A stretch of 64,000 bases of DNA from a virus. How positions within the stretch are numbered: position 1 is the first letter of the stretch; the number at the start of each line of letters is the position of its first letter. The notes under the pieces are model-generated. The model saw nothing but the letters and a program-made list of their open reading frames with translations. It was not told the DNA's origin and made no database searches. A program made the position numbers and the translations under genes. The DNA lies in the IMG/VR virus record IMGVR_UViG_3300027816_000098, positions 2,561 to 66,560 of that record; one strand, 5' to 3'. Positions 1 through 64,000 of this stretch are shown here, one piece after another.

Positions 1-575
1 GCAAGTTTATGCCAGTTATTACTTGAGTACCATCCGATTGCTATAGAGTCAGCAACATCGTCATCTTCAACACTTAAATCAAACTCTATATTTATTTTCT
101 TTATAGTTCTTGCTTTTCTAAATTCTCTTTCTTTTTGTTTATACCAAGAGAATGATTTGTCATGACCGTATAAATCTCTAATAGCCAACTTTTCTTCTTT
201 TTTAAGTTTGCCATTTCCTATCCAATTTTGCCAAGCAACTGGAGAGCAAGATGCTACAACCCTGTTTCCAGAGGTTTGTGCTGATCCTACAATTGCTCCT
301 TGAACTAAAGCCAAGTTCATAGCAGTTTTTTGTGAGTTTGTATATATAGCAGACTCTATAACTATTGCATCTATTTCAAAGTCTTTTAAAAATGGTATTA
401 ATTTTCTGCATGCATCCCCAGCCTTTTCGTATACATGCTTTCCATGAAAATTAATTTTACCAAACTTGTGTAAAACTCCTTCTTTAAATATAGAAAATGC
501 CATAGAGTTAGTTGAAGCATCTATAGCCATAATAGTTTTAGGGTGTCCAATATATAATAGTTTATTCTTTTTCAT
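1..575 (-). CDS. ruvC: RuvC-like Holliday junction resolvase (runs off the window edge)
   Basis: Not in the ORF track. Manual translation from ATG at 575 gives MKKNKLLYIGHPKTIMAIDASTNSMAFSIF...DAIVIES...DDDVADSIAIGWY, containing the RNase H-fold RuvC acidic motifs (AID, IE, DxADS/A). Confidence 0.8.
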   Translation of the reverse strand, partial: MKKNKLLYIGHPKTIMAIDASTNSMAFSIFKEGVLHKFGKINFHGKHVYEKAGDACRKLIPFLKDFEIDAIVIESAIYTNSQKTAMNLALVQGAIVGSAQTSGNRVVASCSPVAWQNWIGNGKLKKEEKLAIRDLYGHDKSFSWYKQKEREFRKARTIKKINIEFDLSVEDDDVADSIAIGWYSSNNWHKL

Positions 576-855
576 AATCAAAATATCCTTTAATTTCTTT
601 CATTAGTTTATCTACCTGTTTATTATTTACAAGGCAACTATCACAAAATTTAGAATCATTATATACGCTTAGCAATGTATTACATCCCCCAGCACATCTT
701 CTTTCTTTTTTAAGCCTAGTTCTAAATTTAGACTGATGATACCTTTGTGATATCTTTTGTTTTGTTGAATTGGTTCTACAGTCGGATGAACAATAGATTT
801 GGTTTCTAATATGAGAATCAAATTCTTTTTCACACCACTGACATACCTTTATCAT
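562..855 (-). CDS. Small Cys-rich (zinc-binding) hypothetical protein
   Basis: CxxC...YCSxxC and C-xxx-C...CxxC motifs; overlaps both neighbours. Confidence 0.7.
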   Translation of the reverse strand: MIKVCQWCEKEFDSHIRNQIYCSSDCRTNSTKQKISQRYHQSKFRTRLKKERRCAGGCNTLLSVYNDSKFCDSCLVNNKQVDKLMKEIKGYFDYEKE

Positions 856-1631
856 TCAAGATCTTTCCTAGACTCAATCTTGATATCGCCCACTGGCTTT
901 GTTTGACATACCTTGAGGAACATGCAGCCTTTACAATCTCTAGAGTTATATTTAACTCTGTATGGATTCTCTGGTAGTTTTCCTTCCTTAAACGCAGCCT
1001 CTACACTTTTCATCCAGTCAAAGAAGTAGTTTACAAAGTCTTTATACTTTTGATTTAGTCTGATAGGGAACATTAACATTTCATGATTGTTTTTATTCTC
1101 ATATATTAATATTCCAAATGCTTGCTTCATAATTTTCATATAGATTAGTAGTTGTTCTATATGGTAATTAGCAGGCTTCTTAGTTCTTTGAAATCCCTCA
1201 TCTGTTTTAGTTTTAATTTCAGTAAGAATATTTTGATCATTCCATTTGATAACAGCATCTGTTTTACCAGATATGGTTGGGTTTTCATATTTTAACTGTG
1301 CTTCTTTTGTTACTAATATGCCAGCATTTTCCATTGCTGTTTCAATTCTTGTGTGTCTGTCTGATCCAGAGTCCATATTAGCAACTTCATACCAAGTATT
1401 AGTATTTTCTGCTTCATTACCCTCAAACCATAGATACCACATTCTAGGGCATTTGCCAGCCCCATACGTTAATCCAGAGGGTGTAAACCCTGTTCTCTTA
1501 GCAAAGTATGGACCTTTTTTATGCTCATACCCGTCATGAATCTTATCTATAATTTCATTTAAATTTATACTGCTTTCATCACTATGTTTCTCATCTTTAG
1601 ACAAAATCTTATTAACTAATTTTTTTGACAT
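852..1631 (-). CDS. Cas4-like PD-(D/E)XK exonuclease
   Basis: CPR motif, GKTD...EIKT nuclease motif, QLLIY, and C-terminal CxxC-x5-C Fe-S ligands. Confidence 0.85.
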   Translation of the reverse strand: MSKKLVNKILSKDEKHSDESSINLNEIIDKIHDGYEHKKGPYFAKRTGFTPSGLTYGAGKCPRMWYLWFEGNEAENTNTWYEVANMDSGSDRHTRIETAMENAGILVTKEAQLKYENPTISGKTDAVIKWNDQNILTEIKTKTDEGFQRTKKPANYHIEQLLIYMKIMKQAFGILIYENKNNHEMLMFPIRLNQKYKDFVNYFFDWMKSVEAAFKEGKLPENPYRVKYNSRDCKGCMFLKVCQTKPVGDIKIESRKDLE

Positions 1632-1942
1632 TAGAATGACCTTACACTATATTTAAGGGCATCAACTAGTTTATCTATTGCTTCTCTTGCAGAGTAGTAT
1701 AGATTCTTTTTTACCCTTTCATCTTTTTTAACATGCGAATACCAAGAGGCAAGCATGCCAAACTTAGCAGAATATGCTTGCAGTTGGGTAATTAGTAGCG
1801 TAGCCTTTTGTGGCGGAATATCTGGATTAGAGATTAACTTAGCAACAACTACAAGTGCATTGGTTAATTCTTCATCTTTCATGTATTCTGATATATCGTT
1901 TAATCCTGTAACCTTGTTTAATATCTCAACTGTTGTTTCCAT
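1631..1942 (-). CDS. Hypothetical alpha-helical phage protein
   Basis: 103-aa ORF translationally coupled within the replication operon. Confidence 0.7.
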   Translation of the reverse strand: METTVEILNKVTGLNDISEYMKDEELTNALVVVAKLISNPDIPPQKATLLITQLQAYSAKFGMLASWYSHVKKDERVKKNLYYSAREAIDKLVDALKYSVRSF

Positions 1943-2228
1943 TGCTCTCTCTCAATTGCTCAAAAACTTGCCATTCTATTATAGCAAGTCTAACCTTTTT
2001 GTTTCCTTCTCCTAAAACTACCATTAATGCTGGATTCTTTTTTCTATCTACCTTCATTGTGTCAGACACAATCTTTGCCCAAGAATCTTGGCTCACAGAA
2101 TATGATTTAGAATATTCTTTGACGTCTACAACAAAATCATCTAGTGATCCGTCAGCCTTAACTGGTCCTCTTCCTGAATTAATGTGTTGCTTGGCACCAA
2201 TACGCTTTAGTTCTCCACGCTCACTCAT
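1926..2228 (-). CDS. Hjc-like PD-(D/E)XK nuclease / resolvase
   Basis: SE...NSGRG...KAD...VDVKE signature typical of small archaeal-type resolvase-like phage proteins. Confidence 0.7.
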   Translation of the reverse strand: MSERGELKRIGAKQHINSGRGPVKADGSLDDFVVDVKEYSKSYSVSQDSWAKIVSDTMKVDRKKNPALMVVLGEGNKKVRLAIIEWQVFEQLRESNGNNS

Positions 2229-2398
2229 TAATATCCCCTTACGTTAAAATTAACTTTAGATAAATGTTTTTCTTGACACATCCAAGTTAACTCCTGTTTT
2301 TCTTTGTACATTCTTGCTGTTGCAACTATTGCTTTACATGTATGGCAAATAAACTTACCATTGTATAAAGAATATCTATACGTTGATGGCTGATTCAA
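2228..2398 (-). CDS. Small zinc-ribbon protein (56 aa; not in ORF track)
   Basis: TTG start; MNQPSTYRYSLYNGKFICHTCKAIVATARMYKEKQELTWMCQEKHLSKVNFNVRGY with CxxC...CxxxH. Its stop overlaps the next ATG (TAATG) and it fills the gap exactly. Confidence 0.65.
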   Translation of the reverse strand: MNQPSTYRYSLYNGKFICHTCKAIVATARMYKEKQELTWMCQEKHLSKVNFNVRGY

Positions 2399-3386
2399 GT
2401 TCTTTTAGTTTCTCTGGATTTTCTTTTAGGTATTCAATTACTTTTGCTCTGCCCTGTAGTCTTTCACCCAAAACTGTATACCAAGCACCACCCTTTTCGA
2501 TGATACCTAGAAGTTCTGCAGTATCTACAAGATCTGCTGTCTTATCAACACCTGTCATGCTTCCACCAAAATAAAAGTCATATGATCCACTTAAAAATGC
2601 TGGACCAGTTTTATTAAAGTCAACGTGCCAGTTTACAACACGTCCAACCTTTTCTTCAATAAGTTTATCTCCAACCTGTATCTTTCCTTTAATTGCTTGG
2701 TTTTCTGATTCGCTAGACCACAACTTAATAACTGTGCTAGAAAAGAACTTAACTGCTTGACCACCTGTTGGAACATGCGATGCATACATGGCACCGATAT
2801 TGTTTCTTTGTTGTGAAATTAAAACTAATAATGTTTGATTTTCTTGATTGTTAGCATAGTTAAGCATCTTGACTGCATTGGTCATATCTCTTGCTTCAGC
2901 ACCAATCTGCTTAGTATTTTCTAACTGCTTTAATTCAGTAGAATCTTTTTCAAAGTAAATTGCTGGAAGCAGTGCAGAGATAGAGTCTACAATTAATACA
3001 TCTACTTTTGCTTTCATTAATTGTGTAGCAACATCGACCATATCATTAATAGTTCTTGCTTCTGAATAGATTAATTTATCTGTATCTACCCCTAGTTTTG
3101 TAGCCCACTCTGGATCAAATGATTGCTCAGCGTCAATCCAAGCACACACCTTACCTTCTTTTTGTGCTTCACCAATCATCTGTAAACAGAATGATGATTT
3201 ACCTGCTGATTTATTTCCCCAAATTAATATCTGTCTACCATAACCAACTCCACCCTTTAGTGCATTATTAAGACTGATGCTGGGTGTTTTTTGTTTTTTA
3301 ACTTCTACTTCTGTAGCATTGCTTACTCTTTTTCTTAATTCAGGATCTAACTGAGATAAGAAGTCTTCTATTTCTATTGTTTTCAT
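2376..3386 (-). CDS. recA: RecA/UvsX-like recombinase
   Basis: Walker A GNKSAGKS, WIDAE, Walker B IVDS, TGGQAVKF and GGAWY motifs. Confidence 0.95.
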   Translation of the reverse strand: MKTIEIEDFLSQLDPELRKRVSNATEVEVKKQKTPSISLNNALKGGVGYGRQILIWGNKSAGKSSFCLQMIGEAQKEGKVCAWIDAEQSFDPEWATKLGVDTDKLIYSEARTINDMVDVATQLMKAKVDVLIVDSISALLPAIYFEKDSTELKQLENTKQIGAEARDMTNAVKMLNYANNQENQTLLVLISQQRNNIGAMYASHVPTGGQAVKFFSSTVIKLWSSESENQAIKGKIQVGDKLIEEKVGRVVNWHVDFNKTGPAFLSGSYDFYFGGSMTGVDKTADLVDTAELLGIIEKGGAWYTVLGERLQGRAKVIEYLKENPEKLKELESAINV

Positions 3387-3398
3387 ATACCTATCTTT

Positions 3399-6300
3399 CT
3401 AGTTTGCCATTACTTCTCGTAATATTTCTGTTCCATCTTTTGATGTTTCAAAGGTCATTTTCTTAGCCTTGCCTGGCTCACACTTCATAAAGCCTTCTGA
3501 ATATTTTGTAGGAAATATAACAATAGATTTCATGTCTCTACTTGTATCTGCAACGATCATATTGGCCATCTTTTTTCCTGCTTTTGTTGTTCTTGACTTA
3601 AATGATACCACATAGTACTCTTCTCCGCTATATGGTAAAGTTTTATAGTTTAAGAATTTAATTAATGGATTAGATAGCGAATCTTTTATATCATCTATTG
3701 TTACTGCTTCCATAATTCTATTATTAGCAACAGCAATAATATAAGTTTTTCCCGCTTCAATCTTTGTTTCTTCGTCATCAAATACTCCAAGAAGACCAGT
3801 TGAATCCATAATTTCTACACGAGACCAGCCCTTACCTCTTTTAATATTTTTAATAACACCCATCAATATATACACACCAGTTTCTTCAAAGTCTTCTATC
3901 TCGTCTATATAAGCATAGTAGTGTTGTGGTACTGTTGTTTTAAATTCGGGAAGGTTTAAATACTCGTATAAACTTTCTCTTATCTTTTTTTCATCTCTAG
4001 GATTATCCGTAAAGGTTAATGCACCTACAGCATCAAGTGCTGCTAGTGATCTTGAATTAACCCCACTTCCTTTTGTAAATACAAAATCATAAAATTCTTG
4101 ATATGAATTAAATGGTCTTCTTGCCATAATCTTAGAAGATATATTGTCTGATATCCATTTGATAGCAGATAATCCTATTCTTATTCCATTACCCTCGATC
4201 TTAAAATCACTATCTGACTCATTAATGTGGGGTAGTTTTAAGGCTATGCCCATTCTTTTTGCTTCAATCAAGTATTCTGTTCTAGCATCTTTATCTTGTT
4301 CATTCTTTAATAATGAATACATAAACTCGATGCCATAATAATATTTTAACCATGCTGTCCAATATGAAAGCATTGAGTATGCAACAGCATGAGACTTATT
4401 AAATGAGTACCCTGCGTGAGCCTCAAAATCATGCCATAGTCCCTCTGCTTTGAATGGAGTAATATGTTTTGATGCACCAGTCACAAACTTGTCTTTAAAT
4501 TCGTCAAATTCTTTTGCATCCTTTTTCTTACCAATAATTTTACGAACCTTGTCTGCTTCGGCCATACTCATTCCACCCAAGCCAACACATGCCTGCATAA
4601 CTTGTTCTTGGTATAAAACACATCCATAAGTATCTTTAGTAAACTTTTGCATAATAGGATGTATATGCTCAGTTATTTCTCTACCATGTTTTCTAGCAAG
4701 ATATGACTTACCAATTGTATTCATAGCACCTGGTCTTACAAGAGCATTGGAGGCTGCAAGTTCATCTAAGTTACTTACACCCATCTTTACCAACAAGTTT
4801 GTGTATGGTGTTGCTTCACACTGAAACACTCCTTTAGTTCTTCCATCTGAAAGCATCTCATACACTTTTGGATCATCTAAAGGTATTTCTTTTAACTTAA
4901 TATTAATCTTATGTCTTTTCTTAATTATTTTTAAGGTATCATCAATAACAGTTAAGGTTTTTAATCCAAGAACATCTAGTTTGATCAATCCAATATCTGC
5001 TGCCTCTTCCATATCAACTGCTACTACTGGAATTCTTTCCTTGCTTCCTGGGGCTGATCTTGTTTCTAATGGTGCATACTTAAAGATTGGTTCTTTTGCT
5101 GTTACAACACCAGCAGCGTGAATACCAGTACCACGAATACGACCACGAAGTTGTTCACCGTATCTGACTACGTCTGGATATTTTAATCTAAACCACTGTG
5201 CATTTTTGCTTGTAATAAAATCGTCCCAGTCGTCTACTGTTTTTAAAACTTTATTTACTTCTGATAGTGGTATATTAAATGCTCTAGAAACATCTCTTAC
5301 AATACCCTTACCTTTAAACATTAAGAATGTTGCAATGGACGCTACGTTTTTATACTGTGATTCAAGATAAGACTTAACTTCATCTCTTCTACTATCTGCG
5401 ATGTCCGAATCAATATCTGGAAAGTCATTACGTTCTGGATTGATAAATCTAAAAAATAGCAATCCATACTCTAATGGGTCAACATCTGTGATTCCAAGTA
5501 CGTAACAAATTAATGATCCCGCTGCAGAACCTCGACCAGGTCCAACCAAGATTCCTTGTTCCTTAGCCCAGTTAAGCATATTAGATACAATTAAAAAGTA
5601 TGAAGAAAAGTTTTTATCTCTAATAATATCTAACTCTTCTTGCATTCTTTCTCTATATTCTGGCTTATTATATAATCCTTTTTGTTCCATACCTTTTAAT
5701 ACTAGGTCAACTAAACCTTGATGTGGATCATCAATTTTTGCAGGTAGTAAGTCTAAGCCGCTAACAATCTCATATTCTTCTACTTTGTTTGCAATTTCAA
5801 TAGTGTTAGTATAAATGTCTTCTCTTTTTATACCTTGCATACTCATTGCTTGCTTCATTTCTTCATATGAAAGTAAGTGAATATCAAATGATCTAAATGA
5901 CATAAATCTATCTTCACCGTATAGGTAATCAAGACGCTTCATAACATCATCTATCTTTTGAGACTTTTCAAACTTAGCATCTTTAGTTAATTTTGCATGT
6001 GTATTTAAAAGAAGCATAATTTCTTGAATAACCTTTTGATCTGTGCTGGCGTGGTGGCAATCAGGTGTTACTACTGATTTAATATCCATACTATCAGCCA
6101 AAGCAAGTAATTCATTGTTAAGTTCTTTTGAGTTATGTGGCATCACTTCAACATAAAAATCATCTTTAAATGTATCCTTAAACCATTTCAAAAGTCTTTT
6201 TGCTTCTGCATACTCATTGAACTCTAAAGCCTTAGCAATGAGGCCAGACATACATGCTGATAAAACTATTAATCCATCTTTATATTTTTCTAATAATTCA

Positions 6301-6680
6301 AAATCTATTCTAGGCTTGCTGTAGTATCCCTCTGTCCAAGCCAGTTCATTCAATCTATTTAAATTTTCTAAGCCCTGTTGATTCTTTGCAAGTATAACTA
6401 TATGATTATAAATTAAATCTAGGGGATTTCCAAGTCTTTCTTTCTTATCTCTTTTATCAAATCTATCATGAGTAATATAACCTTCTATACCAAGAATTGG
6501 TTTTATACCCTCCGCCTTTGCTGCACGATACATTGGTCTGTGACCAGATAATGCACCATGATCAGTAATGGCTATGGCTTGCATGCCTATATTTTTTGCA
6601 CGCTTGCAGTACTCTTCTGGAGTTGCAACACCATCCATTAATGAATAGTGTGTATGCACGTGTAAAGGAACGTAGTTCAA
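3399..6680 (-). CDS. dnaE: DNA polymerase III alpha subunit (family C)
   Basis: PHP domain HVHTHYSLMDG/TDHG, GRGSAAGS, PDIDSD catalytic motif, YSFNKSH; no intein visible. Confidence 0.97.
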   Translation of the reverse strand: MNYVPLHVHTHYSLMDGVATPEEYCKRAKNIGMQAIAITDHGALSGHRPMYRAAKAEGIKPILGIEGYITHDRFDKRDKKERLGNPLDLIYNHIVILAKNQQGLENLNRLNELAWTEGYYSKPRIDFELLEKYKDGLIVLSACMSGLIAKALEFNEYAEAKRLLKWFKDTFKDDFYVEVMPHNSKELNNELLALADSMDIKSVVTPDCHHASTDQKVIQEIMLLLNTHAKLTKDAKFEKSQKIDDVMKRLDYLYGEDRFMSFRSFDIHLLSYEEMKQAMSMQGIKREDIYTNTIEIANKVEEYEIVSGLDLLPAKIDDPHQGLVDLVLKGMEQKGLYNKPEYRERMQEELDIIRDKNFSSYFLIVSNMLNWAKEQGILVGPGRGSAAGSLICYVLGITDVDPLEYGLLFFRFINPERNDFPDIDSDIADSRRDEVKSYLESQYKNVASIATFLMFKGKGIVRDVSRAFNIPLSEVNKVLKTVDDWDDFITSKNAQWFRLKYPDVVRYGEQLRGRIRGTGIHAAGVVTAKEPIFKYAPLETRSAPGSKERIPVVAVDMEEAADIGLIKLDVLGLKTLTVIDDTLKIIKKRHKINIKLKEIPLDDPKVYEMLSDGRTKGVFQCEATPYTNLLVKMGVSNLDELAASNALVRPGAMNTIGKSYLARKHGREITEHIHPIMQKFTKDTYGCVLYQEQVMQACVGLGGMSMAEADKVRKIIGKKKDAKEFDEFKDKFVTGASKHITPFKAEGLWHDFEAHAGYSFNKSHAVAYSMLSYWTAWLKYYYGIEFMYSLLKNEQDKDARTEYLIEAKRMGIALKLPHINESDSDFKIEGNGIRIGLSAIKWISDNISSKIMARRPFNSYQEFYDFVFTKGSGVNSRSLAALDAVGALTFTDNPRDEKKIRESLYEYLNLPEFKTTVPQHYYAYIDEIEDFEETGVYILMGVIKNIKRGKGWSRVEIMDSTGLLGVFDDEETKIEAGKTYIIAVANNRIMEAVTIDDIKDSLSNPLIKFLNYKTLPYSGEEYYVVSFKSRTTKAGKKMANMIVADTSRDMKSIVIFPTKYSEGFMKCEPGKAKKMTFETSKDGTEILREVMAN

Positions 6681-6698
6681 ACCATAGCCTTTCTGATA

Positions 6699-7349
6699 TT
6701 ACCAGTCGACCGATGTTGATGTTGCTTGATTGCTGAATCCAATATAAAAATTTTCTTGTTCAGCATAAGGAACTTCTCTAACAACTCTTTCAAGGTTAGG
6801 AAATTCAAATGATCCCCAGTTAAATGGTTCAGCATCTTGTTTCATTGGAAGTAGAACATAATTTGTTTCTGTTCCCTTTCCATTTCTTTTTAGTTTCCAA
6901 ACCATATTTGAAATACTTGTTGAGTCTGCAGCATATTCTCTAATTGTATTGAATGTTGCAGTTTTGCTTACACCCATACTCCAAACTGCTACATGTGGTG
7001 CATCGATTCCATTGTCAACTAAAACGTTGCAATAAAATCTTAAACGTGCTCTCCAACCACTCTTTGGTTCTTTGCGAAACATTTCACAACCAAAACAACG
7101 ACCTTGAGTATCTGCAGTACAAACTGCTTTTCTTTTATAGTCATCTGGATTTGAATGTTCACTTACAACAATAGCAAGACCACGCTTTTCATCATAGTGA
7201 GGTGAGTCTGCATCTAATTCGCTAACGAATCTTATTTGAGCACTTTGCCCATCATCTAACTTAAGCCACGTTACCTTTTCGCCTGAAATGTTTAATTTAG
7301 GCTTATCAATAACGGCCTCAATGTTTTTTAGACCTTTTATAATTGACAT
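6699..7349 (-). CDS. Single-stranded DNA-binding protein (gp32-like)
   Basis: Located between primase and DnaE; C...CxxC zinc site, KRNGKGTETNY motif and acidic-aromatic C-terminus (VDW). Confidence 0.75.
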   Translation of the reverse strand: MSIIKGLKNIEAVIDKPKLNISGEKVTWLKLDDGQSAQIRFVSELDADSPHYDEKRGLAIVVSEHSNPDDYKRKAVCTADTQGRCFGCEMFRKEPKSGWRARLRFYCNVLVDNGIDAPHVAVWSMGVSKTATFNTIREYAADSTSISNMVWKLKRNGKGTETNYVLLPMKQDAEPFNWGSFEFPNLERVVREVPYAEQENFYIGFSNQATSTSVDW

Positions 7350-7387
7350 ATTTCTCCTTAGTATTTACTCTGTATATGAGCGTTATA

Positions 7388-8341
7388 TCATTGTAGCATA
7401 GAAGACACTATGTCGTCAAATTTATCTACAAACTTTTTTAAGTCATTGTCTGATAAATCGGACACATCTTTTATGCCTTCTGGTAAAGATGGTGCTATGC
7501 ATCCACTTCCAAAATAACTTATCATTTTTTTAGACATGTTTTTGCCAGCCTCATCATTATCACCCAAGACAACAACTTGATTAAAGTATTGCTTAAGTAA
7601 TTTTCTTTGTTCTTTTGATATAGTTGCACCAAGAGTTGCTACTGCATGAACACCTACTTGTTCAAGTCTAATGGCATCAAATGATGACTCTACAACAAAA
7701 ACTTTATCGTATCTTTTTGCTCTTTGCAAATTAAACAAGGTTTTGCTTTTAGGTAATCCAGGAGTATTTTTAAACACCTTACCCTCTATGGATCTACCAA
7801 CAAATCCTAAACATAAACCTTCTGGAGAATATACTGGAATAGTTACCATGTCTTGCTTTTCGGAGTATCCAAGTTTATATTTGATAACACTATCTTTATA
7901 TATGTTTCTATTTTTATAGTAAGACATAGCCTTTGAACTTTCAAATACATTTTTATGCAATCTTTCTATAACTTCTAAATCATATTCTTGAAAATCTATT
8001 TTTTTATCTAATGTTTCTTGTAGTGCTTCAACTAAGTTTTTATTATCAGACTTAGAATCTATAAGCCTTGCTGCTTCAAAGTATGATCTTCCAGAAGCCT
8101 GCATAACTACTTCTGTTAACTCTTTCGTTTCTTGACAAGCAAAACAATAAAACATACCATTTGTTTTGTGAACTTCTGCAGCGGGTGTTCTTGAGTTATT
8201 ATGAAATGGGCAAAATATAATAAAGTCTATATCTACTTCTGATACTATATCTATGCCAGAGGCTAGGAGACTTCTTCTGATTTGATTTTCTGTATAATAG
8301 TTGATCGTATTGTCGTATTCTTGTCTATTCCTAGTATGCAT
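7388..8341 (-). CDS. dnaG: DNA primase (zinc finger + TOPRIM)
   Basis: CPFH...CFAC zinc finger, VVESSFDA, DNDEAG and KDVSD TOPRIM motifs. Confidence 0.93.
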   Translation of the reverse strand: MHTRNRQEYDNTINYYTENQIRRSLLASGIDIVSEVDIDFIIFCPFHNNSRTPAAEVHKTNGMFYCFACQETKELTEVVMQASGRSYFEAARLIDSKSDNKNLVEALQETLDKKIDFQEYDLEVIERLHKNVFESSKAMSYYKNRNIYKDSVIKYKLGYSEKQDMVTIPVYSPEGLCLGFVGRSIEGKVFKNTPGLPKSKTLFNLQRAKRYDKVFVVESSFDAIRLEQVGVHAVATLGATISKEQRKLLKQYFNQVVVLGDNDEAGKNMSKKMISYFGSGCIAPSLPEGIKDVSDLSDNDLKKFVDKFDDIVSSMLQ

Positions 8342-8577
8342 TTTGCATTCTCTTTTCCAACATATACTCCGTAAACTGATAACTTAAAATCAAATGTCTT
8401 TCCATTATAACTTACTGTAAAGTCTGTGTCAATATCGTATCTAGGAACATAGCCTTTATTCCTCATTCCACTTATGACCATGAATATGTATTGGTCTTTT
8501 AATCTTGATATAAAAGACTCATCAAAGATTTCACCCTCTAGGCAAAATCGATGAATCTTTTTATGGCTATATGACAT
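8263..8577 (-). CDS. Hypothetical protein
   Basis: 104-aa ORF with TGATATAAT ending 6 nt upstream of the ATG. Confidence 0.7.
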   Translation of the reverse strand: MSYSHKKIHRFCLEGEIFDESFISRLKDQYIFMVISGMRNKGYVPRYDIDTDFTVSYNGKTFDFKLSVYGVYVGKENAKCILGIDKNTTIRSTIIQKIKSEEVS

Positions 8578-8599
8578 ACCATAATTATATCAACGATAT

Positions 8600-9838
8600 T
8601 TAAGAGGATGGCTCATTATCTTTATACATAAATCTTCCAGAGTCAAAGTCTATATCAATCATAAACTCTCCACAAAAACCATGTCTATTCTTTCTAAAAA
8701 CACACTCTAATATGCTACTACCTTGTGCTCTACCTAATGCTAATACCCAATCAGCATCGTAAGCCAACTGCCTTGACCAAGCAACCTGACCTAGTGATGG
8801 GACGGTGAACATATCTGTGGCATCATCTGGGGTAGCAGAAGCAATAGCAACAATAGGAACCTGTTCACTAATTGCTAATATTTTTAATTCTCTAGATATA
8901 TTTTTAATCTTTACTACTTCATTATCAGTATAATTGTTTGACTGCATTAATTGAATATAATCAACAAAGACTATATCAGGAGAGTATTGATCTATCTTAC
9001 CCCTCAAAACTGATGGAGAAACCTCTCCAAGCCCATCGTTAGAAACAATGTGAAACGATGGCTTATTATCTAAATGTGTTTTACTCCAATTTCTAAAAGA
9101 GTCTGTATCTAAAACACCAGAACTTAATTTTCTATGAGACCACATTCCTTGTCCCATAATTGTATAAGCACGATTACGAACTTCTGACTCTGTCATTTCT
9201 AATGAGATGAATAGCGGCTTTCTTCCGTTTTTCCATGCTTGAACAGCCATAAATAACGCGAGCCAAGACTTACCAATAGCAGGATAGGCAAGAAGAATGC
9301 CAAACTGACCAGGAGTAATACCCGCTGGAAGATAGTTATCAAAACCTGCAAGACCTGTTTGTATACCATGAATACCCTTTTCGTGTAATTCTTTTATTCT
9401 ATCAAAATGTGCAATAGCATCTTCTACGTCTACTGCATCTATATCTCTTATCTCTGCAGTTATTCTTTTTAGATCGGAGGTTTTAGAAATAATGCTGTTT
9501 AATGCATCTACTGGCTCATTAGTTTTTAATTTATTAGCAGTATCCATTAAGATACTACTTAGACTATTTTGTAGGTGACTTACCCTAAGTTCTTCAAGGT
9601 GATGCTTTGTGCTACCTATCTCACCTTGTGGATCAAAGTCTCTAAACTTTTCTACCACCAAATTAATTGACGGAACTACAGAGTTTTGTTCTTGATAGTT
9701 CCTAACAAATTCCCAAACATCTTTGTGTGTTTTAAACAAAGAGTCTGGATTAGATTGTAATAGTATGTGTATCTGTTTATCTTTTAATACCGCAGAAAGT
9801 ACTTTTCCTTCTAGGTCTGCTGACACTACTTTAACCAA
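8600..9838 (-). CDS. dnaB: Replicative DNA helicase (DnaB family)
   Basis: Walker A AYPAIGKS, SLEM, FVDYIQLM, DAD and KNRHG motifs. Confidence 0.95.
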   Translation of the reverse strand: MVKVVSADLEGKVLSAVLKDKQIHILLQSNPDSLFKTHKDVWEFVRNYQEQNSVVPSINLVVEKFRDFDPQGEIGSTKHHLEELRVSHLQNSLSSILMDTANKLKTNEPVDALNSIISKTSDLKRITAEIRDIDAVDVEDAIAHFDRIKELHEKGIHGIQTGLAGFDNYLPAGITPGQFGILLAYPAIGKSWLALFMAVQAWKNGRKPLFISLEMTESEVRNRAYTIMGQGMWSHRKLSSGVLDTDSFRNWSKTHLDNKPSFHIVSNDGLGEVSPSVLRGKIDQYSPDIVFVDYIQLMQSNNYTDNEVVKIKNISRELKILAISEQVPIVAIASATPDDATDMFTVPSLGQVAWSRQLAYDADWVLALGRAQGSSILECVFRKNRHGFCGEFMIDIDFDSGRFMYKDNEPSS

Positions 9839-10128
9839 TCTTTCGCTTGTTCTTTTAGTAACTGTCTTATTCTATCATCTTCTTTTCTATTTTGCAAATT
9901 TTTGTATAGTTTATCTGCATTGTTTGCAAACCACTTCCAAGAAGGTGTTTCTGATATTCTAAAATAATAGTCTAACATTTCATAGCACATATCTAGGGTA
10001 TAGGATTCAATTAATGAATCTGCAGCCCACTGTTCTACATATATGTTAATATTGCTATCTATATTTTTTTCAATAGCAAGTTTTTTATATCTTGTAAGTA
10101 ATGCATGTCTTAACTGCTTTTGTGCCAC
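9826..10128 (-). CDS. Hypothetical protein (possible helicase accessory)
   Basis: 100-aa ORF directly upstream of and overlapping dnaB. Confidence 0.65.
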   Translation of the reverse strand: MAQKQLRHALLTRYKKLAIEKNIDSNINIYVEQWAADSLIESYTLDMCYEMLDYYFRISETPSWKWFANNADKLYKNLQNRKEDDRIRQLLKEQAKDWLK

Positions 10129-10328
10129 TACTCTAGTTCTTTCTTAGCATCCTCAATCTTGGTCAATAGTTTGCCTTCAATGAATGAGTATACTCTTTCC
10201 ATTGCTGCATCTTCATTCTCTCCTTCACGAAGAAAATCTGTACATCCTAGATCTAATCTTAGACTTTGAAAATTTCCTAAGTTTAGTGTATAACCCAAGG
10301 TTACTGATACTGTTGTTTTGTCTGACAT
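10128..10328 (-). CDS. Hypothetical protein
   Basis: TLNLGNFQSLRLD motif common in phage proteins; likely start MSDK at 10328 (track start 10352). Confidence 0.7.
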   Translation of the reverse strand: MSDKTTVSVTLGYTLNLGNFQSLRLDLGCTDFLREGENEDAAMERVYSFIEGKLLTKIEDAKKELE

Positions 10329-10330
10329 AT

Positions 10331-10876
10331 TCACCACGTTTCTTCTGTCCATACGGGGATAAATTCCCCGCTTTTTGTTTTGGTATATAACATTATAGCG
10401 TCTCCAAGTAAAGAACGCAAGTCCTTTTCTGTTGGTACATCAAACCTAGGAGTCACCCTTCCATCTTTTCTTGGTCTTCCTTTATGTATTGTAGCAATAA
10501 TATCTCTAATTGTAAAGATATCATCTTCTGAATAATAAGCATATTGTCTAAATATTCTTTTACCGCCTATTACAGCACCAGTTGGTGGCATAACTAATTC
10601 TTTTTTAATCCATCTTTCAAGTTGCATCCTTGATCTATTAAAGATCCTCATAGTATTTTTTACAGTATATGCTCTTTTTCTATGTTTTTTAAAATCAGAA
10701 TACAGCATTGTTTGCTCTTTATCTTGGATAAAATTATATAAAACACATATATTGTTAGCCTTATTTACATGTATTAATCTTACTATTTCTTTATTAAGAA
10801 AAAATATTGTAGAACTTGGTTTTACAGGCTGTTGCCAGTTATCTTTAACCTGGCCTTCTCTACCTTCATTATCCAT
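10331..10876 (-). CDS. Putative DNA-binding protein (MerR/excisionase-like winged helix)
   Basis: YTVKNTMRIFNRSRMQLERWIKK...YYSEDDI pattern and a basic GRPRKDG hook. Confidence 0.65.
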   Translation of the reverse strand: MDNEGREGQVKDNWQQPVKPSSTIFFLNKEIVRLIHVNKANNICVLYNFIQDKEQTMLYSDFKKHRKRAYTVKNTMRIFNRSRMQLERWIKKELVMPPTGAVIGGKRIFRQYAYYSEDDIFTIRDIIATIHKGRPRKDGRVTPRFDVPTEKDLRSLLGDAIMLYTKTKSGEFIPVWTEETW

Positions 10877-11040
10877 CTTGCAACTTCTCCATGTTTATCT
10901 GGATGATTATACATCTCTCTTTTGCCACATACAAGGCAGTACAACTCAAGGTGATCGTATGAAAGAAATACTCTGTCAACAAGCATCCTTCCATTACATT
11001 TAGTACATCTTAATTCTTTTTCATTTACTATATGTGCCAT
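10822..11040 (-). CDS. Zinc-ribbon protein
   Basis: CTKCNGRM...YCLVCGK. Confidence 0.7.
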   Translation of the reverse strand: MAHIVNEKELRCTKCNGRMLVDRVFLSYDHLELYCLVCGKREMYNHPDKHGEVARWIMKVEKARLKITGNSL

Positions 11041-11061
11041 GGTTCAAAAGTATATCATATC

Positions 11062-11484
11062 TTAGTTAGGTATACCGATTGCTATTAAGTTAACTCTTAG
11101 GTCTACTTTACCACTAGAGTTAAATCTTACTACCACGGTTGCACTGGATGTTGTAATGTTTCTAAGTGTAAAAATAACATCATCTCCAGGTGTTGAACCA
11201 GATCGGTTAAATATTGATGCTGTTACTACTGGTGTAAACTTAAATCTAGGGAATGTAAAGGTAACGCTATCTGTAGCATTGGCCTTTGCTTCAGTGGTTG
11301 TTAAAGCCAACTCTTCTGCATAAAACTTAATATTGCTGGTAGTGTCGCTATTTGCATTGACTGTAGAAACAGATGTATTTCTAATTGCTATTCTATTTTC
11401 AATAGAATTTATCTGGCTAACCATTTCATAGATATAATTAACATCTAATGGTTGACCACGTTCAGGTAGTGATATTGCTGCCAT
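11062..11484 (-). CDS. Tail-associated protein with H-type-lectin-like beta-sandwich
   Basis: TFPRFKFTPVVTAS...ITTSSATV...NLIAIG pattern; last gene of the tail module. Confidence 0.6.
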   Translation of the reverse strand: MAAISLPERGQPLDVNYIYEMVSQINSIENRIAIRNTSVSTVNANSDTTSNIKFYAEELALTTTEAKANATDSVTFTFPRFKFTPVVTASIFNRSGSTPGDDVIFTLRNITTSSATVVVRFNSSGKVDLRVNLIAIGIPN

Positions 11485-11504
11485 AATACCTCCAGTATAC
11501 CATG

Positions 11505-13568
11505 TTAGGCGTTAGTTGTGCTTGTTACAGCACTACTGCTATCATTAAAAACATTTGTTGCTGCTGAGCCATAGTGGTTTCCAAAAGCCCTCATGCCGCT
11601 ACATGTGCCAGTAATTAAAATTCCATTTAGGGCTATATTAGATCCTTCTTTAAATCCTCTATTGGCAATTATAGAACTATTGGTTACGGAATCATTAAAA
11701 TATATATGATTATGTGTATTAGTTGTAACTTGACTTGGATCTTTGGTTATATTGTTTGCAACCATAATAGCAGAGGAGTTAGTTCTAACATCTATAGAAT
11801 CTTGAGATGTATCTTCTACCCTGTTATTTGCAATAACTCCGTCAACAACAGTAACAAACAATATTCCATCTCCAAGGTTAGACCCTGTTCTTGTTACATT
11901 TTTTATTTGATTTCCAGTTACAATTGCACCGTCTGTATTCCAAAAAGCAATTGCATTAGTTCCATTTGTGTCAAGTATAAGATTGTTAGATACTGTTATA
12001 TTTTGACTTTGTTGAGGTACTGTTTGTGTTGTAGTAGTGTGATTTGCTCCACCATCCAATCCAATAGTAATGCCACCATAACAAGACTGTATTGTATTTG
12101 AATCAATAATTAAATTTTTATAAACTACATAAGTTCTAATTGCATACTCAGTTAAAGAGTCAAAATGATTTTTTGTTATCTTAGTATTGGTATGATAAAA
12201 TCCAGCGGTATAAGAATGACTTCCTACCCCTGTTGGCCAAGCAGTTGTTCCACTAGTACCAGATGGACCAAAATAACAATTTTCAATTACAACATCTTCA
12301 CACGAAGTATTATCATAAGAACCAAAAGCACCAAATACTGCTGAACTTTTAGCAAGATCAATCTGTATTGCCTCAGAGTATCCTCTACTTCCAGTATCAA
12401 CAAAACCAATAAGTCTGCAGTTTGATATTCTTACATTCTTACTTGAGTTAATTTCTATTGCGTGAAAACCTGCTGTATCTTTTACTGTTAAATCTTGAAT
12501 TATAATATTTTGTCCGTGACCAATACTAATACCCATAGCAGGTGTTACTGGATAAGATGGTCCTTTATTATCCCATATTCCACCAATAATTTTAATATTA
12601 CCTTGTCCATTATAGCCACTATATGATGCACCAGCCAAGCCATTAATAATTAAATTTGATGTATGGTTTCTGCTTAATGTTGCTTTTTGAGAAGATAATA
12701 AAGTTGTACCTTCGTATATTTCAAGTCTGCTTCCTAAATTATAAGTTCCAGTTGGAATATATACTATGCCACCACCAGCATCTCTTGCGGCATATAAAGC
12801 ATTTTGAATTTTTGTTGCAGAATCTGCCTCTCCTGAAACAACTCCATAATCTCTCACAACATCATAAAAATTAGTTTGTGCTGATGCACCACTTGGTAGA
12901 TTTGCTGTAAGTAGCACCCTATTATTAGCATCATCATAAGTTGCTGTTAATCTAGTGTGAAAAGCATGATCAAACAATTGTGCTGCCGCATCTTGAATTG
13001 TTTCTGTAGGTACTGCTGCTGATGCAGTTGAGGTAAGCAATACCCTGTTATTTGCATCGTCATAAGATGCAGTTACGTTTGTATGAAAAGCGTGATTAAG
13101 AAGTGGTGCTGCAGCATCTTGTATATCTTCTGTTGTTGGATTTGCTACAGTTGTTAACAATACTCTGTTGTTAGCATCATCATATGAAGCAGTAATGTTT
13201 GTATGAAAAGCGTGATCTAATAATGGTGCAGCAGCGTCTTGGACTTGTTCTGTGCTAACCGACCCAGAGCCACCACCGCCTGTAATCAATACTCCATTTA
13301 CAGTTAACGTGCTTCCAACCACCAAGTTTCCTGATATAGATCCACTGCTAGCGTTAATAGTTCCTAAATTTAAAGTTTTTCCTTGTAAAACTGTTGTTAT
13401 TGGAGCATTGATATATTCACTAGATGCTGCTACGTACCTAAATATATCATCTGCTTGTGGGCTTGCAGAGGTGATGCCACCAACCGCATCAATTGTAAAA
13501 TTGTTATCAAGTAAATTTGTCCACTCACTTGTTTCCGTATTAAATACTTTAGGATATGAACCTGTCAT
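11505..13568 (-). CDS. Tailspike / polysaccharide depolymerase (right-handed beta-helix)
   Basis: VRDYGVVSG..DSATKIQNAL...GGGIVYIPTGTY pectate-lyase-3-like start, followed by parallel beta-helix repeats and EAIQID; repeated N-terminal stalk. Confidence 0.85.
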   Translation of the reverse strand: MTGSYPKVFNTETSEWTNLLDNNFTIDAVGGITSASPQADDIFRYVAASSEYINAPITTVLQGKTLNLGTINASSGSISGNLVVGSTLTVNGVLITGGGGSGSVSTEQVQDAAAPLLDHAFHTNITASYDDANNRVLLTTVANPTTEDIQDAAAPLLNHAFHTNVTASYDDANNRVLLTSTASAAVPTETIQDAAAQLFDHAFHTRLTATYDDANNRVLLTANLPSGASAQTNFYDVVRDYGVVSGEADSATKIQNALYAARDAGGGIVYIPTGTYNLGSRLEIYEGTTLLSSQKATLSRNHTSNLIINGLAGASYSGYNGQGNIKIIGGIWDNKGPSYPVTPAMGISIGHGQNIIIQDLTVKDTAGFHAIEINSSKNVRISNCRLIGFVDTGSRGYSEAIQIDLAKSSAVFGAFGSYDNTSCEDVVIENCYFGPSGTSGTTAWPTGVGSHSYTAGFYHTNTKITKNHFDSLTEYAIRTYVVYKNLIIDSNTIQSCYGGITIGLDGGANHTTTTQTVPQQSQNITVSNNLILDTNGTNAIAFWNTDGAIVTGNQIKNVTRTGSNLGDGILFVTVVDGVIANNRVEDTSQDSIDVRTNSSAIMVANNITKDPSQVTTNTHNHIYFNDSVTNSSIIANRGFKEGSNIALNGILITGTCSGMRAFGNHYGSAATNVFNDSSSAVTSTTNA
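12905..13255 (-). repeat. Three tandem ~40-aa repeats (TExIQDAAAxLxxHAFHTxxTAxYDDANNRVLLT)
   Basis: Visible in both protein and DNA at 120-nt spacing. Confidence 0.9.
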
Positions 13569-14035
13569 AAATCTATCAGTCCTGTATCAAAGACCCCAAA
13601 AAGTTGTTTTAAAGCAATTGAAGTTATTGGTGGACTTGGATGTGTTGGAAGTTGTCCATAAACTCTAATTTTTGTAGTTGTATTACTATATACAGTAACA
13701 GAGTTAGTGTTAACTCTAGAATAAAATTTTAAACCTTGCCCATCATTTTCATCTACAAATATATCATAAACATTTAGATTTGCTGACCCAGATACGGCAG
13801 CAATAGTTTCAATATATGGTGTCCACTTTACTTCATATGGCCCACCTTGTGTTAAAACAGTTAAATCGGCAGCAACCAATCCGTTACTTTTTTGCCCAGT
13901 GCTTTCTACCCTAAAAAGTTTAGACCACTCCGAGATACTACCTTTGTCCTCTGTTGCTATTCTAAATCTAACAACATGGGTTCCATCTCTATTTGGAGGA
14001 GGTAGTTGTGATAATGGAATTATTACTTTAGCCAC
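13565..14035 (-). CDS. Minor tail/baseplate protein
   Basis: Beta-rich 156-aa ORF coupled within the tail operon. Confidence 0.6.
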   Translation of the reverse strand: MAKVIIPLSQLPPPNRDGTHVVRFRIATEDKGSISEWSKLFRVESTGQKSNGLVAADLTVLTQGGPYEVKWTPYIETIAAVSGSANLNVYDIFVDENDGQGLKFYSRVNTNSVTVYSNTTTKIRVYGQLPTHPSPPITSIALKQLFGVFDTGLIDL

Positions 14036-15189
14036 TAAGATGTCACTCCTATGCCAAATCTATATTCAATATAGTTGTTAGTATTTTCTTCTTTTAAGAT
14101 TGGTTGTGCATCATCTGTTTTAATAACATCATATCCTACTAATGCATATAAAGGATTAATAGTAGAGACATTGTCTATTCTTAATCCATCATAAACGACT
14201 AGATAGTTATCTGTTGGTACACCCCCAACTAAAACAGATGTGTACATTCTAATTCCATTAATATTTGAAAATGTAAAGTTAGAATCTCTTTCGAAGTCTG
14301 ATAAAGACTTTGTTACAATAATATATCTATTTGGATTAGAACTTATTTGAAAATCTGCTGCAGATAGTATTATGCTTAATGTTGCTTTTGGAGATGTTCC
14401 TGGAGTTGTTGTTCCGTTTGTAAACTCTAAAAGAATTCTAACTGAGTCTGGTGCTGTATTTACTGATGCAGTTCTACTCAATAAACCTAATGCAAGTTTT
14501 AGTTGATCTGTTGTAATGTTTTGACTAAAATCAAAATTAATTTCATTATTTTCAACATATGCAGCACTACTTGTTGCTACAAGTTTGCTAGAGTCTAAAG
14601 GGTTTAAAGTTAAATATGAACTACTTCCACTAACCATAAGAGCACGATTTAATAATCTTGGCTGCTCATATCTTGCTGATCTCAATGATGTATCAAATAT
14701 GCTTGAGTCAGAGTTAATAAACTGTGCTTTTGTAGTTGTGGTAATATCGTTAGTTACAACACTGCCACTTGCAAAGTTTACAACTCCATCTGGTTCAAAA
14801 AGCACTGCAGATGCTGATCCATTATTTACATATGACCATGTTTCTGCTGGCGTATAGGTAATCAAAAGTCTACTATCATACTTTCCCGCTGTAACGTTTG
14901 TTGCCGCTGGATATACCCCAACTTCTGAAATTAAATATCTTTGAGTTGTAGGCATTTGTGCTTTAAATACTATTTTTTCTGTTCCATCATCTTCTCTTAC
15001 AAAACCTTTTGCAATGATTGGCTCTCTAAAAACTTCAAAATCTAATACTTGTGCAGATGGTGAGACAGTGGCCTCTACCCCAGTTAATTCTGGCTTTCTA
15101 CCAGTTCCAGCAGCAATATATGTAGCAAATGCTGGTGCCTGATCTAAAAGATACTTTGCAATAATTTCTTTTCCATTTGTTGTAATCAA
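14035..15189 (-). CDS. Minor tail/baseplate protein
   Basis: MITTNGKEIIAKYL...IAAGTG...ISEVGVY, resembling tail-fibre-anchor/baseplate N-termini. Confidence 0.7.
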   Translation of the reverse strand: MITTNGKEIIAKYLLDQAPAFATYIAAGTGRKPELTGVEATVSPSAQVLDFEVFREPIIAKGFVREDDGTEKIVFKAQMPTTQRYLISEVGVYPAATNVTAGKYDSRLLITYTPAETWSYVNNGSASAVLFEPDGVVNFASGSVVTNDITTTTKAQFINSDSSIFDTSLRSARYEQPRLLNRALMVSGSSSYLTLNPLDSSKLVATSSAAYVENNEINFDFSQNITTDQLKLALGLLSRTASVNTAPDSVRILLEFTNGTTTPGTSPKATLSIILSAADFQISSNPNRYIIVTKSLSDFERDSNFTFSNINGIRMYTSVLVGGVPTDNYLVVYDGLRIDNVSTINPLYALVGYDVIKTDDAQPILKEENTNNYIEYRFGIGVTS

Positions 15190-15190
15190 A

Positions 15191-15919
15191 TTAGTTCACC
15201 TCGTATATTGTACCATTAGAATCGATTTGGACCTCTACTACTTCTTTATCCCTCATATTAACTACCTCAATGATTAGATTTCCACTTTCATCTATATATA
15301 CATAGTCTGTTAGTCCAAGGGCTTCTAAATATTCATCACTAGGTATTTTATTATTTAAATTAATAGAGTTACTTATAAAAGTAGAATCAGATGTTTGTAC
15401 AGATATTAATTCATCAGGGTTAAACTTTCTTCTTATATCAGATAGATTGGATATAATATTATATGATGGATTATTTCCCTCTACCGTGTCGTGTCTGACA
15501 AACTTTACTAACTCATTAGCACCTATGTTTTCAAACAATAAGTTTTCTATGGTCTTAGCATCTAATTCTTCTGTTGCTAGATTAACCACGTCTCTTTCTG
15601 GAACCATTACTGGTGGTGGCGTAAATGAAAAATCTCCTGTATCTGGTGGTGGTAACGCTGGACCTGGATCTGGTGGCAATACCGTATCGCCTCCCCCTTG
15701 CTTCCCCCTTTTCTTTCTTTTTTTATCTACTCCAATTGGAGCCCTAAATGGCTTTGTGTATGAATAAGCAAATAAATTATTTGTAGATGTTCCAGGCTTT
15801 CTAGTTCCCTGTATTCCAGTATTGGCTTTTTTAACAGCCTCTGCTAACTTCTGTACTTTTGGACTACTGGATGGAGAGGCTTTTCCTCCTCCACCTTTAC
15901 CTGCTGCTGGTTTTGCCAT
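15191..15919 (-). CDS. Minor tail protein with basic, Pro-rich disordered N-terminus
   Basis: Position in tail operon; KKRKKRGK and PPPDPGP low-complexity segment. Confidence 0.6.
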   Translation of the reverse strand: MAKPAAGKGGGGKASPSSSPKVQKLAEAVKKANTGIQGTRKPGTSTNNLFAYSYTKPFRAPIGVDKKRKKRGKQGGGDTVLPPDPGPALPPPDTGDFSFTPPPVMVPERDVVNLATEELDAKTIENLLFENIGANELVKFVRHDTVEGNNPSYNIISNLSDIRRKFNPDELISVQTSDSTFISNSINLNNKIPSDEYLEALGLTDYVYIDESGNLIIEVVNMRDKEVVEVQIDSNGTIYEVN

Positions 15920-18900
15920 TATGCTTCCACCATCCTTAATCTATTTCTAATTCCACTTGCTGATCTAGAATAAAATATTTCTGTTACAACAAACTTTTTA
16001 TCTATATCTACAAAAATAGTTCCTTCTTGATTATTTTGTTCTGGGAATCTATAGTTTACTGTCAATAAATCTCCAAGTTGTATATGAGGTGTCCCAAATG
16101 TTTCAATATACATATTTTTTCTAGGTCTTATAGTTTTTTTAACCATCCACTCCATTATATCGCGTGCTTGATCATAACTTTGAATATATGGAGACTCTAA
16201 TGTAAATGACCTATCTCCGTATTTAGATCTGCTTGACTTAACGTTTTGATATGTTTTTTCTGATACTTGTGGAGAAACTATAACATTGTTAACTACCACT
16301 GGATCGCTAAAGTTTGACAAGTCTTTAAAGTAGTCGTCTACGTTTAATACACCAGATGTATTTTGAGTAAAGGTTACTCCTATAATTCTTAAATAACTTC
16401 CAGATGTTTCATCTAGAACAATAGCCTTATCTGTATTATTGAACACCAAAAATTCAGCACCGTATGATCCAGCCCTAAATCCAGAAGCGGTATATGTTCT
16501 TTCGCTATTAAATGTAGGTGCTAAGAATGCTAAAAATGCTGGGTATGCTTTGTCATATTTAACATTAAAGTATGCACATTCTCTAAATATAGTTCCAAAC
16601 TCATCAAAATATATAGAATACTTTGGACCACTATTAGGGTTAATTCCAGATAGATATGTTGACTGAACTATTCCAGACATAGCATATGTTCTAAGAGCGT
16701 CAGATGATAGTATTTCCTTGCTAGAAAATGGTTTACTTGTACTATTGACTACAGATACACTACTTTCTTTACTTTGCAAATTTTTAAGTGCATAAACATT
16801 ATCAAACATACACTTTGAAGGACCTCTAGTAAATAATGCTATGTTGTTATATAAAGGCAAAGGAGAAGTGTCATCTACAGTAGATATTAATATATTGTTT
16901 ATATATAGATAGAATCTTCTAGTATCTCCAATGTTTTCATATTCTACAGATAGATCATATACAGTTGGATTTGTTTGATTTGCTACCCTGTCGTTTCCAA
17001 CAAACCTACCTTCATCTACTAATATCTTTGTTAGCCCACCCCATAATTTATACGGAACTGCTACTGTTGTGTTGTTTACTGTACCAGGCTGTACTTTATA
17101 AAATATAACATTATGAACTACGCTTGTAGTTGCACCAGTTGTAGCGTCTGCTGTTGTATATCTTTCTAAGTTATCTCCAGTTAGAGATACAATTTCAAAA
17201 TAGTATCCACATCCAGTTGATGAGTTTAGTAATACAGCAATTCCTCCAGAGCCACCTTCAATCTTAGGAGTATCGTTTGCTGTCAAAGGCTCTACGGTAT
17301 AATAGTCTACAGCATTTTGTGGTGTTAAAATTTTATCTCCATAGATAGACTTTCCAATAATTCTCATTCTAGTTCCAAAATGTTTAAAGTCATTATTCAT
17401 TTCTTTATATACATATGTAACAAAATCTCTTTTTTCAATATTTGTTGGTAAAGGTGTTGGCCCAGTAAATACTAAGGCTGAAGACTGAATAGTTCCAGCA
17501 GTTGTAGTTTTATAATCTTTTAATACATCATCAGATGGTATTGATTGACGCATAAAATTAGCAATAATACTAGTTCTTGTTGAAGATAGTGCGGTTGTAT
17601 TATCCATACCAACGCCTGCTAAGTTTAAACTTTGTTTTGGTGGAAAAGATATAGAGTTTGTAGGGGTTGTTGTAAATATATAATTTGATGACATTTTAAT
17701 GCCACGAACATTTGCGTTGTCAGTCCAGTAAGAAGATAATCCAGCAGTATGCTCTGTTATAGTTGTACCAAATTGTGCTCTTCCGTGTGACTTTACTTCT
17801 CCATTTTTATATGTTACTCCTGGATCTAGTCCAACAACACTTGCTGATGCTAAGTTAACATAGTATGGTTCTGAGTAAATTCTAACATTTCCAGTAGGAT
17901 ACATTTTTCCATTGAATGGCAACTCTGCAAAATATTTTTGATATTCTTGATTACTTGTTATCCAAAATGTTCCTTGTCCTGGTATTGTGTATTCAACTGC
18001 ATCATATCTAATAATTTCACCGTTAGCATATAGATAGCCTTGAAATCTAGGTAGCCAATATACATTTTCTCCTAGGTCTATAATATTATTCACAACAAGA
18101 TTGCTTTCTACGCTTGGGGGCTGGTCGTTAAGAGTTGTATTTAAAGCAACGGCTCCTAAAGAAAATCCAGTACTTTTTGATTGTTCGTTAATAGTTTTGG
18201 TTGCAATGTCATTTCCAACTTCCCAAAGCAAAACTGGCTTGTAGATATATGTTCTATCCTCATCTATTTTAGTTGCTTGAGAAAGTGATGCTGGTGATCT
18301 TTGTATGTATCTAGTAACATAATTAATTTTTCCATTATTTAAAATTTTTGTATCTACACCCTCTATTTGAATTATGTTTGGCAAAACTGATCCAGAAGAG
18401 GCTGCAGTTCTTTGTCCATAAAGTGTGTAGTCTACTGCTCTGTCTGCAGTGTCTGGAAGTAGGTAGTCTTTTGTCATAATCACAAAATCATTGTTTTCGT
18501 CAAAGAACATTGCTGTTTGTGTTGATATAGATAATCTTTCTAATACCTCTGCAACGGATGCATCTGTTTCTACAAAAAAGAAAGGTATTACTGGATCATT
18601 CTTTGTTGTAATGTTTCTAAATATATAATTGCTAAAGCCAATGCTGTCTAAAAGAACTGCTACTGCCTTTGTTAGTGTAGTATTATTTAATAGTATTGAT
18701 GGTGCTGTCGCTGTTTCAAATCTAAAATAACTATCTCTAAGTGGAACATTAACATCAAAGAGTCCTCCAACAACTACGGGAAATTCTTCTGAATATAATG
18801 TTTTTATAGGTATAAATTTATCAAACCCATTAACATCTAATATTGCTTCATAGAAGTCAAACTTTACATTTGGTTTTAGTAATCCTTTAATTAAACTGCT

Positions 18901-20289
18901 GTCATTGTTTTCACTAAATGCTTCATCGTAATTCATTAAGGTAATTTGTCCGTTTGATGCTAATAGTCCACCAACTGGTAATCCAGTATTTGATTTTGCT
19001 AAAGATCTATTTGTTTCAAATGTTGATACATAGTTTGATATATCTGCTTTTAGTCTTGGAGATAATTCTATTAAGTCAAAGGTAGTTTCTGGTCCATACA
19101 TAGTTTCTACTACGACTCTTAAACCTTTAATATATTTTACTTCTCTGTATGTTCTTATACCGTCTATCTCAAAGTACTCTGGGTCAACAAGTGTTCTAAC
19201 CATTCCTATACGTTTTGTATCATCGTCTTCTAATAAAGAAAATCCATATTCTGGAACAGATATGTCCCACGCTGCTCCATCCCAAATATAAAGTTCACCT
19301 GGGTCTGTTGTACTTGATCCAACTAGGTATGCCTCTCCAGCAAGTAGGCCATTTACCAAAAGAGCACTAGAACTTAAATTGTCAACTAAGTTAAAATTAG
19401 TTTTATAATCATCTGGTGCTATTAATCCATAATATAATTCAACATATCCATCATATTTAACTATATTAGTACCGTCTCTTCTTGTGCTATCTTCATCAAA
19501 GTCTATAGCAGTATTCCAGTTATTTGCCTCGTCTAGGTACTGAATAGACCACCTTTTTGGAATACTTGATTTGTTAATGTCTCCTAGTGGATCTTCTACG
19601 CTAACATCATCTAGTCTATTTCTTATAGTGCCTTTAGATGTTTCGGCAAGATTTGTTTGCATCTTTAAAACTATTCTATTAATTGCAAAATTATTTTCAT
19701 ATATAACAAATGGAACGGCATCTTCTATTTCATATCCTATAGCATTTGCTTGAGTCTTATTTGATATACCTCTTTCTTTACTAATAAAATTAGCACTAGC
19801 ATTTGCTTTATATAATTCTCTTCTATATGAATTCCAGTATTTAAATTTATCATATCTAGATGCTAAATAATATCTTGGTCTTCTAGCAGATGTAATATTA
19901 TCTATGTATTTATTATCAAAGAATAATGCTTTATTTATACCCGATCTAGGTCTAAATGGTTGAAAGCATTCTTTTAATGAAAAGTATAAACTTCTATCTA
20001 CTTCTGTATTTGTAAACAATAATGATGCATCGTTGTCATCTACTGCATACTCTGATATCACTTTTGACTCTAATGCGTCTAAGTAAAAATTACCTTCATC
20101 ATTTACATCATATGAAGATACTAAGGCATTATATATTGGTGAAGCAGAATCATTTGGTCTATATCTATAGTTTCCATAATTTTCTATAGACTGTAAATCA
20201 TTTAGATTCCATTCTGCTGTTACTAAAGACTCAACCTTTAAGGTATTTACAGTTTGAAGATGGTCTAATAACTCTTCATCGTTAAACAT
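15919..20289 (-). CDS. Large minor tail (tail tip/hub) protein
   Basis: 1456 aa, two genes after the tape measure; C-terminal GTPHIQLGDLL tail-hub-like motif. Confidence 0.8.
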   Translation of the reverse strand: MFNDEELLDHLQTVNTLKVESLVTAEWNLNDLQSIENYGNYRYRPNDSASPIYNALVSSYDVNDEGNFYLDALESKVISEYAVDDNDASLLFTNTEVDRSLYFSLKECFQPFRPRSGINKALFFDNKYIDNITSARRPRYYLASRYDKFKYWNSYRRELYKANASANFISKERGISNKTQANAIGYEIEDAVPFVIYENNFAINRIVLKMQTNLAETSKGTIRNRLDDVSVEDPLGDINKSSIPKRWSIQYLDEANNWNTAIDFDEDSTRRDGTNIVKYDGYVELYYGLIAPDDYKTNFNLVDNLSSSALLVNGLLAGEAYLVGSSTTDPGELYIWDGAAWDISVPEYGFSLLEDDDTKRIGMVRTLVDPEYFEIDGIRTYREVKYIKGLRVVVETMYGPETTFDLIELSPRLKADISNYVSTFETNRSLAKSNTGLPVGGLLASNGQITLMNYDEAFSENNDSSLIKGLLKPNVKFDFYEAILDVNGFDKFIPIKTLYSEEFPVVVGGLFDVNVPLRDSYFRFETATAPSILLNNTTLTKAVAVLLDSIGFSNYIFRNITTKNDPVIPFFFVETDASVAEVLERLSISTQTAMFFDENNDFVIMTKDYLLPDTADRAVDYTLYGQRTAASSGSVLPNIIQIEGVDTKILNNGKINYVTRYIQRSPASLSQATKIDEDRTYIYKPVLLWEVGNDIATKTINEQSKSTGFSLGAVALNTTLNDQPPSVESNLVVNNIIDLGENVYWLPRFQGYLYANGEIIRYDAVEYTIPGQGTFWITSNQEYQKYFAELPFNGKMYPTGNVRIYSEPYYVNLASASVVGLDPGVTYKNGEVKSHGRAQFGTTITEHTAGLSSYWTDNANVRGIKMSSNYIFTTTPTNSISFPPKQSLNLAGVGMDNTTALSSTRTSIIANFMRQSIPSDDVLKDYKTTTAGTIQSSALVFTGPTPLPTNIEKRDFVTYVYKEMNNDFKHFGTRMRIIGKSIYGDKILTPQNAVDYYTVEPLTANDTPKIEGGSGGIAVLLNSSTGCGYYFEIVSLTGDNLERYTTADATTGATTSVVHNVIFYKVQPGTVNNTTVAVPYKLWGGLTKILVDEGRFVGNDRVANQTNPTVYDLSVEYENIGDTRRFYLYINNILISTVDDTSPLPLYNNIALFTRGPSKCMFDNVYALKNLQSKESSVSVVNSTSKPFSSKEILSSDALRTYAMSGIVQSTYLSGINPNSGPKYSIYFDEFGTIFRECAYFNVKYDKAYPAFLAFLAPTFNSERTYTASGFRAGSYGAEFLVFNNTDKAIVLDETSGSYLRIIGVTFTQNTSGVLNVDDYFKDLSNFSDPVVVNNVIVSPQVSEKTYQNVKSSRSKYGDRSFTLESPYIQSYDQARDIMEWMVKKTIRPRKNMYIETFGTPHIQLGDLLTVNYRFPEQNNQEGTIFVDIDKKFVVTEIFYSRSASGIRNRLRMVEA

Positions 20290-20873
20290 TATACTTCCTC
20301 AACTGATACCGATATGTTCCAAAAATCATGTGTAGTAAATCCTCTTTTAACTACTGAGTAATCAAAGTCAGAGAAATATACTTCTAGAACTTCATTATAT
20401 TGTTGTAAGTGTGCATATGGTGCTGTATCAAATTTATCATATCTATCATAAGCCAAAAGCATAAAGAAAGATCCTTGATGTGCCTCGTACCACTTTACTA
20501 GATCAACTCCACCTGCACCGCCATCTGCTGTATATTCTTCTGCAGAATATGTTTGTATTCCACTAGAGTCAAACCCTGGATCTCCACTAAATGCTCTAGA
20601 AGGAAGCATTTCCCAAGACCAAGAAACATTTGTTTTGTCTGCAATATGATAAGAACGCATTGTTCCAGATATCATTCTTTGTTTATTTTCTATTCTTTGT
20701 TTAGTAAAATTAATCTCACTTCTATTATGGTCTGATAGTATTAAAAAGTCTTCACCTTCGGTATTGCCATCTGGTATAAATAATCCTCCACTAAGGGTAT
20801 ATGAGTCTGCCCATGCAATTGCTTGTGGTCTGGTATATGCAAATCTATTTTGAATATATGTTGAATTAACCAT
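20289..20873 (-). CDS. Distal-tail-like minor tail protein
   Basis: Immediately downstream of the tape measure; ends ISVSVEEV. Confidence 0.7.
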   Translation of the reverse strand: MVNSTYIQNRFAYTRPQAIAWADSYTLSGGLFIPDGNTEGEDFLILSDHNRSEINFTKQRIENKQRMISGTMRSYHIADKTNVSWSWEMLPSRAFSGDPGFDSSGIQTYSAEEYTADGGAGGVDLVKWYEAHQGSFFMLLAYDRYDKFDTAPYAHLQQYNEVLEVYFSDFDYSVVKRGFTTHDFWNISVSVEEV

Positions 20874-23800
20874 TAAAGTCTATTGCTCCTTAAGTTTGTA
20901 TCTGTCATTCTTCTAAGTTTTCCAACTACAACATTTGCTATTTCTTCTGGTGAGGCATCTGTGTTTGGAACATTAACGTTTACATTATAAGTATACACTG
21001 GAGTGTTATTTATTGTTGATGTTGTTGGTGCTACTGATCCTAACTCTACTGATGAGCCAGTTCCCTTTATTGATGGAAATACGTCTCCATTAAGTGCTTT
21101 AAGCATATCCATGTTTTCTGCAGCAACTGATTTTCTAACTACAAATTCTCCTGGTGTAAGAAGTGCTGGAACTCTATCTGTATTTCCTAAGCCTGGAACT
21201 ATGTTACCAACAGCATACTTCTTCATCTTTCCACCCATGGCCATGCCTGGTGCTGGTTCATTAGATGTATACTTTAGGAAACCTCCAAATGCTTTTTTAA
21301 TAACTCCACCAGCGTTGGCTGCTGTTGGGTCATATTTTCTATTCGCTGCTTGATTTATATATTTAGCAATATCTTTATAGTAGCCCACTAATCTTCCAAC
21401 TCTTGCTTCTTCCTCTATTTGTCGGGCTCTAATTCTTAGTTGAGTTGCTTCTATCTGTCTTGCAATAACTTCTCTTTGTGACTCTAAGTTTTTAATTTGA
21501 TCTTGTAGTGGCCATGTTTGAAGATCTCTTTCATACATTCTTTGGTTTATTGAATCAATTTGTGACTCTATCTGTTGTCTTGTTAAGAGTTGTCCATTTA
21601 CTGATGTTGTTAATGCATCAATTTCTCTTTGTCTTTGTAGTTCTAGTTCTGCTTGAGTATTGTCTATTTGACCTTGAGCAAAGTCTTCTGTCATTGTCAA
21701 AGCAGCCTGTGCTGCAGCAGCGATATCTCCACTAGTTAAGGCACTGGCTAAATCAAGTCTATTTTTTTCTTGTTGTGCTACTTGAGCATTTGCTTCTTTT
21801 ACTCTATTCAAAGCATCAATTCTTGCATTATAAGATTTATTTACATTTTCTTCTTTCTTAGACAGATCTTCTAATGCTTTGTTTCTAACAGTAAGTTGTC
21901 TTTGATCAGCATCATTTAATTTATTGATAGCATCTATTTGATCTTGTACCGCTTCTATGTTAGCGTCAATAGCATCTGTTTGTGCTTCTAAAATATCTAC
22001 TTGTCTTTCGTCTTCACCTTTAACTATATTTTGTAAAACTCTTTGAGCGGCTGCTTGTTGATTTACTGCTTTTACCAAGTCTAGTCTTTTCTTTTTAACT
22101 AATTCAATTGCAGTGGCAGCATCTAGATTTGCGGCTGCTTCTGGTGACAATCCTCTTTTTACTAACACGCTAAGTGCTGCTGAATACTCTTTTGTTTGCT
22201 TAATTGATTCTTCTAATATTTGAATCTTAGACTTTTCTCCACCTGATCCTGGTGGATCTTCTTCTTGAAAGGTTACTGGTGGCTTTACTCCATCAGGTGC
22301 ACGAGATGTAACTTGAGGTGTAATATAATTTCTAAATGCATTTGCTGCTTCTATCAATCCTTTGTCAGTAAGTGCTTTAACTATTTTATCAACTAGATCT
22401 TTATCTATATTTCCAGTTGTTAGTTGATTGAAATATTCTGTTGCCTTTAAGACATCTCCATCTGCTAGTCCAGTAAATACAGCATCAACAATGCTTGACT
22501 CAAATCCTTGACCAACTCCAACTAGTGACTGTTCTGCTGCTTTTCTTTGATCATCAAAAAACTTTACAACAGCCTTTGATTCTTGAGTTCTTAAGTTACC
22601 AAACTTATTTCTATCATAAAGATTTTTTAACTCAGCATCTGTTTTACCTAAATACTGTGCAAAAGAGTCTATTGCTTTAGTGGTATTTTTATTTATTAAA
22701 TCTGTTTGTTGTTTAATTCCTTCTTGATACTTAGTAAAACTTATTTCTCCATCTTCATACTGGGTTGTCAGTACATCCATAGAGGCTGCTATATTTTCAT
22801 TTGCACCCTTTAGTATTTCATTGATGTTGTTTGCCACATTTTCTCTTACTTGGTTTTCTTCAATACCAAATAGTTTAGATATAAAGTTGCCTTCTTCTAC
22901 TTGTTGCTGTGCTAAAGTAATTATGTCAGACAGATTAAACTTAGGAGATATTTCAGCAGCAATCTGTAAAATGTTATTTTCTAATAATTCTCCATTAGGT
23001 CCAAATAGTTTTGATATTTTTCCAACTGCATCTATCGCTAAACTCTGATCATTTAATGCTAAACCAATATCTTTTGCAATAGCCTCTGCTTCATCTGGCG
23101 TAATTGCTCCAGCAACAACTGCTTTCGAAACTTGATTTCTGATTGCTAGAGCAGCGTCTCCACCTGCTGCTCTTACCTTTTCAATGTCTGCCAATAGTTT
23201 CTTTCCTGCATCACTTTGTATATATTGTGTTGAGAATTGTTGTGCTTCAGCACTAATTCCTCCACCTGCTCTACTTGCTCTTGTTTCTGCTAATCTTTGT
23301 CTAGTTGTAGTTCTTCCAAAAGATTCAGCCATTGCTTCAATATTTTCTGTAGATCCATACATTGCTCTTGTCATAGCAGCACCAGCATCTGCTACCTTCT
23401 TTAATTCTTTATTTACAACAATGCTTAACAATCCAGAAGTTGCCATAAATGCTGTAATTACTAAACCTACTGGATTTGTAAGGAATGGTAATCTTGTTGC
23501 TAATACTCTTAATACTGGTCCTAAAACTTGGAATGCACTAGCGGCAATAGAGGCACCTGTTACAACTTTTCCAATTGCACTAACTGCTTGGTTAGAACTT
23601 GACTGTAATGCTGGACCAGCCAAAAAGCCTGTAAAAGCAGCACCACCGATTCCTCCACCAACACGAGATCCAATTGCCGCCATCCTTGCTTGGCCAACTG
23701 TTCTTCCAGTAATATTTTGATATCTTTGGTTTCTTTCTTTTCTTGTTCCTTGTTGAAAATTCTTTACTTTACCAGCATTTAATGCGTCTAAGAATGGTCT

Positions 23801-26800
23801 ATTTCTTGCTGCTGCATCTTTGTTGACAACAAATTCTCCTGGAGTTAATAGTGCTGCTTGAGTCCCACTACTATTTATATCTCCACCTTTATTTTTTGTT
23901 ACCAATATGTTTCTTAGTCCTGATAATGCTGCAGGTATGTTTGCTCCACCAGTGTAACTTGCTCCAACAATACTTCCATCTCTTCCTATAAAGTTTACTT
24001 TTCCTGATTTATTTCTATAAACACCAATACTTCCTTTTGGTAGGTTTTTGATAAATTGAGACTTTTGATCTTTTGTTATATCTCCTGCTAATTTTTTACC
24101 TTTATTTAAAACAACAAGACCTTTTGCTCTAAGGTTTGTTATTGTTCTAGGGCTTTCAATGTCAGTTGGTTTTGATATTCCTATCTTATTATAAATTTCT
24201 TTTGTATCTGCTCTCCACTGCATTGGTCTCTTTAATAAAGAATATGTTTCAGGATATAATTTTTTAATTGCCCTTTGATAGATTGGGCCTACATGCTTAT
24301 CAAATAGTAATTCATCGCCTCGACCAGTCTTTACCATTAATTCTAGTTTTCTTACCATTGCTGCTTGAACTCTATCAGAACCCGTTCCTCTACCAGTTTT
24401 ACCTAGCACTTGATCTAGTGGACCAAAGGTTTGACCTGCTGGAGTATTTCTTAAATATGACAACAGATCAGATGCTTTTACTCCACTTCCAACACTGTTT
24501 CTTAATGCTTGATTAATTGATCTAGGTAAAAATGCTGTAAATCCTTCTTGTTGTGTTGCAAATTTGCCAACCTTATTAAATATTTTTTCTTGGCCTCCAG
24601 TGAGTCCAGATGGTTTAACAAAATCTCCTCCAGATCCTAAGTGTGTAAGTTCAAGTGGTGGTCCAAACATTCTTGCTTGAGATGGCGATAACTTTCCTGG
24701 TCTAACTCCAATACCACTTCTTTCTACGGCTTCTTGTGCTAATATATCTAGATTTCTTTTATTTTCTATTACATCTCCGCCACCAAAGTATCCAGCAACT
24801 CCACCCATATTTAATCTTTCTAAGAACTTTGTACCAATGCTTCTAGTTGCATCTTTTGTTACAACAAATTCTCCTGGTGTCAACATTGCTGGAACTGTAT
24901 CTTGATTACCAGTTCCTGGAACTTGACCACCTGTAGCAAATCTTCTTGGGAAAGCACCTTTAATATTTCTTGATCTTGCTTGTGCTGTTTGTAATGCAGT
25001 TCCTGGTGCAGCAAATGTAAATTTAGATAAGGATGCTGCTTCGGCCATTCTGTTTATTAAATATGAATATGTATCGCCTAAGTTTCTAACTGCTGCCCTT
25101 GCACCCTCTGCGGCAGAAACTTGAGCACGGAAAGCATCGTTTGCAGACATGGTTGCTGAACCCAACTGTTTTGCTGCAATTGCGGCGTCTATCTCTTCAA
25201 GAGACATATACTTCATGGATTGAGTTACTGCTTGAATTCCGCCTACAACCCCACCCTTCATTAATCCTTTAGAAAATATTCCAAGAGATTGTAATAATTT
25301 AGCAAGAGTTCCACTTAGGTTCATTAATAAACCAAAAAACATTGTTCCAGCAGGTATAACTAAGCCAGTAATAATAGTTGCTAGTGCTATAAATTTCTTT
25401 GAAAAGTCAGGAAGATTATTAAATCCTTCTACTATCTTAGTTAAGAAATTAACAACAGGAATAGCAAGTTGAACAAATAATTGACCTATAGGAGCAATTG
25501 CTAATTTAAATTTTTCAATAGCCGCGGTTAATTGCACACCAAATGATTGCTCAATAACAGACAACTCTCTCTCAGCAGTTTGTCTTAACTGTTCAGAGGA
25601 GAATGCCATAGTGTCTATAACTTGACTTGCCTGTGATCCATCTCTAACTATATTCTCAAATAGTGCACCTAGACGAGCGTATTGGAACTTACCAAATACT
25701 TGCTCTAATGCTTGTTGTCTAGAGAATTCATCTAAAGTTTGAAGTGCTGTTGCGAAATCCATTACAGTGCCCATTAAATCTCCACGATTTCTTTGGACAA
25801 TTGCATCTAGATTAATGTTAAATCCAGCAAGCATTTCTTTTGCTTGTTTTGTTGGGTTAATTAAAGATCCAAGACCTGACTTTAGTGCGTTTGCACCCTG
25901 CTCTGCGGATACTCCACCTTCCTGCATTGCTGCAAGAAATACAGCCATATCTTTTACGTCTCCACCTAAACCTTTAATAACTGGTGCCACACGTGGAATT
26001 GCTGCTGCTAAATCTTGTAAACTTACTACAGTTTGGTTTTCAACCATGTTTAAGAAGTTAACTGTATCTGCTAACTCTTGTCCACTAAGTCTAAATGCTG
26101 ACTGCAAAGCAATTGTTGTATCAAGTGCTTGATTTTGATCCATTTGACCAAGTGTTGATAACCTAGTTGCTTGAGTTACTGCGTCTGTTAAATCTTTATT
26201 TCTACGACCTGCTGCTGCAGCCTGAGCAGCCAAGCCAACTGTATCTTTAACTGCAATTCCATATTTTGTATATTCTTTACCCAAAGCCATAACAGCATCC
26301 ATATTGCCTTGTAATTCTGCAGGTGTGGTAAAGATGTCTCCATAAACTTTTTTAAATGCTACTGCTTGTCTTTCTAGTTCCATGAATGTTTTGCCAGCAG
26401 TTGATCCAAATACTGTCAACGGTAGTGTAAAACCAACCATCAACTGACGACCAGCCCACTGAACATTCTTACCAAAGTTAATTAATTGTGTTGTTCCTTG
26501 CTTAAACATCGAAGTAAGAATTTGAGATCTTTGTGTAGCAATAGCCATCTCGGAACTAAATGCTGCTAGAGGTCTGATAGCAAGAGCCTCTTGCATGCCT
26601 CTTGATGCACCAGTTGTGGCTATAAATTGAGTTTGTAATGTTCTTGAACGCTCTGCGGCAAGACCCATTGTTTCAGCAAATAAAGCACTGTTTCTATTAA
26701 ATTTAGCATTAAAAAATTGACCTAGAGTTGCTTGACCTTTTCTTAGGGTAGCATCTAATGCACCAGCAGATGTTTTCATCTTTACGGTTTCAGCAGTAAA

Positions 26801-26989
26801 GAATCTGCTTGCATTAACTAAGTCTTGTAATTCAGTAGTATATTTAGCAGTGGCACTACTTTGAAATTTATTATTTTTATTTACCGCAATTGTAAATGCG
26901 TTTATTTGTTGTTGTAAAGCCTTTAATTGGGCAGCGGCATTACCCGTATTGATCTCAATATCAATAATACCCTTGGCTACATCAGCCAC
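20873..26989 (-). CDS. Tape measure protein
   Basis: 2038 aa, Ala/Gln-rich helical, TP901-like core, hydrophobic segments and three PAxLTPGEFVV-like motifs; follows the tail chaperones. Confidence 0.95.
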   Translation of the reverse strand: MADVAKGIIDIEINTGNAAAQLKALQQQINAFTIAVNKNNKFQSSATAKYTTELQDLVNASRFFTAETVKMKTSAGALDATLRKGQATLGQFFNAKFNRNSALFAETMGLAAERSRTLQTQFIATTGASRGMQEALAIRPLAAFSSEMAIATQRSQILTSMFKQGTTQLINFGKNVQWAGRQLMVGFTLPLTVFGSTAGKTFMELERQAVAFKKVYGDIFTTPAELQGNMDAVMALGKEYTKYGIAVKDTVGLAAQAAAAGRRNKDLTDAVTQATRLSTLGQMDQNQALDTTIALQSAFRLSGQELADTVNFLNMVENQTVVSLQDLAAAIPRVAPVIKGLGGDVKDMAVFLAAMQEGGVSAEQGANALKSGLGSLINPTKQAKEMLAGFNINLDAIVQRNRGDLMGTVMDFATALQTLDEFSRQQALEQVFGKFQYARLGALFENIVRDGSQASQVIDTMAFSSEQLRQTAERELSVIEQSFGVQLTAAIEKFKLAIAPIGQLFVQLAIPVVNFLTKIVEGFNNLPDFSKKFIALATIITGLVIPAGTMFFGLLMNLSGTLAKLLQSLGIFSKGLMKGGVVGGIQAVTQSMKYMSLEEIDAAIAAKQLGSATMSANDAFRAQVSAAEGARAAVRNLGDTYSYLINRMAEAASLSKFTFAAPGTALQTAQARSRNIKGAFPRRFATGGQVPGTGNQDTVPAMLTPGEFVVTKDATRSIGTKFLERLNMGGVAGYFGGGDVIENKRNLDILAQEAVERSGIGVRPGKLSPSQARMFGPPLELTHLGSGGDFVKPSGLTGGQEKIFNKVGKFATQQEGFTAFLPRSINQALRNSVGSGVKASDLLSYLRNTPAGQTFGPLDQVLGKTGRGTGSDRVQAAMVRKLELMVKTGRGDELLFDKHVGPIYQRAIKKLYPETYSLLKRPMQWRADTKEIYNKIGISKPTDIESPRTITNLRAKGLVVLNKGKKLAGDITKDQKSQFIKNLPKGSIGVYRNKSGKVNFIGRDGSIVGASYTGGANIPAALSGLRNILVTKNKGGDINSSGTQAALLTPGEFVVNKDAAARNRPFLDALNAGKVKNFQQGTRKERNQRYQNITGRTVGQARMAAIGSRVGGGIGGAAFTGFLAGPALQSSSNQAVSAIGKVVTGASIAASAFQVLGPVLRVLATRLPFLTNPVGLVITAFMATSGLLSIVVNKELKKVADAGAAMTRAMYGSTENIEAMAESFGRTTTRQRLAETRASRAGGGISAEAQQFSTQYIQSDAGKKLLADIEKVRAAGGDAALAIRNQVSKAVVAGAITPDEAEAIAKDIGLALNDQSLAIDAVGKISKLFGPNGELLENNILQIAAEISPKFNLSDIITLAQQQVEEGNFISKLFGIEENQVRENVANNINEILKGANENIAASMDVLTTQYEDGEISFTKYQEGIKQQTDLINKNTTKAIDSFAQYLGKTDAELKNLYDRNKFGNLRTQESKAVVKFFDDQRKAAEQSLVGVGQGFESSIVDAVFTGLADGDVLKATEYFNQLTTGNIDKDLVDKIVKALTDKGLIEAANAFRNYITPQVTSRAPDGVKPPVTFQEEDPPGSGGEKSKIQILEESIKQTKEYSAALSVLVKRGLSPEAAANLDAATAIELVKKKRLDLVKAVNQQAAAQRVLQNIVKGEDERQVDILEAQTDAIDANIEAVQDQIDAINKLNDADQRQLTVRNKALEDLSKKEENVNKSYNARIDALNRVKEANAQVAQQEKNRLDLASALTSGDIAAAAQAALTMTEDFAQGQIDNTQAELELQRQREIDALTTSVNGQLLTRQQIESQIDSINQRMYERDLQTWPLQDQIKNLESQREVIARQIEATQLRIRARQIEEEARVGRLVGYYKDIAKYINQAANRKYDPTAANAGGVIKKAFGGFLKYTSNEPAPGMAMGGKMKKYAVGNIVPGLGNTDRVPALLTPGEFVVRKSVAAENMDMLKALNGDVFPSIKGTGSSVELGSVAPTTSTINNTPVYTYNVNVNVPNTDASPEEIANVVVGKLRRMTDTNLRSNRL

Positions 26990-27363
26990 TAACTAATCAC
27001 CTCGTAATCTAACCCATGACCAATCCCAAAGCCTTTTTGCTTTGCAGCAACACCTTGCAGTGCCACTATGTCATTAGGGTTAGAGGTTTTTCCATTGCTG
27101 AAAACCCTTGCCTTTAGTGCTTCCCAAGCATCGTGAGACGACTTAGAATTTTTATCTAAATCTATTCCTTTTAGTGAAGCAAGGAACTTTTTGTTTTCAT
27201 ATTCTTCTTCTCTTTTAGTAGTTAGTATTTCTACTAATTCAGGTAGAGATAAAGAATTCTCCAGTTCCTCGTAATTCTTCCAAAGTCCTAGAAGAAATAC
27301 TTTAGATTCTATCTCGGCGAGATCTAGTTCTGACCAACTAGAGCCGCCGCTAGTGCGTTTGGG
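26989..27363 (-). CDS. Tail assembly chaperone, frameshifted C-terminal extension (gpGT-like)
   Basis: 125-codon open frame with no ATG (..SGGSSWSELDLAEIESKVFLLGLWKNYEELE...GFGIGHGLDYEVIS) in the -1 frame of 27324..27659; its stop overlaps the tape-measure start. Confidence 0.85.
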   Translation of the reverse strand, partial: PKRTSGGSSWSELDLAEIESKVFLLGLWKNYEELENSLSLPELVEILTTKREEEYENKKFLASLKGIDLDKNSKSSHDAWEALKARVFSNGKTSNPNDIVALQGVAAKQKGFGIGHGLDYEVIS

Positions 27364-27659
27364 TCGTTCAACTTAATTCCTGCAGCCACTTCAATTACTT
27401 TATAAACTGTTGGTAAATCAATAAGTTCTTCTAATTTTGCTTTATCTGCTATTTCAGGCTTGTATTGCTTCATAGCAATTGCAGCACAACTTAAAAGCAA
27501 ATCCATTGATTTAATATTGTCTTCAGCAATTGACGTGTCTGATATTTTTTGAAACTCTTTCATAAAATCTCTCAATAGAGAAATTTTTAAAGGTTTCATT
27601 GTTACTTTCGTACCGTCTTGTAATTCAACTTCTACAATTTCATAGACACTTGTTGCCAT
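27324..27659 (-). CDS. Tail assembly chaperone (gpG-like)
   Basis: Between major tail and tape measure; slippery heptamer near the 3' end. Confidence 0.88.
   Translation of the reverse strand: MATSVYEIVEVELQDGTKVTMKPLKISLLRDFMKEFQKISDTSIAEDNIKSMDLLLSCAAIAMKQYKPEIADKAKLEELIDLPTVYKVIEVAAGIKLNDPNALAAALVGQN
27357..27363 (-). other. -1 programmed ribosomal frameshift site C CCA AAC
   Basis: X XXY YYZ heptamer in frame, followed by a stem-loop CGGCG..TCTAGTT-GGTCAG-AACTAGA..CGCCG. Confidence 0.85.
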
Positions 27660-27694
27660 TTATCCTCCTTAAGGACATAGTAAAATTATAGCAC

Positions 27695-27723
27695 AAAACC
27701 CACCTCTCGACAAGAGAGATGGG
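27695..27723 (-). terminator. Intrinsic terminator after the major tail gene
   Basis: CCCATCTCTC-TTGTC-GAGAGGTGGG followed by TTTT. Confidence 0.85.
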
Positions 27724-27745
27724 CTAAGTGTCTATTTAATTGTTT

Positions 27746-28429
27746 TTAACCACGTACGCGATCTACGATTTTACCGTATGATCCATTTGATGCTGGAAGT
27801 AGACGGAATGATACTTCGAACATTGATGGTTCGTCACGTTTTGCAGATACTGTTACACTTTCAATTGAGAGTGCACGGTGTGCTACATATACGCGTTCTA
27901 CTGCTGATGCACCAGTTGCGTCTGGGTCTCCAGATCCTGGTCCGATTGCAACGATTGCTCGTTCAACTGGAACAGATCCTAGTTCTCCAGAGTTTAAGAC
28001 TAGTGTATCTTCAGTTGCACCATCGTATTTATCTGTACTTGGAGCAGCGATTGCTAACAATAAGTTTTCAAGTGTTGCTTCAGCAAATGCTGTTGCCATG
28101 TTAACTTGCATACCTTGTTTGTAAAGTTTTGCAACGTCTAGCAATTGATCAACTTGGACTTCACCGAAGTCTGGTTGGAATTGTAATTCCAAACCGTTCA
28201 TGGTGTAACCTACGTTGTTATAATCAGATGATGCTTCCATTGTGTCTGCGAACGGTGTTCCAGATACGAATGAAGGAATTCCTGATACGCTACCTGAACC
28301 AGTAAAGTTATAAACTGCTGCTGATCCAGAACCTTGTGAGTACTTCAAGGCACCTTTGCCACCTGTTCCTTTTGATACGAACAGACGAGCGGCACCTACG
28401 ATAATTTGGTTGCTGTTACCTAATGCCAT
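27746..28429 (-). CDS. Major tail (tube) protein
   Basis: IIVGAARLF, VGYTMNGLEL..PDFGEVQVDQLLD motifs; position, strong RBS and own terminator. Confidence 0.9.
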   Translation of the reverse strand: MALGNSNQIIVGAARLFVSKGTGGKGALKYSQGSGSAAVYNFTGSGSVSGIPSFVSGTPFADTMEASSDYNNVGYTMNGLELQFQPDFGEVQVDQLLDVAKLYKQGMQVNMATAFAEATLENLLLAIAAPSTDKYDGATEDTLVLNSGELGSVPVERAIVAIGPGSGDPDATGASAVERVYVAHRALSIESVTVSAKRDEPSMFEVSFRLLPASNGSYGKIVDRVRG

Positions 28430-28490
28430 ATTTTATTTCACCTTCCTTGTTTTTAGGAAAAGTGGGGCGATTTCCTCAATACTAATTATA
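28430..28490 (-). promoter_or_regulatory. Major tail promoter (-10 TATAAT at 28490..28485) and structured 5' UTR
   Basis: TATAAT, then hairpin AGGAAA-TCGCCCCACT-TTTCCT, then SD AAGGAAGG. Confidence 0.65.
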
Positions 28491-28500
28491 TACCTATTTA

Positions 28501-29085
28501 TTACTCATTATATTGCTTAGAATGATAGTCATATTTGATAATAAGATCTCTAGATGGTCTATATTCCATTAAATCAGATACATCTTGTTGACTTTCTGCA
28601 TACCCTGACTGAAACACATTGATACAGTGAAAACTATACTTAAATAAGTCTGGATAGGTAGATTCATCATAGTCTCTTAATGTTCCAGCAAATTGATTTA
28701 TATCTTGTGCTGCGGTATCTTCTCTATCTAAAATTGCTGTGATAAGACTTGTTAGGTTGATTGTTACTCCATATCTATCTGCACCGTTAGGAGCATCTCC
28801 ATATAAAGACCCACCATAAATTGTATATCTCATTTGCTCACTTTTTATAGGATAAAAATACTTATATGATCCTGTTCTTACTTTTGTAAACTTATCAAAT
28901 ATAATATATGGTAAATCATTCTCTAATATATCAGGAGGAATATTTCCTGCACCCGCTGGGAAAAATGGTATAAAGTCTGGACCACCTACGGTCTTAGGGT
29001 ATAGGTTATAAAAGGCTGGTGCCTGAGTTTTAAACTGTTCCCAAACATATTCATTAATAATGTTTTCTGGTCTATAAATCTTCAT
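28501..29085 (-). CDS. Tail terminator/completion protein (putative)
   Basis: Synteny: directly upstream of the major tail gene. Confidence 0.6.
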   Translation of the reverse strand: MKIYRPENIINEYVWEQFKTQAPAFYNLYPKTVGGPDFIPFFPAGAGNIPPDILENDLPYIIFDKFTKVRTGSYKYFYPIKSEQMRYTIYGGSLYGDAPNGADRYGVTINLTSLITAILDREDTAAQDINQFAGTLRDYDESTYPDLFKYSFHCINVFQSGYAESQQDVSDLMEYRPSRDLIIKYDYHSKQYNE

Positions 29086-29768
29086 CGTCTACCACCTGGT
29101 CCTTTTACGATCCAAGATAATGCTGCTTGTTTTCCTATTGATCTTGCATTTCTATTTTTAGCAGCACTTCTAAATTTATTACTATATTCTTTAGGGTTAG
29201 AAAAGTGTTTATAAAATCCTATTGAGTCCAAGTATACATTAGTAAAATATATCCCATAAAACTCATTGAATGCTCTAACAAAAGATCCTCTTGTTGCAGC
29301 ACCTCCTGGGTTTGCTATTACGATAGGACCACTTCTAAAAAACTCTTCTCCATCCACTTCAAAAAACAATGCTTTGGCATTAACTTCATTTATAACTACC
29401 TCTATTCCTTCTTCCATTACTCTTGCTTTATCAAAAAATTCTTGATCACTATTTGGCGGGGTTGTATCGGAATACAAAAACTCTGCAGATACTAATGCAT
29501 TATTACCTTTTAAAGCAGATGTTAGTTCAAATAGTCTTCCACCAGGGTTTCCAACTTGACCCCATTCATATACGTGGTGTAGCATTCCAGGATGTGATCT
29601 AGCAAGGCCGTCTAGATAATCGTAGAAAACATCTATTGATTCATCTGCTATATTCTTAGTTATTTTCTTTTGGTTTCTTTTTAACTCTGTTGTAAAGCCA
29701 TCTGTATATTGAACAACATTCTTTAAAACTTGTGAGACATTATTAACATTTATTTTTGCTGTAATCAT
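29082..29768 (-). CDS. Neck/tail completion protein (putative)
   Basis: LHHVYEWGQVG and FFDKARVMEEG motifs; synteny; likely ATG start at 29768 (track 29777). Confidence 0.6.
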   Translation of the reverse strand: MITAKINVNNVSQVLKNVVQYTDGFTTELKRNQKKITKNIADESIDVFYDYLDGLARSHPGMLHHVYEWGQVGNPGGRLFELTSALKGNNALVSAEFLYSDTTPPNSDQEFFDKARVMEEGIEVVINEVNAKALFFEVDGEEFFRSGPIVIANPGGAATRGSFVRAFNEFYGIYFTNVYLDSIGFYKHFSNPKEYSNKFRSAAKNRNARSIGKQAALSWIVKGPGGRR

Positions 29769-30238
29769 GATTCCCACTTTTGCACTTGAGACTTACTTAT
29801 GTACAGTCTAAAATGTCTTAGATTATGGTTATAGTCAAATGTAGGTACTATAGTTTTAACTTCATATTTAGTATTTACTACCCCTGCTGAATTAACTAAG
29901 TTTTGACCATTGATCCATACATAGGCTCCAGATGGATCTTTTATGTTTGTTACTGATATAGACGTAATAGGATGATAAATTCCACTACTATCTTGTCTTA
30001 GATCTTGTTTAGTTCTTAAAAATGCATTTGAGTCATAGATAAAGTCTGTACCTTTTGTTCTAAGTTCTCCATTAAAGCCTCTTGTAGACAATTCACTAAT
30101 AATTGAACAATCTATTGTTCTATCGTATACCCATGTTTTAGATATATTGCCGTAGTCTTGTTGTCTAGTTGTAGCATAGTATACATCTGCTGTCATTGGA
30201 AATAATAAGTCGTCAAGACTAGATGTCTCTAAAATCAT
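29765..30238 (-). CDS. Head-closure (stopper) protein (putative)
   Basis: DVYYA...DYGNISKTW pattern and synteny. Confidence 0.65.
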   Translation of the reverse strand: MILETSSLDDLLFPMTADVYYATTRQQDYGNISKTWVYDRTIDCSIISELSTRGFNGELRTKGTDFIYDSNAFLRTKQDLRQDSSGIYHPITSISVTNIKDPSGAYVWINGQNLVNSAGVVNTKYEVKTIVPTFDYNHNLRHFRLYISKSQVQKWES

Positions 30239-31125
30239 TACAACACCCCGATACGAAGCCTGTTTCTGTACTTCTCCAAAATTTTATCTACAAACATATT
30301 GCCAGTTCCAGTACTTGGATTTTTAGCAAACTTAATCTTAAAGTCTTCATTATCAAATGATTCAATATATCTGTTTATATATTTTAGATTATCGTTTTTA
30401 ATATCTTGTATTAATAATTCACATGCTTCTTGTATGTCTTGAGGAACAACTTTATATCCAAAGTCTCCGTCAATTGTATATTCGGCATTTTCAGCAAATT
30501 GAACATCTAGATATCTTTCCATCCATACCTGTCTATAATTGACTTTATTCTCTGGTGTTTCATCGTCTACGTTAGTTATTGATGTGCCATCTTTTGTAAT
30601 TGCATAAACAACGTCATTTGCACTAGCACTTAGGCTAGAATCATATTGTAAATCTTGATTTTCATATACTTTATAAATCTTGTATATTTTTTCATCTATT
30701 GGCAAATAGTCGGATCCATTTCCAACCACTGTTTTTTCTTTACGAAGGAATGGAAACCCTTGAGTTTGTGAGTCTATAATATATCTTGCTAGTCTTTCAT
30801 ATTCAATTTCTTTTCCATCAGTAATGCTCAATGCAGAGGCTACTGTGTCTAAATTGCAATATGGTCTTATGATTTCAATATTCGTTAAAATTACTGTATC
30901 ACCAATAGAGTTTTTAACTGATGCTGCTAGCGATCCAGTATAGTTTAAATATTTTGAGTCAAGGCTAAATGATACTGCTCCAGATATTGTGGTTGCTGAT
31001 GCTGAGAATGTTTCACCTGTATATAGGTCTTCATAGTCTAATGTATATGTTCCACTTGGAGAAATTGTAAAAGTGGCTGTTAGGCCAGTAACTTTTTTAT
31101 ATTGTCTTTCATTTAATATTTCCAT
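30238..31125 (-). CDS. Head-to-tail adaptor
   Basis: YCNLD...ARYIID and GYKVVPQDIQEACELL motifs; directly after the capsid gene. Confidence 0.75.
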   Translation of the reverse strand: MEILNERQYKKVTGLTATFTISPSGTYTLDYEDLYTGETFSASATTISGAVSFSLDSKYLNYTGSLAASVKNSIGDTVILTNIEIIRPYCNLDTVASALSITDGKEIEYERLARYIIDSQTQGFPFLRKEKTVVGNGSDYLPIDEKIYKIYKVYENQDLQYDSSLSASANDVVYAITKDGTSITNVDDETPENKVNYRQVWMERYLDVQFAENAEYTIDGDFGYKVVPQDIQEACELLIQDIKNDNLKYINRYIESFDNEDFKIKFAKNPSTGTGNMFVDKILEKYRNRLRIGVL

Positions 31126-31162
31126 AATAAATAAAATTCCTCCTTACTAATTATATCATTGT

Positions 31163-31201
31163 AAAAAGATTGAAGGGAGGATATTTTACTATCCCCCCTT
31201 C
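31163..31201 (-). terminator. Intrinsic terminator after the major capsid gene
   Basis: GAAGGGGGGATA-GTAAAA-TATCCTCCCTTC stem, then AATCTTTTT. Confidence 0.8.
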
Positions 31202-31218
31202 TGTGAACTAAAAGTTAA

Positions 31219-32208
31219 TTAGTTCTTTGAGAATGCAACTGCATCTGTTTCTTCGATTTGAACACCAAAACGTAAGAAAGTTGTATATTCTACAGTGTCT
31301 TTCTTAGGTTGGAATTCGCGATGTACAGTAATGTCTCTTTGGAATCCCCAAATACGGTTTTCTGGGAATGTCAATGAGATATAGTCTGCTGGCATCAAAG
31401 GAACTTCAACTAGAGGAATTCCTAGTACACGGTATGTAACAGGTGCACCTAATGTTTGTGGTGCTACTCCGTCAATAACGCGTTCTACGATTCTTTCTGA
31501 TGGCAAGTTACCGCTTGAGCCGAGACCATTGATGATATCTGCTACTGTTTCGCTAGAAGCGTAGAATTTCATTGCACCGCGTGATGCACGATACTTACGT
31601 GGCATTGCAAGAACTAATGCTTGCAAATCTTCCACGGTTGTACCAAATGTACCACCAGCATCGTTACCAGTTTGTTCTTTTACATAGAAACCTTCCAAAA
31701 TGTTAAGGAATGAGTTTGTACCAGAACCTGTACCGTTGATAGCAAGATCTTCAAGATCGTTTGCAAATGCACGAGTCATTGTGCGAACTAAGTGATCTTC
31801 TAATCCTGCACCTTCGATGTTGTCTTCAAGTGCTTCTGTTGATACTTCCCAGTCAAGACGGATTTTCTTTGTAGAAAGTTCCACCTTTGTGAAAGTAACA
31901 CCAGCGTTGGTGTATGTTGCGTCTGCTTGTGCAGCAGCACGGATAACACGTTCTCCAACGTTTAACTTCTCTAGTTCTGCTGAGTTGGCACGCATTGTTA
32001 CACGGCGACCATCACGAGCAAGAACTTGTTGTTCGAAAATATATTCGATAAATTGAGCAGATTGTTCTGGATTTAAGATACCGCCACCATCGGCTGGTGA
32101 TGCTGTACCTGCAGGTCCTAGGTTTGCTGAAGGAGTTGATACTCCACCAATTCCACCTGAAACGATTGATCCAGTTGCTGCTGATTTTTCTAAAATTTCT
32201 TCTGACAT
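31219..32208 (-). CDS. Major capsid protein (HK97 fold)
   Basis: GGILNPEQS, EALEDNIEG, FANDLEDLAING motifs; strong RBS; biased codon use. Confidence 0.95.
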   Translation of the reverse strand: MSEEILEKSAATGSIVSGGIGGVSTPSANLGPAGTASPADGGGILNPEQSAQFIEYIFEQQVLARDGRRVTMRANSAELEKLNVGERVIRAAAQADATYTNAGVTFTKVELSTKKIRLDWEVSTEALEDNIEGAGLEDHLVRTMTRAFANDLEDLAINGTGSGTNSFLNILEGFYVKEQTGNDAGGTFGTTVEDLQALVLAMPRKYRASRGAMKFYASSETVADIINGLGSSGNLPSERIVERVIDGVAPQTLGAPVTYRVLGIPLVEVPLMPADYISLTFPENRIWGFQRDITVHREFQPKKDTVEYTTFLRFGVQIEETDAVAFSKN

Positions 32209-32232
32209 AATTTTTTCACCTCCCAGTGAATG

Positions 32233-32826
32233 TTAACGATAGAGGTCAGCGGAATTGAGGAAACGCCCGCCCCACATCGACCTTTTTTGTATTTTGTTTT
32301 CCTGCACGACCCCGCCGAGGTCGCCAGACTTGCGGATAGCGGTATCATCTTCTAGTGAGTCAACACGCTTTCCAAACTCTTCTGCGTTGTTTTTCATTGT
32401 TGTAACTTCCTCGTTTACTTTTGCAACGCTTTTTTGCAATTCGGCAATTTGATCATTAATTGATTTTACAGTTGCCACTAAATCTCCAACTGCTGCAGTA
32501 ACGGACTTGCTAACTTCTTCAACAGAAGTTTTGACTGTTTCAACAGCCTTTGCCAAGTCAGCATCTTTGCTCTCTTCAGCAGGAGTGGTGGCATCTTCAA
32601 CTACAGTATCAGATTTTTCAACTGCTTCTGCTGCTGCTTCTGCTGGTGCTTCTGCTGCTGCTTCTGCTGGTGCTTCTGCTGCTGCTTCTGCTGGTGCTTC
32701 TGCTGCTGCTTCTGCTGGTGCTTCTGCTGCTACTTCTGCTTCTGCTGTTTCAGACTCAACGATTTCATCTACAACGACTACTTCGTCTTCAACTGCCTTA
32801 GTTACTTCTTTTTCTGTATTTGCCAT
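32233..32826 (-). CDS. Scaffolding protein from an in-frame internal start (putative)
   Basis: AAAGGAGGGGAATAAT-ATG inside the protease gene, in frame, giving MANTEKEVTKAVE... Confidence 0.65.
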   Translation of the reverse strand: MANTEKEVTKAVEDEVVVVDEIVESETAEAEVAAEAPAEAAAEAPAEAAAEAPAEAAAEAPAEAAAEAVEKSDTVVEDATTPAEESKDADLAKAVETVKTSVEEVSKSVTAAVGDLVATVKSINDQIAELQKSVAKVNEEVTTMKNNAEEFGKRVDSLEDDTAIRKSGDLGGVVQENKIQKRSMWGGRFLNSADLYR

Positions 32827-33945
32827 ATTATTCCCCTCCTTTACGGAATTATCAATTGACATCCCATCAAGTGATTTTGATGAATTCATTCTTAATGTTT
32901 TCATCTTGTGTCCGACAATTGTATCCGTAGGTTTTCCATCTCTGTAAACCCTAATAGCAACTGCTGGATCTTCTGGCGTTCCTGTAATAGTAAAAGAACT
33001 ATTTGGAACCTTTATTTTTCCATTGCGAACGACTCTAGTAACTTTTCCTCTTGCAGTACCACCGCTTGAGTTCCAAGATACCATGTCGCCAACTCTAACA
33101 TTACTTGCTTTACCCATTTCTTCTTTTTCTTCTTTATCATGCCACATTGCCATATGATCTGGGCAATTTTTTGGATCTTCACAATCATCCATTGAATGTG
33201 GATTTTTATTTGGTGTCATTTCGTTTGTGATTGCACCATGTTCTTTTAATAAGTCTTTAATTCTTTGTGTTTTTTCTGTATCTGTTGTTTCAACAAATCC
33301 AATTAGTAATTCACCTGTACGTGGATCTTCTTCTTTAGAAAGTCTAACTAATCCATTATCTTTTGACCAATATACATTTTCAACAGTCATCTTAGATAAA
33401 AATCCATCAACAACATTAGTTCCATCTTCTTTCTTTTGAATAGATAAAATGTTTGCAAATTGATTTGCTGGATTATCTACTAAAGATAATTCACTCAAGT
33501 CATAATCTTTAATAACTCTAATTGCTTTATCCATCTGGGGGTCATATTGATCTTCACTATCTTTAATACTACCGCCAATAGAAAAACCAGAAAGAGTACC
33601 GTCAAGAACTTTTTCCCAAGTGTCTTGAGCACCTTTAGAAATGTAAGCATCTACATACACCCCATTATAAAACTTATCTTCTTCTTTGTTATAAAATTTA
33701 TCTGCTTTGAATGACATTACTCTACCGACTGCGATAGGCATGTGCATTTCTCTTAGATTTCCACGGAATCTTTCAAATGCCTTAATACTAACATCTGTTG
33801 GGACAATGTCTGACTGCTTGTCAACATTGTCTAGGGTTGCGAACCCTGAAACCATACGTTTTTCTTTATCGACTTTAGCGATTGGCATGGATAACTTTAT
33901 AGAGTTATCTTCAGAGTGCCAAAATGCTTTATGCAAATTAGTCAT
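32233..33945 (-). CDS. Prohead maturation protease fused to scaffold
   Basis: VSGFATLDNVD, REMH, GFSIGG and ELSLVDNPAN HK97-type protease motifs; acidic/coiled-coil C-terminus. Confidence 0.9.
   Translation of the reverse strand: MTNLHKAFWHSEDNSIKLSMPIAKVDKEKRMVSGFATLDNVDKQSDIVPTDVSIKAFERFRGNLREMHMPIAVGRVMSFKADKFYNKEEDKFYNGVYVDAYISKGAQDTWEKVLDGTLSGFSIGGSIKDSEDQYDPQMDKAIRVIKDYDLSELSLVDNPANQFANILSIQKKEDGTNVVDGFLSKMTVENVYWSKDNGLVRLSKEEDPRTGELLIGFVETTDTEKTQRIKDLLKEHGAITNEMTPNKNPHSMDDCEDPKNCPDHMAMWHDKEEKEEMGKASNVRVGDMVSWNSSGGTARGKVTRVVRNGKIKVPNSSFTITGTPEDPAVAIRVYRDGKPTDTIVGHKMKTLRMNSSKSLDGMSIDNSVKEGNNMANTEKEVTKAVEDEVVVVDEIVESETAEAEVAAEAPAEAAAEAPAEAAAEAPAEAAAEAPAEAAAEAVEKSDTVVEDATTPAEESKDADLAKAVETVKTSVEEVSKSVTAAVGDLVATVKSINDQIAELQKSVAKVNEEVTTMKNNAEEFGKRVDSLEDDTAIRKSGDLGGVVQENKIQKRSMWGGRFLNSADLYR
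32623..32739. repeat. 24-bp tandem repeat x4 plus a partial copy, encoding (PAEAAAEA)n
   Basis: tgcttctgctgctgcttctgctgg repeated perfectly four times. Confidence 0.95.
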
Positions 33946-33989
33946 ACTACTTCCATTATATTAGTATTTATAAGGGTTTTTAAAAACTG

Positions 33990-35549
33990 TTATAATACGG
34001 TTCTACCCTCGCCACCTGGACCTCGTCCAGTGGTGGTTGAAGGAGAATCACTAGCATTGTCAGTTCTTTGTTGATCCCTGCTTCTGTTTCCAGTTGCTTG
34101 TGCTGTTTGTTCTGCTCTTTGTTGAGCACCCAAAACAATTGGGTCTTGTCCCCCTAGTCTTGAAGGGTAACCAAGTCTTTCTCTTACTTCATTAGGAACA
34201 ACTACCTGCATTCTTAGATATCTTTCATCTATTTGGCTTTGAGTAGTTTCATCTGTTAAGGTAAGTTCATTTAGTTTAAATTGTAAAATATCTGTTTTTT
34301 CTTTAACAATTTTATTGATTACTTTTTCTAGGTTTCTTTGGGCTGGTCTAGCAACTTGTTCTTTGAATGTTCTATCAGAAGCGAGAGCAGAGGCAATAGA
34401 AACTCCAGCACCCCCTCCTACTTTAGAGAAAGGTACCTGGTGTGCCATCAAGATATCGTCTCTATTAGACTTACGGTATCTTTCAAACGATCCTTCTTGA
34501 ATTCCAGCCTCAATAGGATCCATCTTAAATTCTACTTTGCTATCTGTTGTATCTCCTGGAAGTGGGATATACAGAGTTCTGTGACTTTGACCACGAAGTC
34601 CTGATTGCAAGAATCTAAATAACTTATCTTCTGCGTCTGAACTTAATTTAGCACCTTTTAGGGTTACTATATATCTAGGAACTGCTTTGTTTTCAAAGTA
34701 GTCAATATTATATCTACCTGCTAAATTATCTCCTACCATTGATACTGATGATGCAATTGTATCTGGCACTCCGTAGTATGAAGTCTTTGGAGAGTATTTC
34801 TTGATATGGATAAGTTCATTTGGTCTTGGATCAGTAGTTACTGGATTTGATTCTTTTCCTTGGAAGTTTCTAAAGAATACAACTCTTTGGTTAACTATTT
34901 GAATATATCCATCACGAATACGGCGTACACGAATTGTAGTTGCTGGAATATGGCCAATGTAGCCTATTTCTCCATTTACTTTTCTACCTACTTCAATATA
35001 TCCATTTCCTGTTGATTCAACATCTGTATAAACTTTTTCTAATATATGGCTAAATGTATCTTCATCGTTTAGATCTTCTAACCACTGTGTCATCTGTGCT
35101 TTTAGTCTTTGAAGTTTTCTTTGTGCTCTCATCAGTTGTTCTTCTGATTCTGCTTCTTCTAATCTAGCAGTTGTAGCATCTGTATTTTCAAAGTGGTATC
35201 CTAAGCCAACTATGTTTGATACCTTGGCATTAATTGCAGCATGGTTTGCAAATGAGTTTTCGTAAAACCAAGCAAGTTCATCTAAATTATATGGAGGAAC
35301 AACAACATCATATAGTCCGTATGCTGTAACAATATCCATTTCTGGGAATAATTGTTTTGATTTTGTGTTATCTTGTCCTGTAAAAACTTTGTTTATTGAG
35401 CGTGATGCTCTGCGTTTAAAATTTGAATCTAGCCCAGAATATGATTTTGCTACTTCAGCATCAATCATGAAGTCGTCTGACTTTTGTTGCTTTTCCATTC
35501 TGTCTAGGTTATCTATTCTAGCAACGTATTCGTATTCTTCATTCTCCAT
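33990..35549 (-). CDS. Portal protein
   Basis: TGNGYIEV, ELIHIK, YYGVPD, YFENKAVP and NEVRERLG motifs. Confidence 0.93.
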   Translation of the reverse strand: MENEEYEYVARIDNLDRMEKQQKSDDFMIDAEVAKSYSGLDSNFKRRASRSINKVFTGQDNTKSKQLFPEMDIVTAYGLYDVVVPPYNLDELAWFYENSFANHAAINAKVSNIVGLGYHFENTDATTARLEEAESEEQLMRAQRKLQRLKAQMTQWLEDLNDEDTFSHILEKVYTDVESTGNGYIEVGRKVNGEIGYIGHIPATTIRVRRIRDGYIQIVNQRVVFFRNFQGKESNPVTTDPRPNELIHIKKYSPKTSYYGVPDTIASSVSMVGDNLAGRYNIDYFENKAVPRYIVTLKGAKLSSDAEDKLFRFLQSGLRGQSHRTLYIPLPGDTTDSKVEFKMDPIEAGIQEGSFERYRKSNRDDILMAHQVPFSKVGGGAGVSIASALASDRTFKEQVARPAQRNLEKVINKIVKEKTDILQFKLNELTLTDETTQSQIDERYLRMQVVVPNEVRERLGYPSRLGGQDPIVLGAQQRAEQTAQATGNRSRDQQRTDNASDSPSTTTGRGPGGEGRTVL

Positions 35550-35904
35550 TTGACTTTAAACCTCTTTCTGCATCCATCCATGCACCGATATCTGTTTCGC
35601 TTGCAATGTATCCTTCTTTCATTCTTTGAACTTGTTCTGAGTACTCAGCATCGGATACTCTTCTTATTCCTGGCATAAAAATTACTTTTCCTGCTGGTGC
35701 TCCGTAGTATTCTGCTGCTTGTTTTACCTTAGCCATCTTTTCAAGGTCGTATGGATGGCCAGGTATATTCATAACATTTCCTCTACCGTCTCCAAATGCT
35801 TTGCCATTCTTATCCATTTGCCACACATATATGCCATATTTTTGTTGTTTATTTAAGACTGTTAACTTACTTTTGCCATTTTTTGGATCACCGTAATTTT
35901 TCAT
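35539..35904 (-). CDS. Hypothetical protein
   Basis: ORF upstream of the portal; TGGTACAAT ends 7 nt before the ATG at 35904 (track start 35910). Confidence 0.7.
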   Translation of the reverse strand: MKNYGDPKNGKSKLTVLNKQQKYGIYVWQMDKNGKAFGDGRGNVMNIPGHPYDLEKMAKVKQAAEYYGAPAGKVIFMPGIRRVSDAEYSEQVQRMKEGYIASETDIGAWMDAERGLKSNGE

Positions 35905-35922
35905 ATACACAATTGTACCATA

Positions 35923-38900
35923 CTATACTGGTTTTTGGCTATACTCTTCCCAAATTGTTCCAGTAATTACAACTACGCTATCAGAACTTACATTTAGTTG
36001 TGAAGTATCATCTAAAACTACACTAGCAACTCCAAAAGTAGACTCATATATATTTGTTCCATCAACATTGATCCTAAGTTCTTCTACTTGTCCTTCTATG
36101 CTTGACCAGTTTTGTGCGTCTTCCCAGGTTTGCCATGTTGTTTCTGTGCTAATGTCAACCCAGTCATTTAAGATAAACTCTCTTCCTACTGCTTCATTTG
36201 ACTTTCTATAAAAAGCCATATTATTAACCATGAGCCCCTCATATACTTCAAATTGTCCAACATAGTTTGCTAAATCTTCACCCTGATCAAATACTATAAG
36301 TATTGAATTCCAAGTTAAAGGGGTAATGTAGATATCATCAACTAACTTACCATTTTGATAAAATATTAAATCATTAGATACATTTATATTATTTTCGTCA
36401 TATACCTCTACCTTGCCTCTAAGGCTATTTGATTCTGGGGATAGGTATAGGGTGTATGTTTTTAGGTATGTTTTTATTTGTGCAATAGCCTGGGTAGGCT
36501 CTATTGTATAGTCCTTGTTGTAGAATCCCCAAAATTGAACTCCACCTAGCAAATACTGGCTTGCTTGCTGTTGGTTTATTGGAACAGTTATTCCCCTTGT
36601 TGCAGATGAATCATATGGTAATACGCTTATTCCTGAGTCTGCAGTTGTATACATGTATGACGTAGAGTCTTTATAGACAACAAATGGATTTTTATTTTTG
36701 TAAACATAAAATTTATCATATCTACTAAAAGGATATAGTTTGTATCCATCTGGGCTACTTATTGAATAAAAAGAACTTTCATCATATGCTAGCGATGAAA
36801 GAGACATTTTTTTAATTTGGATAGGATTATTTATCAAGCCATTAGTTTGTAGTTCAATATGGACTGTTATGTAGTAGTCTTTAAAGTCAACTAGTTCTTT
36901 GGGTGGGAATATAACAGTTCTATCCATTACTTCGTACTTTGTGGTATTAAAATCTTGAATAGTTTCAGAATCAAAATCTAGTACCCTGTCTCCATTAATT
37001 CTTTGTATAAATTCGTATTGAGAATATGGTATCTTTCCTACATCTGCAAAATTTTGTAATGTTACATATGACTTTATAAAGTAGTTTTCCTTAGAATAGT
37101 TTTTAAATGCTAAGTCTAGTTGTGGGTCTGTTAAGTAAGTTGTAGATGCTGATGGACCTCCTCCGTCAAACTCTAGGTCTACATCATCTACCTCTTTGTC
37201 ATAGAATCCATCATCGAACCAAAATTTAAAATTAGAAGACTGTGATGATCCTCCATCTAGATAGTATTGATCTTTTTTTAAAATTGGAGATGACGGTGTT
37301 TCTATGTTGTATTGTAATAAATCTAAGTCATAGTATGAATTTTTATTTCTGTCTTCTACGTATCTTCCAAAATATGATAGTGGAATTGAGTCTTCCCAGT
37401 ATCCAGAGGCACCTATGTCTAACAACAAACTGTCTGACAATCTTTGAGGATAAAATGTATAGTTTCCTATATAATATTTCAAGTATAAAGAATCTAGTGT
37501 TTGGGTAAAGAATCCACTAGCGGTAATATATTCACTTAAATCTTTTTGAGTATACAGTGCATTATTAAAGGTAATTCTATGTATCTTTCCACTATATACA
37601 GAATTTTGTGTACCGCCCAATCTCAAAGATAGGTTTTGTGGATTAAAGAAAAAGTTTTCTATAGTTGCAGCATACTGGGTATTTATAGTATTAAGATCAA
37701 TTCCTGCTATAAATGTTGAAGATGCTGAAAGAGAAAGTTGTCCTATTTTGGTAGAGTTAAAGTAGTACTCTAAGCCAGAGTTACTTACCGTTACCTCAAA
37801 CGTATTGCTGTTAAAACTGTTAGAAAATGTCATCAAAACTTCTGGGCTTGCTGAAAGTGATGCTGGTGACTCAAATACTCCAAATATACTTCTTATAGGA
37901 CTATTCAAGAAATTTAAATTAGAAAAGTATATGCTAGAAACTATGTTGTTATAAGATGAGTCTGGTCTTAGTTTAATAAATGGATATTCATCATCTTGTA
38001 TATTATAGTTATCAGTTAAGAATGTATTTAACTCTACCCCTTCAAAAGACCCACTTGCTGAAGTACTAAATATGATATCTGGAAGTTGGTAGTTTGGAAA
38101 CGATAAAAATCTTGATGTGCTACTTAAGTTATTAAAAAATCCAGAGTTCCAATCATTCATGTCTGGATAGTTTAATGTAGATGTATATTTAGCGTATGGA
38201 AAGTCTAGTTGGAAAGAGTCTCCATTAAAGTTTGTTGCTATATTGTTTGCCGCCTCAACACCTTGTGCATAAATAAATCTTCTTTTTGCAACTTGTTCTG
38301 GAACTGCGTAAGGGTAAACTGCAAAACAATCAATTTCTAAATTAGGAATTTCTTCATCGGAAAAAAAGCCAACATAGTCTTTAGTTATTTCTGGAAAAGA
38401 AATACTGTTTTGATCCAAGTCCATTTGTATTACTAAGTCACCGTTTATCAATAGTGAGGCATTGGCTATATTGTAAACAAAGTCTATTAGCATTGGTCTA
38501 TACCATTTGCCAATAAAATAAGACTTTTTGTTTAATCCTATCTTAATTATAATAAAATCACTTTCTATATAAATTCCATCTTCTGATGTTAGCGGACCAA
38601 ATATTTTTATTGGATTTTTTGCTGTGGTATATGCTCGCAACCAAAATTCTGCAGTTAATGTTCTATATCTTCCAAATTCATTTAGAAATCCTTGACCTTC
38701 AAATGCTAGTGATGGAGTTCTTCCATATAGCGGATGCTTTAATGATGTAATGTTATTGGATCCAAAAGTAATTGGAAAGTCTAATGTTGAAGAAAGCATT
38801 CTATTTTTTTCAACTAGGTAGTATCCATTGTTTGAGTTTCCAATACCGTATGAATCTGCTGCAACTACTGTTATTGCGGAAGCAGAAAGAGAAGTGTAAT

Positions 38901-39549
38901 TTGATGCTGATACAATTCCTAAAAGTGCTGCATCTTGTATTTGTTCTGGAACCTTTCCAGTTGTTTCGTAGTGAAATAATTCAGACCACTGCCCTACGGA
39001 AAGTCCATTGAAAACAATATTATACTCATCACCAAAGTCTGGGCCAGCATTTAAATATGTAACTCTTACAAATGGATATATGTCTACATTTCCTTCTGGA
39101 ACTTGCATTGTATGACTTACTTTTTCCCACTTCTCATTTTCTGGTCCACTGAGAGTGCTAAAGTATAAATTATTGTTATATCTAAATCCTATATCAACAG
39201 TCAAAACAAATCCAGAGGTATCGTAGAAAAATGTGTTTATAGATATTGTCTTTTTATCTGGATCTAGATTTAACTCTGTATTTATTGGAGATGCTAATGC
39301 TGATGCGGATAGTGATACAGACGCTGAGTTAATTGTCATGTAGTACTTTGGATTTCCAGCCATAGGCTCACCGTATACTGCAGATGGAGAAACTACCTCT
39401 TCTAGGTTATAAAGAGACCAATTTGCTAGATCTTTTTGAGATGTACTTAATTTAGAAACGTAAGATGCTTCATCATCTAAAGACCATAGTGCTATTGGGT
39501 GTTCTGCATAGATTCTAGCAGCGTATAGGTTTGAAACTGATTTAGACAT
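35923..39549 (-). CDS. Large virion structural protein with ConA/LamG-like domains
   Basis: PIALWSLDD N-terminus; TAEFW...LLING...IDCFAVY LamG-like pattern; 1208 aa. Confidence 0.7.
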   Translation of the reverse strand: MSKSVSNLYAARIYAEHPIALWSLDDEASYVSKLSTSQKDLANWSLYNLEEVVSPSAVYGEPMAGNPKYYMTINSASVSLSASALASPINTELNLDPDKKTISINTFFYDTSGFVLTVDIGFRYNNNLYFSTLSGPENEKWEKVSHTMQVPEGNVDIYPFVRVTYLNAGPDFGDEYNIVFNGLSVGQWSELFHYETTGKVPEQIQDAALLGIVSASNYTSLSASAITVVAADSYGIGNSNNGYYLVEKNRMLSSTLDFPITFGSNNITSLKHPLYGRTPSLAFEGQGFLNEFGRYRTLTAEFWLRAYTTAKNPIKIFGPLTSEDGIYIESDFIIIKIGLNKKSYFIGKWYRPMLIDFVYNIANASLLINGDLVIQMDLDQNSISFPEITKDYVGFFSDEEIPNLEIDCFAVYPYAVPEQVAKRRFIYAQGVEAANNIATNFNGDSFQLDFPYAKYTSTLNYPDMNDWNSGFFNNLSSTSRFLSFPNYQLPDIIFSTSASGSFEGVELNTFLTDNYNIQDDEYPFIKLRPDSSYNNIVSSIYFSNLNFLNSPIRSIFGVFESPASLSASPEVLMTFSNSFNSNTFEVTVSNSGLEYYFNSTKIGQLSLSASSTFIAGIDLNTINTQYAATIENFFFNPQNLSLRLGGTQNSVYSGKIHRITFNNALYTQKDLSEYITASGFFTQTLDSLYLKYYIGNYTFYPQRLSDSLLLDIGASGYWEDSIPLSYFGRYVEDRNKNSYYDLDLLQYNIETPSSPILKKDQYYLDGGSSQSSNFKFWFDDGFYDKEVDDVDLEFDGGGPSASTTYLTDPQLDLAFKNYSKENYFIKSYVTLQNFADVGKIPYSQYEFIQRINGDRVLDFDSETIQDFNTTKYEVMDRTVIFPPKELVDFKDYYITVHIELQTNGLINNPIQIKKMSLSSLAYDESSFYSISSPDGYKLYPFSRYDKFYVYKNKNPFVVYKDSTSYMYTTADSGISVLPYDSSATRGITVPINQQQASQYLLGGVQFWGFYNKDYTIEPTQAIAQIKTYLKTYTLYLSPESNSLRGKVEVYDENNINVSNDLIFYQNGKLVDDIYITPLTWNSILIVFDQGEDLANYVGQFEVYEGLMVNNMAFYRKSNEAVGREFILNDWVDISTETTWQTWEDAQNWSSIEGQVEELRINVDGTNIYESTFGVASVVLDDTSQLNVSSDSVVVITGTIWEEYSQKPV

Positions 39550-39580
39550 AGATATTCCTCTAGTCTATTTTAGCATGTTA

Positions 39581-41521
39581 CTACTTAGTAATATCAACTA
39601 TTTCACATACCCCAGCAACACAAGATAATTCTTGAGTTCCAGTTGTACCGTCTTCTGTTTCATATATAGAGAGCATTTCCCATTGAATATTTTCAGGGGA
39701 TTTTTTAACCCACTCTTCATATTGATCTTTATTAATTTCTTGATATGGTGCTTGCTTGTATGTGTGTTCGCTTGCTGGTAAAAATGATACCCCACCAATT
39801 GAATCAAAATTGTCAAATACCCATGCTCCAACTCTTAACCACTCATCTTCGTGAACGTTAATAGTAACGCTTGGATTATGCTCTGTCCAGTGAGTTCTAT
39901 AAATCTTCCACATTTCAAGATGATCTATTGCTGTTAGGGTCTTTGTTATAGTAGCATTTTTAGGTGCTTTTTGTGGAAAATAAAATACAGTTGTTTCTTC
40001 TGGCTTCATTACGTCTGGTTCATTTGGAACTCCAGAATCTTTTAAGAATTGTGTTAGTGGATCATTATTTGCACCACGAACGCTTCTTAAGTAATATTCA
40101 GAGTACCAAGGATGAATACCACTAGACACCCCGACCAATTGACTTACAGTGCCAGAAGGCTTAACGCAAGTAATAGATGCAGATGGATTAATGTTTAACT
40201 TTTTTGCTTCGTGTTCATTAACTCTAACTGCTTCCATTCTCATGTCAGTCAATAACTGTTCTAACGGTTTTCCAGGAGTAGAAGTTATTTTGTTTCCATA
40301 GATACCTGTTAGTGAAACACCCAACAATCTTTCTTCTTCACAGTTATCTTTCCAAGATTTTCTAATATATTTAAAATCTGTTAATGTTGATTGCCATGTT
40401 CCAAGAATAGTTGCTAATCTAACTTTATCTAATAGTTCATCTCTTGTATCATCAGCACTAATTACTACCTCAGTTAAATTACAAAATTCATTGGGACGTA
40501 AAATAATTTCTCCACATGGGTTTGTACCTGCAACAAGTGAAGCATCTCTACGACCAAATGATTCAACATGTCTGCGAACAGAGTCCATATTAAAAATGCC
40601 ACGTTCTCCAGATTTAGATTCATATAAGTTTCTCCATTCACGGAGGAATTGTGCAACGCTTGGTTTAGCGTGATAAACAGCAGAATTGTTTGCCAAAGCA
40701 CGTTGACCATTTTGTTCCCACCATGATCCACTTTTTGCTTTTGCCATTTCGAAATCATCTAAGTTAGATAAACTAATAAGAGCACTTCTACGAACTCCTC
40801 CAACAACAACAACTTCTCCAACCTTACACATAATGTCGTGTGCTTCAATTGGTTTTAGTCTACGACCTGCAGCATTTCTAAAAGTGTCTGTTACAAATAC
40901 AAATAGAGCATTAAGTGGTCCAGGACCAGACGCACGCCCACCAAAAGTTTTTAATCTTGCACCTGATGGTCTAACCTTTGACATATCCCAATTTGGAATT
41001 TGTCCTTGATAAAGTAAGGCAATTAATTCTTTTAATGCTTTAGCCCATCCAAGTTTAGAATCTTCTACAACAATAGTTGTTTCTGTTTGATTAAATGATT
41101 CAGCAATTACTGGAAGTTCATCAACGTATTTTGATTCAACAGAAAATCCAACACCAGTTCCATTCATAAGAATATACATTGCTTCATCAAATGCACGAGG
41201 GCTATCAACAGCGATGAATGAACAGTTGTATGCTGCAATATGATCACGTTCTAGGGCAGGTCCTGCTGTCATTAGAGCACGCATTGATGGCATAACTTTA
41301 TGATTTAAAATTGCATCTTTTACTTCGTCAAATATTTTAGAATTTGGACTATATCCATAGTTTAGTACTAAATGGTCTTTCATAAAGTTCATTAGCCTGT
41401 TGACTGTTTCAGCCCAGGTTTCTCTACGATTCTCGTTTGATAACCATCTAGCATACCTAGAGATATGGATAAAATTCTTGTATGGATCTGTTATCGATCC
41501 TTTTTCATTAATAAATGACAA
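39581..41521 (-). CDS. nrdJ: Ribonucleotide reductase, class II (adenosylcobalamin-dependent)
   Basis: YNCSF, GGVRRSA, TNPCGE, TCVKPSGT, HNPS and C-terminal CVAGVC; no beta subunit nearby; likely TTG start at 41521 after GGAAG. Confidence 0.92.
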   Translation of the reverse strand: MSFINEKGSITDPYKNFIHISRYARWLSNENRRETWAETVNRLMNFMKDHLVLNYGYSPNSKIFDEVKDAILNHKVMPSMRALMTAGPALERDHIAAYNCSFIAVDSPRAFDEAMYILMNGTGVGFSVESKYVDELPVIAESFNQTETTIVVEDSKLGWAKALKELIALLYQGQIPNWDMSKVRPSGARLKTFGGRASGPGPLNALFVFVTDTFRNAAGRRLKPIEAHDIMCKVGEVVVVGGVRRSALISLSNLDDFEMAKAKSGSWWEQNGQRALANNSAVYHAKPSVAQFLREWRNLYESKSGERGIFNMDSVRRHVESFGRRDASLVAGTNPCGEIILRPNEFCNLTEVVISADDTRDELLDKVRLATILGTWQSTLTDFKYIRKSWKDNCEEERLLGVSLTGIYGNKITSTPGKPLEQLLTDMRMEAVRVNEHEAKKLNINPSASITCVKPSGTVSQLVGVSSGIHPWYSEYYLRSVRGANNDPLTQFLKDSGVPNEPDVMKPEETTVFYFPQKAPKNATITKTLTAIDHLEMWKIYRTHWTEHNPSVTINVHEDEWLRVGAWVFDNFDSIGGVSFLPASEHTYKQAPYQEINKDQYEEWVKKSPENIQWEMLSIYETEDGTTGTQELSCVAGVCEIVDITK

Positions 41522-41596
41522 AATAAAACACTTCCTTTTGATTTTTTTAAGAGTTAATGATATCATTGTACTAGAGTTTTAAAGAAAGGTCAAATC

Positions 41597-41821
41597 ATGT
41601 TATCAATACAGGAAGTTAACTTTTATAACAGTTTAGTTGAAAAGAACCTTGTTGGCAAAATCAACTGCCCCTTTGACGAAAACGACATTGTTGTAAGCAA
41701 GGTAAACTCTAAAGATGAGGTTTACTTTGAGTGCATATCTTGTCAGACATCGTTTGAAGTAGGAATCAAAGTAGAAAATATTATTAAAACTACTATTGAC
41801 AAATATAAAAATCAAAGATAA
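41597..41821 (+). CDS. Small zinc-ribbon protein
   Basis: CPFD...CISC motif; AAAGG RBS. Confidence 0.7.
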   Translation: MLSIQEVNFYNSLVEKNLVGKINCPFDENDIVVSKVNSKDEVYFECISCQTSFEVGIKVENIIKTTIDKYKNQR

Positions 41822-41824
41822 ACT
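41796..41824 (+). promoter_or_regulatory. Consensus sigma70-type promoter
   Basis: TTGACA-17 nt-TAAACT. Confidence 0.65.
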
Positions 41825-41828
41825 TGAT

Positions 41829-41930
41829 GGGTGGATAGGGTGGGAATAGATTAAATATATATAATATTAATAAAATAATAATATTAAAATATAATTAAAT
41901 ATCTATATATGTATATATGTGTATATGTGA
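41829..41930. other. Candidate replication origin / DNA unwinding element
   Basis: G-rich GGGTGGATAGGGTGGG followed by 53 consecutive A/T bases (41850-41902) in the longest non-coding gap. Confidence 0.45.
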
Positions 41931-41936
41931 AAAGTT

Positions 41937-41994
41937 TGTGACATATATCACTTTTTAAAAAATAGTTGATTTTCTAGAATATATGGGTTATACT
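41937..41994 (+). promoter_or_regulatory. CRP-like box plus sigma70 promoter of the transglycosylase gene
   Basis: TGTGA-N6-TCACT at 41937-41952; TTGATT-17-TATACT at 41966-41994. Confidence 0.55.
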
Positions 41995-42031
41995 AGTATG
42001 GTAACTAAATACTTCTTCAAGGAGGTAACTT

Positions 42032-42541
42032 ATGAAGAGTGTAATATTAGCAACTTTAGCATTTATTTTTGTAGGAACATATTCTAATTATGTAGATAGA
42101 CATAGACCAATTTATACCGCTGAACCTTTGGTGGCTGTCGAACAAGGACAGGCCACCTTTAGCCCTTTAAAGGGGCTTGTAGAGGCTCGTGAGAGCAATG
42201 CTACAACAGCCAGCAGATCTAGAGCACAGTTCACAGATCCAGACTCACAGAAGGCCATATTGGCTTATCAACAATACATAAAAGATAGTGTTCCATCAAA
42301 AGAATTATCTTGCTATTTTAATATCATTGATAGAGAGTCAAAATGGAACCCTCTTGCAGACAATCCAAAATCAACTGCGTTTGGTCTAGCACAATTTTTA
42401 AATAGTACTTGGGAAATAGTTGACTCAAAGAAAACTAAAGACCCATATGCTCAAATTGATGCAATGATCAAATATGTAAATCTAGTTTATGGTGATGGAT
42501 GTAAGGCTTGGGAATTTAGGCAGTATAAAGGCTGGTACTAA
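42032..42541 (+). CDS. Secreted lytic transglycosylase (SLT/Rpf-like)
   Basis: N-terminal signal/TM segment; IIDRESKWNPLADNPKSTAFGLAQF...QIDAMIKYV..YG..CKAW...GWY signature. Confidence 0.88.
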   Translation: MKSVILATLAFIFVGTYSNYVDRHRPIYTAEPLVAVEQGQATFSPLKGLVEARESNATTASRSRAQFTDPDSQKAILAYQQYIKDSVPSKELSCYFNIIDRESKWNPLADNPKSTAFGLAQFLNSTWEIVDSKKTKDPYAQIDAMIKYVNLVYGDGCKAWEFRQYKGWY

Positions 42542-43056
42542 GGCTTCTTGCCAAAAATCAAGGAAGAATTATTTGTAGCATTTTGATTGAATGCTCTATC
42601 ATAATAGGTCTTATCCTTTGATGATTTTCTTTCATTATTTTCTTGATGCTTTAATATTTCTTCATATTCAGGATTAAAATATTTAACTATTGCTTCTCCT
42701 ATAATAGTTCCATACTTATTTTGATCTATAGTATCATTTTGTCTACATACATTAATAGTTAAGGTTAAATACTCTTTACTACCCCCGTTATTTTGTGGGT
42801 ATGTGCAACTGATTAAACTATCTCTAAAGTTCTTAGTTATTGACTTTCCTAGGTTAATGGCAAGTTCATTTTCATCATATACGTAAATAATTGGATCCTT
42901 GCTACCCAGTTGCCTTTCTTTTCCTAACTCTATGGTCAGGTCTGCCTGGTTTTGAAAAAGTGCCTTCCTGTGCCCGCTATGGCTCTTTAAGAAGTCTTCT
43001 ATAACTGTTGCTAAAGGCTTTAATTCATCTATTGCAGAAAAGTAAAATTTTGCCAT
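42538..43056 (-). CDS. Hypothetical protein, possibly a degenerate amidase_3 fold
   Basis: ADLTIEL / IYVY / LGKSI / IGEAIVKYF spacing resembles the amidase_3 fold, but the catalytic His/Glu are not evident. Confidence 0.5.
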   Translation of the reverse strand: MAKFYFSAIDELKPLATVIEDFLKSHSGHRKALFQNQADLTIELGKERQLGSKDPIIYVYDENELAINLGKSITKNFRDSLISCTYPQNNGGSKEYLTLTINVCRQNDTIDQNKYGTIIGEAIVKYFNPEYEEILKHQENNERKSSKDKTYYDRAFNQNATNNSSLIFGKKP

Positions 43057-43063
43057 ACATTAA

Positions 43064-44152
43064 TTATAACGCAAGAATTTTGTCAAATGTCTCTTCCCAG
43101 TCAGCGGCTCTTGCTTCCATACTAAACTTTTCTTTTACTATCTCTCTATTCTTTTCTCTTTCTTCTTTTCTTACTTTAGGATTCAACAGTTCTTCTGCAT
43201 GCTGTAGCCATTCGTTAGCATCTTTTGCTATTCTACCAACACCTTGTTCTGCTAGGTAAACATATTCAGGGCTTGGGCTAGCAATAAAAGGTATACCTGC
43301 TGCGGTATATTCAAGACCTTTTATAAAAGATTTAGCGTCATTAAAATCTAGGTTTGTTAAAGGAACTATGCCAACATCAATTTTTCTAAATAGTTCTGGA
43401 TATGTTAATATTGGCTTCATTGGCTCATGGGTAAAATATTTTTTATCTAAACCTATTTGTTTATATACTTCTGGAGCATTTAAAATACTTCCTGAATGAT
43501 GAAACTTGCAATGTTGATTTTCTATAAATTTTCCAAAGTATGGATTAAGATTTTCTAAATCGCCACTACGCCATGGAGTTGCACCAACCCAACCATATGT
43601 TGGCAAATGTCCAGAATGATCAGTTCTTGGTGTCCACCTATCTAAATCAATTCCATTCCTTACTAAATATACTGGCTTGTCTGGATGCTTCTTTTGATAA
43701 TATTCTTGAAGAAATGGTGTAGATGTAATTAAAGCAGTGGCTTTTTCTATAATCTTAAAGTAGTGCTCTCTATTATTATTTGGATTCTTATTAGGATCAG
43801 TCATTGTGTATGCAAGATTAGTTTTAGCAAGACCCTCCATGTGATCATCTAAATCTACAACAATCTTTTGACCCATAGCCAACGCTTTGTCTACCTGTTC
43901 TACAACCTTTTCTAACATGATAAGTTTAAGAACAACTATGTCCCAACCATGTATTGCTTGTTGATCTGGTATTAATATTCCAAAACCATATTTATCATTG
44001 TATCCTGGCATTCCCATACCAGCCTCATACTTATCTTTTTTTAATTGCTGTAGTGGCAAATAACATCTATACCAAGCACAACCATTTGGTTGTATAGGTT
44101 TTAGTCCAAAAGCCCAATCATAGGTTAAAAATCCAATTGTTGGTCTATTCAT
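43064..44152 (-). CDS. Glycosyltransferase (GT-B, GT4-like)
   Basis: GCAWYRCYLP, VVDLDD, STPFL, NGID, GWVG, DVGIVPL...FNDAKSFIKGLEYTAAGIPFIAS. Confidence 0.9.
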   Translation of the reverse strand: MNRPTIGFLTYDWAFGLKPIQPNGCAWYRCYLPLQQLKKDKYEAGMGMPGYNDKYGFGILIPDQQAIHGWDIVVLKLIMLEKVVEQVDKALAMGQKIVVDLDDHMEGLAKTNLAYTMTDPNKNPNNNREHYFKIIEKATALITSTPFLQEYYQKKHPDKPVYLVRNGIDLDRWTPRTDHSGHLPTYGWVGATPWRSGDLENLNPYFGKFIENQHCKFHHSGSILNAPEVYKQIGLDKKYFTHEPMKPILTYPELFRKIDVGIVPLTNLDFNDAKSFIKGLEYTAAGIPFIASPSPEYVYLAEQGVGRIAKDANEWLQHAEELLNPKVRKEEREKNREIVKEKFSMEARAADWEETFDKILAL

Positions 44153-44424
44153 TAATTAATGCTTTCTTTATTTGGTTTTGGCATAGAAAAGGTGCCATCT
44201 TTATATTTCCAACCTACATGAGGACCATTTAAAAATGGATCTTTGTTTGTAATCTCAACTATCGTTGGATTGCTTTGTAATATTGCTGCCATTCTTTCAT
44301 CACACATAAAGGTTTGAACAACCTCATCATCTATAATAAATGCTAAAACTATTTGTCCGTTATATATTTTGTCAGTAGATATTTGAATACCTTGTGAAGT
44401 TCTGTCTTTCTTTACAGATGGCAT
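44152..44424 (-). CDS. Small hypothetical protein (fibre-chaperone-like GWxYxxxxF end)
   Basis: Likely start MPSVKK at 44424 (track 44544). Confidence 0.6.
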   Translation of the reverse strand: MPSVKKDRTSQGIQISTDKIYNGQIVLAFIIDDEVVQTFMCDERMAAILQSNPTIVEITNKDPFLNGPHVGWKYKDGTFSMPKPNKESIN

Positions 44425-44425
44425 A

Positions 44426-44662
44426 TTACCATTTTCCCATAGGACATGTTGCATGAGAGAGTTGAACTTTAAGATCCATAAAGCATCCACATTCCTTACA
44501 TTGACGGGTTGGTTTAAATAGTCTATCACAGTCCAAGCAAACATTCAAGCGTTTATCTGATTCTTCTTTAGAAAGTTTTTCTATATTAGGATTTATCATA
44601 TCCCAAGGGCGAACGGTATCTCCTTGGCTTTTTTCTTTCCAAATCTCCCACTTGCTTGTCAT
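44426..44662 (-). CDS. Small Cys-rich protein (DUF6171-like)
   Basis: RLNVCLDC...QCKECGCFM..K......CPMGKW. Confidence 0.75.
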   Translation of the reverse strand: MTSKWEIWKEKSQGDTVRPWDMINPNIEKLSKEESDKRLNVCLDCDRLFKPTRQCKECGCFMDLKVQLSHATCPMGKW

Positions 44663-45465
44663 TATGAACCTACTATCGATATATCTTGAATAGCAGAAGA
44701 CTCCAAATAATTACTTCCTGGAACAAAAATAATACCAGATTGATGCCCTTTGTTAGGACTAGGGGCGGTATAAGAAATAGAACTTCCGTAAAAATTATTA
44801 GAGTCATCTCTACCTCTAATAGTTATAACGTCTCCAGAAGTACTTATCTGTATTCCATTAATATTATCATTGCTGGCAATAGTACAAGGAGAAAAAGATG
44901 TAGAAGCGTTACATGTACTTCTTAAGAGTAAGTTTGTAACATCAGATACAGTTCCATTTACTGAATTTAATAGTCTAACATAAAAATTATATCTTGTTCT
45001 TGTTCCATAATTGTACCCTGTTGAGCACGACTCACATCCCCAAGGAAATCCATTTGCATCTTTTCCGTAACAAAAACCTCTAGGTACGCAATTTTCATAA
45101 CTGCCAGTAATATAACTCTCAGACCCCTGTGTATAGTAAGTAACGCCAGCCCACCAGTTATCTTGATCTTGAAGCCAAAAAACTACTCCAGCACCTGCTG
45201 AAGAAAGAGACATTGTTGCTGTTATATCTTGAGATCTTAAATCAAAACTTGTTAATATTGGATAAGAACTTGAAGAAGTAGAAGTAGAGACTGTATCTCC
45301 ATCAGTTGTCCACGACCCTCTGATTGGATCCCAAGCATTTAAAATATTAAAGGTATCAGAGATGGATGGATTAAAATTTTTAACTTGTTGAGGTATTAAA
45401 CCTTTGATAGTGTTTTGTTTATTTAGTGTCTTAGACTGACCTAAAGTATTTGATCCGATTCTCAT
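44662..45465 (-). CDS. Putative virion protein (beta-sandwich with Cys-rich insert)
   Basis: Ser/Thr-rich; CVPRGFC...GCESC loop; leaderless promoter. Confidence 0.55.
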   Translation of the reverse strand: MRIGSNTLGQSKTLNKQNTIKGLIPQQVKNFNPSISDTFNILNAWDPIRGSWTTDGDTVSTSTSSSSYPILTSFDLRSQDITATMSLSSAGAGVVFWLQDQDNWWAGVTYYTQGSESYITGSYENCVPRGFCYGKDANGFPWGCESCSTGYNYGTRTRYNFYVRLLNSVNGTVSDVTNLLLRSTCNASTSFSPCTIASNDNINGIQISTSGDVITIRGRDDSNNFYGSSISYTAPSPNKGHQSGIIFVPGSNYLESSAIQDISIVGS

Positions 45466-45484
45466 ATATTAATTATACAATAGC

Positions 45485-45516
45485 AAAAGAGGGTAGAATC
45501 TCTCCTACCCCCTTTT
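45485..45516 (-). terminator. Intrinsic terminator after the holin-like gene
   Basis: AAAAGGGGGTAGGA-GAGA-TTCTACCCTCTTTT. Confidence 0.8.
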
Positions 45517-45524
45517 TTCTAATT

Positions 45525-45767
45525 TTATTTCTTTTTAGCAGATTTTGGTTCTGGCTTTGCACCAATACCAAATTTTGTATCTTTTGGATTAACTGCACGA
45601 AGAACAACCCAAACTGCTGCAGAAACTGCTGAGTTTAGAATTGTGCCTAAAGCATCTCCAGTTAAAGATGTTAGGTCTGCACCAGTAGCAACGAATTGTG
45701 TTACTAATGCGATAACAAATGCGTTCAAGGCTGATCCAAGAACTTTTTTGTTCAGTACTGATTCCAT
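45525..45767 (-). CDS. Holin-like small membrane protein
   Basis: Two hydrophobic helices, LRAVNPKDTKFG motif and basic C-terminus; own promoter and terminator. Confidence 0.7.
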   Translation of the reverse strand: MESVLNKKVLGSALNAFVIALVTQFVATGADLTSLTGDALGTILNSAVSAAVWVVLRAVNPKDTKFGIGAKPEPKSAKKK

Positions 45768-45829
45768 TAATATCCTCCTTTAGGACATTGATTATACAAT
45801 TGTACACCCTATAGTAAGTGGTGTCAATA

Positions 45830-46144
45830 CTATGATATTTCTAGGCCGCTTATATGAAAACTTACGTTAGCGTTGCTTGCTACCAGTCTAACGGTATTAG
45901 TAGCCACTAGAACCTGTTTTGCATCAATGATAACAGAATCTCTTGCTGGGACTGTTGATTCTACAGCCAAGCCTATGTTATTAAGAAAAATAGAGTAAGT
46001 TCTTGCGGTTGTATCGGAATTATTAACTACAATATTTGTAATTAAAGTTGTTGTTGCTGATGGTACTGTGTATACAGTACTTGCAGAAGTAGGAGATACT
46101 ACTGGTGTAGCACCTCTATATATTACTTTAAATGTATTAGCCAT
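45830..46144 (-). CDS. ~110-aa virion adaptor protein (paralog 1)
   Basis: VYTVP...ITNIVVNN...VPARDS...FHISGLEIS. Confidence 0.7.
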   Translation of the reverse strand: MANTFKVIYRGATPVVSPTSASTVYTVPSATTTLITNIVVNNSDTTARTYSIFLNNIGLAVESTVPARDSVIIDAKQVLVATNTVRLVASNANVSFHISGLEIS

Positions 46145-46151
46145 GATTCTC

Positions 46152-46751
46152 CTATAGTCCTAAAAGTGCTAGAACTTCTGTATTATCTATTCTACCACCT
46201 AAAGTTCCGTGTTCTTCTATCCCAACCCAAGCGGATCCAGACCAAATAGTCTGTTGATTTGTATCCTGAAGATATGCTAAAGTTCCCTCAACTGGAGCGG
46301 TAAGTGCTGAGTTTCTACTAGTTGAGTTAGTAAATATATTAATACCTTTATTTGCTTGCGTTGTATTGTCAAAAGTAGCAGTACCATTTAATGCAGTATT
46401 TCCAGTTACTGTTAATTGATCATTTACTGTTAAATCATCTCCAATAGTAACATCGTCAGGAAGACCTATTGTTACAAACCCAGTAGATGCTGAAAGACTT
46501 ATTTCGTTTGCTGTGCCACTTAATGTTAAAACAGCACTTGCGGCAATTCCTTCTAGCAATGTTTTAAAGGATGCTATATGAGCATGAATACTATCTGCTG
46601 CTGGGGTGTCTGTTGCCCCGTCAAAATTTTCTACACCAAAATGATAGGCTAAAAATGCTTCTCTAATGTTTGCTGGATCAGTCAATTCTGGAATTAGAGT
46701 ATCAAATTCCGTTGAAGGATAATTCGCTGCTATACTAATTAACTCTGCCAT
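46152..46751 (-). CDS. Virion fibre protein
   Basis: IPELTDPANI N-terminus; GTANEI..GLPDDVTI repeat; RNSAL..PVEGTLAYLQDT motif. Confidence 0.65.
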   Translation of the reverse strand: MAELISIAANYPSTEFDTLIPELTDPANIREAFLAYHFGVENFDGATDTPAADSIHAHIASFKTLLEGIAASAVLTLSGTANEISLSASTGFVTIGLPDDVTIGDDLTVNDQLTVTGNTALNGTATFDNTTQANKGINIFTNSTSRNSALTAPVEGTLAYLQDTNQQTIWSGSAWVGIEEHGTLGGRIDNTEVLALLGL

Positions 46752-46760
46752 ATATCTCCA

Positions 46761-48044
46761 TTATACAGGGAACGTATCCTTGAATTCATACTTAATTGTT
46801 GCAGGAAATGTTTCAGCATCTACAACATCTATAGCAAATACAATATCATCACCTATAATAGTATGTGTTACGATATAGTTTATAGTTCCAACATTTATAA
46901 CATCTGGCGTGCTAGAAGATACTGTTGTTCCATTGTGGATTATTCTTTCATCATGAAATAGGTAGTTTCCATTTTGACTTATCTGTATTTTTAAATCAAC
47001 TGTTCTTAATTGAGTCTTACTTACGGATCCCAACACAACAGATCCAGAAGAACTTTGAATTATTTCCTGAAGATCAAAAGTTGAATAGTTGTATTCTGTA
47101 ACAATATCAGCAGTATTTAAAATCATCTGCATAGAAGGTTGATTATCTGATATTAAATATAAAACATCGGGGGAGTTAAATGGTACCTTAAATATAATAT
47201 CTCCACTATCATCACCATTATTAGTTACACCATCATTATATATAGCACTTGCTGCATATGAATATGCACTTCTAATATAATTAGCATTTCCAGGTGTATT
47301 TACAGATATTTTATATAATTGTCCTCTTAGTAATTGTACTTCTTGTGTTTCTACCCCTCCAACATAATATGCTTCAGGGTGTAATAAACTTGTTATAAAT
47401 ACTTGTGTGTCTATATCAAAATATGTAAATGATGCTGATGTTGCTGAAGCACTTGTAATATCGTAAATATTGTAATATGTTGCTTCATTAATAGGTCCTT
47501 CTGGTCCAGTTGCACCAGCAGGCCCAGCAGGTCCAGCGTTTCCAATTGGTCCTGGAGGTCCAGCAGCACCTGTTGCTCCAGTTGCTCCAGTTGCTCCAGT
47601 TGCACCAGTTGGTAGTATTAAGTTTAAAAATGCACTTGCAGATGTTCCAGTAAAATAAGCACTTGCTGTTGCACCATTTGTAACTGAGCCAACTGCAATA
47701 TTTGTAAATGGTCCAGCGGCACCAGTAGCACCAGTTTCACCTTGTAATCCTCTTAGTCCAGATTCTAAAATAAATTGCCAAACGCTGTCATCGCCAGGAA
47801 CTGCAGTATATTGATAAATAGATCCATAATCTAAATCACCAGTGTTGCTATTAATAAATAAATCTCCAATTATAGGAGACTCATTTAAAAATACAACGCT
47901 GCCTGCACCAGTTGGTTGACCAGGTCCAGCAAATATATAACTTCCTCTATCACCTTTAGGACCAATATCTACTTGTAAATCAATTGAAGATGGAGGACCT
48001 ATAACTGTAATTTGATCTGTACTAACTACTGGACTAATTGCCAT
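46761..48044 (-). CDS. Collagen-like repeat fibre protein
   Basis: (G-X-Y)n runs such as GATGATGAAGPPGPIG. Confidence 0.85.
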   Translation of the reverse strand: MAISPVVSTDQITVIGPPSSIDLQVDIGPKGDRGSYIFAGPGQPTGAGSVVFLNESPIIGDLFINSNTGDLDYGSIYQYTAVPGDDSVWQFILESGLRGLQGETGATGAAGPFTNIAVGSVTNGATASAYFTGTSASAFLNLILPTGATGATGATGATGAAGPPGPIGNAGPAGPAGATGPEGPINEATYYNIYDITSASATSASFTYFDIDTQVFITSLLHPEAYYVGGVETQEVQLLRGQLYKISVNTPGNANYIRSAYSYAASAIYNDGVTNNGDDSGDIIFKVPFNSPDVLYLISDNQPSMQMILNTADIVTEYNYSTFDLQEIIQSSSGSVVLGSVSKTQLRTVDLKIQISQNGNYLFHDERIIHNGTTVSSSTPDVINVGTINYIVTHTIIGDDIVFAIDVVDAETFPATIKYEFKDTFPV

Positions 48045-48400
48045 TATGATTCCCCAGTTTTTCTAACATCCTGATTTACAGACAATGCTCCAGTTAATAT
48101 TGTATAAACAGTTGAAGAAGATGTTTTTGTAATTTCTAAATCGTAAACATAAGATGAGCCAGTTAATTGATTTCCAAATGTTGGAGTAATTTTACATGTA
48201 ATTGTATCTGTAGATGCGTCAACAGAAGCACTACCATATCCAATAAACTTTGTTGCATCTCCTCTTTCTGTTGCCACTATAAATAAACTAGTATATCCAG
48301 TTAAGTCAAACGCACTACCGTCTGGATTTTTAGGATTGACTACAAAGTCATATTGATCACCACGATAATATGAAATGTTGTATGTTGCAGGAAATGCCAT
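48044..48400 (-). CDS. BppU-N-like virion protein
   Basis: YRGD...FDLTGY...YVYDLEI...TILTG pattern. Confidence 0.65.
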   Translation of the reverse strand: MAFPATYNISYYRGDQYDFVVNPKNPDGSAFDLTGYTSLFIVATERGDATKFIGYGSASVDASTDTITCKITPTFGNQLTGSSYVYDLEITKTSSSTVYTILTGALSVNQDVRKTGES

Positions 48401-48426
48401 TTAATTCACCCTCCTTAATTATATCA

Positions 48427-48714
48427 CTATGACCATGAATTAGGGTCTATTTTTAAATGTTCCCAAGACTTTTCACAGCCACATTTTTCTAACTCGTCCC
48501 AATCAGTAAAAAATGTAGGAGGTATAAAATTATCTTCTTTTTCATCATATTTATAGCCTATACCAGCATATATTTTACCCTCTATATCTAAATATGTTTC
48601 TACCCATTTTTGATCAGGAAATGATTCTTTCATTTGTTCTAAAGATTCTCCTGCTAGTATTGCTACTGCAAAATTATTTTCATCAAGTGCTACAAAATTT
48701 TTAATATAACTCAT
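48427..48714 (-). CDS. Small acidic fibre-assembly-like protein
   Basis: LDENN...YAGIGYKYD...FIPP; paralog of 55123..55395. Confidence 0.65.
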   Translation of the reverse strand: MSYIKNFVALDENNFAVAILAGESLEQMKESFPDQKWVETYLDIEGKIYAGIGYKYDEKEDNFIPPTFFTDWDELEKCGCEKSWEHLKIDPNSWS

Positions 48715-49658
48715 TGTCTATGCTCCCATATAATTATCATACCAGTTCCACCTTTTGCTCCTGCTCCACCGCCGCCACCAGTATTAGGAGTTCCAGCAGA
48801 ACCAGAATTTCCTCCACCACCAAGACCACCAGTGCCTCCAGTTGTACCTCCACCGCCTCCTCCTCCACCAAAAGCAAGGGCACTAATTGTTTGTGATGCA
48901 GAGTTAATAAATGTTGCAGGAAGTGGTGCTTGTAAAGTTACTCCAGTTCCACCATTACCACCAGTACTTCCAGAAGCATTTCCTCCTGCTGCTACACAAC
49001 TTCCACCACCTCCACCACCACTTGCTCCACCAGCACTTCCTCCGTTAAAGCCGTGTCCAGTAGTCCAATACTCTCCACCATTTAATCTTGCCCAAGAACC
49101 AGAAGCACCAGCACCTGCTCCACCGCCAGTTCCAGCAAAAAATCCAGGATTCCCAGATGGACCACCACCTCCACCACCAGGTGAAATTATAACTGTTGAA
49201 TCATTTATTGGATTAAGGTTTCCAGCCCTTGGAGTTGCTCCTACTGTGTAAGCAAAAGTAGATATCCCAATATTACTTCCAAACATTGTTGGACCACCTG
49301 CTTCACCATGTGAATTTGTGTCCTGTAATCCATCTCCACTACTCTGTCCACTAGCATCTCCACCAAACCCAATACTGTAGTACCATGTTGTAGCATTTCC
49401 TACATAATATTTTTTTATATAAGTTACTACTCCACCTCCACCTCCACCATGACTTGTGGATCCTCCACCGCCACCACCAATTAATGCAATATCTATAAAA
49501 TCAACATTTGAAGGTCTTGTCCATGTTCCACTTGTTAAAAAAAATTGAGCATTTCCTAAACCAACAGAAACATTATTATATTTTGTTTTTAATTTTCCAT
49601 AAGCAACATTACTATCTAATGAATGTATATATGATGTATTTATTCTTCTTATACTCAT
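48711..49658 (-). CDS. Glycine-rich virion fibre/tip protein
   Basis: SGTWTRP, IGGGGGG, NTGGGGG motifs; likely start MSIRRI at 49658. Confidence 0.8.
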   Translation of the reverse strand: MSIRRINTSYIHSLDSNVAYGKLKTKYNNVSVGLGNAQFFLTSGTWTRPSNVDFIDIALIGGGGGGSTSHGGGGGGVVTYIKKYYVGNATTWYYSIGFGGDASGQSSGDGLQDTNSHGEAGGPTMFGSNIGISTFAYTVGATPRAGNLNPINDSTVIISPGGGGGGPSGNPGFFAGTGGGAGAGASGSWARLNGGEYWTTGHGFNGGSAGGASGGGGGGSCVAAGGNASGSTGGNGGTGVTLQAPLPATFINSASQTISALAFGGGGGGGGTTGGTGGLGGGGNSGSAGTPNTGGGGGAGAKGGTGMIIIWEHRQ

Positions 49659-50602
49659 GAAGAAAACCACTCTCTAATTAAAATTACTCCTGTACCGCCA
49701 GTTCTACTACCAACAAAGTTAGTTGGAGAAGCACTTCCGCCTCCACCTCTTCCATTAGTTCCAACGGCATTAACCGTAGCACCACAGTCTCCAGTAACCC
49801 CACCACTGCCACCAGCACCACCACCACCATAGCAAACTGCAGAAAATGGAGATGTTAATGTTATTCCAACTCCACCTGTACCACTACTAGCGGTACCTCC
49901 CGCACCACCACCGCCACCACCTGGGCTACTAGTAACAGGAGCAACACCTCCACGACCACCATATCCTTGCCAAGCAATTTTTCCTGTAGTTGGTTCACCA
50001 ATTGCATAAGGAATCATTCCATAAGTATTATTAGGATTGTTTGATCCAGTACCACCAGAAGAACCTAAGCCAAAAGAACCAGCAGAACCACAAGGATGTC
50101 CACCTCCACCACCACCAGGGGCTATTAATGTTCTTCTTAAATTACTAGGGTCAATACCAGTTAAATTTGCCATAGCAAATGAATTAGAAATTGGAGAAAA
50201 AATTGTTGGATTTCCTGCATGTCCCCAAGAATTTCCAGAACAATTATCAGTACCATAAACAGATCCAGTAGCATTTCCACCTATAAAAATATACCATGTA
50301 TTATAGTCCCCAATATAAAATTGGTTAACTTGAATAACAGCACCACCTCCACCACCAGCACCACGTCTTGGTCCAGATACTGTTTGAGCAGATGATCCAC
50401 CACCGCCAACTAAAGCAATATCAATAAAATGAACATTTGCTGGTCTTGAATATGTTGTTGAAGACGAATAGGTAACAACTGATCCAGTTCTAGTAGGAAT
50501 ATATTTAGCAGAAACTCTATTATAAGAAGTATCTATTATATTATTTGTAAGGGTATTATTTATACCAGACAACACTGATGCCTGTGCTAGTCTGATTGAC
50601 AT
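49655..50602 (-). CDS. Glycine-rich virion fibre/tip protein
   Basis: Paralog of 48711..49658 (RPANVHFIDIALVGGGG). Confidence 0.8.
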   Translation of the reverse strand: MSIRLAQASVLSGINNTLTNNIIDTSYNRVSAKYIPTRTGSVVTYSSSTTYSRPANVHFIDIALVGGGGSSAQTVSGPRRGAGGGGGAVIQVNQFYIGDYNTWYIFIGGNATGSVYGTDNCSGNSWGHAGNPTIFSPISNSFAMANLTGIDPSNLRRTLIAPGGGGGGHPCGSAGSFGLGSSGGTGSNNPNNTYGMIPYAIGEPTTGKIAWQGYGGRGGVAPVTSSPGGGGGGAGGTASSGTGGVGITLTSPFSAVCYGGGGAGGSGGVTGDCGATVNAVGTNGRGGGGSASPTNFVGSRTGGTGVILIREWFSS

Positions 50603-50604
50603 TA

Positions 50605-50940
50605 TTAACTTATTTCTGTTCCAAAAGCAGATACAGATATGGAACTACTTGTTCCAGATGCCATTATATACTTACCAGCCTGCATTGTAATACCTAGTGT
50701 CAGTGTCACTGTATCATTTGCAGGCACTGTAGAACCAAAAACTATAAATTCAGATGAAGCAGGTGATGTTGATCCAGACACTGCAAGTCTATATGTTTGA
50801 GCACTTGCTGTTTGATTACATACTACAATTGTAGAAACAATCCAAGATCTTCCAGTAGCAACTGGGCCAGCAATTGTATTATAAGTTGTAATAGCACCAG
50901 CAGTATTTGCTTGTCCTAAAATTCTATAATCTACAGCCAT
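50605..50940 (-). CDS. ~110-aa virion adaptor protein (paralog 2)
   Basis: YRILGQ...VSTIVVCN...VPANDT..LTLGIT...SAFGTEIS. Confidence 0.75.
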   Translation of the reverse strand: MAVDYRILGQANTAGAITTYNTIAGPVATGRSWIVSTIVVCNQTASAQTYRLAVSGSTSPASSEFIVFGSTVPANDTVTLTLGITMQAGKYIMASGTSSSISVSAFGTEIS

Positions 50941-51120
50941 TTATGCCCCCATCAGTAGAAAAGGATGAATCATGTTATCTACATATTTTTTTGTAGCAGC
51001 ATCCTGGTCTACTAGTGGTTCTGCTAAACCTTTAACAGTACCACCAAATTTACTAATCCTAATTGAAGATACCTCTAAAGGATTATCTGGATCATTATGC
51101 GTCAATTGGTCTAATGGCAT
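50941..51120 (-). CDS. 59-aa micro-protein (not in ORF track)
   Basis: AGGAG RBS; MPLDQLTHNDPDNPLEVSSIRISKFGGTVKGLAEPLVDQDAATKKYVDNMIHPFLLMGA; fills the gap exactly. Confidence 0.75.
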   Translation of the reverse strand: MPLDQLTHNDPDNPLEVSSIRISKFGGTVKGLAEPLVDQDAATKKYVDNMIHPFLLMGA

Positions 51121-51128
51121 AATATCTC

Positions 51129-54100
51129 CTATGCTTGTGCTTCAGTCCAGGATAGACGTCCCAATACACTTGCTGAGGCAGAAGAACTTAAGTTTGTTAC
51201 AACAATTGTAAGTGTGTCTGGTCCATCTGGATAGATATTTACGTTAGAGTTTGCTCCTCCACCACCAAGAATAGAGTTACCTAAATCACGAACAGTATTA
51301 AGATCAACGCTATTAGCACCAGATCCTACGAAGAAACCAGCAGTTACCTCACCACCAGATACTGTTGTGGTTCCGCCTGCATAGTTTGCAATTTGTGCAA
51401 GGCTTGAGTTTTGTAATGTAGTTACGTTGTTTACAGCGTTTGTCCATGCAGTTGATGATGATGGTAATCCATTTAATACTGCAGTAATCAAAAGATTTGA
51501 GTTTGCTGTGTTAGTTGTAATGTCAAGAGCACGAAGAACTAACTGCATTCTATTAATAAGTTCTCTTGAACCAAAAGCACCAACAACACCTTGATCTACA
51601 GATGGAGCAACGCGAATTGAGAACAATGCTCTAGAATTTGATGCTGGAACTCCAGTAAATGTGGTTTGTCCATAAGTAAATACAAGAGACTTATCGTCAT
51701 CGTATCTACCATCCATAATTACAGAAGTACCCCAGTGACTAATGGTTGGAGAAAATGTTGGAAACGCTTGCTCTATAACAACTGGAGCGGTTGCTGAATA
51801 AGTAAATGATTGACCACTTGTTGCACCCATTGGTGGGAATAGTACATCAGTAGGGTTAGAGGACAAAGCAGCATTACTAAATGTTAATGTTGTTCCTGAG
51901 ATATTTGTTAAGAATGTTCCTTCAGGAAATGCAGCACTTACTACTCTTTGTCCGATTTGTAAACCAGACGCACTACCAATTGTTCCGCTATTTGATCCAC
52001 TTGCAACTGTTACTGATTGATTTGTTGTTAAACCTGCTTGTGCTCTAGTTAATCCACTAAATGCACTTGCTGAAATTCCTGTATAGTTAATATATTCATA
52101 CTTGCTTGCATCTCTAATGCATAGAGTTCCACTAGGTGGGAATCCTGCTGTGCTAGAAACGTTAATAACTGTATCGGAAGCACCTACGTTGCTTGTAATC
52201 ATGGTTACATATGGAAATGTTTGGCTTTCGTATCTTGCTGGTAAGTTACCAGAACGCATGTATGCTTCACTATTTAAATTGTTATTTGGTTGTTTGTGTA
52301 CATACATTACGTTACCACCAGGACCTCTTACGCCCCAACGAACATAACCTGCACCATACCAAGAATAATCAATGTAGAACATTTGCATCTTAGATAAATC
52401 AATATTATATCCAGAAGGACCTGTTCCATCTATTTTGTCTAAATTAAATTGAGATTGAGGAATCTTTGTATCTACCGTTTTAGAAGCAATAACATGTGTT
52501 GCTGTTGCTCCCCTGTAAGATGGACTAATTGTCATAGAAGTATCAGATGCAATATCTTGTACTTTATAAGATTGTCCACGGATTACAATATAATCACCTG
52601 GATTTATTTGCTTTGAAAAGATTGTTGGGAAAGAAGCAACTGTTTGAGTTACTGTATTAGAACCATTTGTAACGCTAATTCTACCAGCCAGTTGGAAAGT
52701 AGATGATCTTCTTACTGCATAAAGTGTTTGACCATCAAATTCAAAGAATAAACCATTTTGTGTATCAAAGATACCTAAACGGTTTTGTGCACCATACCAT
52801 CCATTTACTGCTACATAGTATGGTCCAGATCCAACGTTTGAAGATGGACTTGTTGCTGTTGTATATTGGAATGTATTAAAACCAGTAACTGATGTTACTG
52901 TAAATGTTCCATTGTAAACAGGATCTAAACATCCACTCATAGTGATTGATGTTCCTGGAAGAATGTTATGTTTTTCTTTAGTTTGAACTGTTACCAAGTT
53001 TCCTACAGCAGTAACTGAGTCTAGTTGTAGATTTGGTTTTAGGATTGTACCAGAACTTGCTTGAATACCCTTACCTGATTGATAACGGAAATAACGGCGA
53101 GTTTGACGTACCATCTGTTCATAGTTAGAACTTGAATTGCTTGAGAAAATAACTCCACCATCTGTTGGGCGATGCAACACTTGTCCTTGTGGTAAATTAT
53201 AAACTGTACCGCTAGCAACTGTTCCAGTTGGTGCTGCTGCAGCATAGTATCTAAATTGTGTTGGGCTAACAATTGTTGTTACAATAAATGATCCGTTAGG
53301 TGCATTTGTGCTTGCTGTTGTTCCAGTTACAACAATTTCGTTACCAATTGATAATCCATGAGGTACTGTTGTTGTTACTGTAATTTGAGTTCCAGAAAAT
53401 GTAATTGTTGGAGTTCCACCAATTGCAGCACTTGTATATAGTGATCCTTGATAAATTGCTGTCTTGTTAGCATCATAAATAGCGGTTACTGCTGTTGTGT
53501 TTGCAGCACGTGCTGTATATGTAGCACTATTTGTACCACCACCTGATTCAATAATAAAGTTACCATTTGCAATACTTAAGAATGAGTCTTGGACAAATAT
53601 CGCTGTACCGTTTGCTGGAAATGTTCCAGAGGAAAGAGCGACTGTAACCGTTCTAGAGTTAGTGTTCATTGTCATAGAAGAAATATTAGGAATTTGAATA
53701 GAAGATGCAAAGGCAAATGGTCTTTGATTGATCATCGATAAGTTTTCCCACTTAGTAATTTGGGTACCATACTCAAAGTCTGTATCGATAAGTGCTTGTG
53801 GAGTTGTTACTCTAAGTTTGTTTGTGGAATCTAAATAAGATTCTGCTGGTATAAATTTTTCTTCATTTTCATCAATTACTATTTGTAATTTATCTGTAGA
53901 AGACATTGAGGTAGTATTATAATTTAAAACAATAGTTGTTGATTCTACCATTGATGAGTTAATGGTTGCACTATAGGAGGTTGCTCTTAAGGCAGGGTCA
54001 GAGAAATTATATATAACTTGATTAGTAGTAACATTTGTAATTAATGTTAGTTTTTCCCTTGGAATAAATTTATTGTTGATAACAATAGTTTTTGTTGATG

Positions 54101-54143
54101 GGGTGAAAGTGTAATCTAATCTTTCTAGTACTTCTCTTGACAT
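51129..54143 (-). CDS. Large virion structural protein (1004 aa) with repeated small beta-domains
   Basis: LITNVTTNQVIYNF N-terminus, DTDFEYG, VTTTVPHGL/HNILPG repeats, WYGAG. Confidence 0.75.
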   Translation of the reverse strand: MSREVLERLDYTFTPSTKTIVINNKFIPREKLTLITNVTTNQVIYNFSDPALRATSYSATINSSMVESTTIVLNYNTTSMSSTDKLQIVIDENEEKFIPAESYLDSTNKLRVTTPQALIDTDFEYGTQITKWENLSMINQRPFAFASSIQIPNISSMTMNTNSRTVTVALSSGTFPANGTAIFVQDSFLSIANGNFIIESGGGTNSATYTARAANTTAVTAIYDANKTAIYQGSLYTSAAIGGTPTITFSGTQITVTTTVPHGLSIGNEIVVTGTTASTNAPNGSFIVTTIVSPTQFRYYAAAAPTGTVASGTVYNLPQGQVLHRPTDGGVIFSSNSSSNYEQMVRQTRRYFRYQSGKGIQASSGTILKPNLQLDSVTAVGNLVTVQTKEKHNILPGTSITMSGCLDPVYNGTFTVTSVTGFNTFQYTTATSPSSNVGSGPYYVAVNGWYGAQNRLGIFDTQNGLFFEFDGQTLYAVRRSSTFQLAGRISVTNGSNTVTQTVASFPTIFSKQINPGDYIVIRGQSYKVQDIASDTSMTISPSYRGATATHVIASKTVDTKIPQSQFNLDKIDGTGPSGYNIDLSKMQMFYIDYSWYGAGYVRWGVRGPGGNVMYVHKQPNNNLNSEAYMRSGNLPARYESQTFPYVTMITSNVGASDTVINVSSTAGFPPSGTLCIRDASKYEYINYTGISASAFSGLTRAQAGLTTNQSVTVASGSNSGTIGSASGLQIGQRVVSAAFPEGTFLTNISGTTLTFSNAALSSNPTDVLFPPMGATSGQSFTYSATAPVVIEQAFPTFSPTISHWGTSVIMDGRYDDDKSLVFTYGQTTFTGVPASNSRALFSIRVAPSVDQGVVGAFGSRELINRMQLVLRALDITTNTANSNLLITAVLNGLPSSSTAWTNAVNNVTTLQNSSLAQIANYAGGTTTVSGGEVTAGFFVGSGANSVDLNTVRDLGNSILGGGGANSNVNIYPDGPDTLTIVVTNLSSSASASVLGRLSWTEAQA

Positions 54144-54150
54144 ATTTTAT

Positions 54151-55083
54151 TTATCCTCCCAAGACTATATCGATTGCTTTGAACGGATATATCCTTGTTC
54201 TTGTTGTAGTAGTTGGTCCTGATACTATTGTAGCATCACATGTCGCTCCAGTTGGAACAGGTCCTGCAAACGCTATATACCCTTGATCATCTATCCTAAA
54301 TCCTCTTCTTGGAATCATTGATTGCCAGACGGTTTCAGGAAAGTCTACTGATTGTATTATACCATTAATTGAAATTGAAAGTTTGAAAGGATTTGTTATT
54401 GCTACACTAGCACTTTGATACATTGGTAAAAATCTAGTTTCTATACCGTTGAATTGTGGAGATAAATCATCTAGTGGTATAATTTCAATTTCTGATTGGG
54501 TTACAGAGTCAAATGCTCCAGCAGTTAATTGGATCCTATTACTTGCATCATTATAAGTTGCTACTAAGTTAGTATGAAAGCCATGATTGAATAAGCCAGA
54601 TACAGCATCTTGAATATATTCTACACCCGTTGAATCCTGTGGAACATATGTTGAAGCCCCGTTGGCTATAGTCAAATATACAGAAGAGGCTGCATTGATT
54701 TGATAGGTTGTATTTGCAGAGGCTGAACTAAAGGCTGAATTAAAGGCTGTTGCAGATGCACTGGTGATGCTATTATAAATATTTGAAAAGAATGCAGGAT
54801 CGTCATTGATAGCGGCTGCTAGTTCATTTAAAGTATCAAGGGTGCCTGGAGAAGCATCTATTAAACTATTTATCTGGGTATCAATATAAGAAACAAGACT
54901 TGATGATGCTGATGTTACGAGGGGTATAGCAAAATAATCTAAACTATTCCATGCTGTAGTTCCATTACCAATTTTAAGTTTATAAGTATCTGTTTCTAGA
55001 CCTAGTTCACCGCTAGATAAAACAGGATTTTCAAATGTCCAAGATGCTGCTAATCCTCTACGAACTTGGATTTTAGTTGCCAT
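54151..55083 (-). CDS. Fibre protein with Mtd-N-like N-terminal domain
   Basis: IQVRRG.AASW...NPVL..GELGLETDT.KLKIGNG.TAW; SPGTLDTLNELAAAINDD motif. Confidence 0.8.
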   Translation of the reverse strand: MATKIQVRRGLAASWTFENPVLSSGELGLETDTYKLKIGNGTTAWNSLDYFAIPLVTSASSSLVSYIDTQINSLIDASPGTLDTLNELAAAINDDPAFFSNIYNSITSASATAFNSAFSSASANTTYQINAASSVYLTIANGASTYVPQDSTGVEYIQDAVSGLFNHGFHTNLVATYNDASNRIQLTAGAFDSVTQSEIEIIPLDDLSPQFNGIETRFLPMYQSASVAITNPFKLSISINGIIQSVDFPETVWQSMIPRRGFRIDDQGYIAFAGPVPTGATCDATIVSGPTTTTRTRIYPFKAIDIVLGG

Positions 55084-55122
55084 TAAATTACTTCACCCTT
55101 ATTTATTATAGCATTACGAGGA

Positions 55123-55395
55123 TTAATTTTCTTTTTCCCATAGACAAGTATCTTCATTTAAAATATAATTATCTCCTGGTTTTGGGGGTATAAAAGCATC
55201 CCTAATTTCATCATAAGTAAATCCAATACCAGCATAGTTCTTTCTAATTCTATTATTATAGGAAGTTTGTTTCCATATACCGCCTAAATTTAAATCATTT
55301 GCAAGATATTCTTGTCCTCTATGTTCTTGAAAATCAGGTATAACTAATACCTGTAAAACAATATTATTTTCATCTATTTGTGCAAAGTGTGCCAT
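55123..55395 (-). CDS. Small acidic fibre-assembly-like protein
   Basis: MAHFAQIDENNIV...RKNYAGIGFTYD..RDAFIPPKP. Confidence 0.75.
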   Translation of the reverse strand: MAHFAQIDENNIVLQVLVIPDFQEHRGQEYLANDLNLGGIWKQTSYNNRIRKNYAGIGFTYDEIRDAFIPPKPGDNYILNEDTCLWEKEN

Positions 55396-55406
55396 ATATT
55401 CCTCCT

Positions 55407-56747
55407 TTATCTTGGATACCTAATTATAACTATTCCTGAACCGCCAGCACCAGCAACTTGTGTGGTTCCTGTAGACTCATTGCGTCCACCACCACCACCA
55501 CCTGAGCCTGTGTTTGCTATTCCAGCAACTCCAGCAGTTGAACCATTACCACCGTTTCCTCCACCATTTGTTCCAGTACCTCTAGTTCCGTATCCAACAC
55601 CACCACCACCGCCGCCGCCATAGACTGTAGAAGCACCAGAAATAGAACTTGTTATTCCAGCACCACCTATACCACCATTGCTTGCATCAGCGTTTCCACC
55701 AGGGCCTCCTGCACCACCACCGCCTCCAGAATTACGTGCATTATCTCCAGGTCCTGGGAATCCATTACCGCCAGCATAACCTTGATTAGTAGTTCCAGAA
55801 GCACCTGTTGTATTGCTAGCACCTCCACCGCCAATAGTTCCGTTAGCACCACCTCCAGATCCACCTGTTGAATTAGCACCAGTGCTTGAATCTTTTCCAC
55901 GACCACCACCAATTGCTTCAATTGAGCCAAATGATGAATTGCTTCCAGGATTATTAGCAGCACCTCCTGAACCAACTGTTACAGTATAATTAACTCCACT
56001 AGATAAAGATAATGGAGATTCTAATGTACCTCCACCACCAGTTTGTCCTGTTGTGCATCTAACACCACCAGCACCTCCACCGCCACCGCCAGATACTCCT
56101 GGTCCTCCACCACCACCGCCACCTGCAACAACTAAATACTCAACAGTAAGTGGCACGGTAGGAGTAAATGTTCCATTTCCTTTAAATGTATGTATATAAT
56201 ATCCACCTATCTCTGATACTTCTCCACCTGATGCATATGCTGATCTTTCTAAAGATTTAATTCCATACAAAGTTGCTGTAGAGTATTGTGGATAAGAACC
56301 ATTATCTGGTGCTATGGATATAGATGTTATAGCAGCACTATCAGACCAAAGTCCAGAAATTATATTTATGGCACCATAAGTAGCATTATTTTCTGCAACA
56401 TTATCTACACTAAAAGGTTTATAGTTTGAAGAAGTATAGCCAGTTATATAAATTTCTGTATTATTAAAAACAGATGCCGTTGCATTTCCCATAACAGTTC
56501 CAGCATATCTTGCAATAGATCCAGTAGATGCACCAGAGCCATCACTAAATAAATATTTATTAGAAAAATTTGATGTAGAGCCATTAAAAGAAATATATTG
56601 TCCAGTTGGTGCGTTATAAGTAGTTCTTGCCGACATAACAATTTTTAAATCGGTATATATTTGAGGAATGTTGGTAAAATTAATAGAAGCAGCACCTGCA
56701 GCACCTACTGTTATAGTTGCTATTTTAGATAATGTTACTGGAGCCAT
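55407..56747 (-). CDS. Beta-sandwich plus glycine-rich virion protein
   Basis: IPQIYTDL...AITSI...LYGIK domain fused to IHTF..VEYLVVAGGGGG...GSGIVIIRY. Confidence 0.8.
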   Translation of the reverse strand: MAPVTLSKIATITVGAAGAASINFTNIPQIYTDLKIVMSARTTYNAPTGQYISFNGSTSNFSNKYLFSDGSGASTGSIARYAGTVMGNATASVFNNTEIYITGYTSSNYKPFSVDNVAENNATYGAINIISGLWSDSAAITSISIAPDNGSYPQYSTATLYGIKSLERSAYASGGEVSEIGGYYIHTFKGNGTFTPTVPLTVEYLVVAGGGGGGGPGVSGGGGGGAGGVRCTTGQTGGGGTLESPLSLSSGVNYTVTVGSGGAANNPGSNSSFGSIEAIGGGRGKDSSTGANSTGGSGGGANGTIGGGGASNTTGASGTTNQGYAGGNGFPGPGDNARNSGGGGGAGGPGGNADASNGGIGGAGITSSISGASTVYGGGGGGGVGYGTRGTGTNGGGNGGNGSTAGVAGIANTGSGGGGGGRNESTGTTQVAGAGGSGIVIIRYPR

Positions 56748-57242
56748 TTATGCCGCCTTTATTCCATATAAATGAAAAGTAGATCCTGAAGTTATATCCC
56801 CACTTGACCAAAATATAGTTATTGATGTAATTGCTGAATTAGATGACCATTTTTGAACTAACATTTCAACTACGTCCGAAGCATTACTTTGGCGTACCAA
56901 GTTTGTTTTATGTTTATTAGTTGATGAATAATCTAGAAAGTTAACTGTAGAAAGAGTTGTTGTTCCAATATTAGTATTACCAGCATAATCAAAAAAGAAA
57001 TAACCAAGGCTAGTTTGTCTATATGAAGCGGTATCGGTGCCATTACCTCGAGTGCCAACCATTGAATAATTACTTCCAGTGTCGGAATTTAATCGCATAT
57101 ATCCTGTTACGCCATTTGTAGAAGGTGATGCAGTTATTTTTAAAACTAAATCAGTATAGGTTTGAGGTATAGAATTAAAAATAACAGAAGATGTTGATGC
57201 TCCTAAAGTTATAGATGATATTGGCTCATATGTTGCTGGCAT
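56748..57242 (-). CDS. Beta-sandwich virion protein (YG-terminal family)
   Basis: IPQTYTDL...AITSI...LYGIKAA. Confidence 0.75.
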   Translation of the reverse strand: MPATYEPISSITLGASTSSVIFNSIPQTYTDLVLKITASPSTNGVTGYMRLNSDTGSNYSMVGTRGNGTDTASYRQTSLGYFFFDYAGNTNIGTTTLSTVNFLDYSSTNKHKTNLVRQSNASDVVEMLVQKWSSNSAITSITIFWSSGDITSGSTFHLYGIKAA

Positions 57243-57838
57243 TATATTACTCCATATAAAGCAAAGTTAGAATGCTGAATCCATGAAGCAGAATTTGCTG
57301 GTATAAATCTAATTGATGTAATAGCGGCAGTGGAACGCCAGTTGCCTGAAAATAAAAATAAAAATCCAGATCCATTTTGATCATGCCCAGTTAATGATTT
57401 TATTGTTTTAAACTTATTTGTATTTGTATAATCTAAAATATCTATTATTCCCACACCAAAAACATTTGCTGTAGAGCCTGCCCCAGGTGTTCTACCAGCC
57501 AACATATTTGTTTGATTAATATTTGCAAATGTTCCAGTTGCAGATAAGTTATTTGAATAAAGTCCATGTTGTGAGTAATTTGATCCTGTATCAGAATTAA
57601 AAATCATTTCTGCGTTATTATCGGTATTGCTAGCAAGATTACACCTACCAGTAAATCTAAGTTGTAAATGAGTATATGTTTGAGGAATATTACTAAATAA
57701 AATTTCACTTGCACCACTTACACCTACAGTGTTAGTAGCAATACTTTCAAAATTGCCAGGTGAAGAAGATTGATCCCATGCCCTGGCTCTTTTTGAACCA
57801 GTAGTCATTGAAGATGTTTTGAAACTTGTAATTGCCAT
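57242..57838 (-). CDS. Beta-sandwich virion protein (YG-terminal family)
   Basis: IPQTYTHLQLR...AITSI...ALYGVI. Confidence 0.75.
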   Translation of the reverse strand: MAITSFKTSSMTTGSKRARAWDQSSSPGNFESIATNTVGVSGASEILFSNIPQTYTHLQLRFTGRCNLASNTDNNAEMIFNSDTGSNYSQHGLYSNNLSATGTFANINQTNMLAGRTPGAGSTANVFGVGIIDILDYTNTNKFKTIKSLTGHDQNGSGFLFLFSGNWRSTAAITSIRFIPANSASWIQHSNFALYGVI

Positions 57839-58170
57839 TATACAATTTCAGCCCCGAATACACTAAATGTTAAATTAGCGGATGAAGCATAAACTGTTAC
57901 AACATCAGAAGCGTCAATTGTTATACCCAATGAAAGTGCTGTACTGTCGTTTGCACCAACAGTAGTATCGTATGCAATATAGTGACTGTTTGCTAACGAT
58001 GCACCATTTGGTCTTAGAGCAATACGATATGTTGCACCACTTGTGTCACGGTTAGTAATGATTATAGTTGAAACTACAACCTGTGTACTAGCCGAAACAG
58101 TATAGATATCAGTAGCGGTTGTAGCACTTGGTGCTGATTGTGCTAAGATCTTATAATTTTTTGTTGCCAT
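57838..58170 (-). CDS. ~110-aa virion adaptor protein (paralog 3)
   Basis: YKILAQSAPSAT...VSTIIITN...ANDS..LSLGIT...VFGAEIV. Confidence 0.75.
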   Translation of the reverse strand: MATKNYKILAQSAPSATTATDIYTVSASTQVVVSTIIITNRDTSGATYRIALRPNGASLANSHYIAYDTTVGANDSTALSLGITIDASDVVTVYASSANLTFSVFGAEIV

Positions 58171-58173
58171 TAT

Positions 58174-58266
58174 TTACCTCCCTGCTAAAAATACATCTTG
58201 TATGCTATCTACGTCTAAATCTTGGACGGTAGTAATTAAATCTGCTAATTCTCTTGCTTTACTCAT
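58174..58266 (-). CDS. 30-aa micro-protein (not in ORF track)
   Basis: MSKARELADLITTVQDLDVDSIQDVFLAGR; TATAAT ends 6 nt before the ATG; shares its N-terminal motif with neighbouring genes. Confidence 0.65.
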   Translation of the reverse strand: MSKARELADLITTVQDLDVDSIQDVFLAGR

Positions 58267-58302
58267 ATATTAATTATATCTCCTTTAATTTTATATACCC
58301 TT

Positions 58303-58917
58303 TTATTTTTTATAACCATAAATTGAAATAGACCCACTCATTGTATTTGCAGCACCGTACATTGTTATTCCATCATAAGATGTTGATAAAGTATGAGTAA
58401 TTCCTGATTCCGATAACCAAAGTTGAGTTGTATCTGCTAAGAGTTTTGCTGTATACCGAGAAAAACCATAAGTTTGAGATGCAGCAAAAGGATTAACAAG
58501 TTCAATTTCAAATAATTCATTACCAGCACTTGCTGTGTAATTTAAATCCCAATTTGTTAACGCTGCTCTAGTTCCATATAGTGTTGTACTAGCACCACGA
58601 ATATTTTGAACACCATAGTTTGATCCAGTTGCGTCACTTCCTCCTGTACGAAGTCTAAAATACGCACCTTCGTTTGCACTCCAGTTTATATTTGTTAAAA
58701 TTCTATATCTATCGTAATTAGCACTAAATATGTTATTTAAAGAAATTGATGAAGCAGTTGCAAAAGTTATTGTACCACTTGTTGATATTGAAGATGTGGC
58801 ACTTCCTCCAACAACTGATATAGAACTTGGAACAATGCTAACTAAGCCTAATTCACTATCTGTAGCCAAGGCGGTACTCGAAGATAAAACCTTTGATATA
58901 TCTCTACTTCTAGCCAT
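58303..58917 (-). CDS. Virion surface protein (MxRxRD tag + YG-terminal domain)
   Basis: MARSRDISK...SIYGYKK; paralog of 62807..63403. Confidence 0.75.
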   Translation of the reverse strand: MARSRDISKVLSSSTALATDSELGLVSIVPSSISVVGGSATSSISTSGTITFATASSISLNNIFSANYDRYRILTNINWSANEGAYFRLRTGGSDATGSNYGVQNIRGASTTLYGTRAALTNWDLNYTASAGNELFEIELVNPFAASQTYGFSRYTAKLLADTTQLWLSESGITHTLSTSYDGITMYGAANTMSGSISIYGYKK

Positions 58918-58935
58918 TATATTTTATATACCCCC

Positions 58936-60189
58936 TTAGTTCCTGTATCCATAAATTCCAACTGTGCCAGTAAAATTACCTGCACTATTACCAAAAGTAA
59001 TTCCTGTTAAAGAAGTAGTTTGATTATATCCACCTACAACTGTAAATAATGATGGAGAAGTACCTGATAAATCTCTACCACTTTGACTTACAATTCTTGT
59101 GTAATCTGTTGCGAAAGGTTTGAATACATCCATAGATATAGCAACTGCTCCAACTGCTTGATATAGTAATTCAAAAGATGATTGACCTGATGCTCTACCA
59201 CCAGTTAAAGTTGTAGAACTTGCTAAAATATTTTGAAACAAATAATTACTTGCAGTAACATTACCACTTCCATTTCGAAATTGAACTGTAATGTTTTGAG
59301 TGCCACTTGTAACGCATTCAAAAATAATTCGATAATTGTTGTAATTTGTATTAAAGACACCATCTATTGAAACACTAGAAGCACTTGTAAAAGAAACTGC
59401 TCCAGTAGAAGAAACGGACCCACTACCACCAGTTACAGCGATAGAAGTTGGAACTAACTGAACTAATCCACCAGCAGCCACAGGAGCGTAAGTAGTAGAG
59501 GCACTACTTTGACTTAAATATGTGCTACTAGCACTAGTTTTAGTTAAAAATTGATCATCAGTTTGTGCAATAGTATAAGTATTAGGAACTCTAAAATTCT
59601 TTAAGGTATGAATTTGAATAATATCATTTGTAACTACCGCCTCATCTAGGGTTACAGCAGAACCACTAGTGGCAACATATTCTTCGGGTGCTAATAAAAT
59701 TCCATTTACATATACTTTTTCTAATCCAGCAGTATAATCTAAAGTAACTGCATTATCATCTAAGCCAGATATAACTGTGCCAGAGGCACTTACAGTTTTA
59801 GTCCATCTTTCAAATGTATTAGCAACTTTATTATCTATTTGTGCTTGTGTATATGTATTACCTACATTTATATTATTATAGGCTATTACTTCTACTATAT
59901 ACCCCGCTGTTAGGGCTGTAAGACCTGTGATTGTGGTTCCTGTAGTTGCTGTGTAGTCTGAGTCTCTTGCTAATAGAACACCATTAAGATATACCTGCTC
60001 ATATCCAGGGGTATAAATTAAAGATTCTCCATTATCATCATTACCAGACAAAGATGTTTCTGATCCTACTGCTGTATATTGCCAGCGGGTAGAATTAACT
60101 AAATTTCCAGCGGTATTTAAAGGTACCCATTCTGTACCATTATAAGCATATAAGGCTTTACCATTTGTTAATATTTGTGCTGATGCCAT
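58936..60189 (-). CDS. Virion surface protein (two YTxG..VYxNG repeats + YG-terminal domain)
   Basis: YTPGYEQVYLNGVLL / YTAGLEKVYVNGILL; ends GIYGYRN. Confidence 0.75.
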   Translation of the reverse strand: MASAQILTNGKALYAYNGTEWVPLNTAGNLVNSTRWQYTAVGSETSLSGNDDNGESLIYTPGYEQVYLNGVLLARDSDYTATTGTTITGLTALTAGYIVEVIAYNNINVGNTYTQAQIDNKVANTFERWTKTVSASGTVISGLDDNAVTLDYTAGLEKVYVNGILLAPEEYVATSGSAVTLDEAVVTNDIIQIHTLKNFRVPNTYTIAQTDDQFLTKTSASSTYLSQSSASTTYAPVAAGGLVQLVPTSIAVTGGSGSVSSTGAVSFTSASSVSIDGVFNTNYNNYRIIFECVTSGTQNITVQFRNGSGNVTASNYLFQNILASSTTLTGGRASGQSSFELLYQAVGAVAISMDVFKPFATDYTRIVSQSGRDLSGTSPSLFTVVGGYNQTTSLTGITFGNSAGNFTGTVGIYGYRN

Positions 60190-60212
60190 ATTTTAATTAT
60201 ACCTTCTCCTTG

Positions 60213-61145
60213 TTATGTTAAATACCTAATTATTACTATTCCGCTACCGCCTGCTGCTCCACCATTCTTTCCTCCACCACCGCCACCACCAGTATTTGTT
60301 TGTCCTGGATTTCCAGCACCACCGTTATTTTGTGTATAGTTACCACCGCCACCAAGTCCACCATTTCCTGTTGTAGGACCTTCTCCAGATCCACCTCCAC
60401 CACCACCTGCGTAATATGTTGGAGTTCCACTTATAGAAACTTGTGTACCATTTCCTCCGTGACCTCCTGAGTTACCAGCAGTTCCTGATGCTCCAGCACC
60501 ACCTCCACCACCACCTCTATAGTTAACACCGTTTCCACCATTATTTCCTTGTCCAGCAGTTCCTGCACCACCATTTGATGTATCTCCACCACCACCTCCA
60601 CCAGATCCACCACCGTTACCTCCTACGTTATAGTAGTTACCTCCATATCCACCACCTAAAGATGTTATAGTAGAAAAAACTGAATTTGATCCATTATTTG
60701 ATCCAGATGCACCTCCAGATCCTACTGTAACAGTATGAGATCCTGCACTTACTGACATTGTAGAATTTCTTAATCCGCCTGCACCACCACCACCACCTCT
60801 ATCTCCAGCACCACCAGCACCTCCACCAGCAACAACTAAATATTCAACATCTAAAGAAACATTTGCTAAGAAAATACCACTTGATAAAAATGTATGAATA
60901 GTATAAGCACCAGATGTAGTTATATCTCCACCAGTTGCTTTTTGTTGAGTAAGTTTAGGAATTCTAAAAGATGATGATCCAAATATTTGCATCACTGGTG
61001 CAGAAGCACTTGAAGTATCAATCCACAATCTTCCATTAGTATTTGATGAACTAGGAGAAGCAGAAGAAATAACTATTCTAGAATCTAAATCAGAAATACT
61101 TGCAGCGGTAGTAAAAATTTTACTCACATCTCTTGCTCTAGTCAT
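60213..61145 (-). CDS. Glycine-rich virion protein with MxRxRD tag
   Basis: MTRARDVSK; IHTF..VEYLVVAGGG...GSGIVIIRY. Confidence 0.8.
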   Translation of the reverse strand: MTRARDVSKIFTTAASISDLDSRIVISSASPSSSNTNGRLWIDTSSASAPVMQIFGSSSFRIPKLTQQKATGGDITTSGAYTIHTFLSSGIFLANVSLDVEYLVVAGGGAGGAGDRGGGGGAGGLRNSTMSVSAGSHTVTVGSGGASGSNNGSNSVFSTITSLGGGYGGNYYNVGGNGGGSGGGGGGDTSNGGAGTAGQGNNGGNGVNYRGGGGGGAGASGTAGNSGGHGGNGTQVSISGTPTYYAGGGGGGSGEGPTTGNGGLGGGGNYTQNNGGAGNPGQTNTGGGGGGGKNGGAAGGSGIVIIRYLT

Positions 61146-61152
61146 ATTATAA

Positions 61153-61332
61153 TTATACCTCCCCAGGAATATATTCTTCTGCTATATTTCCTTCTTCTAC
61201 CCATTTTAAATACTCTTTATAATCCATATTATTTTCATCCGTTGGTATATTAGATTCCGAACCATCTTCATTAAACCTTTTAATAAAAAGACTACCTGAA
61301 ACAATTCCTCTATATGTTTTATACATTGTCAT
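61153..61332 (-). CDS. Small fibre-assembly-like protein
   Basis: IPTDENNMDYKEYLKWVEEGN motif; likely start MTMYK at 61332 (track 61374). Confidence 0.65.
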   Translation of the reverse strand: MTMYKTYRGIVSGSLFIKRFNEDGSESNIPTDENNMDYKEYLKWVEEGNIAEEYIPGEV

Positions 61333-61333
61333 T

Positions 61334-62518
61334 TTATAACTCCGCCGATAACCATAAATAAGATCCAGCACCATTTGTGCGATTAAATGTTGCTCGCCCA
61401 GCAGTTGATGCTGCAGTTATTGCTGCAATATCTATTCCATTTATATTTGAAGCATCAGTGTTTATAGAACTAGAAACTCTTTGAACTTGTCCAACTCCAT
61501 CAAAACTTTTAATAGCGGTTCCACTAGATGCTGTTAAAGTTGGTGCTGATCTCATTGGAATCTTAAAATGTAGAGTTCCAAGACTTTCAGTTGCACTCCA
61601 ATAGTGACCAGAATATAGTGCTTTATTATCGTCTTTCCATACTTGTAAATATCTCATACATTCTAATAAATCTTGTGCGTAAGGTTTATATTCAAAGGGT
61701 GTTGCTGTTGATCCAATTTCTAATTGAATACCAGTAACTTGCCAATAGTTGTTTACTGCTGAAGCAACGTTTATTTGACCAACTGCTTCAGTTCCAGGAG
61801 CATTAGAAGCCCACGTTGAATTTAATGTACCAGACTGATAATTGCTTCCAGCACCCAACCAATGATACAATCTTAATCCAGCCGCTGAAGTATTGGCTAT
61901 AACTCCAGATGTACCTGCACTAAAAGTAAGAGTTTTCTTTTCCCATGTATTAATGGCATTTACTGTATAAGTTCTTGCTATCGATGTACCATATGGAGGG
62001 AATCCAATGCTATTATTTTCATCTAAGAGACTACAAACATAAGTTCCTGTTACGTTTGATTTAACCCAAAAAGAAACAGTTAGTGGTTGTGCTTGAGGGG
62101 TTCCCTTTTTTACTCCTTGAAGATTTTGTCCTTCAATTACTTGATAAAATATTAATGCTGCCGAAGAACCAGGACTTGCTTGTGCTGTTGTACAAAGCAT
62201 TTTTAATGACTTGCTCAACCCAGAACCAGTTGGTCCATCATTTTCAATTGATTGTGTCCATGTACCAAAGTTTTGAGCACCAGCAAAACTTAATGCCCAT
62301 CTGTCTGCTGTTTTATATAAAGATGTAGTTATAGACGAAAGAGAAGTAGCACGTTGTGCAACCTGCATAGCACCATTAATAATTAAATTTCTATTTGGAG
62401 GACCTTGATATATTACAGATGCACTTGCTTGTGGTAAAAAGGTAGAACTAGCAGACGCAAGCGTCAAAAGCGAGGTATTCGCAGTTAAAATCTTACTTAC
62501 ATCTCTAGTTCTACCCAT
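61334..62518 (-). CDS. Virion protein with carbohydrate-binding-like domain and MxRxRD tag
   Basis: MGRTRDVSK; NRNLIINGAMQVAQR...TGIQLEIG..ATPFE...CMRY; ends SAEL. Confidence 0.8.
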   Translation of the reverse strand: MGRTRDVSKILTANTSLLTLASASSTFLPQASASVIYQGPPNRNLIINGAMQVAQRATSLSSITTSLYKTADRWALSFAGAQNFGTWTQSIENDGPTGSGLSKSLKMLCTTAQASPGSSAALIFYQVIEGQNLQGVKKGTPQAQPLTVSFWVKSNVTGTYVCSLLDENNSIGFPPYGTSIARTYTVNAINTWEKKTLTFSAGTSGVIANTSAAGLRLYHWLGAGSNYQSGTLNSTWASNAPGTEAVGQINVASAVNNYWQVTGIQLEIGSTATPFEYKPYAQDLLECMRYLQVWKDDNKALYSGHYWSATESLGTLHFKIPMRSAPTLTASSGTAIKSFDGVGQVQRVSSSINTDASNINGIDIAAITAASTAGRATFNRTNGAGSYLWLSAEL

Positions 62519-62565
62519 GATAATCTCCTTTAATTATACTTTAATTCTATTTATACCGTGGCAAA

Positions 62566-62790
62566 TTAAGACAGAACTGTTGCTAGTTCTTCTTCAGTTA
62601 AGCCAAGTCTTTCTAGAATTGCTGCTTTTGCTACAGCCTTTTCTGCTGCTGCTGCTTCTCTTGCTTCTTGTTCTGCTTGCATTGCTGCACGATCAGCCAA
62701 GAATGCTTCAAGTTCAGCACCTTCTAACACTCTAACAACTGTTTCTCCAGTTGCTGCGTTAGTTTCAGATACTCTGATTTCTTCTGACAT
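62566..62790 (-). CDS. Small coiled-coil fibre-associated protein
   Basis: NAATGE...AKAAILERLGLTEEE motif; GGAGG RBS. Confidence 0.7.
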   Translation of the reverse strand: MSEEIRVSETNAATGETVVRVLEGAELEAFLADRAAMQAEQEAREAAAAEKAVAKAAILERLGLTEEELATVLS

Positions 62791-62806
62791 AATTTACCTC
62801 CTTTTC

Positions 62807-63403
62807 CTAATTTCTATATCCATAAATACGAACTGTTCCAGTAATAGTTCCGCCTGTTGCAAAAATTGTAAACCCATCATAGGCAGTTGAAACAGAATGG
62901 TCAGCACCAATAACATTTGAGACAACCGATTGTTGAATTCCAAAACCTGAAATTGAAGTAGGTGCTGCTTTAGCAATATCATAAAAATTTAAGTTTAATG
63001 TTAAACTATTAGAAGTAAGTAAATTCATAAAATTCCACTCAGTGCCATTTAATGTACCTTGGCGACCTGGACCTGAGCCAGTTCCAGTAGTAACATTCAT
63101 TTCACTATAATTTCCACCTGTAACATCTGTTCCATTAGCACGAACCCTTGCTCTTAAAGCACCAGTAGCAGTTGAAGTAAATTTGTAGATAAGTTGATAG
63201 TTATCATAAGTGGATGTAAAACAACCATTAAGACTTATTGCTGAAGCACTTGTAAAAGATACTGCACCAGTTGAAGATATGGATCCACTACCACTAGTAA
63301 CACTTACAGAAGTCGGGGTAATTAAAGAAAGTCCTAACTCTGAATCCAAAGCAATATTAGTACTACTAGATAGTACATTTGCTATATCTCTTGCTCTACC
63401 CAT
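62807..63403 (-). CDS. Virion surface protein (MxRxRD tag + YG-terminal domain)
   Basis: MGRARDIAN...RIYGYRN. Confidence 0.75.
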   Translation of the reverse strand: MGRARDIANVLSSSTNIALDSELGLSLITPTSVSVTSGSGSISSTGAVSFTSASAISLNGCFTSTYDNYQLIYKFTSTATGALRARVRANGTDVTGGNYSEMNVTTGTGSGPGRQGTLNGTEWNFMNLLTSNSLTLNLNFYDIAKAAPTSISGFGIQQSVVSNVIGADHSVSTAYDGFTIFATGGTITGTVRIYGYRN

Positions 63404-63415
63404 TTATATACCCCC

Positions 63416-63922
63416 TTAATTCCTAATTCCATAAATTTTTACATAACCAGATATTGTACCAGCACTAATTATTAAACTAAAACCATCGTAAGAAGTTGAT
63501 AAAGTATGTTCAACAGCAGCCTGATGATTATATCCACTGTCACTTGTAAAAAGATTAATGTATCCTAAAGTTGTTGCAGCACTAAATGGTCTAAATAAAT
63601 CAACTATCACTGGAGCATTACCTGAATTTAACCCAAAGTTAAACCAGTTAGTAGTTAATGCTTGATTTAGATTACCAGCACCCGTTCCACTGTAATATCC
63701 TTTTAAATTGTAGTTAGATCCTGAAGAGTCTGTACCAGATGCTCTTAATCTCATTGTAAATTGACTAGTTGTAGAACTGGTTGCTAAAATCATAATTTTA
63801 TAATTTTCATATGATGAAGAAAAACAGTTATTAATATTTATTGATGATTGAGATGTAAAAGAAGTAGTATTAACTAAAACTAATGTTCCTGCACCCTTAG
63901 ATGCTTCTCTTGGTCTAGCCAT
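63416..63922 (-). CDS. Virion surface protein (MxRxRE tag + YG-terminal domain)
   Basis: MARPREASK...KIYGIRN. Confidence 0.75.
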   Translation of the reverse strand: MARPREASKGAGTLVLVNTTSFTSQSSININNCFSSSYENYKIMILATSSTTSQFTMRLRASGTDSSGSNYNLKGYYSGTGAGNLNQALTTNWFNFGLNSGNAPVIVDLFRPFSAATTLGYINLFTSDSGYNHQAAVEHTLSTSYDGFSLIISAGTISGYVKIYGIRN

Positions 63923-63944
63923 AATTTATTTTATACCCTCCATT

Positions 63945-64000
63945 TTATACATCATTCCTTAGTCCGTATACTTTAACTGTACCAGTTACTGTACCGCCTG
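63945..64000 (-). CDS. C-terminal end of another YG-terminal family protein (partial)
   Basis: ...GGTVTGTVKVYGLRNDV-stop. Confidence 0.65.
   Translation of the reverse strand, partial: GGTVTGTVKVYGLRNDV

What the first reader, a model, noticed from the sequence alone, without database searches (positions are those of the whole stretch)
11505..63403. Ser-Ala-Ser motif spread across exposed virion proteins next to a phage glycosyltransferase: candidate virion O-glycosylation sequon
Seen in sequence: counting by eye, the tripeptide SAS occurs roughly 35-40 times in about 17 unrelated outer-virion ORFs. Examples are about 8 in 35923..39549 (NSASVSLSASAL, VSASNYTSLSASA), TSASATSAS in 46761..48044, 4 each in 51129, 54151 and 58936, and LASASSTFLPQASAS in 61334; it also occurs in the head-tail adaptor and baseplate genes, with near variants (SGS, ASA) in the tail tube and capsid N-terminus. 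I see none in the 2038-aa Ala/Ser-rich but internal tape measure or the portal, and only one in the replication/RNR enzymes. The codons vary, so this is a protein-level signal rather than a DNA repeat. Established: some mycobacteriophages glycosylate capsid and tail proteins with their own glycosyltransferases. Inference: SAS is the acceptor sequon of the GT4-like enzyme at 43064..44152 (or of another modifier outside the window), giving a glycan-coated virion.
Basis: partly seen in the sequence, partly recalled or inferred. Interest (0 to 1): 0.8.

Follow-up and report, generated by a model that had tools for sequence, protein, structure and literature searches.

The report
Ser-Ala-Ser motif on phage fibre proteins
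A large water-borne phage and its whole clade carry far more Ser-Ala-Ser motifs than chance allows in their exposed tail, fibre and lectin-like proteins, next to a conserved sugar-transferring enzyme, which makes sugar-coating of the virion a reasonable but unproven explanation.

Summary
SAS occurs 43 times in 20 of 59 minus-strand ORFs, against about 13 expected from composition (z 8-9). After shuffling within 10-residue windows the expectation is 16.7 (z 6.6). It is a protein-level signal: 23 different 9-mers encode it, and only 1 pair of sites is paralogous. The underlying pattern is a serine-specific i,i+2 periodicity (S.S.S 40 vs 15.9). Thr shows none (TAT 13 vs 12.3).

The motif is confined to late, exposed-type proteins (42 vs 10.4). 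Enzymes, tape measure, portal, protease and capsid have 1 vs 2.8. Two distant relatives, G006 and G007, show the same contrast. Five control phages show none.

ORF 43064-44152 is a GT-B/GT4-like glycosyltransferase. It was present in 33 of 33 relatives that could be checked. Relatives also encode a GT2, a HAD/nucleotidyltransferase fusion and methyltransferases.

The link between enzyme and motif is untested. The enzyme's nearest structural neighbours act on small molecules or lipids. The capsid has no SAS. Part of the signal is a structural decapeptide fibre repeat.

My estimates are O-glycosylation sequon about 0.4 and unmodified structural loop/shaft motif about 0.35.

The parts
43064..44152 (-). 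GT-B fold, GT4-like glycosyltransferase (362 aa). This is the candidate modifier.
   Evidence: phrog_7162 'glycosyltransferase', E 2.5e-31. Pfam Glyco_trans_1_4 scores 19.3 bits, below the cut-off of 27. The AF2 model has pLDDT 92.2. Top Foldseek hits are BshA 3mbo, MshA, PimA and GlgM. The gene is present in 33 of 33 relatives with at least 6 kb of upstream flank.
35923..39549 (-). 1208-aa multi-domain jelly-roll / ConA-like lectin-type protein with 8 SAS. It is the richest carrier.
   Evidence: 8 observed vs 0.68 expected. No Pfam or PHROG hit. Atlas neighbours carry Laminin_G_3. The AF2 model of residues 1-640 has pLDDT 78. Foldseek finds lectin-like jelly-roll and CBM domains. The family total across relatives is 219 vs 40.4.
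48044..48400 (-). 118-aa protein (phrog_1084) with an SAS/ASAS motif that floats within a variable loop.
   Evidence: Family total 68 SAS vs 6.1 expected in 54 homologues. The Streptomyces phage Sham homologue lies just downstream of the capsid gene, one ORF between, and has no SAS.
46761..48044 (-). Collagen-like tail fibre protein with 3 SAS (TSASATSAS).
   Evidence: Family total 41 vs 14.0.
45830..46751 (-). Two small late proteins (104 and 199 aa) with 1 SAS each.
   Evidence: Family totals 14 vs 2.2 and 58 vs 18.3.
51129..54143 (-). 1004-aa virion structural protein with 4 SAS.
   Evidence: phrog_5838. It is 45-47% identical to cyanomyovirus structural proteins. The S-PM2 homologue has 0 SAS vs 0.77 expected.
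54151..55083 (-). Fibre with an Mtd_N N-terminal domain, 4 SAS.
   Evidence: Pfam Mtd_N, E 2e-14. 4 observed vs 0.42 expected.
57242..63403 (-). Array of fibre-like ORFs (57242, 57838, 58936, 60213, 61334, 62807) with 11 SAS in all. It includes two-copy versions of the decapeptide shaft repeat SAS-x-x-[YF]-L-x-Q-[AS].
   Evidence: Gly_rich_2 in 60213 is.
48711..50602 (-). Two Gly_rich_2 proteins with 1 SAS each.
30238..31125 (-). Head-tail adaptor-like protein with 2 SAS.
   Evidence: phrog_442. 2 observed vs 0.09 expected.
11505..20289 (-). Distal tail proteins with 5 SAS in all: minor tail protein 15919-20289 (3), 14035-15189 (1), and the beta-helix tailspike 11505-13568 (1).
39581..41566 (-). 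Class II-type ribonucleotide reductase. It holds the only SAS outside virion-type proteins.
   Evidence: The family across relatives has 7 vs 20.0 expected.
20873..35549 (-). Negative set with 0 SAS: tape measure 20873-26989, protease/scaffold 32233-33945, portal 33990-35549 and major capsid protein 31219-32208. The span also encloses the adaptor-like 30238-31125 (2 SAS), which is listed separately.
   Evidence: With 35539-35910 they total 0 observed vs 1.40 expected.

Best explanation
The SAS motif, and more generally alternating Ser-small-Ser, marks acceptor serines for phage-directed O-glycosylation of exposed virion proteins. Fibre, lectin-like, decoration and distal-tail proteins would be glycosylated in the cytoplasm before or during assembly. 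The GT-B/GT4-like enzyme at 43064-44152 would do this, probably together with the GT2-like transferase, the HAD/nucleotidyltransferase fusion and the methyltransferase that relatives encode outside this window.

Shown:
- The motif is enriched, serine-specific and confined to exposed-type late proteins.
- It is maintained by turnover in variable loops.
- The enzyme has a GT4-like fold and is a strictly conserved neighbour of the richest carrier.

Inferred:
- The enzyme acts on protein.
- Ser within SAS is the acceptor.
- The result is a glycan-coated virion.
For: 1. Enrichment is beyond composition: 43 vs 13 (z 8-9), and 16.7 after 10-residue window shuffles.

2. The signal is serine-specific with i,i+2 periodicity.
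- S.S 240 vs 164
- S.S.S 40 vs 15.9
- S[AVLI]S[AVLI]S 10 vs 1.2
- SS 1.10x and S..S 0.96x
- T.T.T 16 vs 13.6 and TAT 13 vs 12.3
This is the pattern of serine-rich-repeat adhesins. PsrP repeats are SAS[A/E/V]SAS[T/I] (PMC2920850, passage). The cytoplasmic GtfA/GtfB pair adds GlcNAc to such repeats (PMC6973325 and PMC7661464, passages).

3. The class contrast holds in three genomes.
- Window: late exposed-type ORFs 42 vs 10.4; enzymes plus internal proteins 1 vs 2.8 (P 1.5e-4 for an equal ratio).
- G007: 31 vs 10.7 against 6 vs 7.6.
- G006: 60 vs 11.7 against 5 vs 7.5.

4. The motif persists by turnover in variable loops. In the p48044 family SAS/ASAS recurs at shifting positions. In the 1208-aa family it clusters in variable segments and is nearly absent from the conserved lectin core. 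63 SAS are seen only in relatives below 60% identity.

5. The GT has a GT4-like fold. It is present in 33 of 33 relatives with enough flank, always in the order GT, RNR, 1208-aa gene.

6. Relatives carry more glycan genes.
- G007: epimerase/dehydratase, GT2, HAD+NTP-transferase, FkbM methyltransferase.
- G001, from the window's own subclade: weak GT2-like match, HAD+NTP_transf, methyltransferase.

7. No ThyA-type hydroxymethylase is found in 0 of 3 genomes, one of them complete. That removes the classical route to glycosylated DNA.

8. Five control phages show no SAS excess.
- S-PM2 6 vs 5.6
- Zuko 4 vs 3.7
- Samisti12 9 vs 5.0
- Mosig 3 vs 2.5
- Atuin 13 vs 9.3
Against: - There is no direct evidence of any glycan.
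- The closest solved structures (BshA, MshA, PimA, GlgM) glycosylate small molecules or lipids. No GtfA appears among the roughly 40 listed hits.
- No Pfam family besides Glyco_trans_1_4 and Glyco_trans_1_2 matched at E up to 0.01, so no DUF1975.
- Zuko and Atuin carry homologues about 26% identical and show no SAS excess.
- The major capsid protein has 0 SAS. The likely tail tube protein (27746-28429) has only SGS. In mycobacteriophages these two proteins are the glycosylated ones.
- In GT-bearing relatives, Ser-rich ORFs with no homologue in the window show only 59 vs 39.2, while TAT is 72 vs 35.4.
- Part of the signal is a tandem decapeptide fibre-shaft repeat (ASASTTYLTQ, 12-14 copies in G006; two copies in window ORFs 58936 and 61334), which is a structural element.
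- Ser is often replaced by Thr at orthologous sites. At site 75 the counts are TAS 16 and SAS 8 of 48.
- The clade comparison is phylogenetically one event.
Confidence: 0.4

Rival explanations
1. SAS is an unmodified structural motif of this lineage's fibrous and beta-sandwich virion proteins. It forms short hydrophilic Ser-small-Ser loops between beta-strands, plus a decapeptide shaft repeat (SAS-x-x-Y-L-x-Q-A). The glycosyltransferase and the other sugar genes serve another purpose, such as the host envelope, a small molecule or DNA.
For: - Hydrophobic residues peak at -5/-4 and +5/+6 from the first Ser (25, 22, 22 and 23 of 43, against a 32% background), as expected for a loop between strands.
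- 6 of 7 modelled sites start in coil flanked by strands.
- SGS (30 vs 16) and SPS (13 vs 5.7) are also enriched.
- The decapeptide repeats in G006 fibres account for 12 of the 13 SAS in one fibre and all 14 in the other.
- Enrichment follows particular protein families. Unrelated Ser-rich ORFs of GT-bearing relatives show only 1.5x.
- The GT's structural neighbours are not protein glycosyltransferases.
Against: - It does not explain why Ser and not Thr. Fibres of control phages show T.T periodicity instead (Mosig T.T 89 vs 61.2 and S.S 32 vs 30.2; S-PM2 S.S 64 vs 85.4).
- It does not explain why typical loop residues are not enriched between serines (SNS 12 vs 11.2, SDS 8 vs 8.6).
- It does not explain why the motif recurs at shifting positions in variable loops of non-homologous proteins.
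- Five control phages lack it.
Confidence: 0.35
2. SAS serines are modified or recognised, but not by the enzyme at 43064-44152. The agent could be a transferase encoded outside the window (the GT2-like enzyme of relatives), a host enzyme, or a different modification such as acetylation or phosphorylation. Alternatively the motif could be a binding or assembly signal.
For: - Relatives encode GT2-family enzymes and methyltransferases in the part of the genome this contig lacks.
- G000 is estimated 61% complete.
- 12 of 43 SAS lie in the first 60 residues against a 13% share of residues (P 0.008), where fibres usually attach.
Against: No specific evidence points to any such agent. The GT4-like gene is the one strictly linked to the richest carrier.
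Confidence: 0.12
3. The excess is an artefact of Ser/Ala composition, local low complexity, a DNA repeat, or duplicated domains.
For: - Carriers are Ser-rich (S 7-16%).
- The conservative Markov-1 estimate rises to 26.3.
- Some sites sit in short S/A-rich runs such as SSSASASV.
Against: - 10-residue window shuffles still give z 6.6.
- 23 distinct 9-mers encode the 43 sites.
- The 43 sites form 42 independent groups.
- SSA, ASS, AAS, SAA, TAT and SAT are at most 1.6x.
- SA and AS dipeptides outside SAS are at expectation.
Confidence: 0.03

Closest known systems
Serine-rich repeat glycoproteins (PsrP, GspB, Fap1, SRRPs) and their GtfA/GtfB O-GlcNAc transferase
   Same: The acceptor sequence is built of SAS and alternating serines: PsrP repeats are SAS[A/E/V]SAS[T/I] (PMC2920850, passage). 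Glycosylation is cytoplasmic and precedes display (PMC6973325, PMC7661464, passages). That GtfA is a GT4, GT-B enzyme is recalled, not from a call. The window has stretches such as SASVSLSASALAS.
   Different: - The motifs here are single or short, not hundreds of tandem repeats.
- They sit in folded phage proteins.
- There is no DUF1975 domain: only Glyco_trans_1_4 and Glyco_trans_1_2 matched in Pfam.
- No GtfB partner or accessory Sec genes were seen in the window.
- No GtfA appears among the listed Foldseek hits.
Mycobacteriophage virion glycosylation (Che8, Corndog, Myrna; Freeman et al. 2023)
   Same: Phage-encoded glycosyltransferases decorate virion proteins. These are actinophage-type siphoviruses, and the window's head, tail and replication modules resemble the Streptomyces Stanwilliamsviridae.
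   Different: - The paper is not held. All I have is the sentence in PMC12619734: glycans at the C-termini of capsid and tail-tube subunits. The phage names are recalled.
- Here the capsid has no SAS and no Ser/Thr-rich C-terminal tail.
- The candidate sites are dispersed over fibres and lectin-like proteins.
GT4 retaining glycosyltransferases BshA / MshA / PimA / GlgM
   Same: These are the best structural matches to the model of ORF 43064-44152. BshA 3mbo gives E 1.6e-13 and TM 0.68; the top four (BshA, MshA, PimA, GlgM) give TM 0.48-0.68.
   Different: Sequence identity is 13-17%. No PDB sequence hit reaches E < 0.09. Their acceptors are malate, inositol phosphate, phosphatidylinositol or sugar phosphates, so they say nothing about this enzyme's acceptor.
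Decapeptide and similar shaft repeats of phage tail fibres with an Mtd_N-type N-terminal domain
   Same: ORF 54151 has Mtd_N. ORFs 58936 and 61334 carry SAS-x-x-[YF]-L-x-Q-[AS]-SAS. G006 fibres carry 12-14 tandem copies.
   Different: This explains only about 4-7 of the 43 window sites. The remainder lie in unrelated proteins and loops.

Membership tests
GT-B fold / GT4-like glycosyltransferase (ORF 43064-44152) | Two Rossmann-like domains (GT-B fold) matching solved GT4 enzymes | tested here: met
   AF2 model pLDDT 92.2, pTM 0.91. Foldseek top hits are BshA, MshA, PimA and GlgM, probability 1.00, TM 0.48-0.68 for those four.
GT-B fold / GT4-like glycosyltransferase (ORF 43064-44152) | Pfam Glycos_transf_1-type model above its gathering score | tested here: not met
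   Glyco_trans_1_4 scores 19.3 bits (cut-off 27). Glyco_trans_1_2 scores 18.7 bits (cut-off 25). Some homologues carry precomputed PF13692 or PF13524. phrog_7162 gives E 2.5e-31.
GT-B fold / GT4-like glycosyltransferase (ORF 43064-44152) | Catalytic / donor-binding motif (EX7E, recalled) | tested here: inconclusive
   E281 and the K278-G279...G286-P288 block are invariant in 25 sequences. I did not map them onto a solved active site.
GtfA/GtfB serine-rich-repeat O-GlcNAc transferase system | DUF1975 insertion in the transferase and a GtfB-like partner | tested here: not met
   Pfam gives only Glyco_trans_1_4 and Glyco_trans_1_2 for the GT, and nothing for its neighbours 44152-44544 and 42538-43056. 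NCBIfam gives only weak, unrelated hits.
GtfA/GtfB serine-rich-repeat O-GlcNAc transferase system | Acceptor made of long tandem Ser-x repeats | tested here: not met
   The longest alternating run in the window is S.S.S.S-type, 9 instances. G006 fibres have 12-14 decapeptide repeats. That is still not an SRR domain.
Mycobacteriophage-type virion glycosylation | Phage-encoded glycosyltransferase(s) | tested here: met
   for the window.
Mycobacteriophage-type virion glycosylation | Glycans on C-termini of capsid and tail-tube subunits | tested here: not met
   At sequence level only. The capsid (31219-32208) and the likely tail tube (27746-28429) have no SAS and no Ser/Thr-rich C-terminal tail.
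Mycobacteriophage-type virion glycosylation | Glycan detected on virion proteins | not testable with these tools
   No isolate and no proteomic data.
Bacteroidetes general O-glycosylation sequon D-(S/T)-(A/I/L/V/M/T) (motif recalled) | Asp immediately before the acceptor Ser/Thr | tested here: not met
   Asp precedes SAS at 1 of 43 sites (ndSAS in 15919-20289). That system is also periplasmic (recalled).
Stanwilliamsviridae-like siphovirus (genome context) | Shared gene order and similarity of head and replication genes | tested here: met
   blastn matches portal-protease-capsid of 102 Streptomyces phage records at 66-71%. The Samisti12 order is GT, RNR..., portal, protease, capsid..., tape measure..., helicase, primase, Pol III alpha, RecA. 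The window matches this. No taxonomic assignment was attempted.

The most novel reading that the evidence does not exclude
A large, widespread clade of aquatic siphoviruses runs its own cytoplasmic protein O-glycosylation pathway. IMG/VR holds at least 357 contig stretches with the GT and at least 591 with the lectin-like protein. The pathway would comprise the GT4-like enzyme, a GT2-like enzyme, a sugar-phosphate nucleotidyltransferase and a methyltransferase. It would use a dispersed, evolvable Ser-Ala-Ser / alternating-serine sequon to coat fibres, lectin-like receptor-binding proteins and decoration proteins with glycans. That would be a viral counterpart of the serine-rich-repeat adhesin system and the first sequence-defined glycosylation sequon in a phage.
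Probability: 0.3. Interest if true: 0.8.

Novelty: new variant of a known kind. Interest (0 to 1): 0.55.

Why it matters
If SAS is a sequon, virion glycosylation could be read directly from phage genomes. It would also extend from capsid and tail-tube C-termini in a few mycobacteriophages to receptor-binding fibres of an abundant environmental clade. That bears on host recognition, on protection from proteases and grazers, and on engineering glyco-decorated phages.

If SAS is structural, it is still an unusually clean lineage-specific sequence signature: serine-specific, with i,i+2 periodicity, and restricted to exposed proteins. Such a signature could be used to flag virion surface proteins in unannotated contigs of this clade.

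Tried and rejected
Explanations rejected:
- DNA-level repeat. 23 distinct 9-mers encode the 43 sites, and both the AGY and TCN Ser codon families are used.
- Paralogy. Only 1 aligned pair among the 43 sites.
- Composition and local low complexity.
- Diversity-generating retroelement. An Mtd_N domain is present in 54151, but the SAS codons are not AAY-derived. Rejected by inspection only; I did not search for a reverse transcriptase.
- Bacteroidetes D-S/T-x sequon. Asp precedes SAS at 1 of 43 sites.

Tests that could not discriminate or led nowhere:
- Natural GT-less relatives: 0 of 33 loci with at least 6 kb of upstream flank lack the GT. G001 and G002 lack it only because the contigs end there.
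- Secondary-structure placement: 6 of 7 SAS start in coil, but 47 of 75 serines in the model do too.
- PDB sequence search with the GT: nothing below E 0.09.
- Cluster look-up of six NCBI-sourced GT homologues: no organism names.

Literature:
- Searches listed no paper that by title or abstract reports a sequence-defined glycosylation motif on phage fibres. These searches cover only the held library.
- Freeman et al. 2023 is not held.
- Supplements were not requested.

Tools not used or unavailable:
- The look-up of encoding contigs was not called because it is closed.

Full report
**What the window is.** The window is 64 kb of a 66.56-kb viral contig. CheckV estimates the record at 61% complete. 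GC is 32-39%, and essentially all genes lie on the minus strand.

In transcription order the genes are:
- an array of fibre-like genes (63922 to 44662)
- a glycosyltransferase (44152-43064)
- a class II-type ribonucleotide reductase
- a 1208-aa protein
- portal, protease/scaffold and major capsid protein
- adaptor-like and tail genes, including a 2038-aa tape measure
- distal tail proteins and a beta-helix tailspike
- helicase, primase, Pol III alpha and RecA

The order and the head genes resemble the Streptomyces Stanwilliamsviridae. The 1004-aa fibre-region protein is 45-47% identical to cyanomyovirus structural proteins.

**The observation.** I counted SAS in 59 non-overlapping minus-strand ORFs of at least 80 aa. 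These came from the 86 ORFs listed. The 27 dropped ORFs are 25 plus-strand and 2 nested ones, and they hold 3 SAS in shadow frames. SAS occurs 43 times in 20 of the 59 ORFs.

| Null model | Expected SAS | z or P |
|---|---|---|
| Whole-protein shuffle | 12.6-13.0 | z 8.0-9.4 |
| Shuffle within 20-residue windows | 15.1 | z 6.9 |
| Shuffle within 10-residue windows | 16.7 | z 6.6 |
| Dipeptide-preserving (Markov-1) | 26.3 | P 0.0017 |

Only GGG is more enriched. That excess comes from four Gly_rich_2 paralogues and collagen-like stretches. The Markov-1 estimate is inflated by the motif itself, because SA and AS dipeptides outside SAS are at expectation.

The 43 sites use 23 different 9-mers and both serine codon families. 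Only one pair of sites aligns between paralogues. The excess is therefore real and acts at the protein level.

**What the signal really is.** It is a serine-specific i,i+2 periodicity with a small or aliphatic residue in between.

| Pattern | Observed | Expected |
|---|---|---|
| S.S | 240 | 164 |
| S.S.S | 40 | 15.9 |
| S.S.S.S | 9 | 1.6 |
| S[AVLI]S[AVLI]S | 10 | 1.2 |
| SS | 182 | 165.3 (1.10x) |
| S..S | 158 | 165.3 (0.96x) |
| T.T.T | 16 | 13.6 |
| TAT | 13 | 12.3 |

Among S-x-S, Ala stands out at 3.3x. Gly is 1.9x, Pro 2.3x and Ile 2.1x. Asn and Asp, the usual loop residues, are not enriched. Hydrophobic residues peak four to five positions before the motif and three to four positions after it.

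**Where it is.**

| Genome | Late exposed-type ORFs | All other ORFs | P for equal ratio |
|---|---|---|---|
| Window | 42 vs 10.4 (4.0x) | 1 vs 2.8 | 1.5e-4 |
| G007 (complete, 101.7 kb) | 31 vs 10.7 | 6 vs 7.6 | 5.4e-5 |
| G006 (94 kb) | 60 vs 11.7 | 5 vs 7.5 | 1.9e-11 |

In the window, "all other" means enzymes plus tape measure, protease, portal, capsid and one small head-region ORF.

In G007 and G006 the GT is 63-64% identical to the window's and the 1208-aa protein 34-35%. SAS ranks third and second among tripeptides in those two genomes.

Across 72 GT-centred loci the total is 498 vs 199. Three loci fall below expectation and one equals it.

By family:
- 1208-aa protein: 219 vs 40.4
- p48044: 68 vs 6.1
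- p46152: 58 vs 18.3
- p46761: 41 vs 14.0
- protease/scaffold: 0 vs 13.5
- RNR: 7 vs 20.0
- portal: 5 vs 7.0

These family totals count homologous sequences and are not independent events.

**Evolutionary behaviour.** SAS triplets are kept somewhat better than other triplets. At 60-75% identity the fractions are 0.66 against 0.43, and below 60% identity 0.33 against 0.24. In the below-60% bin, 63 SAS occur only in the relative.

In the p48044 family the motif (SASASV, TSASAT, SASSSS) recurs at shifting places in an otherwise variable loop. In the 1208-aa family it clusters in variable segments (51-91, 201-228, about 497, 566-608) and is nearly absent from the conserved core.

In the AF2 model of residues 1-640 (pLDDT 78), 6 of 7 sites start in coil beside strands. 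But 47 of 75 serines in the model are in coil, so this does not discriminate.

The protein is built of jelly-roll, ConA-like lectin or CBM-type domains. The resemblance is at fold level only.

**Controls.** Five phages show no SAS excess.

| Phage | GC or type | SAS obs vs exp | Other |
|---|---|---|---|
| S-PM2 | cyanomyovirus | 6 vs 5.6 | S.S 64 vs 85.4 |
| Mosig | pelagiphage, 32% GC | 3 vs 2.5 | T.T 89 vs 61.2 |
| Samisti12 | Stanwilliamsviridae | 9 vs 5.0 | 5 of the 9 in the tape measure |
| Zuko | Streptomyces phage | 4 vs 3.7 | |
| Atuin | Arthrobacter phage | 13 vs 9.3 | ASA 26 vs 14.6 |

Zuko and Atuin carry roughly 26%-identical homologues of the GT. The other three are not among the GT's tblastn hits. 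Samisti12's own syntenic GT is not BLAST-similar to the window's.

**The enzyme and its context.** ORF 43064-44152 matches phrog_7162. It falls below the Pfam thresholds and has no PDB sequence relative. Its model (pLDDT 92) is a GT-B fold closest to the GT4 enzymes BshA, MshA, PimA and GlgM.

It has 842 environmental homologues at E up to 1e-5. At least 357 IMG/VR stretches encode a relative.

Of 80 loci found through the 1208-aa protein, 33 have at least 6 kb upstream. All 33 show the order GT, RNR, 1208-aa gene.

Relatives carry further sugar genes in the part of the genome this contig lacks:
- G007: epimerase/dehydratase, GT2, HAD+nucleotidyltransferase and FkbM methyltransferase, next to an FtsZ homologue.
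- G001, from the window's subclade: FtsZ, a weak GT2-like match, HAD+NTP_transf and a methyltransferase.

No ThyA-type hydroxymethylase is present in G000, G006 or G007.

**Interpretation.** The closest working analogy is the serine-rich-repeat adhesins. PsrP repeats are SAS[A/E/V]SAS[T/I] (PMC2920850, passage), and GtfA/GtfB glycosylate them in the cytoplasm (PMC6973325 and PMC7661464, passages). The motif's serine specificity, its periodicity, its restriction to exposed proteins, its turnover in variable loops and its tight linkage to a conserved GT4-like gene all fit a sequon.

Several results count against that reading.
- No glycan has been seen.
- The enzyme lacks GtfA's hallmarks, and its structural neighbours use small-molecule or lipid acceptors.
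- The capsid has no SAS and the tail tube only SGS. The mycobacteriophage precedent concerns exactly those proteins. I know this only from a sentence in PMC12619734, because the original paper is not held.
- Unrelated Ser-rich ORFs in GT-bearing relatives show only 1.5x.
- Part of the signal is a decapeptide shaft repeat, ASASTTYLTQ, with 12-14 copies in G006 and two copies in window ORFs 58936 and 61334.

**Verdict.** My estimates are:
- O-glycosylation sequon of the phage's own machinery: about 0.4
- unmodified structural motif: about 0.35
- another modifier or role: about 0.12
- artefact: about 0.03

The literature searches listed no paper that by title or abstract reports such a motif in phages, within the held library only. 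I did not look at supplements.

Noticed in passing
L108:8429-9364 (G007) and L115:9488-10417 (G001): Relatives encode a full-length FtsZ/tubulin homologue (Tubulin E 6e-46 plus FtsZ_C). It lies directly beside the GT2-like, HAD/nucleotidyltransferase and methyltransferase genes. The gene order is conserved in two subclades.
   Followed up: partly
window 42032-42541 (+): This is the only convincing plus-strand gene in the window. It is a 169-aa protein with an aggregation-promoting-factor C-terminal-like domain (NF052397, E 9.5e-19). It sits in the gap between the RNR and the ORF next to the glycosyltransferase. It may be a cell-wall-active protein hinting at a Gram-positive-type host.
   Followed up: no
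window 51129-54143 (-): The 1004-aa virion protein is 45-47% identical over its full length to structural proteins of T4-like cyanomyoviruses (S-PM2, S-RSM4, Syn1). The head, tail and replication modules, by contrast, resemble Streptomyces siphoviruses. This looks like module exchange across morphotypes.
   Followed up: partly
window 48711-50602, 55407-56747, 60213-61145 (-): Four paralogous proteins carry the Gly_rich_2 domain (PF21722) with long Gly runs. With the collagen-like stretch in 46761-48044 they explain why GGG is the most enriched tripeptide (113 vs 36).
   Followed up: partly
G006:C1:89520-91920 (loci L113/L114): Two adjacent fibre genes carry 12 and 14 near-perfect tandem copies of the decapeptide A-S-A-S-T-T-Y-L-T-Q after an Mtd_N-like or short N-terminal domain. 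The window's 58936 and 61334 have two-copy versions.
   Followed up: partly
L108:2685-4001 (G007), also G006:C1:22057-23370: A 438-aa ORF far from the head genes matches the window's protease/scaffold ORF 32233-33945 at 73.6% identity in its best BLAST segment, and carries an Hva1_TUDOR domain. It may be a duplicated scaffold-like segment.
   Followed up: no
L108:1256-2320 (G007): An IMP dehydrogenase / GMP reductase family gene (E 8e-98) lies next to the epimerase/dehydratase in the complete relative.
   Followed up: no
window 31219-32208 (-), first ~45 residues: The major capsid protein starts with a Gly/Ser/Ala/Pro-rich segment (…SAATGSIVSGGIGGVSTPSANLGPAGTASPADGGG…) that holds no SAS. It may be a cleaved or flexible N-terminal arm.
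   Followed up: no
L102:15566-17266 and 19060-20028 (Streptomyces phage Samisti12): The cultured relative has three annotated glycosyltransferases and a heptose-phosphate nucleotidyltransferase-like gene. One GT is in the same position, just upstream of the RNR, yet is not BLAST-similar to the window's GT (E 0.42).
   Followed up: partly

Follow-up and report, generated by a model that had tools for sequence, protein, structure and literature searches.

In an actinobacterial siphovirus lineage that takes in the Stanwilliamsviridae of Streptomyces, the Trina-like phages of Rhodococcus and a very abundant uncultured freshwater family, head and tail production are probably coupled by a handshake between two messages, in which the 5' end of the tail-tube mRNA pairs with the leader of the capsid mRNA. 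This handshake appears to have survived at least three occasions on which the paired letters were completely rewritten. It is very likely that a functional RNA duplex exists, and comparison of related loci indicates that this duplex is a selected feature joining the two most abundant virion messages. The entire case is computational and starts from a window of 64,000 nucleotides, the whole stretch of viral DNA analysed here, whose relevant features are given in Table 1.

Table 1. Positions of genes, promoter, pairing segments and hairpins of the capsid and tail-tube region in the window.
Feature	Position	Strand	Basis or remark
-10 box TATAAT, tail-tube promoter	28485..28490	-	TATAAT or TATACT at this place in 80/80 related loci
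5'-terminal pairing segment, tail-tube mRNA	28462..28480	-	letters, target scan and +1 alignment
Arm H1 ATTGAGGAAAT of leader	28480..28470	-	
Arm H2 CGCCCCAC of leader	28469..28462	-	
Shine-Dalgarno (SD) region, tail-tube gene (AAGGAAGGTGA)	28438..28448	-	window letters
Major tail (tube) protein gene, 227 aa	27746..28429	-	homology; ATG at 28429
Terminator-like hairpin and T run 3' of tail-tube gene, then TGCTATAAT	27695..27723	-	
Capsid-mRNA target: GTGGGGCG (pairs H2), GGCG bulge, TTTCCTCAAT (pairs H1)	32254..32275	-	
Local hairpin P3 (GGGCGG / CTG-ACCT), H1 target in its loop	32243..32272	-	
Conserved hairpin P1, within scaffold ORF	32306..32324	-	
Prohead protease-scaffold fusion ORF, 570 aa	32233..33945	-	phrog_9427, Peptidase_S78
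Major capsid protein gene (HK97 fold family)	31219..32208	-	ATG at 32208
Capsid SD GGGAGGTGA	32224..32216	-	
Strong terminator-like hairpin (12 pairs) and T run directly 3' of capsid gene	31162..31201	-	
TGATATAAT after capsid terminator-like hairpin	31158..31150	-	

The tail-tube leader at 28480..28462 (minus strand) is the reverse complement of a stretch at 32275..32254 on the same strand. The leader stretch, which starts 5-7 nt 3' of the TATAAT box, reads ATTGAGGAAA-T-CGCCCCAC, and the capsid-side stretch reads GTGGGGCG-GGCG-TTTCCTCAAT and lies inside the last codons (..MWGGRFLN..) of the protease-scaffold ORF 33945..32233, covering codons W-G-G-R-F-L-N, 46-67 nt 5' of the capsid ATG. The complementarity amounts to 8 + 10 bp, and counting one U.G pair brings it to 8 + 11 bp. 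A first-pass annotation of this DNA had pointed out both stretches, and its letters, coordinates and reverse complementarity proved exact; the capsid-side hairpin CGACCTC/GGGGTCG that it described is also present, at 32324..32306 (minus strand). Within the 64 kb these are the only two sites of the 8-mer CGCCCCAC, one per strand, with 0.14 expected. A scan of the 28-nt 5' segment of the leader against the whole window on both strands (10,643 scan positions) returned the scaffold-end target as the best site at -33.1 kcal/mol, with the next best non-self site at -24.5 and a background of -8.1 kcal/mol (sd 3.2). We rejected the idea that the leader motif GAGGAAAY is a repeated leader, since it is not enriched in the window (7 sites vs 4.5 expected) and its other five minus-strand sites lie within coding sequence and have no promoter box. 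The tail-tube protein itself aligns at 39% identity (E 2e-50) with the protein annotated as major tail protein in Streptomyces phage LilMartin and matches phrog_2175, and its gene neighbours are a chaperone-like gene and a tape-measure gene.

The related set comprised 80 uncultured freshwater loci holding both the capsid and the tail-tube genes. A -10 box, the 5'-terminal leader motif and a complementary target were found in all 80; the box reads TATAAT in 56 and TATACT in 24, lies 5-8 nt 5' of the leader motif in every one and is preceded by TGn in many. Outside the pairing motif the leader is not conserved in this family. The duplexes average 15.4 bp (range 12-21) and -24.3 kcal/mol, and share a core contact of 8-9 bp between GAGGAAAY of the leader and RGUUUCCUC of the capsid side. 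Among 33 distinct related loci of 5-13 kb, the target is the leader's best site in 31; the other two, L050 and L054, score better at another site. Positions 0-7 from the predicted +1 are paired in 49-52 of 52 distinct pairs and position -2 in 17 of 52; the helix thus begins, that is, pairing ends on the 5' side, at the predicted +1 of the tail message. Together with the placement of the -10 box, this lends indirect support to the earlier suggestion that the leader sits at the 5' end of a transcript.

We consider it very unlikely that no RNA pairing takes place at all, and that the two stretches are either DNA sites, inverted relative to each other, of a single DNA-binding protein from phage or host, or an accidental match between a promoter-proximal element and a conserved peptide, each kept independently. 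Both freshwater motifs are, as such a reading would have it, so conserved that their complementarity is largely inherited, and the capsid-side motif encodes the conserved peptide WGGRFL. The advantage of cognate pairs is also modest: a swap test favoured them by about 2 kcal/mol (permutation p = 0.007, kinship ignored), with 65-68% of the comparisons negative and 18-23% positive (kinship likewise ignored), and in a distant freshwater clade cognate pairs are no better than non-cognate ones (ranks 9-17 of 19). The optimal duplexes nevertheless hold 45 G.U pairs, and in 47 of 60 pairs the sense-strand duplex is better than the antisense one (worse in 12); a distance between the two arms that varies by 0-5 nt among relatives is ill-suited to a protein site as well. 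Rare synonymous codons are, moreover, retained in the target. Among 106 distinct sequences its Leu codon is CTC in 99 and CTA in 7, CTC making up 10.3% of the Leu codons in the capsid and tail genes of the family; its Gly codon is GGC in 86 of the 99 sequences with Gly there, for a family usage of 14.7%; and the codon at the Phe position is TTC in 106/106. At the second Gly codon the third base, bulged in the duplex, varies freely (A 48, T 39, G 17, C 2). This codon choice indicates that RNA-level selection acts on the coding side of the target. Double changes were seen in three duplex columns, each of them probably a single evolutionary event; a compensatory change from G-C to U-A accompanies CTA on the capsid side and UUAGG in the leader, and L050 and L083 have one base pair fewer, on both sides. 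In L083 the G-rich target arm is largely gone while the C-rich patch of the leader is kept, so this patch may serve another role.

The strongest support comes from phages in culture: complementarity between leader and target is also shown by six Streptomyces and four Rhodococcus phages, with altered or unrelated letters that make three versions in all. The changes in the Streptomyces phages include the compensatory replacements A-U to G-C and C-G to U-A or U.G. In Rhodococcus phages Trina, Francesca, Dorin and NiceHouse the letters are fully replaced and the complementarity is kept; pairing begins 6-8 nt after a TGnTATAAT-like box, and the target is intergenic or lies across the stop codon, outside the WGG..F codons. 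Three unrelated sequence versions and a target that has left the peptide-coding codons are hard to reconcile with a protein-binding site or with independent conservation of the two elements. The check that the first-pass annotation had suggested, namely a search of relatives for complementarity with compensatory changes, therefore came out in its favour, and even full replacement of the letters was seen. In the letter-replaced cultured phages only 0-3 of 94-129 other locus windows were as good as the target, and 0/30 shuffled controls were as good in four of five phages (Dorin lay outside the shuffle set). Three of 128 other windows are as good as the target in NiceHouse and one of 112 ties with it in LilMartin, and Jay2Jay has a better-scoring site elsewhere (-33.1 vs -27.9 at the target). 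The relationship was not found in three more distant phages: Rhodococcus phage Peregrin, which has a different tail module (60/96 other windows as good), Vibrio phage PG28 (146/153) and Rhodobacter phage RcZahn (142/152), in which the choice of tail-tube gene is a guess. The myovirus Clostridium phage Clo-PEP-1, outside the tested set, lacks a leader in front of its sheath gene. Neither megablast of the 6.3-kb region nor blastn of the conserved 151-nt capsid-upstream element gave a match in the phage collection. Genome contig matches were rejected as a guide to the host, as the MAGs carry labels of unrelated taxa; going by the cultured relatives only, we infer a presumably actinobacterial host.

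A hairpin with a T run comparable to that of the tail gene was found in 58 of 64 distinct relatives, and one comparable to that of the capsid gene, under a strict rule, in 61 of 109; all six cultured relatives with intergenic space after the capsid gene have a hairpin there. Because predicted terminators thus lie 3' of both genes, the two sites are most likely on separate mRNAs and would pair in trans, and, given a functional RNA duplex, we regard pairing in trans rather than in cis as likely. A scan for terminator-like sites between 28480 and the tail ATG at 28429 found none, the first one following the tail gene, and an independent small RNA, whether derived from the 5' UTR or standing alone, was rejected on this ground. 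Metatranscriptome contigs from freshwater (three studies) extend from the capsid ORF across the target (X1, 31831-32383; X5, 32207-32412; X7, 32026-32272 and 32243-32450), and one contig of X1 covers the tail gene up to 28457. The interval 28606-31017 is uncovered in four metatranscriptome runs, and the contigs are uninformative as to low expression or separate transcripts. Contig ends at 28457 (X1), 31194 (X6) and 31199 (X1) are weak hints at most, starts and strands not being readable from contigs.

The arms might instead pair within one read-through late transcript, looping out the 3.8 kb from the capsid to the tail-terminator gene, much as processing stalks flank rRNAs, and act either as a site for RNase III or as a structure that defines the ends of mRNAs. 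Both arms do lie on one strand, 3.8 kb apart, terminators can leak, and the duplex of the window has 19 bp with a 3-nt bulge. We nonetheless judge this improbable: a GC-rich terminator-like hairpin of 12 bp with a T run stands between the arms and similar ones are conserved, a promoter-like box lies at a fixed 5-8 nt from one arm in 80/80 loci, and pairing does not run past the predicted +1. With RNase III requiring about two helical turns, duplexes that average 15.4 bp, and range from 12 to 21, are short for a substrate.

The local folds on the capsid side are well conserved. In the P3 helix 98.9% of cells are paired across the family, with many changes from G-C to G.U and 6 A-U double changes, and of the seven pairs of P1 three have changed on both sides, U-A having become C-G in 18 sequences, for example. 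What the hairpin loop displays in the freshwater family is the core of the capsid-side target, not the leader, and a strand-invasion arm adjoins it. The first-pass annotation had described the converse, a leader hairpin AGGAAA/TTTCCT with CGCCCCAC in its loop (a 'kissing loop'), and had also proposed that TTTCCT masks the tail SD; both are confined to the close clade of the window (WIN, L004, L005 and L008), and its 'competing AGGAAAAC' on the capsid side is clade-specific too.

The same trans duplex could regulate the capsid message, with the tail 5' end acting as a small-RNA-like seed that opens P3, frees its 3' arm with ACCU and so alters translation of the capsid gene or of the scaffold end; this is essentially the switch of the first-pass annotation. 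The target stays 45-90 nt 5' of the capsid start in all versions, even outside the scaffold codons, and a place near the capsid RBS that survives sequence turnover could mean that the capsid side is regulated. The position of the target core in a hairpin loop next to an invasion arm, in the family of the window, would suit such a role. In fold models, blocking the target lowered the predicted accessibility of the capsid SD in 16 of 68 cases and raised it in one, but the effect is tiny, with a mean falling from 0.53 to 0.50, and accessibility modelling does not favour a translation switch at the capsid gene. The ribosome-binding footprint does not reach about 45 nt 5' of an ATG, which is where the target ends, and regulation of the capsid message gives no account of why pairing should start precisely where the tail message is predicted to begin. 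We therefore consider it unlikely.

On the tail side, weak predicted folds pair the SD with the 5' 26 nt at a mean probability of 0.56 (above 0.5 in 43/68 leaders), and inspection of the letters by eye found no counterpart of this pairing in the Rhodococcus leaders. Stabilisers of the STAB-SD type are ribosome-binding elements with a strong SD-like stretch near the mRNA 5' end. An element of this type was rejected here: only GAGG is SD-like, the conserved AAAC and the C-rich arm would go unexplained, and NiceHouse lacks an SD-like stretch at its leader's 5' end.

Our favoured guess has the tail-tube mRNA shielded or activated at its 5' end by the capsid mRNA. The tail-tube gene would have its own extended -10 promoter and give a short message that stops at its own terminator. 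The first ~20 nt of this message, from about +1, would pair in trans 45-80 nt 5' of the capsid start codon, with a target carried by a protease-scaffold-capsid message that ends at the terminator 3' of the capsid gene. In the family of the window, the core contact of 8-9 bp would form with the capsid-side core shown in the loop of the local hairpin, and the C-rich leader arm would invade the G-rich 5' arm of that hairpin; here pairing may in addition release the tail SD from the C-rich arm. The abundant capsid message would then protect the 5' end of its partner against 5'-end-dependent decay, and tail-tube synthesis would thereby follow head-gene expression. Even given a functional duplex, this shielding output is a tentative suggestion that falls somewhat short of an even chance, and it draws on the 5'-terminal position and on a precedent in another phylum. 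For the explanation as a whole, a trans duplex from the tail-message 5' end with an output of the kind proposed, we put the chances at about even.

The balance of head and tail proteins in phages is usually ascribed to promoter and RBS strength, translational coupling and frameshifting, and a direct RNA-level link between the head and tail assembly lines would be added to these if our explanation is true. It would give a new account of the way in which phages set the output of their two most abundant proteins relative to each other, and would be the first mRNA-mRNA riboregulation between phage virion structural genes. Trans-acting mRNA-mRNA regulation rests on a handful of bacterial cases, and it would be extended to phage morphogenesis. 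The relationship is present in non-pathogenic systems in culture, among them Streptomyces phages such as LilMartin, Jay2Jay and Coruscant and the Rhodococcus erythropolis phages Trina and NiceHouse, and it is therefore bench-testable. For phage engineering and recoding it is relevant that synonymous positions in the last codons of a scaffold gene can be subject to selection at the RNA level.

A literature search found no description of pairing between capsid and tail-tube mRNAs, and the Rfam 15 covariance models gave no match in 26000..36000 on both strands at E values up to 1. Long-range processing stalks flank rRNAs, and RNase III sites occur in phage T7 early RNA. Like these, the present case has complementary arms kilobases apart on one strand that bracket a block of genes; unlike them, it has a conserved terminator between the arms, a promoter at one arm and short duplexes. 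Riboregulators, both small RNAs and those derived from 5' UTRs, use a 5'-terminal seed, loop-first pairing and strand invasion. The phage leader similarly has a conserved seed of 8-9 nt at its extreme 5' end, and the target core lies in a hairpin loop from which pairing extends into the stem; in contrast to a small RNA, the 'regulator' would be the full tail-tube message, given that no terminator-like site separates the seed from the ATG. A close parallel is found in Listeria monocytogenes, where base-pairing to the hly mRNA guards the prsA2 mRNA, at its 5' end, against RNase J1 (Ignatov et al. 2020, PMC8722363). In that system, separately transcribed coding messages of functionally linked products pair in trans, as would be the case in the phages if the predicted separateness of the two transcripts holds, one partner engages through its 5' end, and protection from a 5'-end-dependent RNase provides the model for the output we propose. 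In the phages we found extended specific complementarity that includes the 5' end of one partner, and pairing maintained by compensatory change. The partner site in Listeria is the 3' UTR of a bacterial virulence mRNA, whereas the phage site lies upstream of the capsid RBS, mostly in the preceding ORF, and both partners in this interaction, as predicted from sequence, are virion genes.

The 5'-terminal pairing segment of the predicted tail-tube mRNA (the leader) and a stretch upstream of the capsid gene (the target) are reverse complements, with 8 bp + 10 bp (11 bp counting one U.G pair). The letters that the first-pass annotation had noted for the leader, the -10 box and the target were all correct on re-reading of the window sequence. 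The 8-mer CGCCCCAC has just two sites in the window, in the leader and in the target, with 0.14 expected. When the 28-nt 5' segment of the leader was used in an energy scan of the whole window (10,643 windows, both strands), the target at the scaffold end gave -33.1 kcal/mol, compared with -24.5 for the second-best non-self site and a background of -8.1 (sd 3.2). The leader/target match is real and well above chance for the window.

Features of the window that bear on the leader/target pairing
Feature	Position	Strand	Basis or context
Portal gene	33990-35549	-	annotation
Prohead protease, scaffold-like C-terminal part, 570 aa	32233-33945	-	annotation
Hairpin P1, CGACCTC/GGGGTCG	32324..32306	-	RNAalifold and pair counts
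Target GTGGGGCG-GGCG-TTTCCTCAAT	32275..32254	-	last codons of 570-aa ORF 33945..32233; 46-67 nt 5' of ATG at 32208
Hairpin P3, loop CGUUUCCUCAA, 5' arm is the G-rich target part	32272..32243	-	RNAalifold and pair counts
Major capsid protein, HK97-type	31219-32208	-	annotation
Hairpin, 12 bp, GC-rich, with T run	31201..31162	-	directly 3' of capsid stop; then TGATATAAT box
-10 box TATAAT	28490..28485	-	upstream of tail-tube leader
Leader pairing segment ATTGAGGAAA-T-CGCCCCAC	28480..28462	-	sequence read-out
ATG of 227-aa tail gene	28429	-	sequence read-out
Like hairpin with T run	27723..27695	-	3' of tail gene; then TGCTATAAT box

The window comes from a 66.5-kb IMG/VR record of an uncultured virus. 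The 227-aa protein shares 39% identity (E 2e-50) with the annotated major tail protein of Streptomyces phage LilMartin; a chaperone-like gene and then a 2038-aa tape-measure gene come after it, and the window and LilMartin have the same gene order, gene by gene. The closest cultured capsids are those of Streptomyces phages (40-43% identity) and Rhodococcus phages (35-36%). Since genome matches to MAGs carry conflicting taxon labels, we can only infer an actinobacterial host. Upstream of the portal gene lies a 1208-aa ORF (35923-39549, minus strand) without a Pfam match. The middle of the protease-scaffold ORF (32550-32800) is GC-rich, repetitive and strongly skewed, with GCTTCTGCTGGTGC-type repeats on the plus strand and an AT skew as low as -0.96; This stretch, a likely low-complexity linker, is also where RNA contigs break.

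From viral contigs, two scans based on the capsid, each taking the best 80 of >590 IMG/VR matches, gave 151 loci with capsid identities of 53-97%. Among the 152 sequences including the window, 80 covered the starts of the capsid and tail genes with sufficient flank and served as the conservation set. The first-pass annotation had proposed a switch between the capsid and tail messages, and the complementarity on which it was built was found in 80/80 of these freshwater loci holding both genes. All 80 have a -10 box (TATAAT in 56, TATACT in 24), often with TGn in front, 5-8 nt (mostly 6-7) 5' of the leader motif (U)GAGGAAAC; this motif and the capsid-side motif UGGGGNGGNCGUUUCCUC are likewise found in 80/80. 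A C-rich patch follows 0-5 nt 3' of the leader motif, and outside these two elements the leader is without conservation. At their optimum, the duplexes of the 60 distinct pairs comprise 12-21 bp (mean 15.4) with energies of -17.2 to -31.4 kcal/mol (mean -24.3), and the scaffold end was the top same-strand target of the leader across the locus in 31 of the 33 distinct loci of the first scan set, the exceptions being L050 and L054.

The capsid-side motif encodes W-G-G-R-F-L in codons that are rare for these phages. Among 106 distinct sequences Leu is encoded by CTC in 99 and by CTA in 7, although CTC accounts for just 10.3% of the Leu codons that the family uses in its capsid and tail genes; the Phe codon is TTC in 106/106; and GGC serves as the first Gly codon in 86 of the 99 sequences having Gly there, compared with a family usage of 14.7%. 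In the second Gly codon, the third base falls in the bulge between the arms and is unconstrained. Compensatory differences are also seen: leader UUAGG is found in the clade whose capsid side reads CUA, with locus L009 as a mismatched intermediate; L050 and L083 are each short of one U/A pair on both sides; where capsid-side AUG precedes the Trp codon the leader has CCCCAC, and capsid-side CUA occurs with leaders ending in CCCAUA(G). As a point against selection of the pairing, the G-rich target arm is mostly lost in L083, yet the leader retains its C-rich patch. Pairing holds at helix positions 0-7 in 49-52 of the 52 distinct core pairs, at position -1 in 39/52 and at position -2 in 17/52; the helix therefore ends at the predicted transcript start. 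Swapping partners between loci cost about 2 kcal/mol on average (65-68% worse, 18-23% better), with a permutation p of 0.007, and a smaller swap test gave p = 0.0035, both tests ignoring phylogeny; as a further point against, the smaller test gave the cognate target no advantage over non-cognate ones within the distant freshwater clade. The sense-strand duplex was better than the antisense one in 47/60 pairs and worse in 12/60, and 45 G.U pairs occur in the optimal duplexes of this set, which argues for pairing as RNA rather than DNA.

Cultured relatives carry other versions of the pairing. In the Streptomyces phages LilMartin, Jay2Jay, Coruscant, Muntaha, Annadreamy and Faust (6/6 tested), leader GAGGAAGU(G) faces capsid-side C(A/G)CUUCCUC, which differs from the freshwater family by two double compensatory changes and one U.G variant. 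The Rhodococcus phages Trina, Francesca and Dorin use unrelated letters: leader AGGUAGGAUUUA..CGC pairs with capsid-side GCGAAUAA(G)UCCUACC, a target lying across the protease stop codon. Rhodococcus phage NiceHouse, again with unrelated letters, has leader (UU)ACCGUAAGA and two more short arms against intergenic UCUUACGGU(GA). In all cultured versions the leader arm begins 6-8 nt 3' of a TGnTATAAT-like box, with the target 50-90 nt 5' of the capsid start. A uniform test compared leader positions -90 to -11 against capsid positions -120 to -1 and against every other 120-nt window of the locus; equally good other windows numbered 0/110 in both Muntaha and Annadreamy, 0/112 in Faust, 0/94 in both Coruscant and Dorin, 0/129 in Francesca, 0/128 in Trina, 1/112 in LilMartin and 3/128 in NiceHouse. 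Shuffled leaders attained the observed value in 0/30 cases in each of the six uniform-test phages so checked. For Jay2Jay, a cruder scan found an unrelated site that outscores the target. No specific pairing was found in Rhodococcus phage Peregrin, which has a different tail module (60/96 other windows equally good), in Vibrio phage PG28 (146/153) or in Rhodobacter phage RcZahn, whose tail gene was guessed (142/152). Without selection on the pairing, three unrelated sequence solutions with one geometry are very hard to account for, and to judge from these sequences it is the cultured relatives that decide for a selected pairing.

The capsid-upstream region was aligned over 151 nt for 106 distinct sequences (alignment A1) and folded by RNAalifold with pair counts. 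Conservation at the nucleotide level is high, and two hairpins, P1 and P3, are supported, with 98.8% of cells paired for both together (slid controls 37-51%) and 32 double-change cells compared with 7.2 in shuffles, a value attained by 0/500 shuffles. P1 is the capsid-side hairpin already proposed in the first-pass annotation and is backed by this alignment, whereas the leader hairpin and the "competing" elements proposed with it are present only in the window's closest clade. We suggest that the linear 5'-terminal seed of the leader would meet the P3 loop and that the C-rich leader arm would then invade the P3 stem. A further, variable hairpin with many compensatory differences by eye is confined to the distant freshwater clade (e.g. 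L051, L058, L060); it lies between P1 and the target, inside the scaffold ORF (A1 columns ~58-90), and its stems differ widely by locus, e.g. GAGTTTTCA/TGAAGACTC and GAATTGGA/TCCAATTC. In the window's clade an A-rich linker takes the place of this hairpin (32300-32278). About 20 nt 5' of P1 (..TTCCGCAAGTCTGG..; 32325-32345, minus strand; A1 columns 18-36) are almost invariant in the 106 sequences, third codon positions included, which neither the P1/P3 hairpins nor the pairing with the tail leader explains.

Terminator-like hairpins follow both genes, and therefore the tail-tube gene is predicted to give a short, monocistronic message, with the capsid gene predicted to close its own unit. By a strict rule, relatives have such a hairpin after the capsid gene in 61/109 distinct cases and after the tail gene in 58/64; among cultured phages it follows the capsid gene in 6/6 having intergenic space there and the tail gene in 6/7. 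These predicted separate units favor pairing in trans, on two messages, although a read-through transcript carrying both arms is possible. RNA contigs from freshwater metatranscriptomes of three studies span from the capsid ORF across the target, and one identical 699-nt RNA contig spans the tail gene as far as 28457; such contigs are uninformative on starts, strands and levels.

In the window (31150-31201 and 27685-27723, minus strand), the capsid and tail-tube genes each run into a GC-rich terminator-like hairpin and directly into the TGnTATAAT box of the next gene. The late region resembles a series of short units, every one having a promoter and a terminator of its own, and the Streptomyces and Rhodococcus relatives share this arrangement. 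In the gene after the capsid terminator (31125-31150, minus strand), AAGGAGGAAT begins ~4 nt past the TGATATAAT box and 15 nt 5' of the ATG, an unusually wide gap between SD and ATG; the 5' end predicted for this gene (GGAGGAAU..) is like the tail leader motif. Contigs of three metatranscriptome runs (X5, X6, X7) share a joint skipping 197 bases within the capsid gene (31611-31809); its shorter sides are just 20-27 letters at 90% likeness, and it may stem from relatives or assembly. Trina (locus L167) has a second target-like 9-mer, ATCCTACCA, ~75-90 nt 5' of the tail ATG at 11666 and just upstream of the tail promoter box, which, if on a read-through RNA, could pair with leader arm GGTAGGAT across the promoter.

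An effect of the pairing on the capsid SD is hardly seen in the fold models: with the target blocked, predicted capsid SD accessibility went from 0.53 to 0.50 (down in 16/68, up in 1/68). Blocking the leader's first 20 nt raised predicted tail SD accessibility in 43/68 and lowered it in 7/68, and in weak predicted folds the tail SD pairs with the first 26 nt of the leader at a mean probability of 0.56; no counterpart of this fold was seen by eye in the Rhodococcus leaders. The sole feature common to all versions is that pairing starts at the extreme 5' end of the predicted tail message, and because of this we favor shielding as the output of the duplex, in which the capsid message would protect the tail-message 5' end from 5'-end-dependent decay. 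A precedent for such shielding is prsA2 mRNA paired to hly mRNA (PMC8722363). Regulation in the opposite direction, with the pairing acting on capsid or scaffold translation, may also apply, given that the target position near the capsid RBS is fixed. Co-processing of the paired RNAs by RNase III is possible, but the duplexes are short. The entire case is computational, leading from predicted transcript ends through a predicted interaction to an inferred effect.

Rfam gave no match for the region. A term search of the BE1 genome announcement (PMC5764925) gave neither "promoter" nor "motif", and a preprint passage on T2 concerns a host sRNA instead. A full-text literature search returned, in its excerpts, nothing on phage capsid/tail message pairing. 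Regulation between mRNAs in trans is known from a few bacterial cases; a predicted contact joining the mRNAs of the two principal virion proteins of a phage, and persisting through full sequence turnover, would be a new form of it.

Follow-up and report, generated by a model that had tools for sequence, protein, structure and literature searches.

A tail-fibre module with a recurring C-terminal tag, jelly-roll adaptor and variable tips, a probable docking system in an uncultured virus

Why would a virus encode three related small proteins, each directly behind an open reading frame that ends in a short hydrophobic tail? This question is raised by the window (a stretch of viral DNA of 64,000 nucleotides, IMGVR_UViG_3300027816_000098:2561-66560), in which the genes of three ~110-aa proteins, here called adaptors, are surrounded by fibre genes and stand 12-25 kb away from the major head gene (31219-32208). 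The first-pass annotation had read them as the sockets of a plug-and-socket assembly code, in which a terminal peptide recruits an adaptor that then docks interchangeable tips. Every gene of the region is on the minus strand, in the following transcription order:

58174..58266, minus: 30-aa tag peptide (MSKARELADL...VFLAGR), a small linker or mini-fibre with a degenerate tag; junction GCA GGG AGG TAA ATA ATG
57838..58170, minus: adaptor 3, 110 aa, canonical clade A (BLASTP; phrog_1276, E 3.7e-07)
57242..57838, minus: tip protein, 198 aa, MAITSFKTSS motif plus a ~165-aa domain ending ..ALYGVI (tip N-terminus HMM, E 8e-4)
56748..57242, minus: 164-aa paralogue of the ..LYGIK-type tip domain (BLASTP E 3e-16 to the 198-aa protein)
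55407..56747, minus: 446-aa tip, ..LYGIK-type domain plus glycine-rich domain (Gly_rich_2, E 3.8e-19; phrog_2295, E 1.4e-46)
55123..55395, minus: 90-aa small protein (MAHFAQIDENN...), last of the first cassette (phrog_7759, E 1.1e-30)
54151..55083, minus: 310-aa fibre protein, Mtd_N-type N-terminus, ending IDIVLGG (Pfam Mtd_N, E 2e-14)
51129..54143, minus: 1004-aa virion structural protein (phrog_5838; homology to T4-like cyanophage proteins)
50941..51120, minus: 59-aa mini-fibre with the canonical tag ..HPFLLMGA (homologues; phrog_1640 tail protein, E 4.7e-4)
50605..50940, minus: adaptor 2, 111 aa, clade A (BLASTP; AlphaFold2 model)
49655..50602, minus: tip protein, 315 aa, glycine-rich domain, N-terminus MSIRLAQ (Pfam Gly_rich_2, E 1.6e-10)
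48711..49670, minus: second glycine-rich tip, 319 aa from GTG or 315 aa from ATG 49658 (MSIRRI) (Gly_rich_2, E 2e-05)
48427..48714, minus: 95-aa small protein, paralogue of 55123-55395 (phrog_14370/7759; BLASTP E 1.3e-08)
46761..48044, minus: 427-aa collagen-like fibre protein (Gly-X-Y run; tail or tail-fibre PHROGs)
46152..46751, minus: 199-aa tag-bearing protein ending ..EVLALLGL (tail-related PHROGs)
45830..46144, minus: adaptor 1, 104 aa, clade B (..HISGLEIS), with no tip gene downstream (BLASTP, tree)

The three adaptors are indeed paralogues, as had been proposed (BLASTP E 1e-15 for 57838 against 50605, 1e-13 for 45830 against 57838 and 0.002 for 45830 against 50605), and their GxEI[SV]-type endings were recovered as SGLEIS, FGTEIS and FGAEIV; across a family alignment of 99 sequences, this C-terminal Gly never varies, and at least 90% of the sequences have the Glu. 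Judged by sequence similarity, they are members of a large, unnamed viral family, with 4597 viral representatives of 50%-identity clusters at E<=0.001, and adaptor 3 has 3360 homologues of near-equal length. None of the three matches a Pfam family at E<=0.01, tail fibre assembly families included. Adaptors 1 and 3 match phrog_1276, a group of unknown function (E 5.8e-06 over profile positions 1-111 of 325 for adaptor 1; positions 1-105 of 325 for adaptor 3), and adaptor 2 has no match at E<=0.001. Only two deep clades are seen among the adaptors: clade A comprises adaptor 3 and, as a divergent member on a long branch, adaptor 2, and clade B (12 rows, support 100) comprises adaptor 1.

The AlphaFold2 model of adaptor 2 is a compact jelly roll of nine beta strands (pLDDT 95.8). 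Its best structural matches are HDT1, a nucleoplasmin-like domain (Z 9.8), and the KHP40 cement protein (Z 8.8, rmsd 2.9 over 103 residues), followed by Ena subunits (Z 8.3 and 8.2) and the HFTV1 turret (Z 8.1), all at 10-19% sequence identity and with Z scores in a range common for unrelated models. The KHP40, Ena, HFTV1 and nucleoplasmin-core proteins are jelly rolls as well, and all oligomeric; unlike cement and decoration proteins, the adaptor has its gene in a fibre module, not a capsid context, and its domain is fused to fibre-type domains elsewhere. The top Foldseek chain is 9k09_A, from the cyanophage A4 portal-tail complex (E 6.3e-05, TM 0.54, rmsd 6.7), the list also includes 9h3d (the exosporium protein ExsF with the N-terminal peptide of a fibre anchor), and same-fold predicted viral proteins in cyanophages carry the names tail fiber-like or virion structural protein. 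In the model of P0204, a natural N-terminally extended adaptor, the extension reaches a pLDDT of 63-73 only.

As had been noted, a tailed ORF stands directly before each adaptor of the window: ..VFLAGR with a 3-nt gap, ..FLLMGA with none (the stop codon of the 59-aa ORF abuts the ATG of adaptor 2) and ..LALLGL with 7 nt. The tail is canonical on the 59-aa ORF only, those of the 30-aa and 199-aa ORFs being degenerate variants. The 12 homologues of the 59-aa ORF (eleven equally long, one of 68 aa; 65-93% identity) all end HPFL[LM]MGA, and the MSKAR[DE]LA.L N-terminus of the 30-aa ORF recurs in other loci on ORFs of 37-58 aa, which stand immediately before adaptors and have ..ALMTMGA as their C-terminus. 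The resulting consensus, [F/L][L/M][L/T]MGA at the extreme C-terminus, is conserved in its last six residues (Gly in 56/56 of the tails ending G-x, Met in 49, Ala in 48). The bodies that carry it, 30 to 797 aa in length, are mutually unrelated, and include collagen repeats, GKYLTTNG repeats, Mtd_N-like segments and 37-42-aa MSKARDLA peptides. Free tag peptides of 30-60 aa would be little beyond an N-terminal anchor plus the tag.

Is the pairing a property of this locus alone? Across the window and 80 related viral loci, with adaptor genes made non-redundant, an ORF of at least 25 aa fitting a loose tail pattern and ending from -100 nt to +14 nt of the start codon was found for 72 of 81 adaptor genes, against 29 of 1032 control gene starts of the same loci (and about a dozen of these 29 are fibre genes belonging to the same modules); the pairing noted for the window is confirmed and extends to other loci. 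A stricter pattern gave 71/103 adaptor matches against 18/3434 background ORFs, and in a second sample, obtained with other queries, at least 26 of 35 non-redundant adaptor-domain ORFs were preceded by the tag. Among the nine adaptor genes with no tag ORF directly upstream, six are of clade B and lie downstream of another adaptor-and-tip set; in one locus, L083, several adaptor-domain proteins stand in series behind one tag. The cultured Pelagibacter phage HTVC010P has the same arrangement, since its gp23 ends ..ALAIALG and the next gene, gp24, is an adaptor homologue (30% identity to adaptor 1, E 2e-07) annotated as "virion structural protein", a database label only. Pelagiphages of the HTVC010P type are very abundant.

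On the distal side, the N-termini described as similar, MAITSFK (57242-57838), MSIRLAQ (49655-50602) and MSIRRI (48711-49658), proved to be the sole minus-strand matches when ORFs of at least 60 aa were scanned for tip-start patterns over the whole window; the patterns also fit an ORF on the plus strand (23184-23720), which runs antisense to the tape-measure gene. The tip motif consists of ~25 conserved N-terminal residues (MA[IV]S[RK][FL]..S and variants), and its HMM matches 94 of 1643 ORFs, 56 of them directly downstream of an adaptor; the remaining listed matches with a checked position lie further downstream of an adaptor or in a duplicate locus. With this HMM, both glycine-rich tips of the window stay short of E 0.01. 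Tip bodies are themselves repeated, the 198-aa tip having paralogues in 56748-57242 and in the N-terminal half of 55407-56747, and the second glycine-rich tip in the one that precedes it. Pfam Gly_rich_2 (PF21722) scores 41.8, 25.2 and 70.0 bits for the 315-, 319- and 446-aa tips (curated cut-off 24.3), and the 427-aa fibre protein scores 24.3 bits against Pfam Collagen, under the cut-off of 27.2. A small protein often comes after the tips, and in other loci such genes have N-termini (MAHYAKIENG, MAHFAKLDENN) like that of the 90-aa protein.

Adaptor and tip also occur as one polypeptide. In P0183 an N-terminal adaptor domain is joined to a glycine-rich protein, whose glycine-rich run begins ~15 residues past the domain with no MSIRLAQ-type lead segment between; P0198 and P0214 (~330 aa) combine it with an unrelated C-terminal domain, and P0184 has two adaptor domains, then collagen repeats and a further C-terminal domain. 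Such a fusion can itself be paired with a tag: the 397-aa protein of L083, which opens with an adaptor domain, directly adjoins a 586-aa fibre whose C-terminus reads FLLMGA.

The reading that we favour, with a probability of about 0.55, is that the window contains a tail-fibre module made from a widely recurring unit of tag, adaptor and tip, and that this unit is a probable non-covalent docking system. It draws on what was observed here: the genes are linked, the tag is conserved at the protein level, the adaptor is modelled as a jelly roll, adaptor domains occur in fusions, and the tips have a motif in common. The unit consists of a shaft or a mini-fibre of very few residues with the hydrophobic C-terminal tag, of the ~110-aa jelly-roll adaptor, and of one or more variable tips with the conserved N-terminal motif. 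The adaptor would be a virion component and bind the tag of the shaft non-covalently, so that the shaft is capped or extended, and would carry the tip, covalently in fused forms, where it is the N-terminal domain, and by the tip's own N-terminal motif in split forms such as those of the window; we infer these two contacts, their stoichiometry and the place of the adaptor in the virion. An adaptor binding both tag and tip would thus put different receptor-binding tips on different shafts. Where the tag and adaptor genes abut, the Met-Gly-Ala codons (AUGGGAGC) double as the adaptor ribosome-binding site, which would couple the translation of both genes.

The three-part unit of the first-pass annotation therefore stands on comparative evidence, but its code of many cognate pairs does not, as near-identical adaptors come after ..LLMGA and ..LLGGM tails alike and only two deep clades are seen. 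In favour of docking there are linked classes: 11/12 adaptors behind the PTALMTMGA-tailed class are followed by tips starting MA[IV]SKLN, and 11/11 clade-B adaptors outside the window by tips starting MG.SVFP. Linked classes of this sort can stem from common descent of whole cassettes, not contact. A fourth proposed member fared worse: the 310-aa ORF does end IDIVLGG before the 1004-aa gene, with GGGAGGA ahead of the next ATG, but no comparative evidence ties the pair to the tag system, and hhalign finds no adaptor domain in the 1004-aa protein, whose full-length identity to T4-like cyanophage virion structural proteins is 46-47%.

Branched receptor-binding complexes are known from CBA120, G7C, SP6/K1-5 and the Klebsiella KP32-type phages. 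As proposed for the window, several receptor-binding proteins with variable distal parts share one attachment point via conserved docking modules in them. However, their docking domains lie inside large tailspikes and the partner is the N-terminal domain or a peptide of another spike, whereas in the proposed system a 110-aa jelly roll, free in most cases, would be the socket, and a six-residue C-terminal tag, which 30-60-aa peptides carry too, the plug. The adaptors showed no sequence relation to those docking modules, and no CBA120 chain is among the adaptor fold matches listed. For such a conserved attachment module, the cyanophage A4 paper points to the XD2 domain of CBA120 tailspike 4 (PMC12002296). 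A report on the podophages GP4, VP1 and A1002 describes chain-like fibres made of small beta-rich proteins (140-171 aa), which use beta-sheet augmentation to dock onto short linear segments of another tail protein, A1002 using two paralogous small fibre proteins (PMC13730344). Those proteins are dimers on repeated segments inside the nozzle protein, whereas the partner motif here is the extreme C-terminus of a fibre. The GP4, VP1 and A1002 chains are absent from the adaptor fold match lists.

It is unlikely, albeit worth weighing, that the adaptor is instead an assembly factor or cap that reads the tag, assists trimerisation of the shaft and may remain at the tip while carrying none of the downstream tip proteins. 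Tfa of lambda, Mu and P2 and the T2-type gp38 adhesin are small proteins encoded right after the fibre gene that bind the C-terminal end of the fibre and can stay on its tip. The adaptor gene has just this position, directly downstream of a tag-bearing fibre gene and strongly linked to the tag; no tip gene follows adaptor 1 in the window, and the high conservation of the adaptor (68-78% identity among the matches listed, the window's own near-identical group left out) suits a general factor. Unlike Tfa and gp38, however, the adaptor is conserved while the fibre body varies, lacks a Pfam match at the cut-off given above, and is also the N-terminal domain of further fibre proteins, fused to diverse C-terminal domains and even placed before a collagen helix, a pattern more like that of a structural part than of a chaperone. 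Moreover, the tip motif lies downstream of adaptors in the HMM matches with a checked position, and the usual chaperone slot after the tips is already taken by the separate small family (90, 95 aa).

We consider it improbable that tag and adaptor make no contact at all, the tail being a common shaft terminator plus a ribosome-binding site, and the gene order a matter of synteny or a recombination boundary for module swaps. Whole cassettes are inherited together, and the Gly-Ala codons give GGGAG before the adaptor ATG in most short-gap cases. Within the window, the tag Gly codons overlap the adaptor Shine-Dalgarno sequence (GGGAGG, GGGGG). The Gly codon is GGA in 36/41 cases with an intergenic gap below 9 nt; however, with gaps of at least 9 nt and a separate AGGAG, it is GGT or GGC in 24/31. 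Because the Gly is kept with non-Shine-Dalgarno codons at distant genes, the constraint acts on the protein, and the tag is, on these comparisons, a portable element conserved at the protein level on unrelated bodies. It is the sole part common to unrelated proteins, even 30-42-aa peptides without a shaft to terminate, and is also present on long fibres that have a mini-fibre gene, rather than an adaptor start, behind them.

Poorest is the case for the jelly-roll protein as a distal receptor-binding knob held by the tag, with the glycine-rich and ..LYGIK proteins as independent fibres: many fibres end in jelly-roll heads, C1q-like heads are in the fold list at Z 6.2-6.5 and the module ends with adaptor 1, but the domain is N-terminal in fusions, with the variable part after it, and is far too conserved across phages of different annotated hosts (49% identity in phiPsal1, of an actinobacterium; HTVC010P, of SAR11) to resemble a receptor-binding surface.

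Returning to the docking system, the unit recurs in many aquatic phages and probably lets different host-binding tips snap onto their fibres. More tentatively, and at somewhat less than even odds, the six-residue peptide [F/L][L/M][L/T]MGA and its free, two-clade jelly-roll socket may constitute a general snap-on system of aquatic phages of several morphotypes, the HTVC010P type included, with free 30-60-aa peptides as branch points. If this is true, the host range of these uncultured phages might be readable from, and re-wired through, a short sequence tag.

The cassettes of tag, adaptor and tip sit inside a long run of fibre-type genes, on the minus strand, which carries nearly all genes of the window. 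The window, part of a virus record of 66,560 bases (~61% complete by CheckV), has a siphovirus-like layout by PHROG, with matches to portal, protease and head protein, to tail proteins and to a tape measure of 2038 aa. A DNA polymerase, a primase, a helicase, a recombinase of the UvsX kind and a ribonucleotide reductase are matched as well. A Megablast search with 45500-58400 gave no phage record, and PHROG gave no match at E<=1e-5 for a 1208-aa ORF (35923-39549, minus strand) located between the ribonucleotide reductase gene and the portal region. The adaptors and the ORFs just upstream of them, whose hydrophobic C-terminal ends are here called tags, are as follows.

Adaptors of the window and the tag-bearing ORFs before them
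45830-46144, minus strand: adaptor 1, preceded by a 199-aa ORF ending LALLGL, gap 7 nt
50605-50940, minus strand: adaptor 2, preceded by a 59-aa ORF ending FLLMGA, gap 0 nt
57838-58170, minus strand: adaptor 3, preceded by a 30-aa ORF ending VFLAGR, gap 3 nt

The first-pass annotation had described three paralogous proteins of ~110 aa, a hydrophobic-tailed ORF before each, and similar N-termini on the variable proteins (tips) after two of them, and these descriptions hold. The three adaptors are paralogous by BLASTP (E 0.002, 1e-15 and 1e-13), the tails are those listed, and the proteins behind two of the three adaptors start with MAITSFK, MSIRLAQ and MSIRRI; no other minus-strand ORF of 60 aa or more in the window fits the tip-start patterns, although one on the plus strand does (23184-23720, antisense to the tape-measure gene). 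None of the adaptors has a Pfam match at E<=0.01; two of them match phrog_1276 (function unknown), and one matches as well the first ~50 positions of phrog_693, a 'tail fiber protein'. The repeat is wider than was seen at first: the 90-aa and 95-aa proteins closing two of the units are paralogous, as are the two 315-aa glycine-rich proteins, and a further set of paralogues comprises the proteins of 198 and 164 aa and the 446-aa protein in its N-terminal half. The smallest ORFs have relatives too. Homologues of the 59-aa ORF number 12, of which 11 have the same length and one has 68 aa (identity 65-93%), and the 30-aa ORF begins like the 37-42-aa MSKARDLA proteins of other loci, which makes it a member of a real small-gene family.

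Further duplication is found directly upstream of the first cassette, where a 204-aa protein (58303-58917, minus strand) and the last 190 residues of a 417-aa protein (58936-60189, minus strand) are paralogous (36% identity, E 5e-27). Both proteins have a ..IYGY[KR] end, and the shared part is another duplicated tip-like domain. Outside the originally annotated span, a 310-aa glycine-rich protein (60213-61145, minus strand; phrog_2295, E 1.6e-58) is a relative of the 446-aa tip's C-terminal half, and no adaptor gene precedes it. The plus-strand, proline-rich long ORFs 48832-49251 and 55378-55623 are antisense of glycine-rich genes and not likely to be genes.

Is the association of tag and adaptor a general one? 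In 80 viral loci around family members (the best 80 of 277 relatives, from 348 candidate stretches), the strict tag pattern stands upstream of 71 of 103 adaptor matches, compared with 18 of 3434 other ORFs. With redundancy removed and close variants allowed, a tag-ending ORF precedes 72 of 81 adaptors and, by the same rule, 29 of 1032 other gene starts in the same loci, as the first-pass annotation had expected of adaptor homologues; about a dozen of those 29 are long fibre genes of the same modules, the next gene being a tag-ending mini-fibre. Among tails with G-x ends the positions are occupied by F/L (39/16), L/M (30/22), L/T (36/15), M (49), G (56/56) and A (48). Before the last eight residues, the tag-bearing proteins are unrelated in sequence between loci, their bodies including collagen triplets, GKYLTTNG[ST]xASW repeats, Mtd_N-like segments and whole 37-42-aa proteins starting MSKARDLA.

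A second sample was taken from loci of three other queries (a fused adaptor/glycine-rich protein, a ~330-aa N-terminal-adaptor protein and a tandem adaptor), yielding 35 non-redundant adaptor-domain ORFs. Eleven are tag-preceded by pattern, 12 more stand behind 64-69-aa ORFs that end ..QFLLMGA[GAS]NG and overlap the adaptor start by 8 nt, one is preceded by ..FLLGL, and four involve mis-called starts, the two inspected (loci L183 and L196) showing ..RFQFLLMGASNG or ..RYQFLLMGASNG. The misses include adaptors right after a tip gene and second or third adaptor-domain genes in series. In another locus (L083), a 586-aa fibre ending ..FLLMGA abuts, with gap 0, a 397-aa protein whose residues 1-113 are an adaptor domain, and therefore the tag goes with the adaptor domain rather than with a free-standing gene.

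There are already examples in cultured phages. In Pelagibacter phage HTVC010P, gp23 (178 aa, ending ..PTALAIALG) precedes gp24, a 121-aa 'virion structural protein' by annotation, which matches the family profile (E 8e-09 in a small search) and is 30% identical to adaptor 1 (E 2e-07); the gp23 body is unrelated to the 199-aa window protein (E 0.49), and downstream come three ..LYG-ending proteins starting MALVKYNN, MSIVKLNN and MALASLYF. The arrangement is the same in Pontimonas phage phiPsal1, where an ORF of 86 aa ends ..ALMLMGG. Shortly after gp24, HTVC010P also encodes gp25 (19256-19579 of this locus, 107 aa, ending ..ILMEVAG), whose match to the adaptor profile is weak (E 0.006 in a 12-protein search) and which may be a second, very divergent adaptor copy.

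As to the adaptor family itself, 3360 of the 3372 candidates from a word-indexed search, with lengths of 60-193 aa, match at E<=0.001, and a full HMMER scan matched 4597 representatives of 50% clusters at E<=0.001 and 1656 at E<=1e-10. Where names are given, they are 'hypothetical', 'structural protein' or evidently wrong automatic labels, and in the ESM Atlas the neighbouring clusters are viral, bear the name 'hypothetical protein' and lack Pfam families. Solved structures searched by sequence returned only a chance match (E 0.69), and genome contigs searched with a single protein gave one match, at the end of a MAG contig. The AlphaFold2 model, built on a 99-sequence alignment, is all-beta with nine strands (mean pLDDT 95.8, pTM 0.85). 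Its matches among the 48,161 chains compared by VIA-align are jelly rolls, the best being nucleoplasmin-like cores (Z 9.8 to 8.1), the trimeric cement protein of phage KHP40 (8.8), Ena spore-appendage subunits (8.3 and 8.2) and the HFTV1 turret (8.1); Z values in this range are common according to the tool. The best Foldseek match is weak (TM 0.54), to a chain of the cyanophage A4 portal-tail complex. The fold recurs at TM 0.8-0.9 in predicted viral proteins of BFVD, among them entries of ~107-112 aa named 'virion structural protein' (Microcystis phage MaMV-DC, Synechococcus phage S-SCSM1) and others named 'tail fiber-like' (504 aa in P-SSM2, 380 aa in S-CAM1). Conservation is highest in the first strand (..L.Q) and the last (G.E).

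Natural fusions give an idea of how the domain may be used. Tandem two-domain adaptors of 212-242 aa (e.g., P0121-P0124, P0131 and P0132 of the representative search) make up about a quarter of the 150 best representatives, which hints that the domain could act in pairs or stacked rings. The architectures among 17 sequences inspected include adaptor plus a glycine-rich domain resembling the window tips (P0183), adaptor plus an unrelated C-terminal domain of ~220 aa (P0198 and P0214), two adaptors plus a collagen run and a further C-terminal domain (P0184), and adaptor plus other domains (P0242, P0264 and P0267), the adaptor domain being C-terminal in a few. The collagen run in the same chain argues for an adaptor that would work in a three-fold assembly. 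In P0183 the glycine-rich run comes ~15 residues past the adaptor domain with no MSIRLAQ-type lead segment between, compared with about residue 65 in a free tip of the window, which fits a role of the lead segment in docking free tips. P0137 and P0158 (129-131 aa), with a hydrophobic, signal-peptide-like N-terminus replacing the usual MA..YKVLGQ, may be secreted or cellular versions. A natural N-terminally extended adaptor, P0204, bears an extension (..LQQVLAAIIAGGGGGGGG) that resembles a tag and was modelled as a helix at residues 15-24, with a pLDDT of 63-73.

We favour, at a probability of about 0.55, non-covalent docking, in which the tag of the shaft would bind the jelly-roll adaptor and the adaptor would in turn carry the tip. 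The ~110-aa protein could instead be a Tfa-like assembly factor or cap, which the gene position would suit; this is unlikely, as the N-terminal fusions do not fit it.

Rather improbable is that the order of tag and adaptor reflects pure synteny or a ribosome-binding site. In the window and in most short-gap loci, AUG GGA GC does provide GGGAG a few bases before the adaptor ATG, and GGA encodes the Gly in 36 of the 41 cases where the gap is <9 nt. At gaps of 9-61 nt, with a separate AGGAG before the ATG, the codon is GGT or GGC in 24 of 31, and the Leu and Ala codons vary too, so that the amino acids of the tag are what is selected and a mere Shine-Dalgarno by-product is ruled out; the presence of the tag on peptides of 30-42 aa is equally at odds with such a reading. 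Where the genes abut, this shows dual coding, in that the last codons of the first gene encode a conserved protein tag and at the same time serve as ribosome-binding site for the presumed partner. Fusion of the two ORFs by read-through or frameshift was rejected as well, since all three phases occur among the gaps (-10 to +61 nt) and few of the 150 listed representatives are in-frame fusions. A terminal receptor-binding knob is very doubtful, given the conservation of the adaptor.

Tip C-terminal domains are varied (glycine-rich ..G[SG]G[IV]V[IV]VRY, ..LYGIK, ..TAGTGNVSWA) on related N-termini. When 1643 ORFs of 60 aa or more were searched with an HMM of the tip N-terminus, trained without the window, 94 matched, and 56 of these stand directly after an adaptor; those of the other listed matches whose positions were compared with the adaptor genes belong to duplicate loci or to the same modules, at a greater distance downstream. 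Of the window's proteins, only the one of 198 aa reaches E 0.01 (8e-4), the two glycine-rich tips falling short. A quick maximum-likelihood tree of 81 adaptor rows splits into 12 and 69 (support 100). The smaller clade, ending ..HISGVEI, contains adaptor 1; its 11 non-window members are all followed by tips starting MG.SVFP, and in five of them the upstream tag is longer by one or two residues (..LMGAL, ..LMGAWA, ..IIMGAYI). In the 69-row clade, MA[IV]SKLN tips follow 11 of 12 adaptors preceded by ..PTALMTMGA peptides. These links between tag and tip classes may partly reflect common descent. The plug-and-socket code with cognate pairs proposed earlier had to be abandoned in its fine-grained form: near-identical adaptors stand behind both ..LLGGM and ..LLMGA tails in the quick tree, so no fine code is present there, in the 69-row clade.

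Neither did the extension of the system to the 310-aa protein and the 1004-aa protein (51129-54143, minus strand) survive as a whole. IDIVLGG is indeed the end of the 310-aa protein, whose gene stands before that of the 1004-aa protein, with GGGAGGA as the ribosome-binding site of the latter, and this is the part that stood. The link to the tag system fell, the 1004-aa protein being rejected as a socket: hhalign found no adaptor domain in it (probability 0.3%), and in S-RSM4 the protein upstream of its homologue ends ..RSKYGV. That homologue has the same end as the window protein (..SWTEAQA) and is followed by an unrelated gene. Over its full length the 1004-aa protein shares 46-47% identity with T4-like cyanomyovirus proteins annotated as virion structural, and its occurrence in a siphovirus-like window points to a fibre/virion module common to several phage morphotypes. 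The cyanophage homologues are those of S-RSM4, S-RIM44 and S-H9-1; two Puniceispirillum phage records match too.

A few coliphages and Klebsiella phages in culture are known to have receptor-binding assemblies that are modular and branched, and viromes are dominated by uncultured aquatic phages, with fibre genes mostly 'hypothetical'. In CBA120-type branched spikes several receptor-binding proteins are docked via conserved modules, a likeness by which this kind of docking is already known. Small beta-rich fibre proteins that attach to linear segments by strand augmentation are also known, from phages GP4, VP1 and A1002 (PMC13730344). Within the searchable literature, which leaves subscription journals outside its coverage, the strings FLLMGA, LMLMGA, FLLGGM and LMTMGA were not found, nor did word searches find a description of the ~110-aa family; the adaptor family, its six-residue C-terminal tag and the tip motif thus appear to be undescribed before. 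A very large unnamed family is hereby tied to a short, recognisable C-terminal tag and to a tip N-terminal motif, which provides an annotation rule for the shafts, sockets and tips of fibre modules, including real genes of only 30-60 codons. Tag and adaptor together make a concrete binding hypothesis that is open to peptide tests, and the tag is a possible handle for tip swapping.
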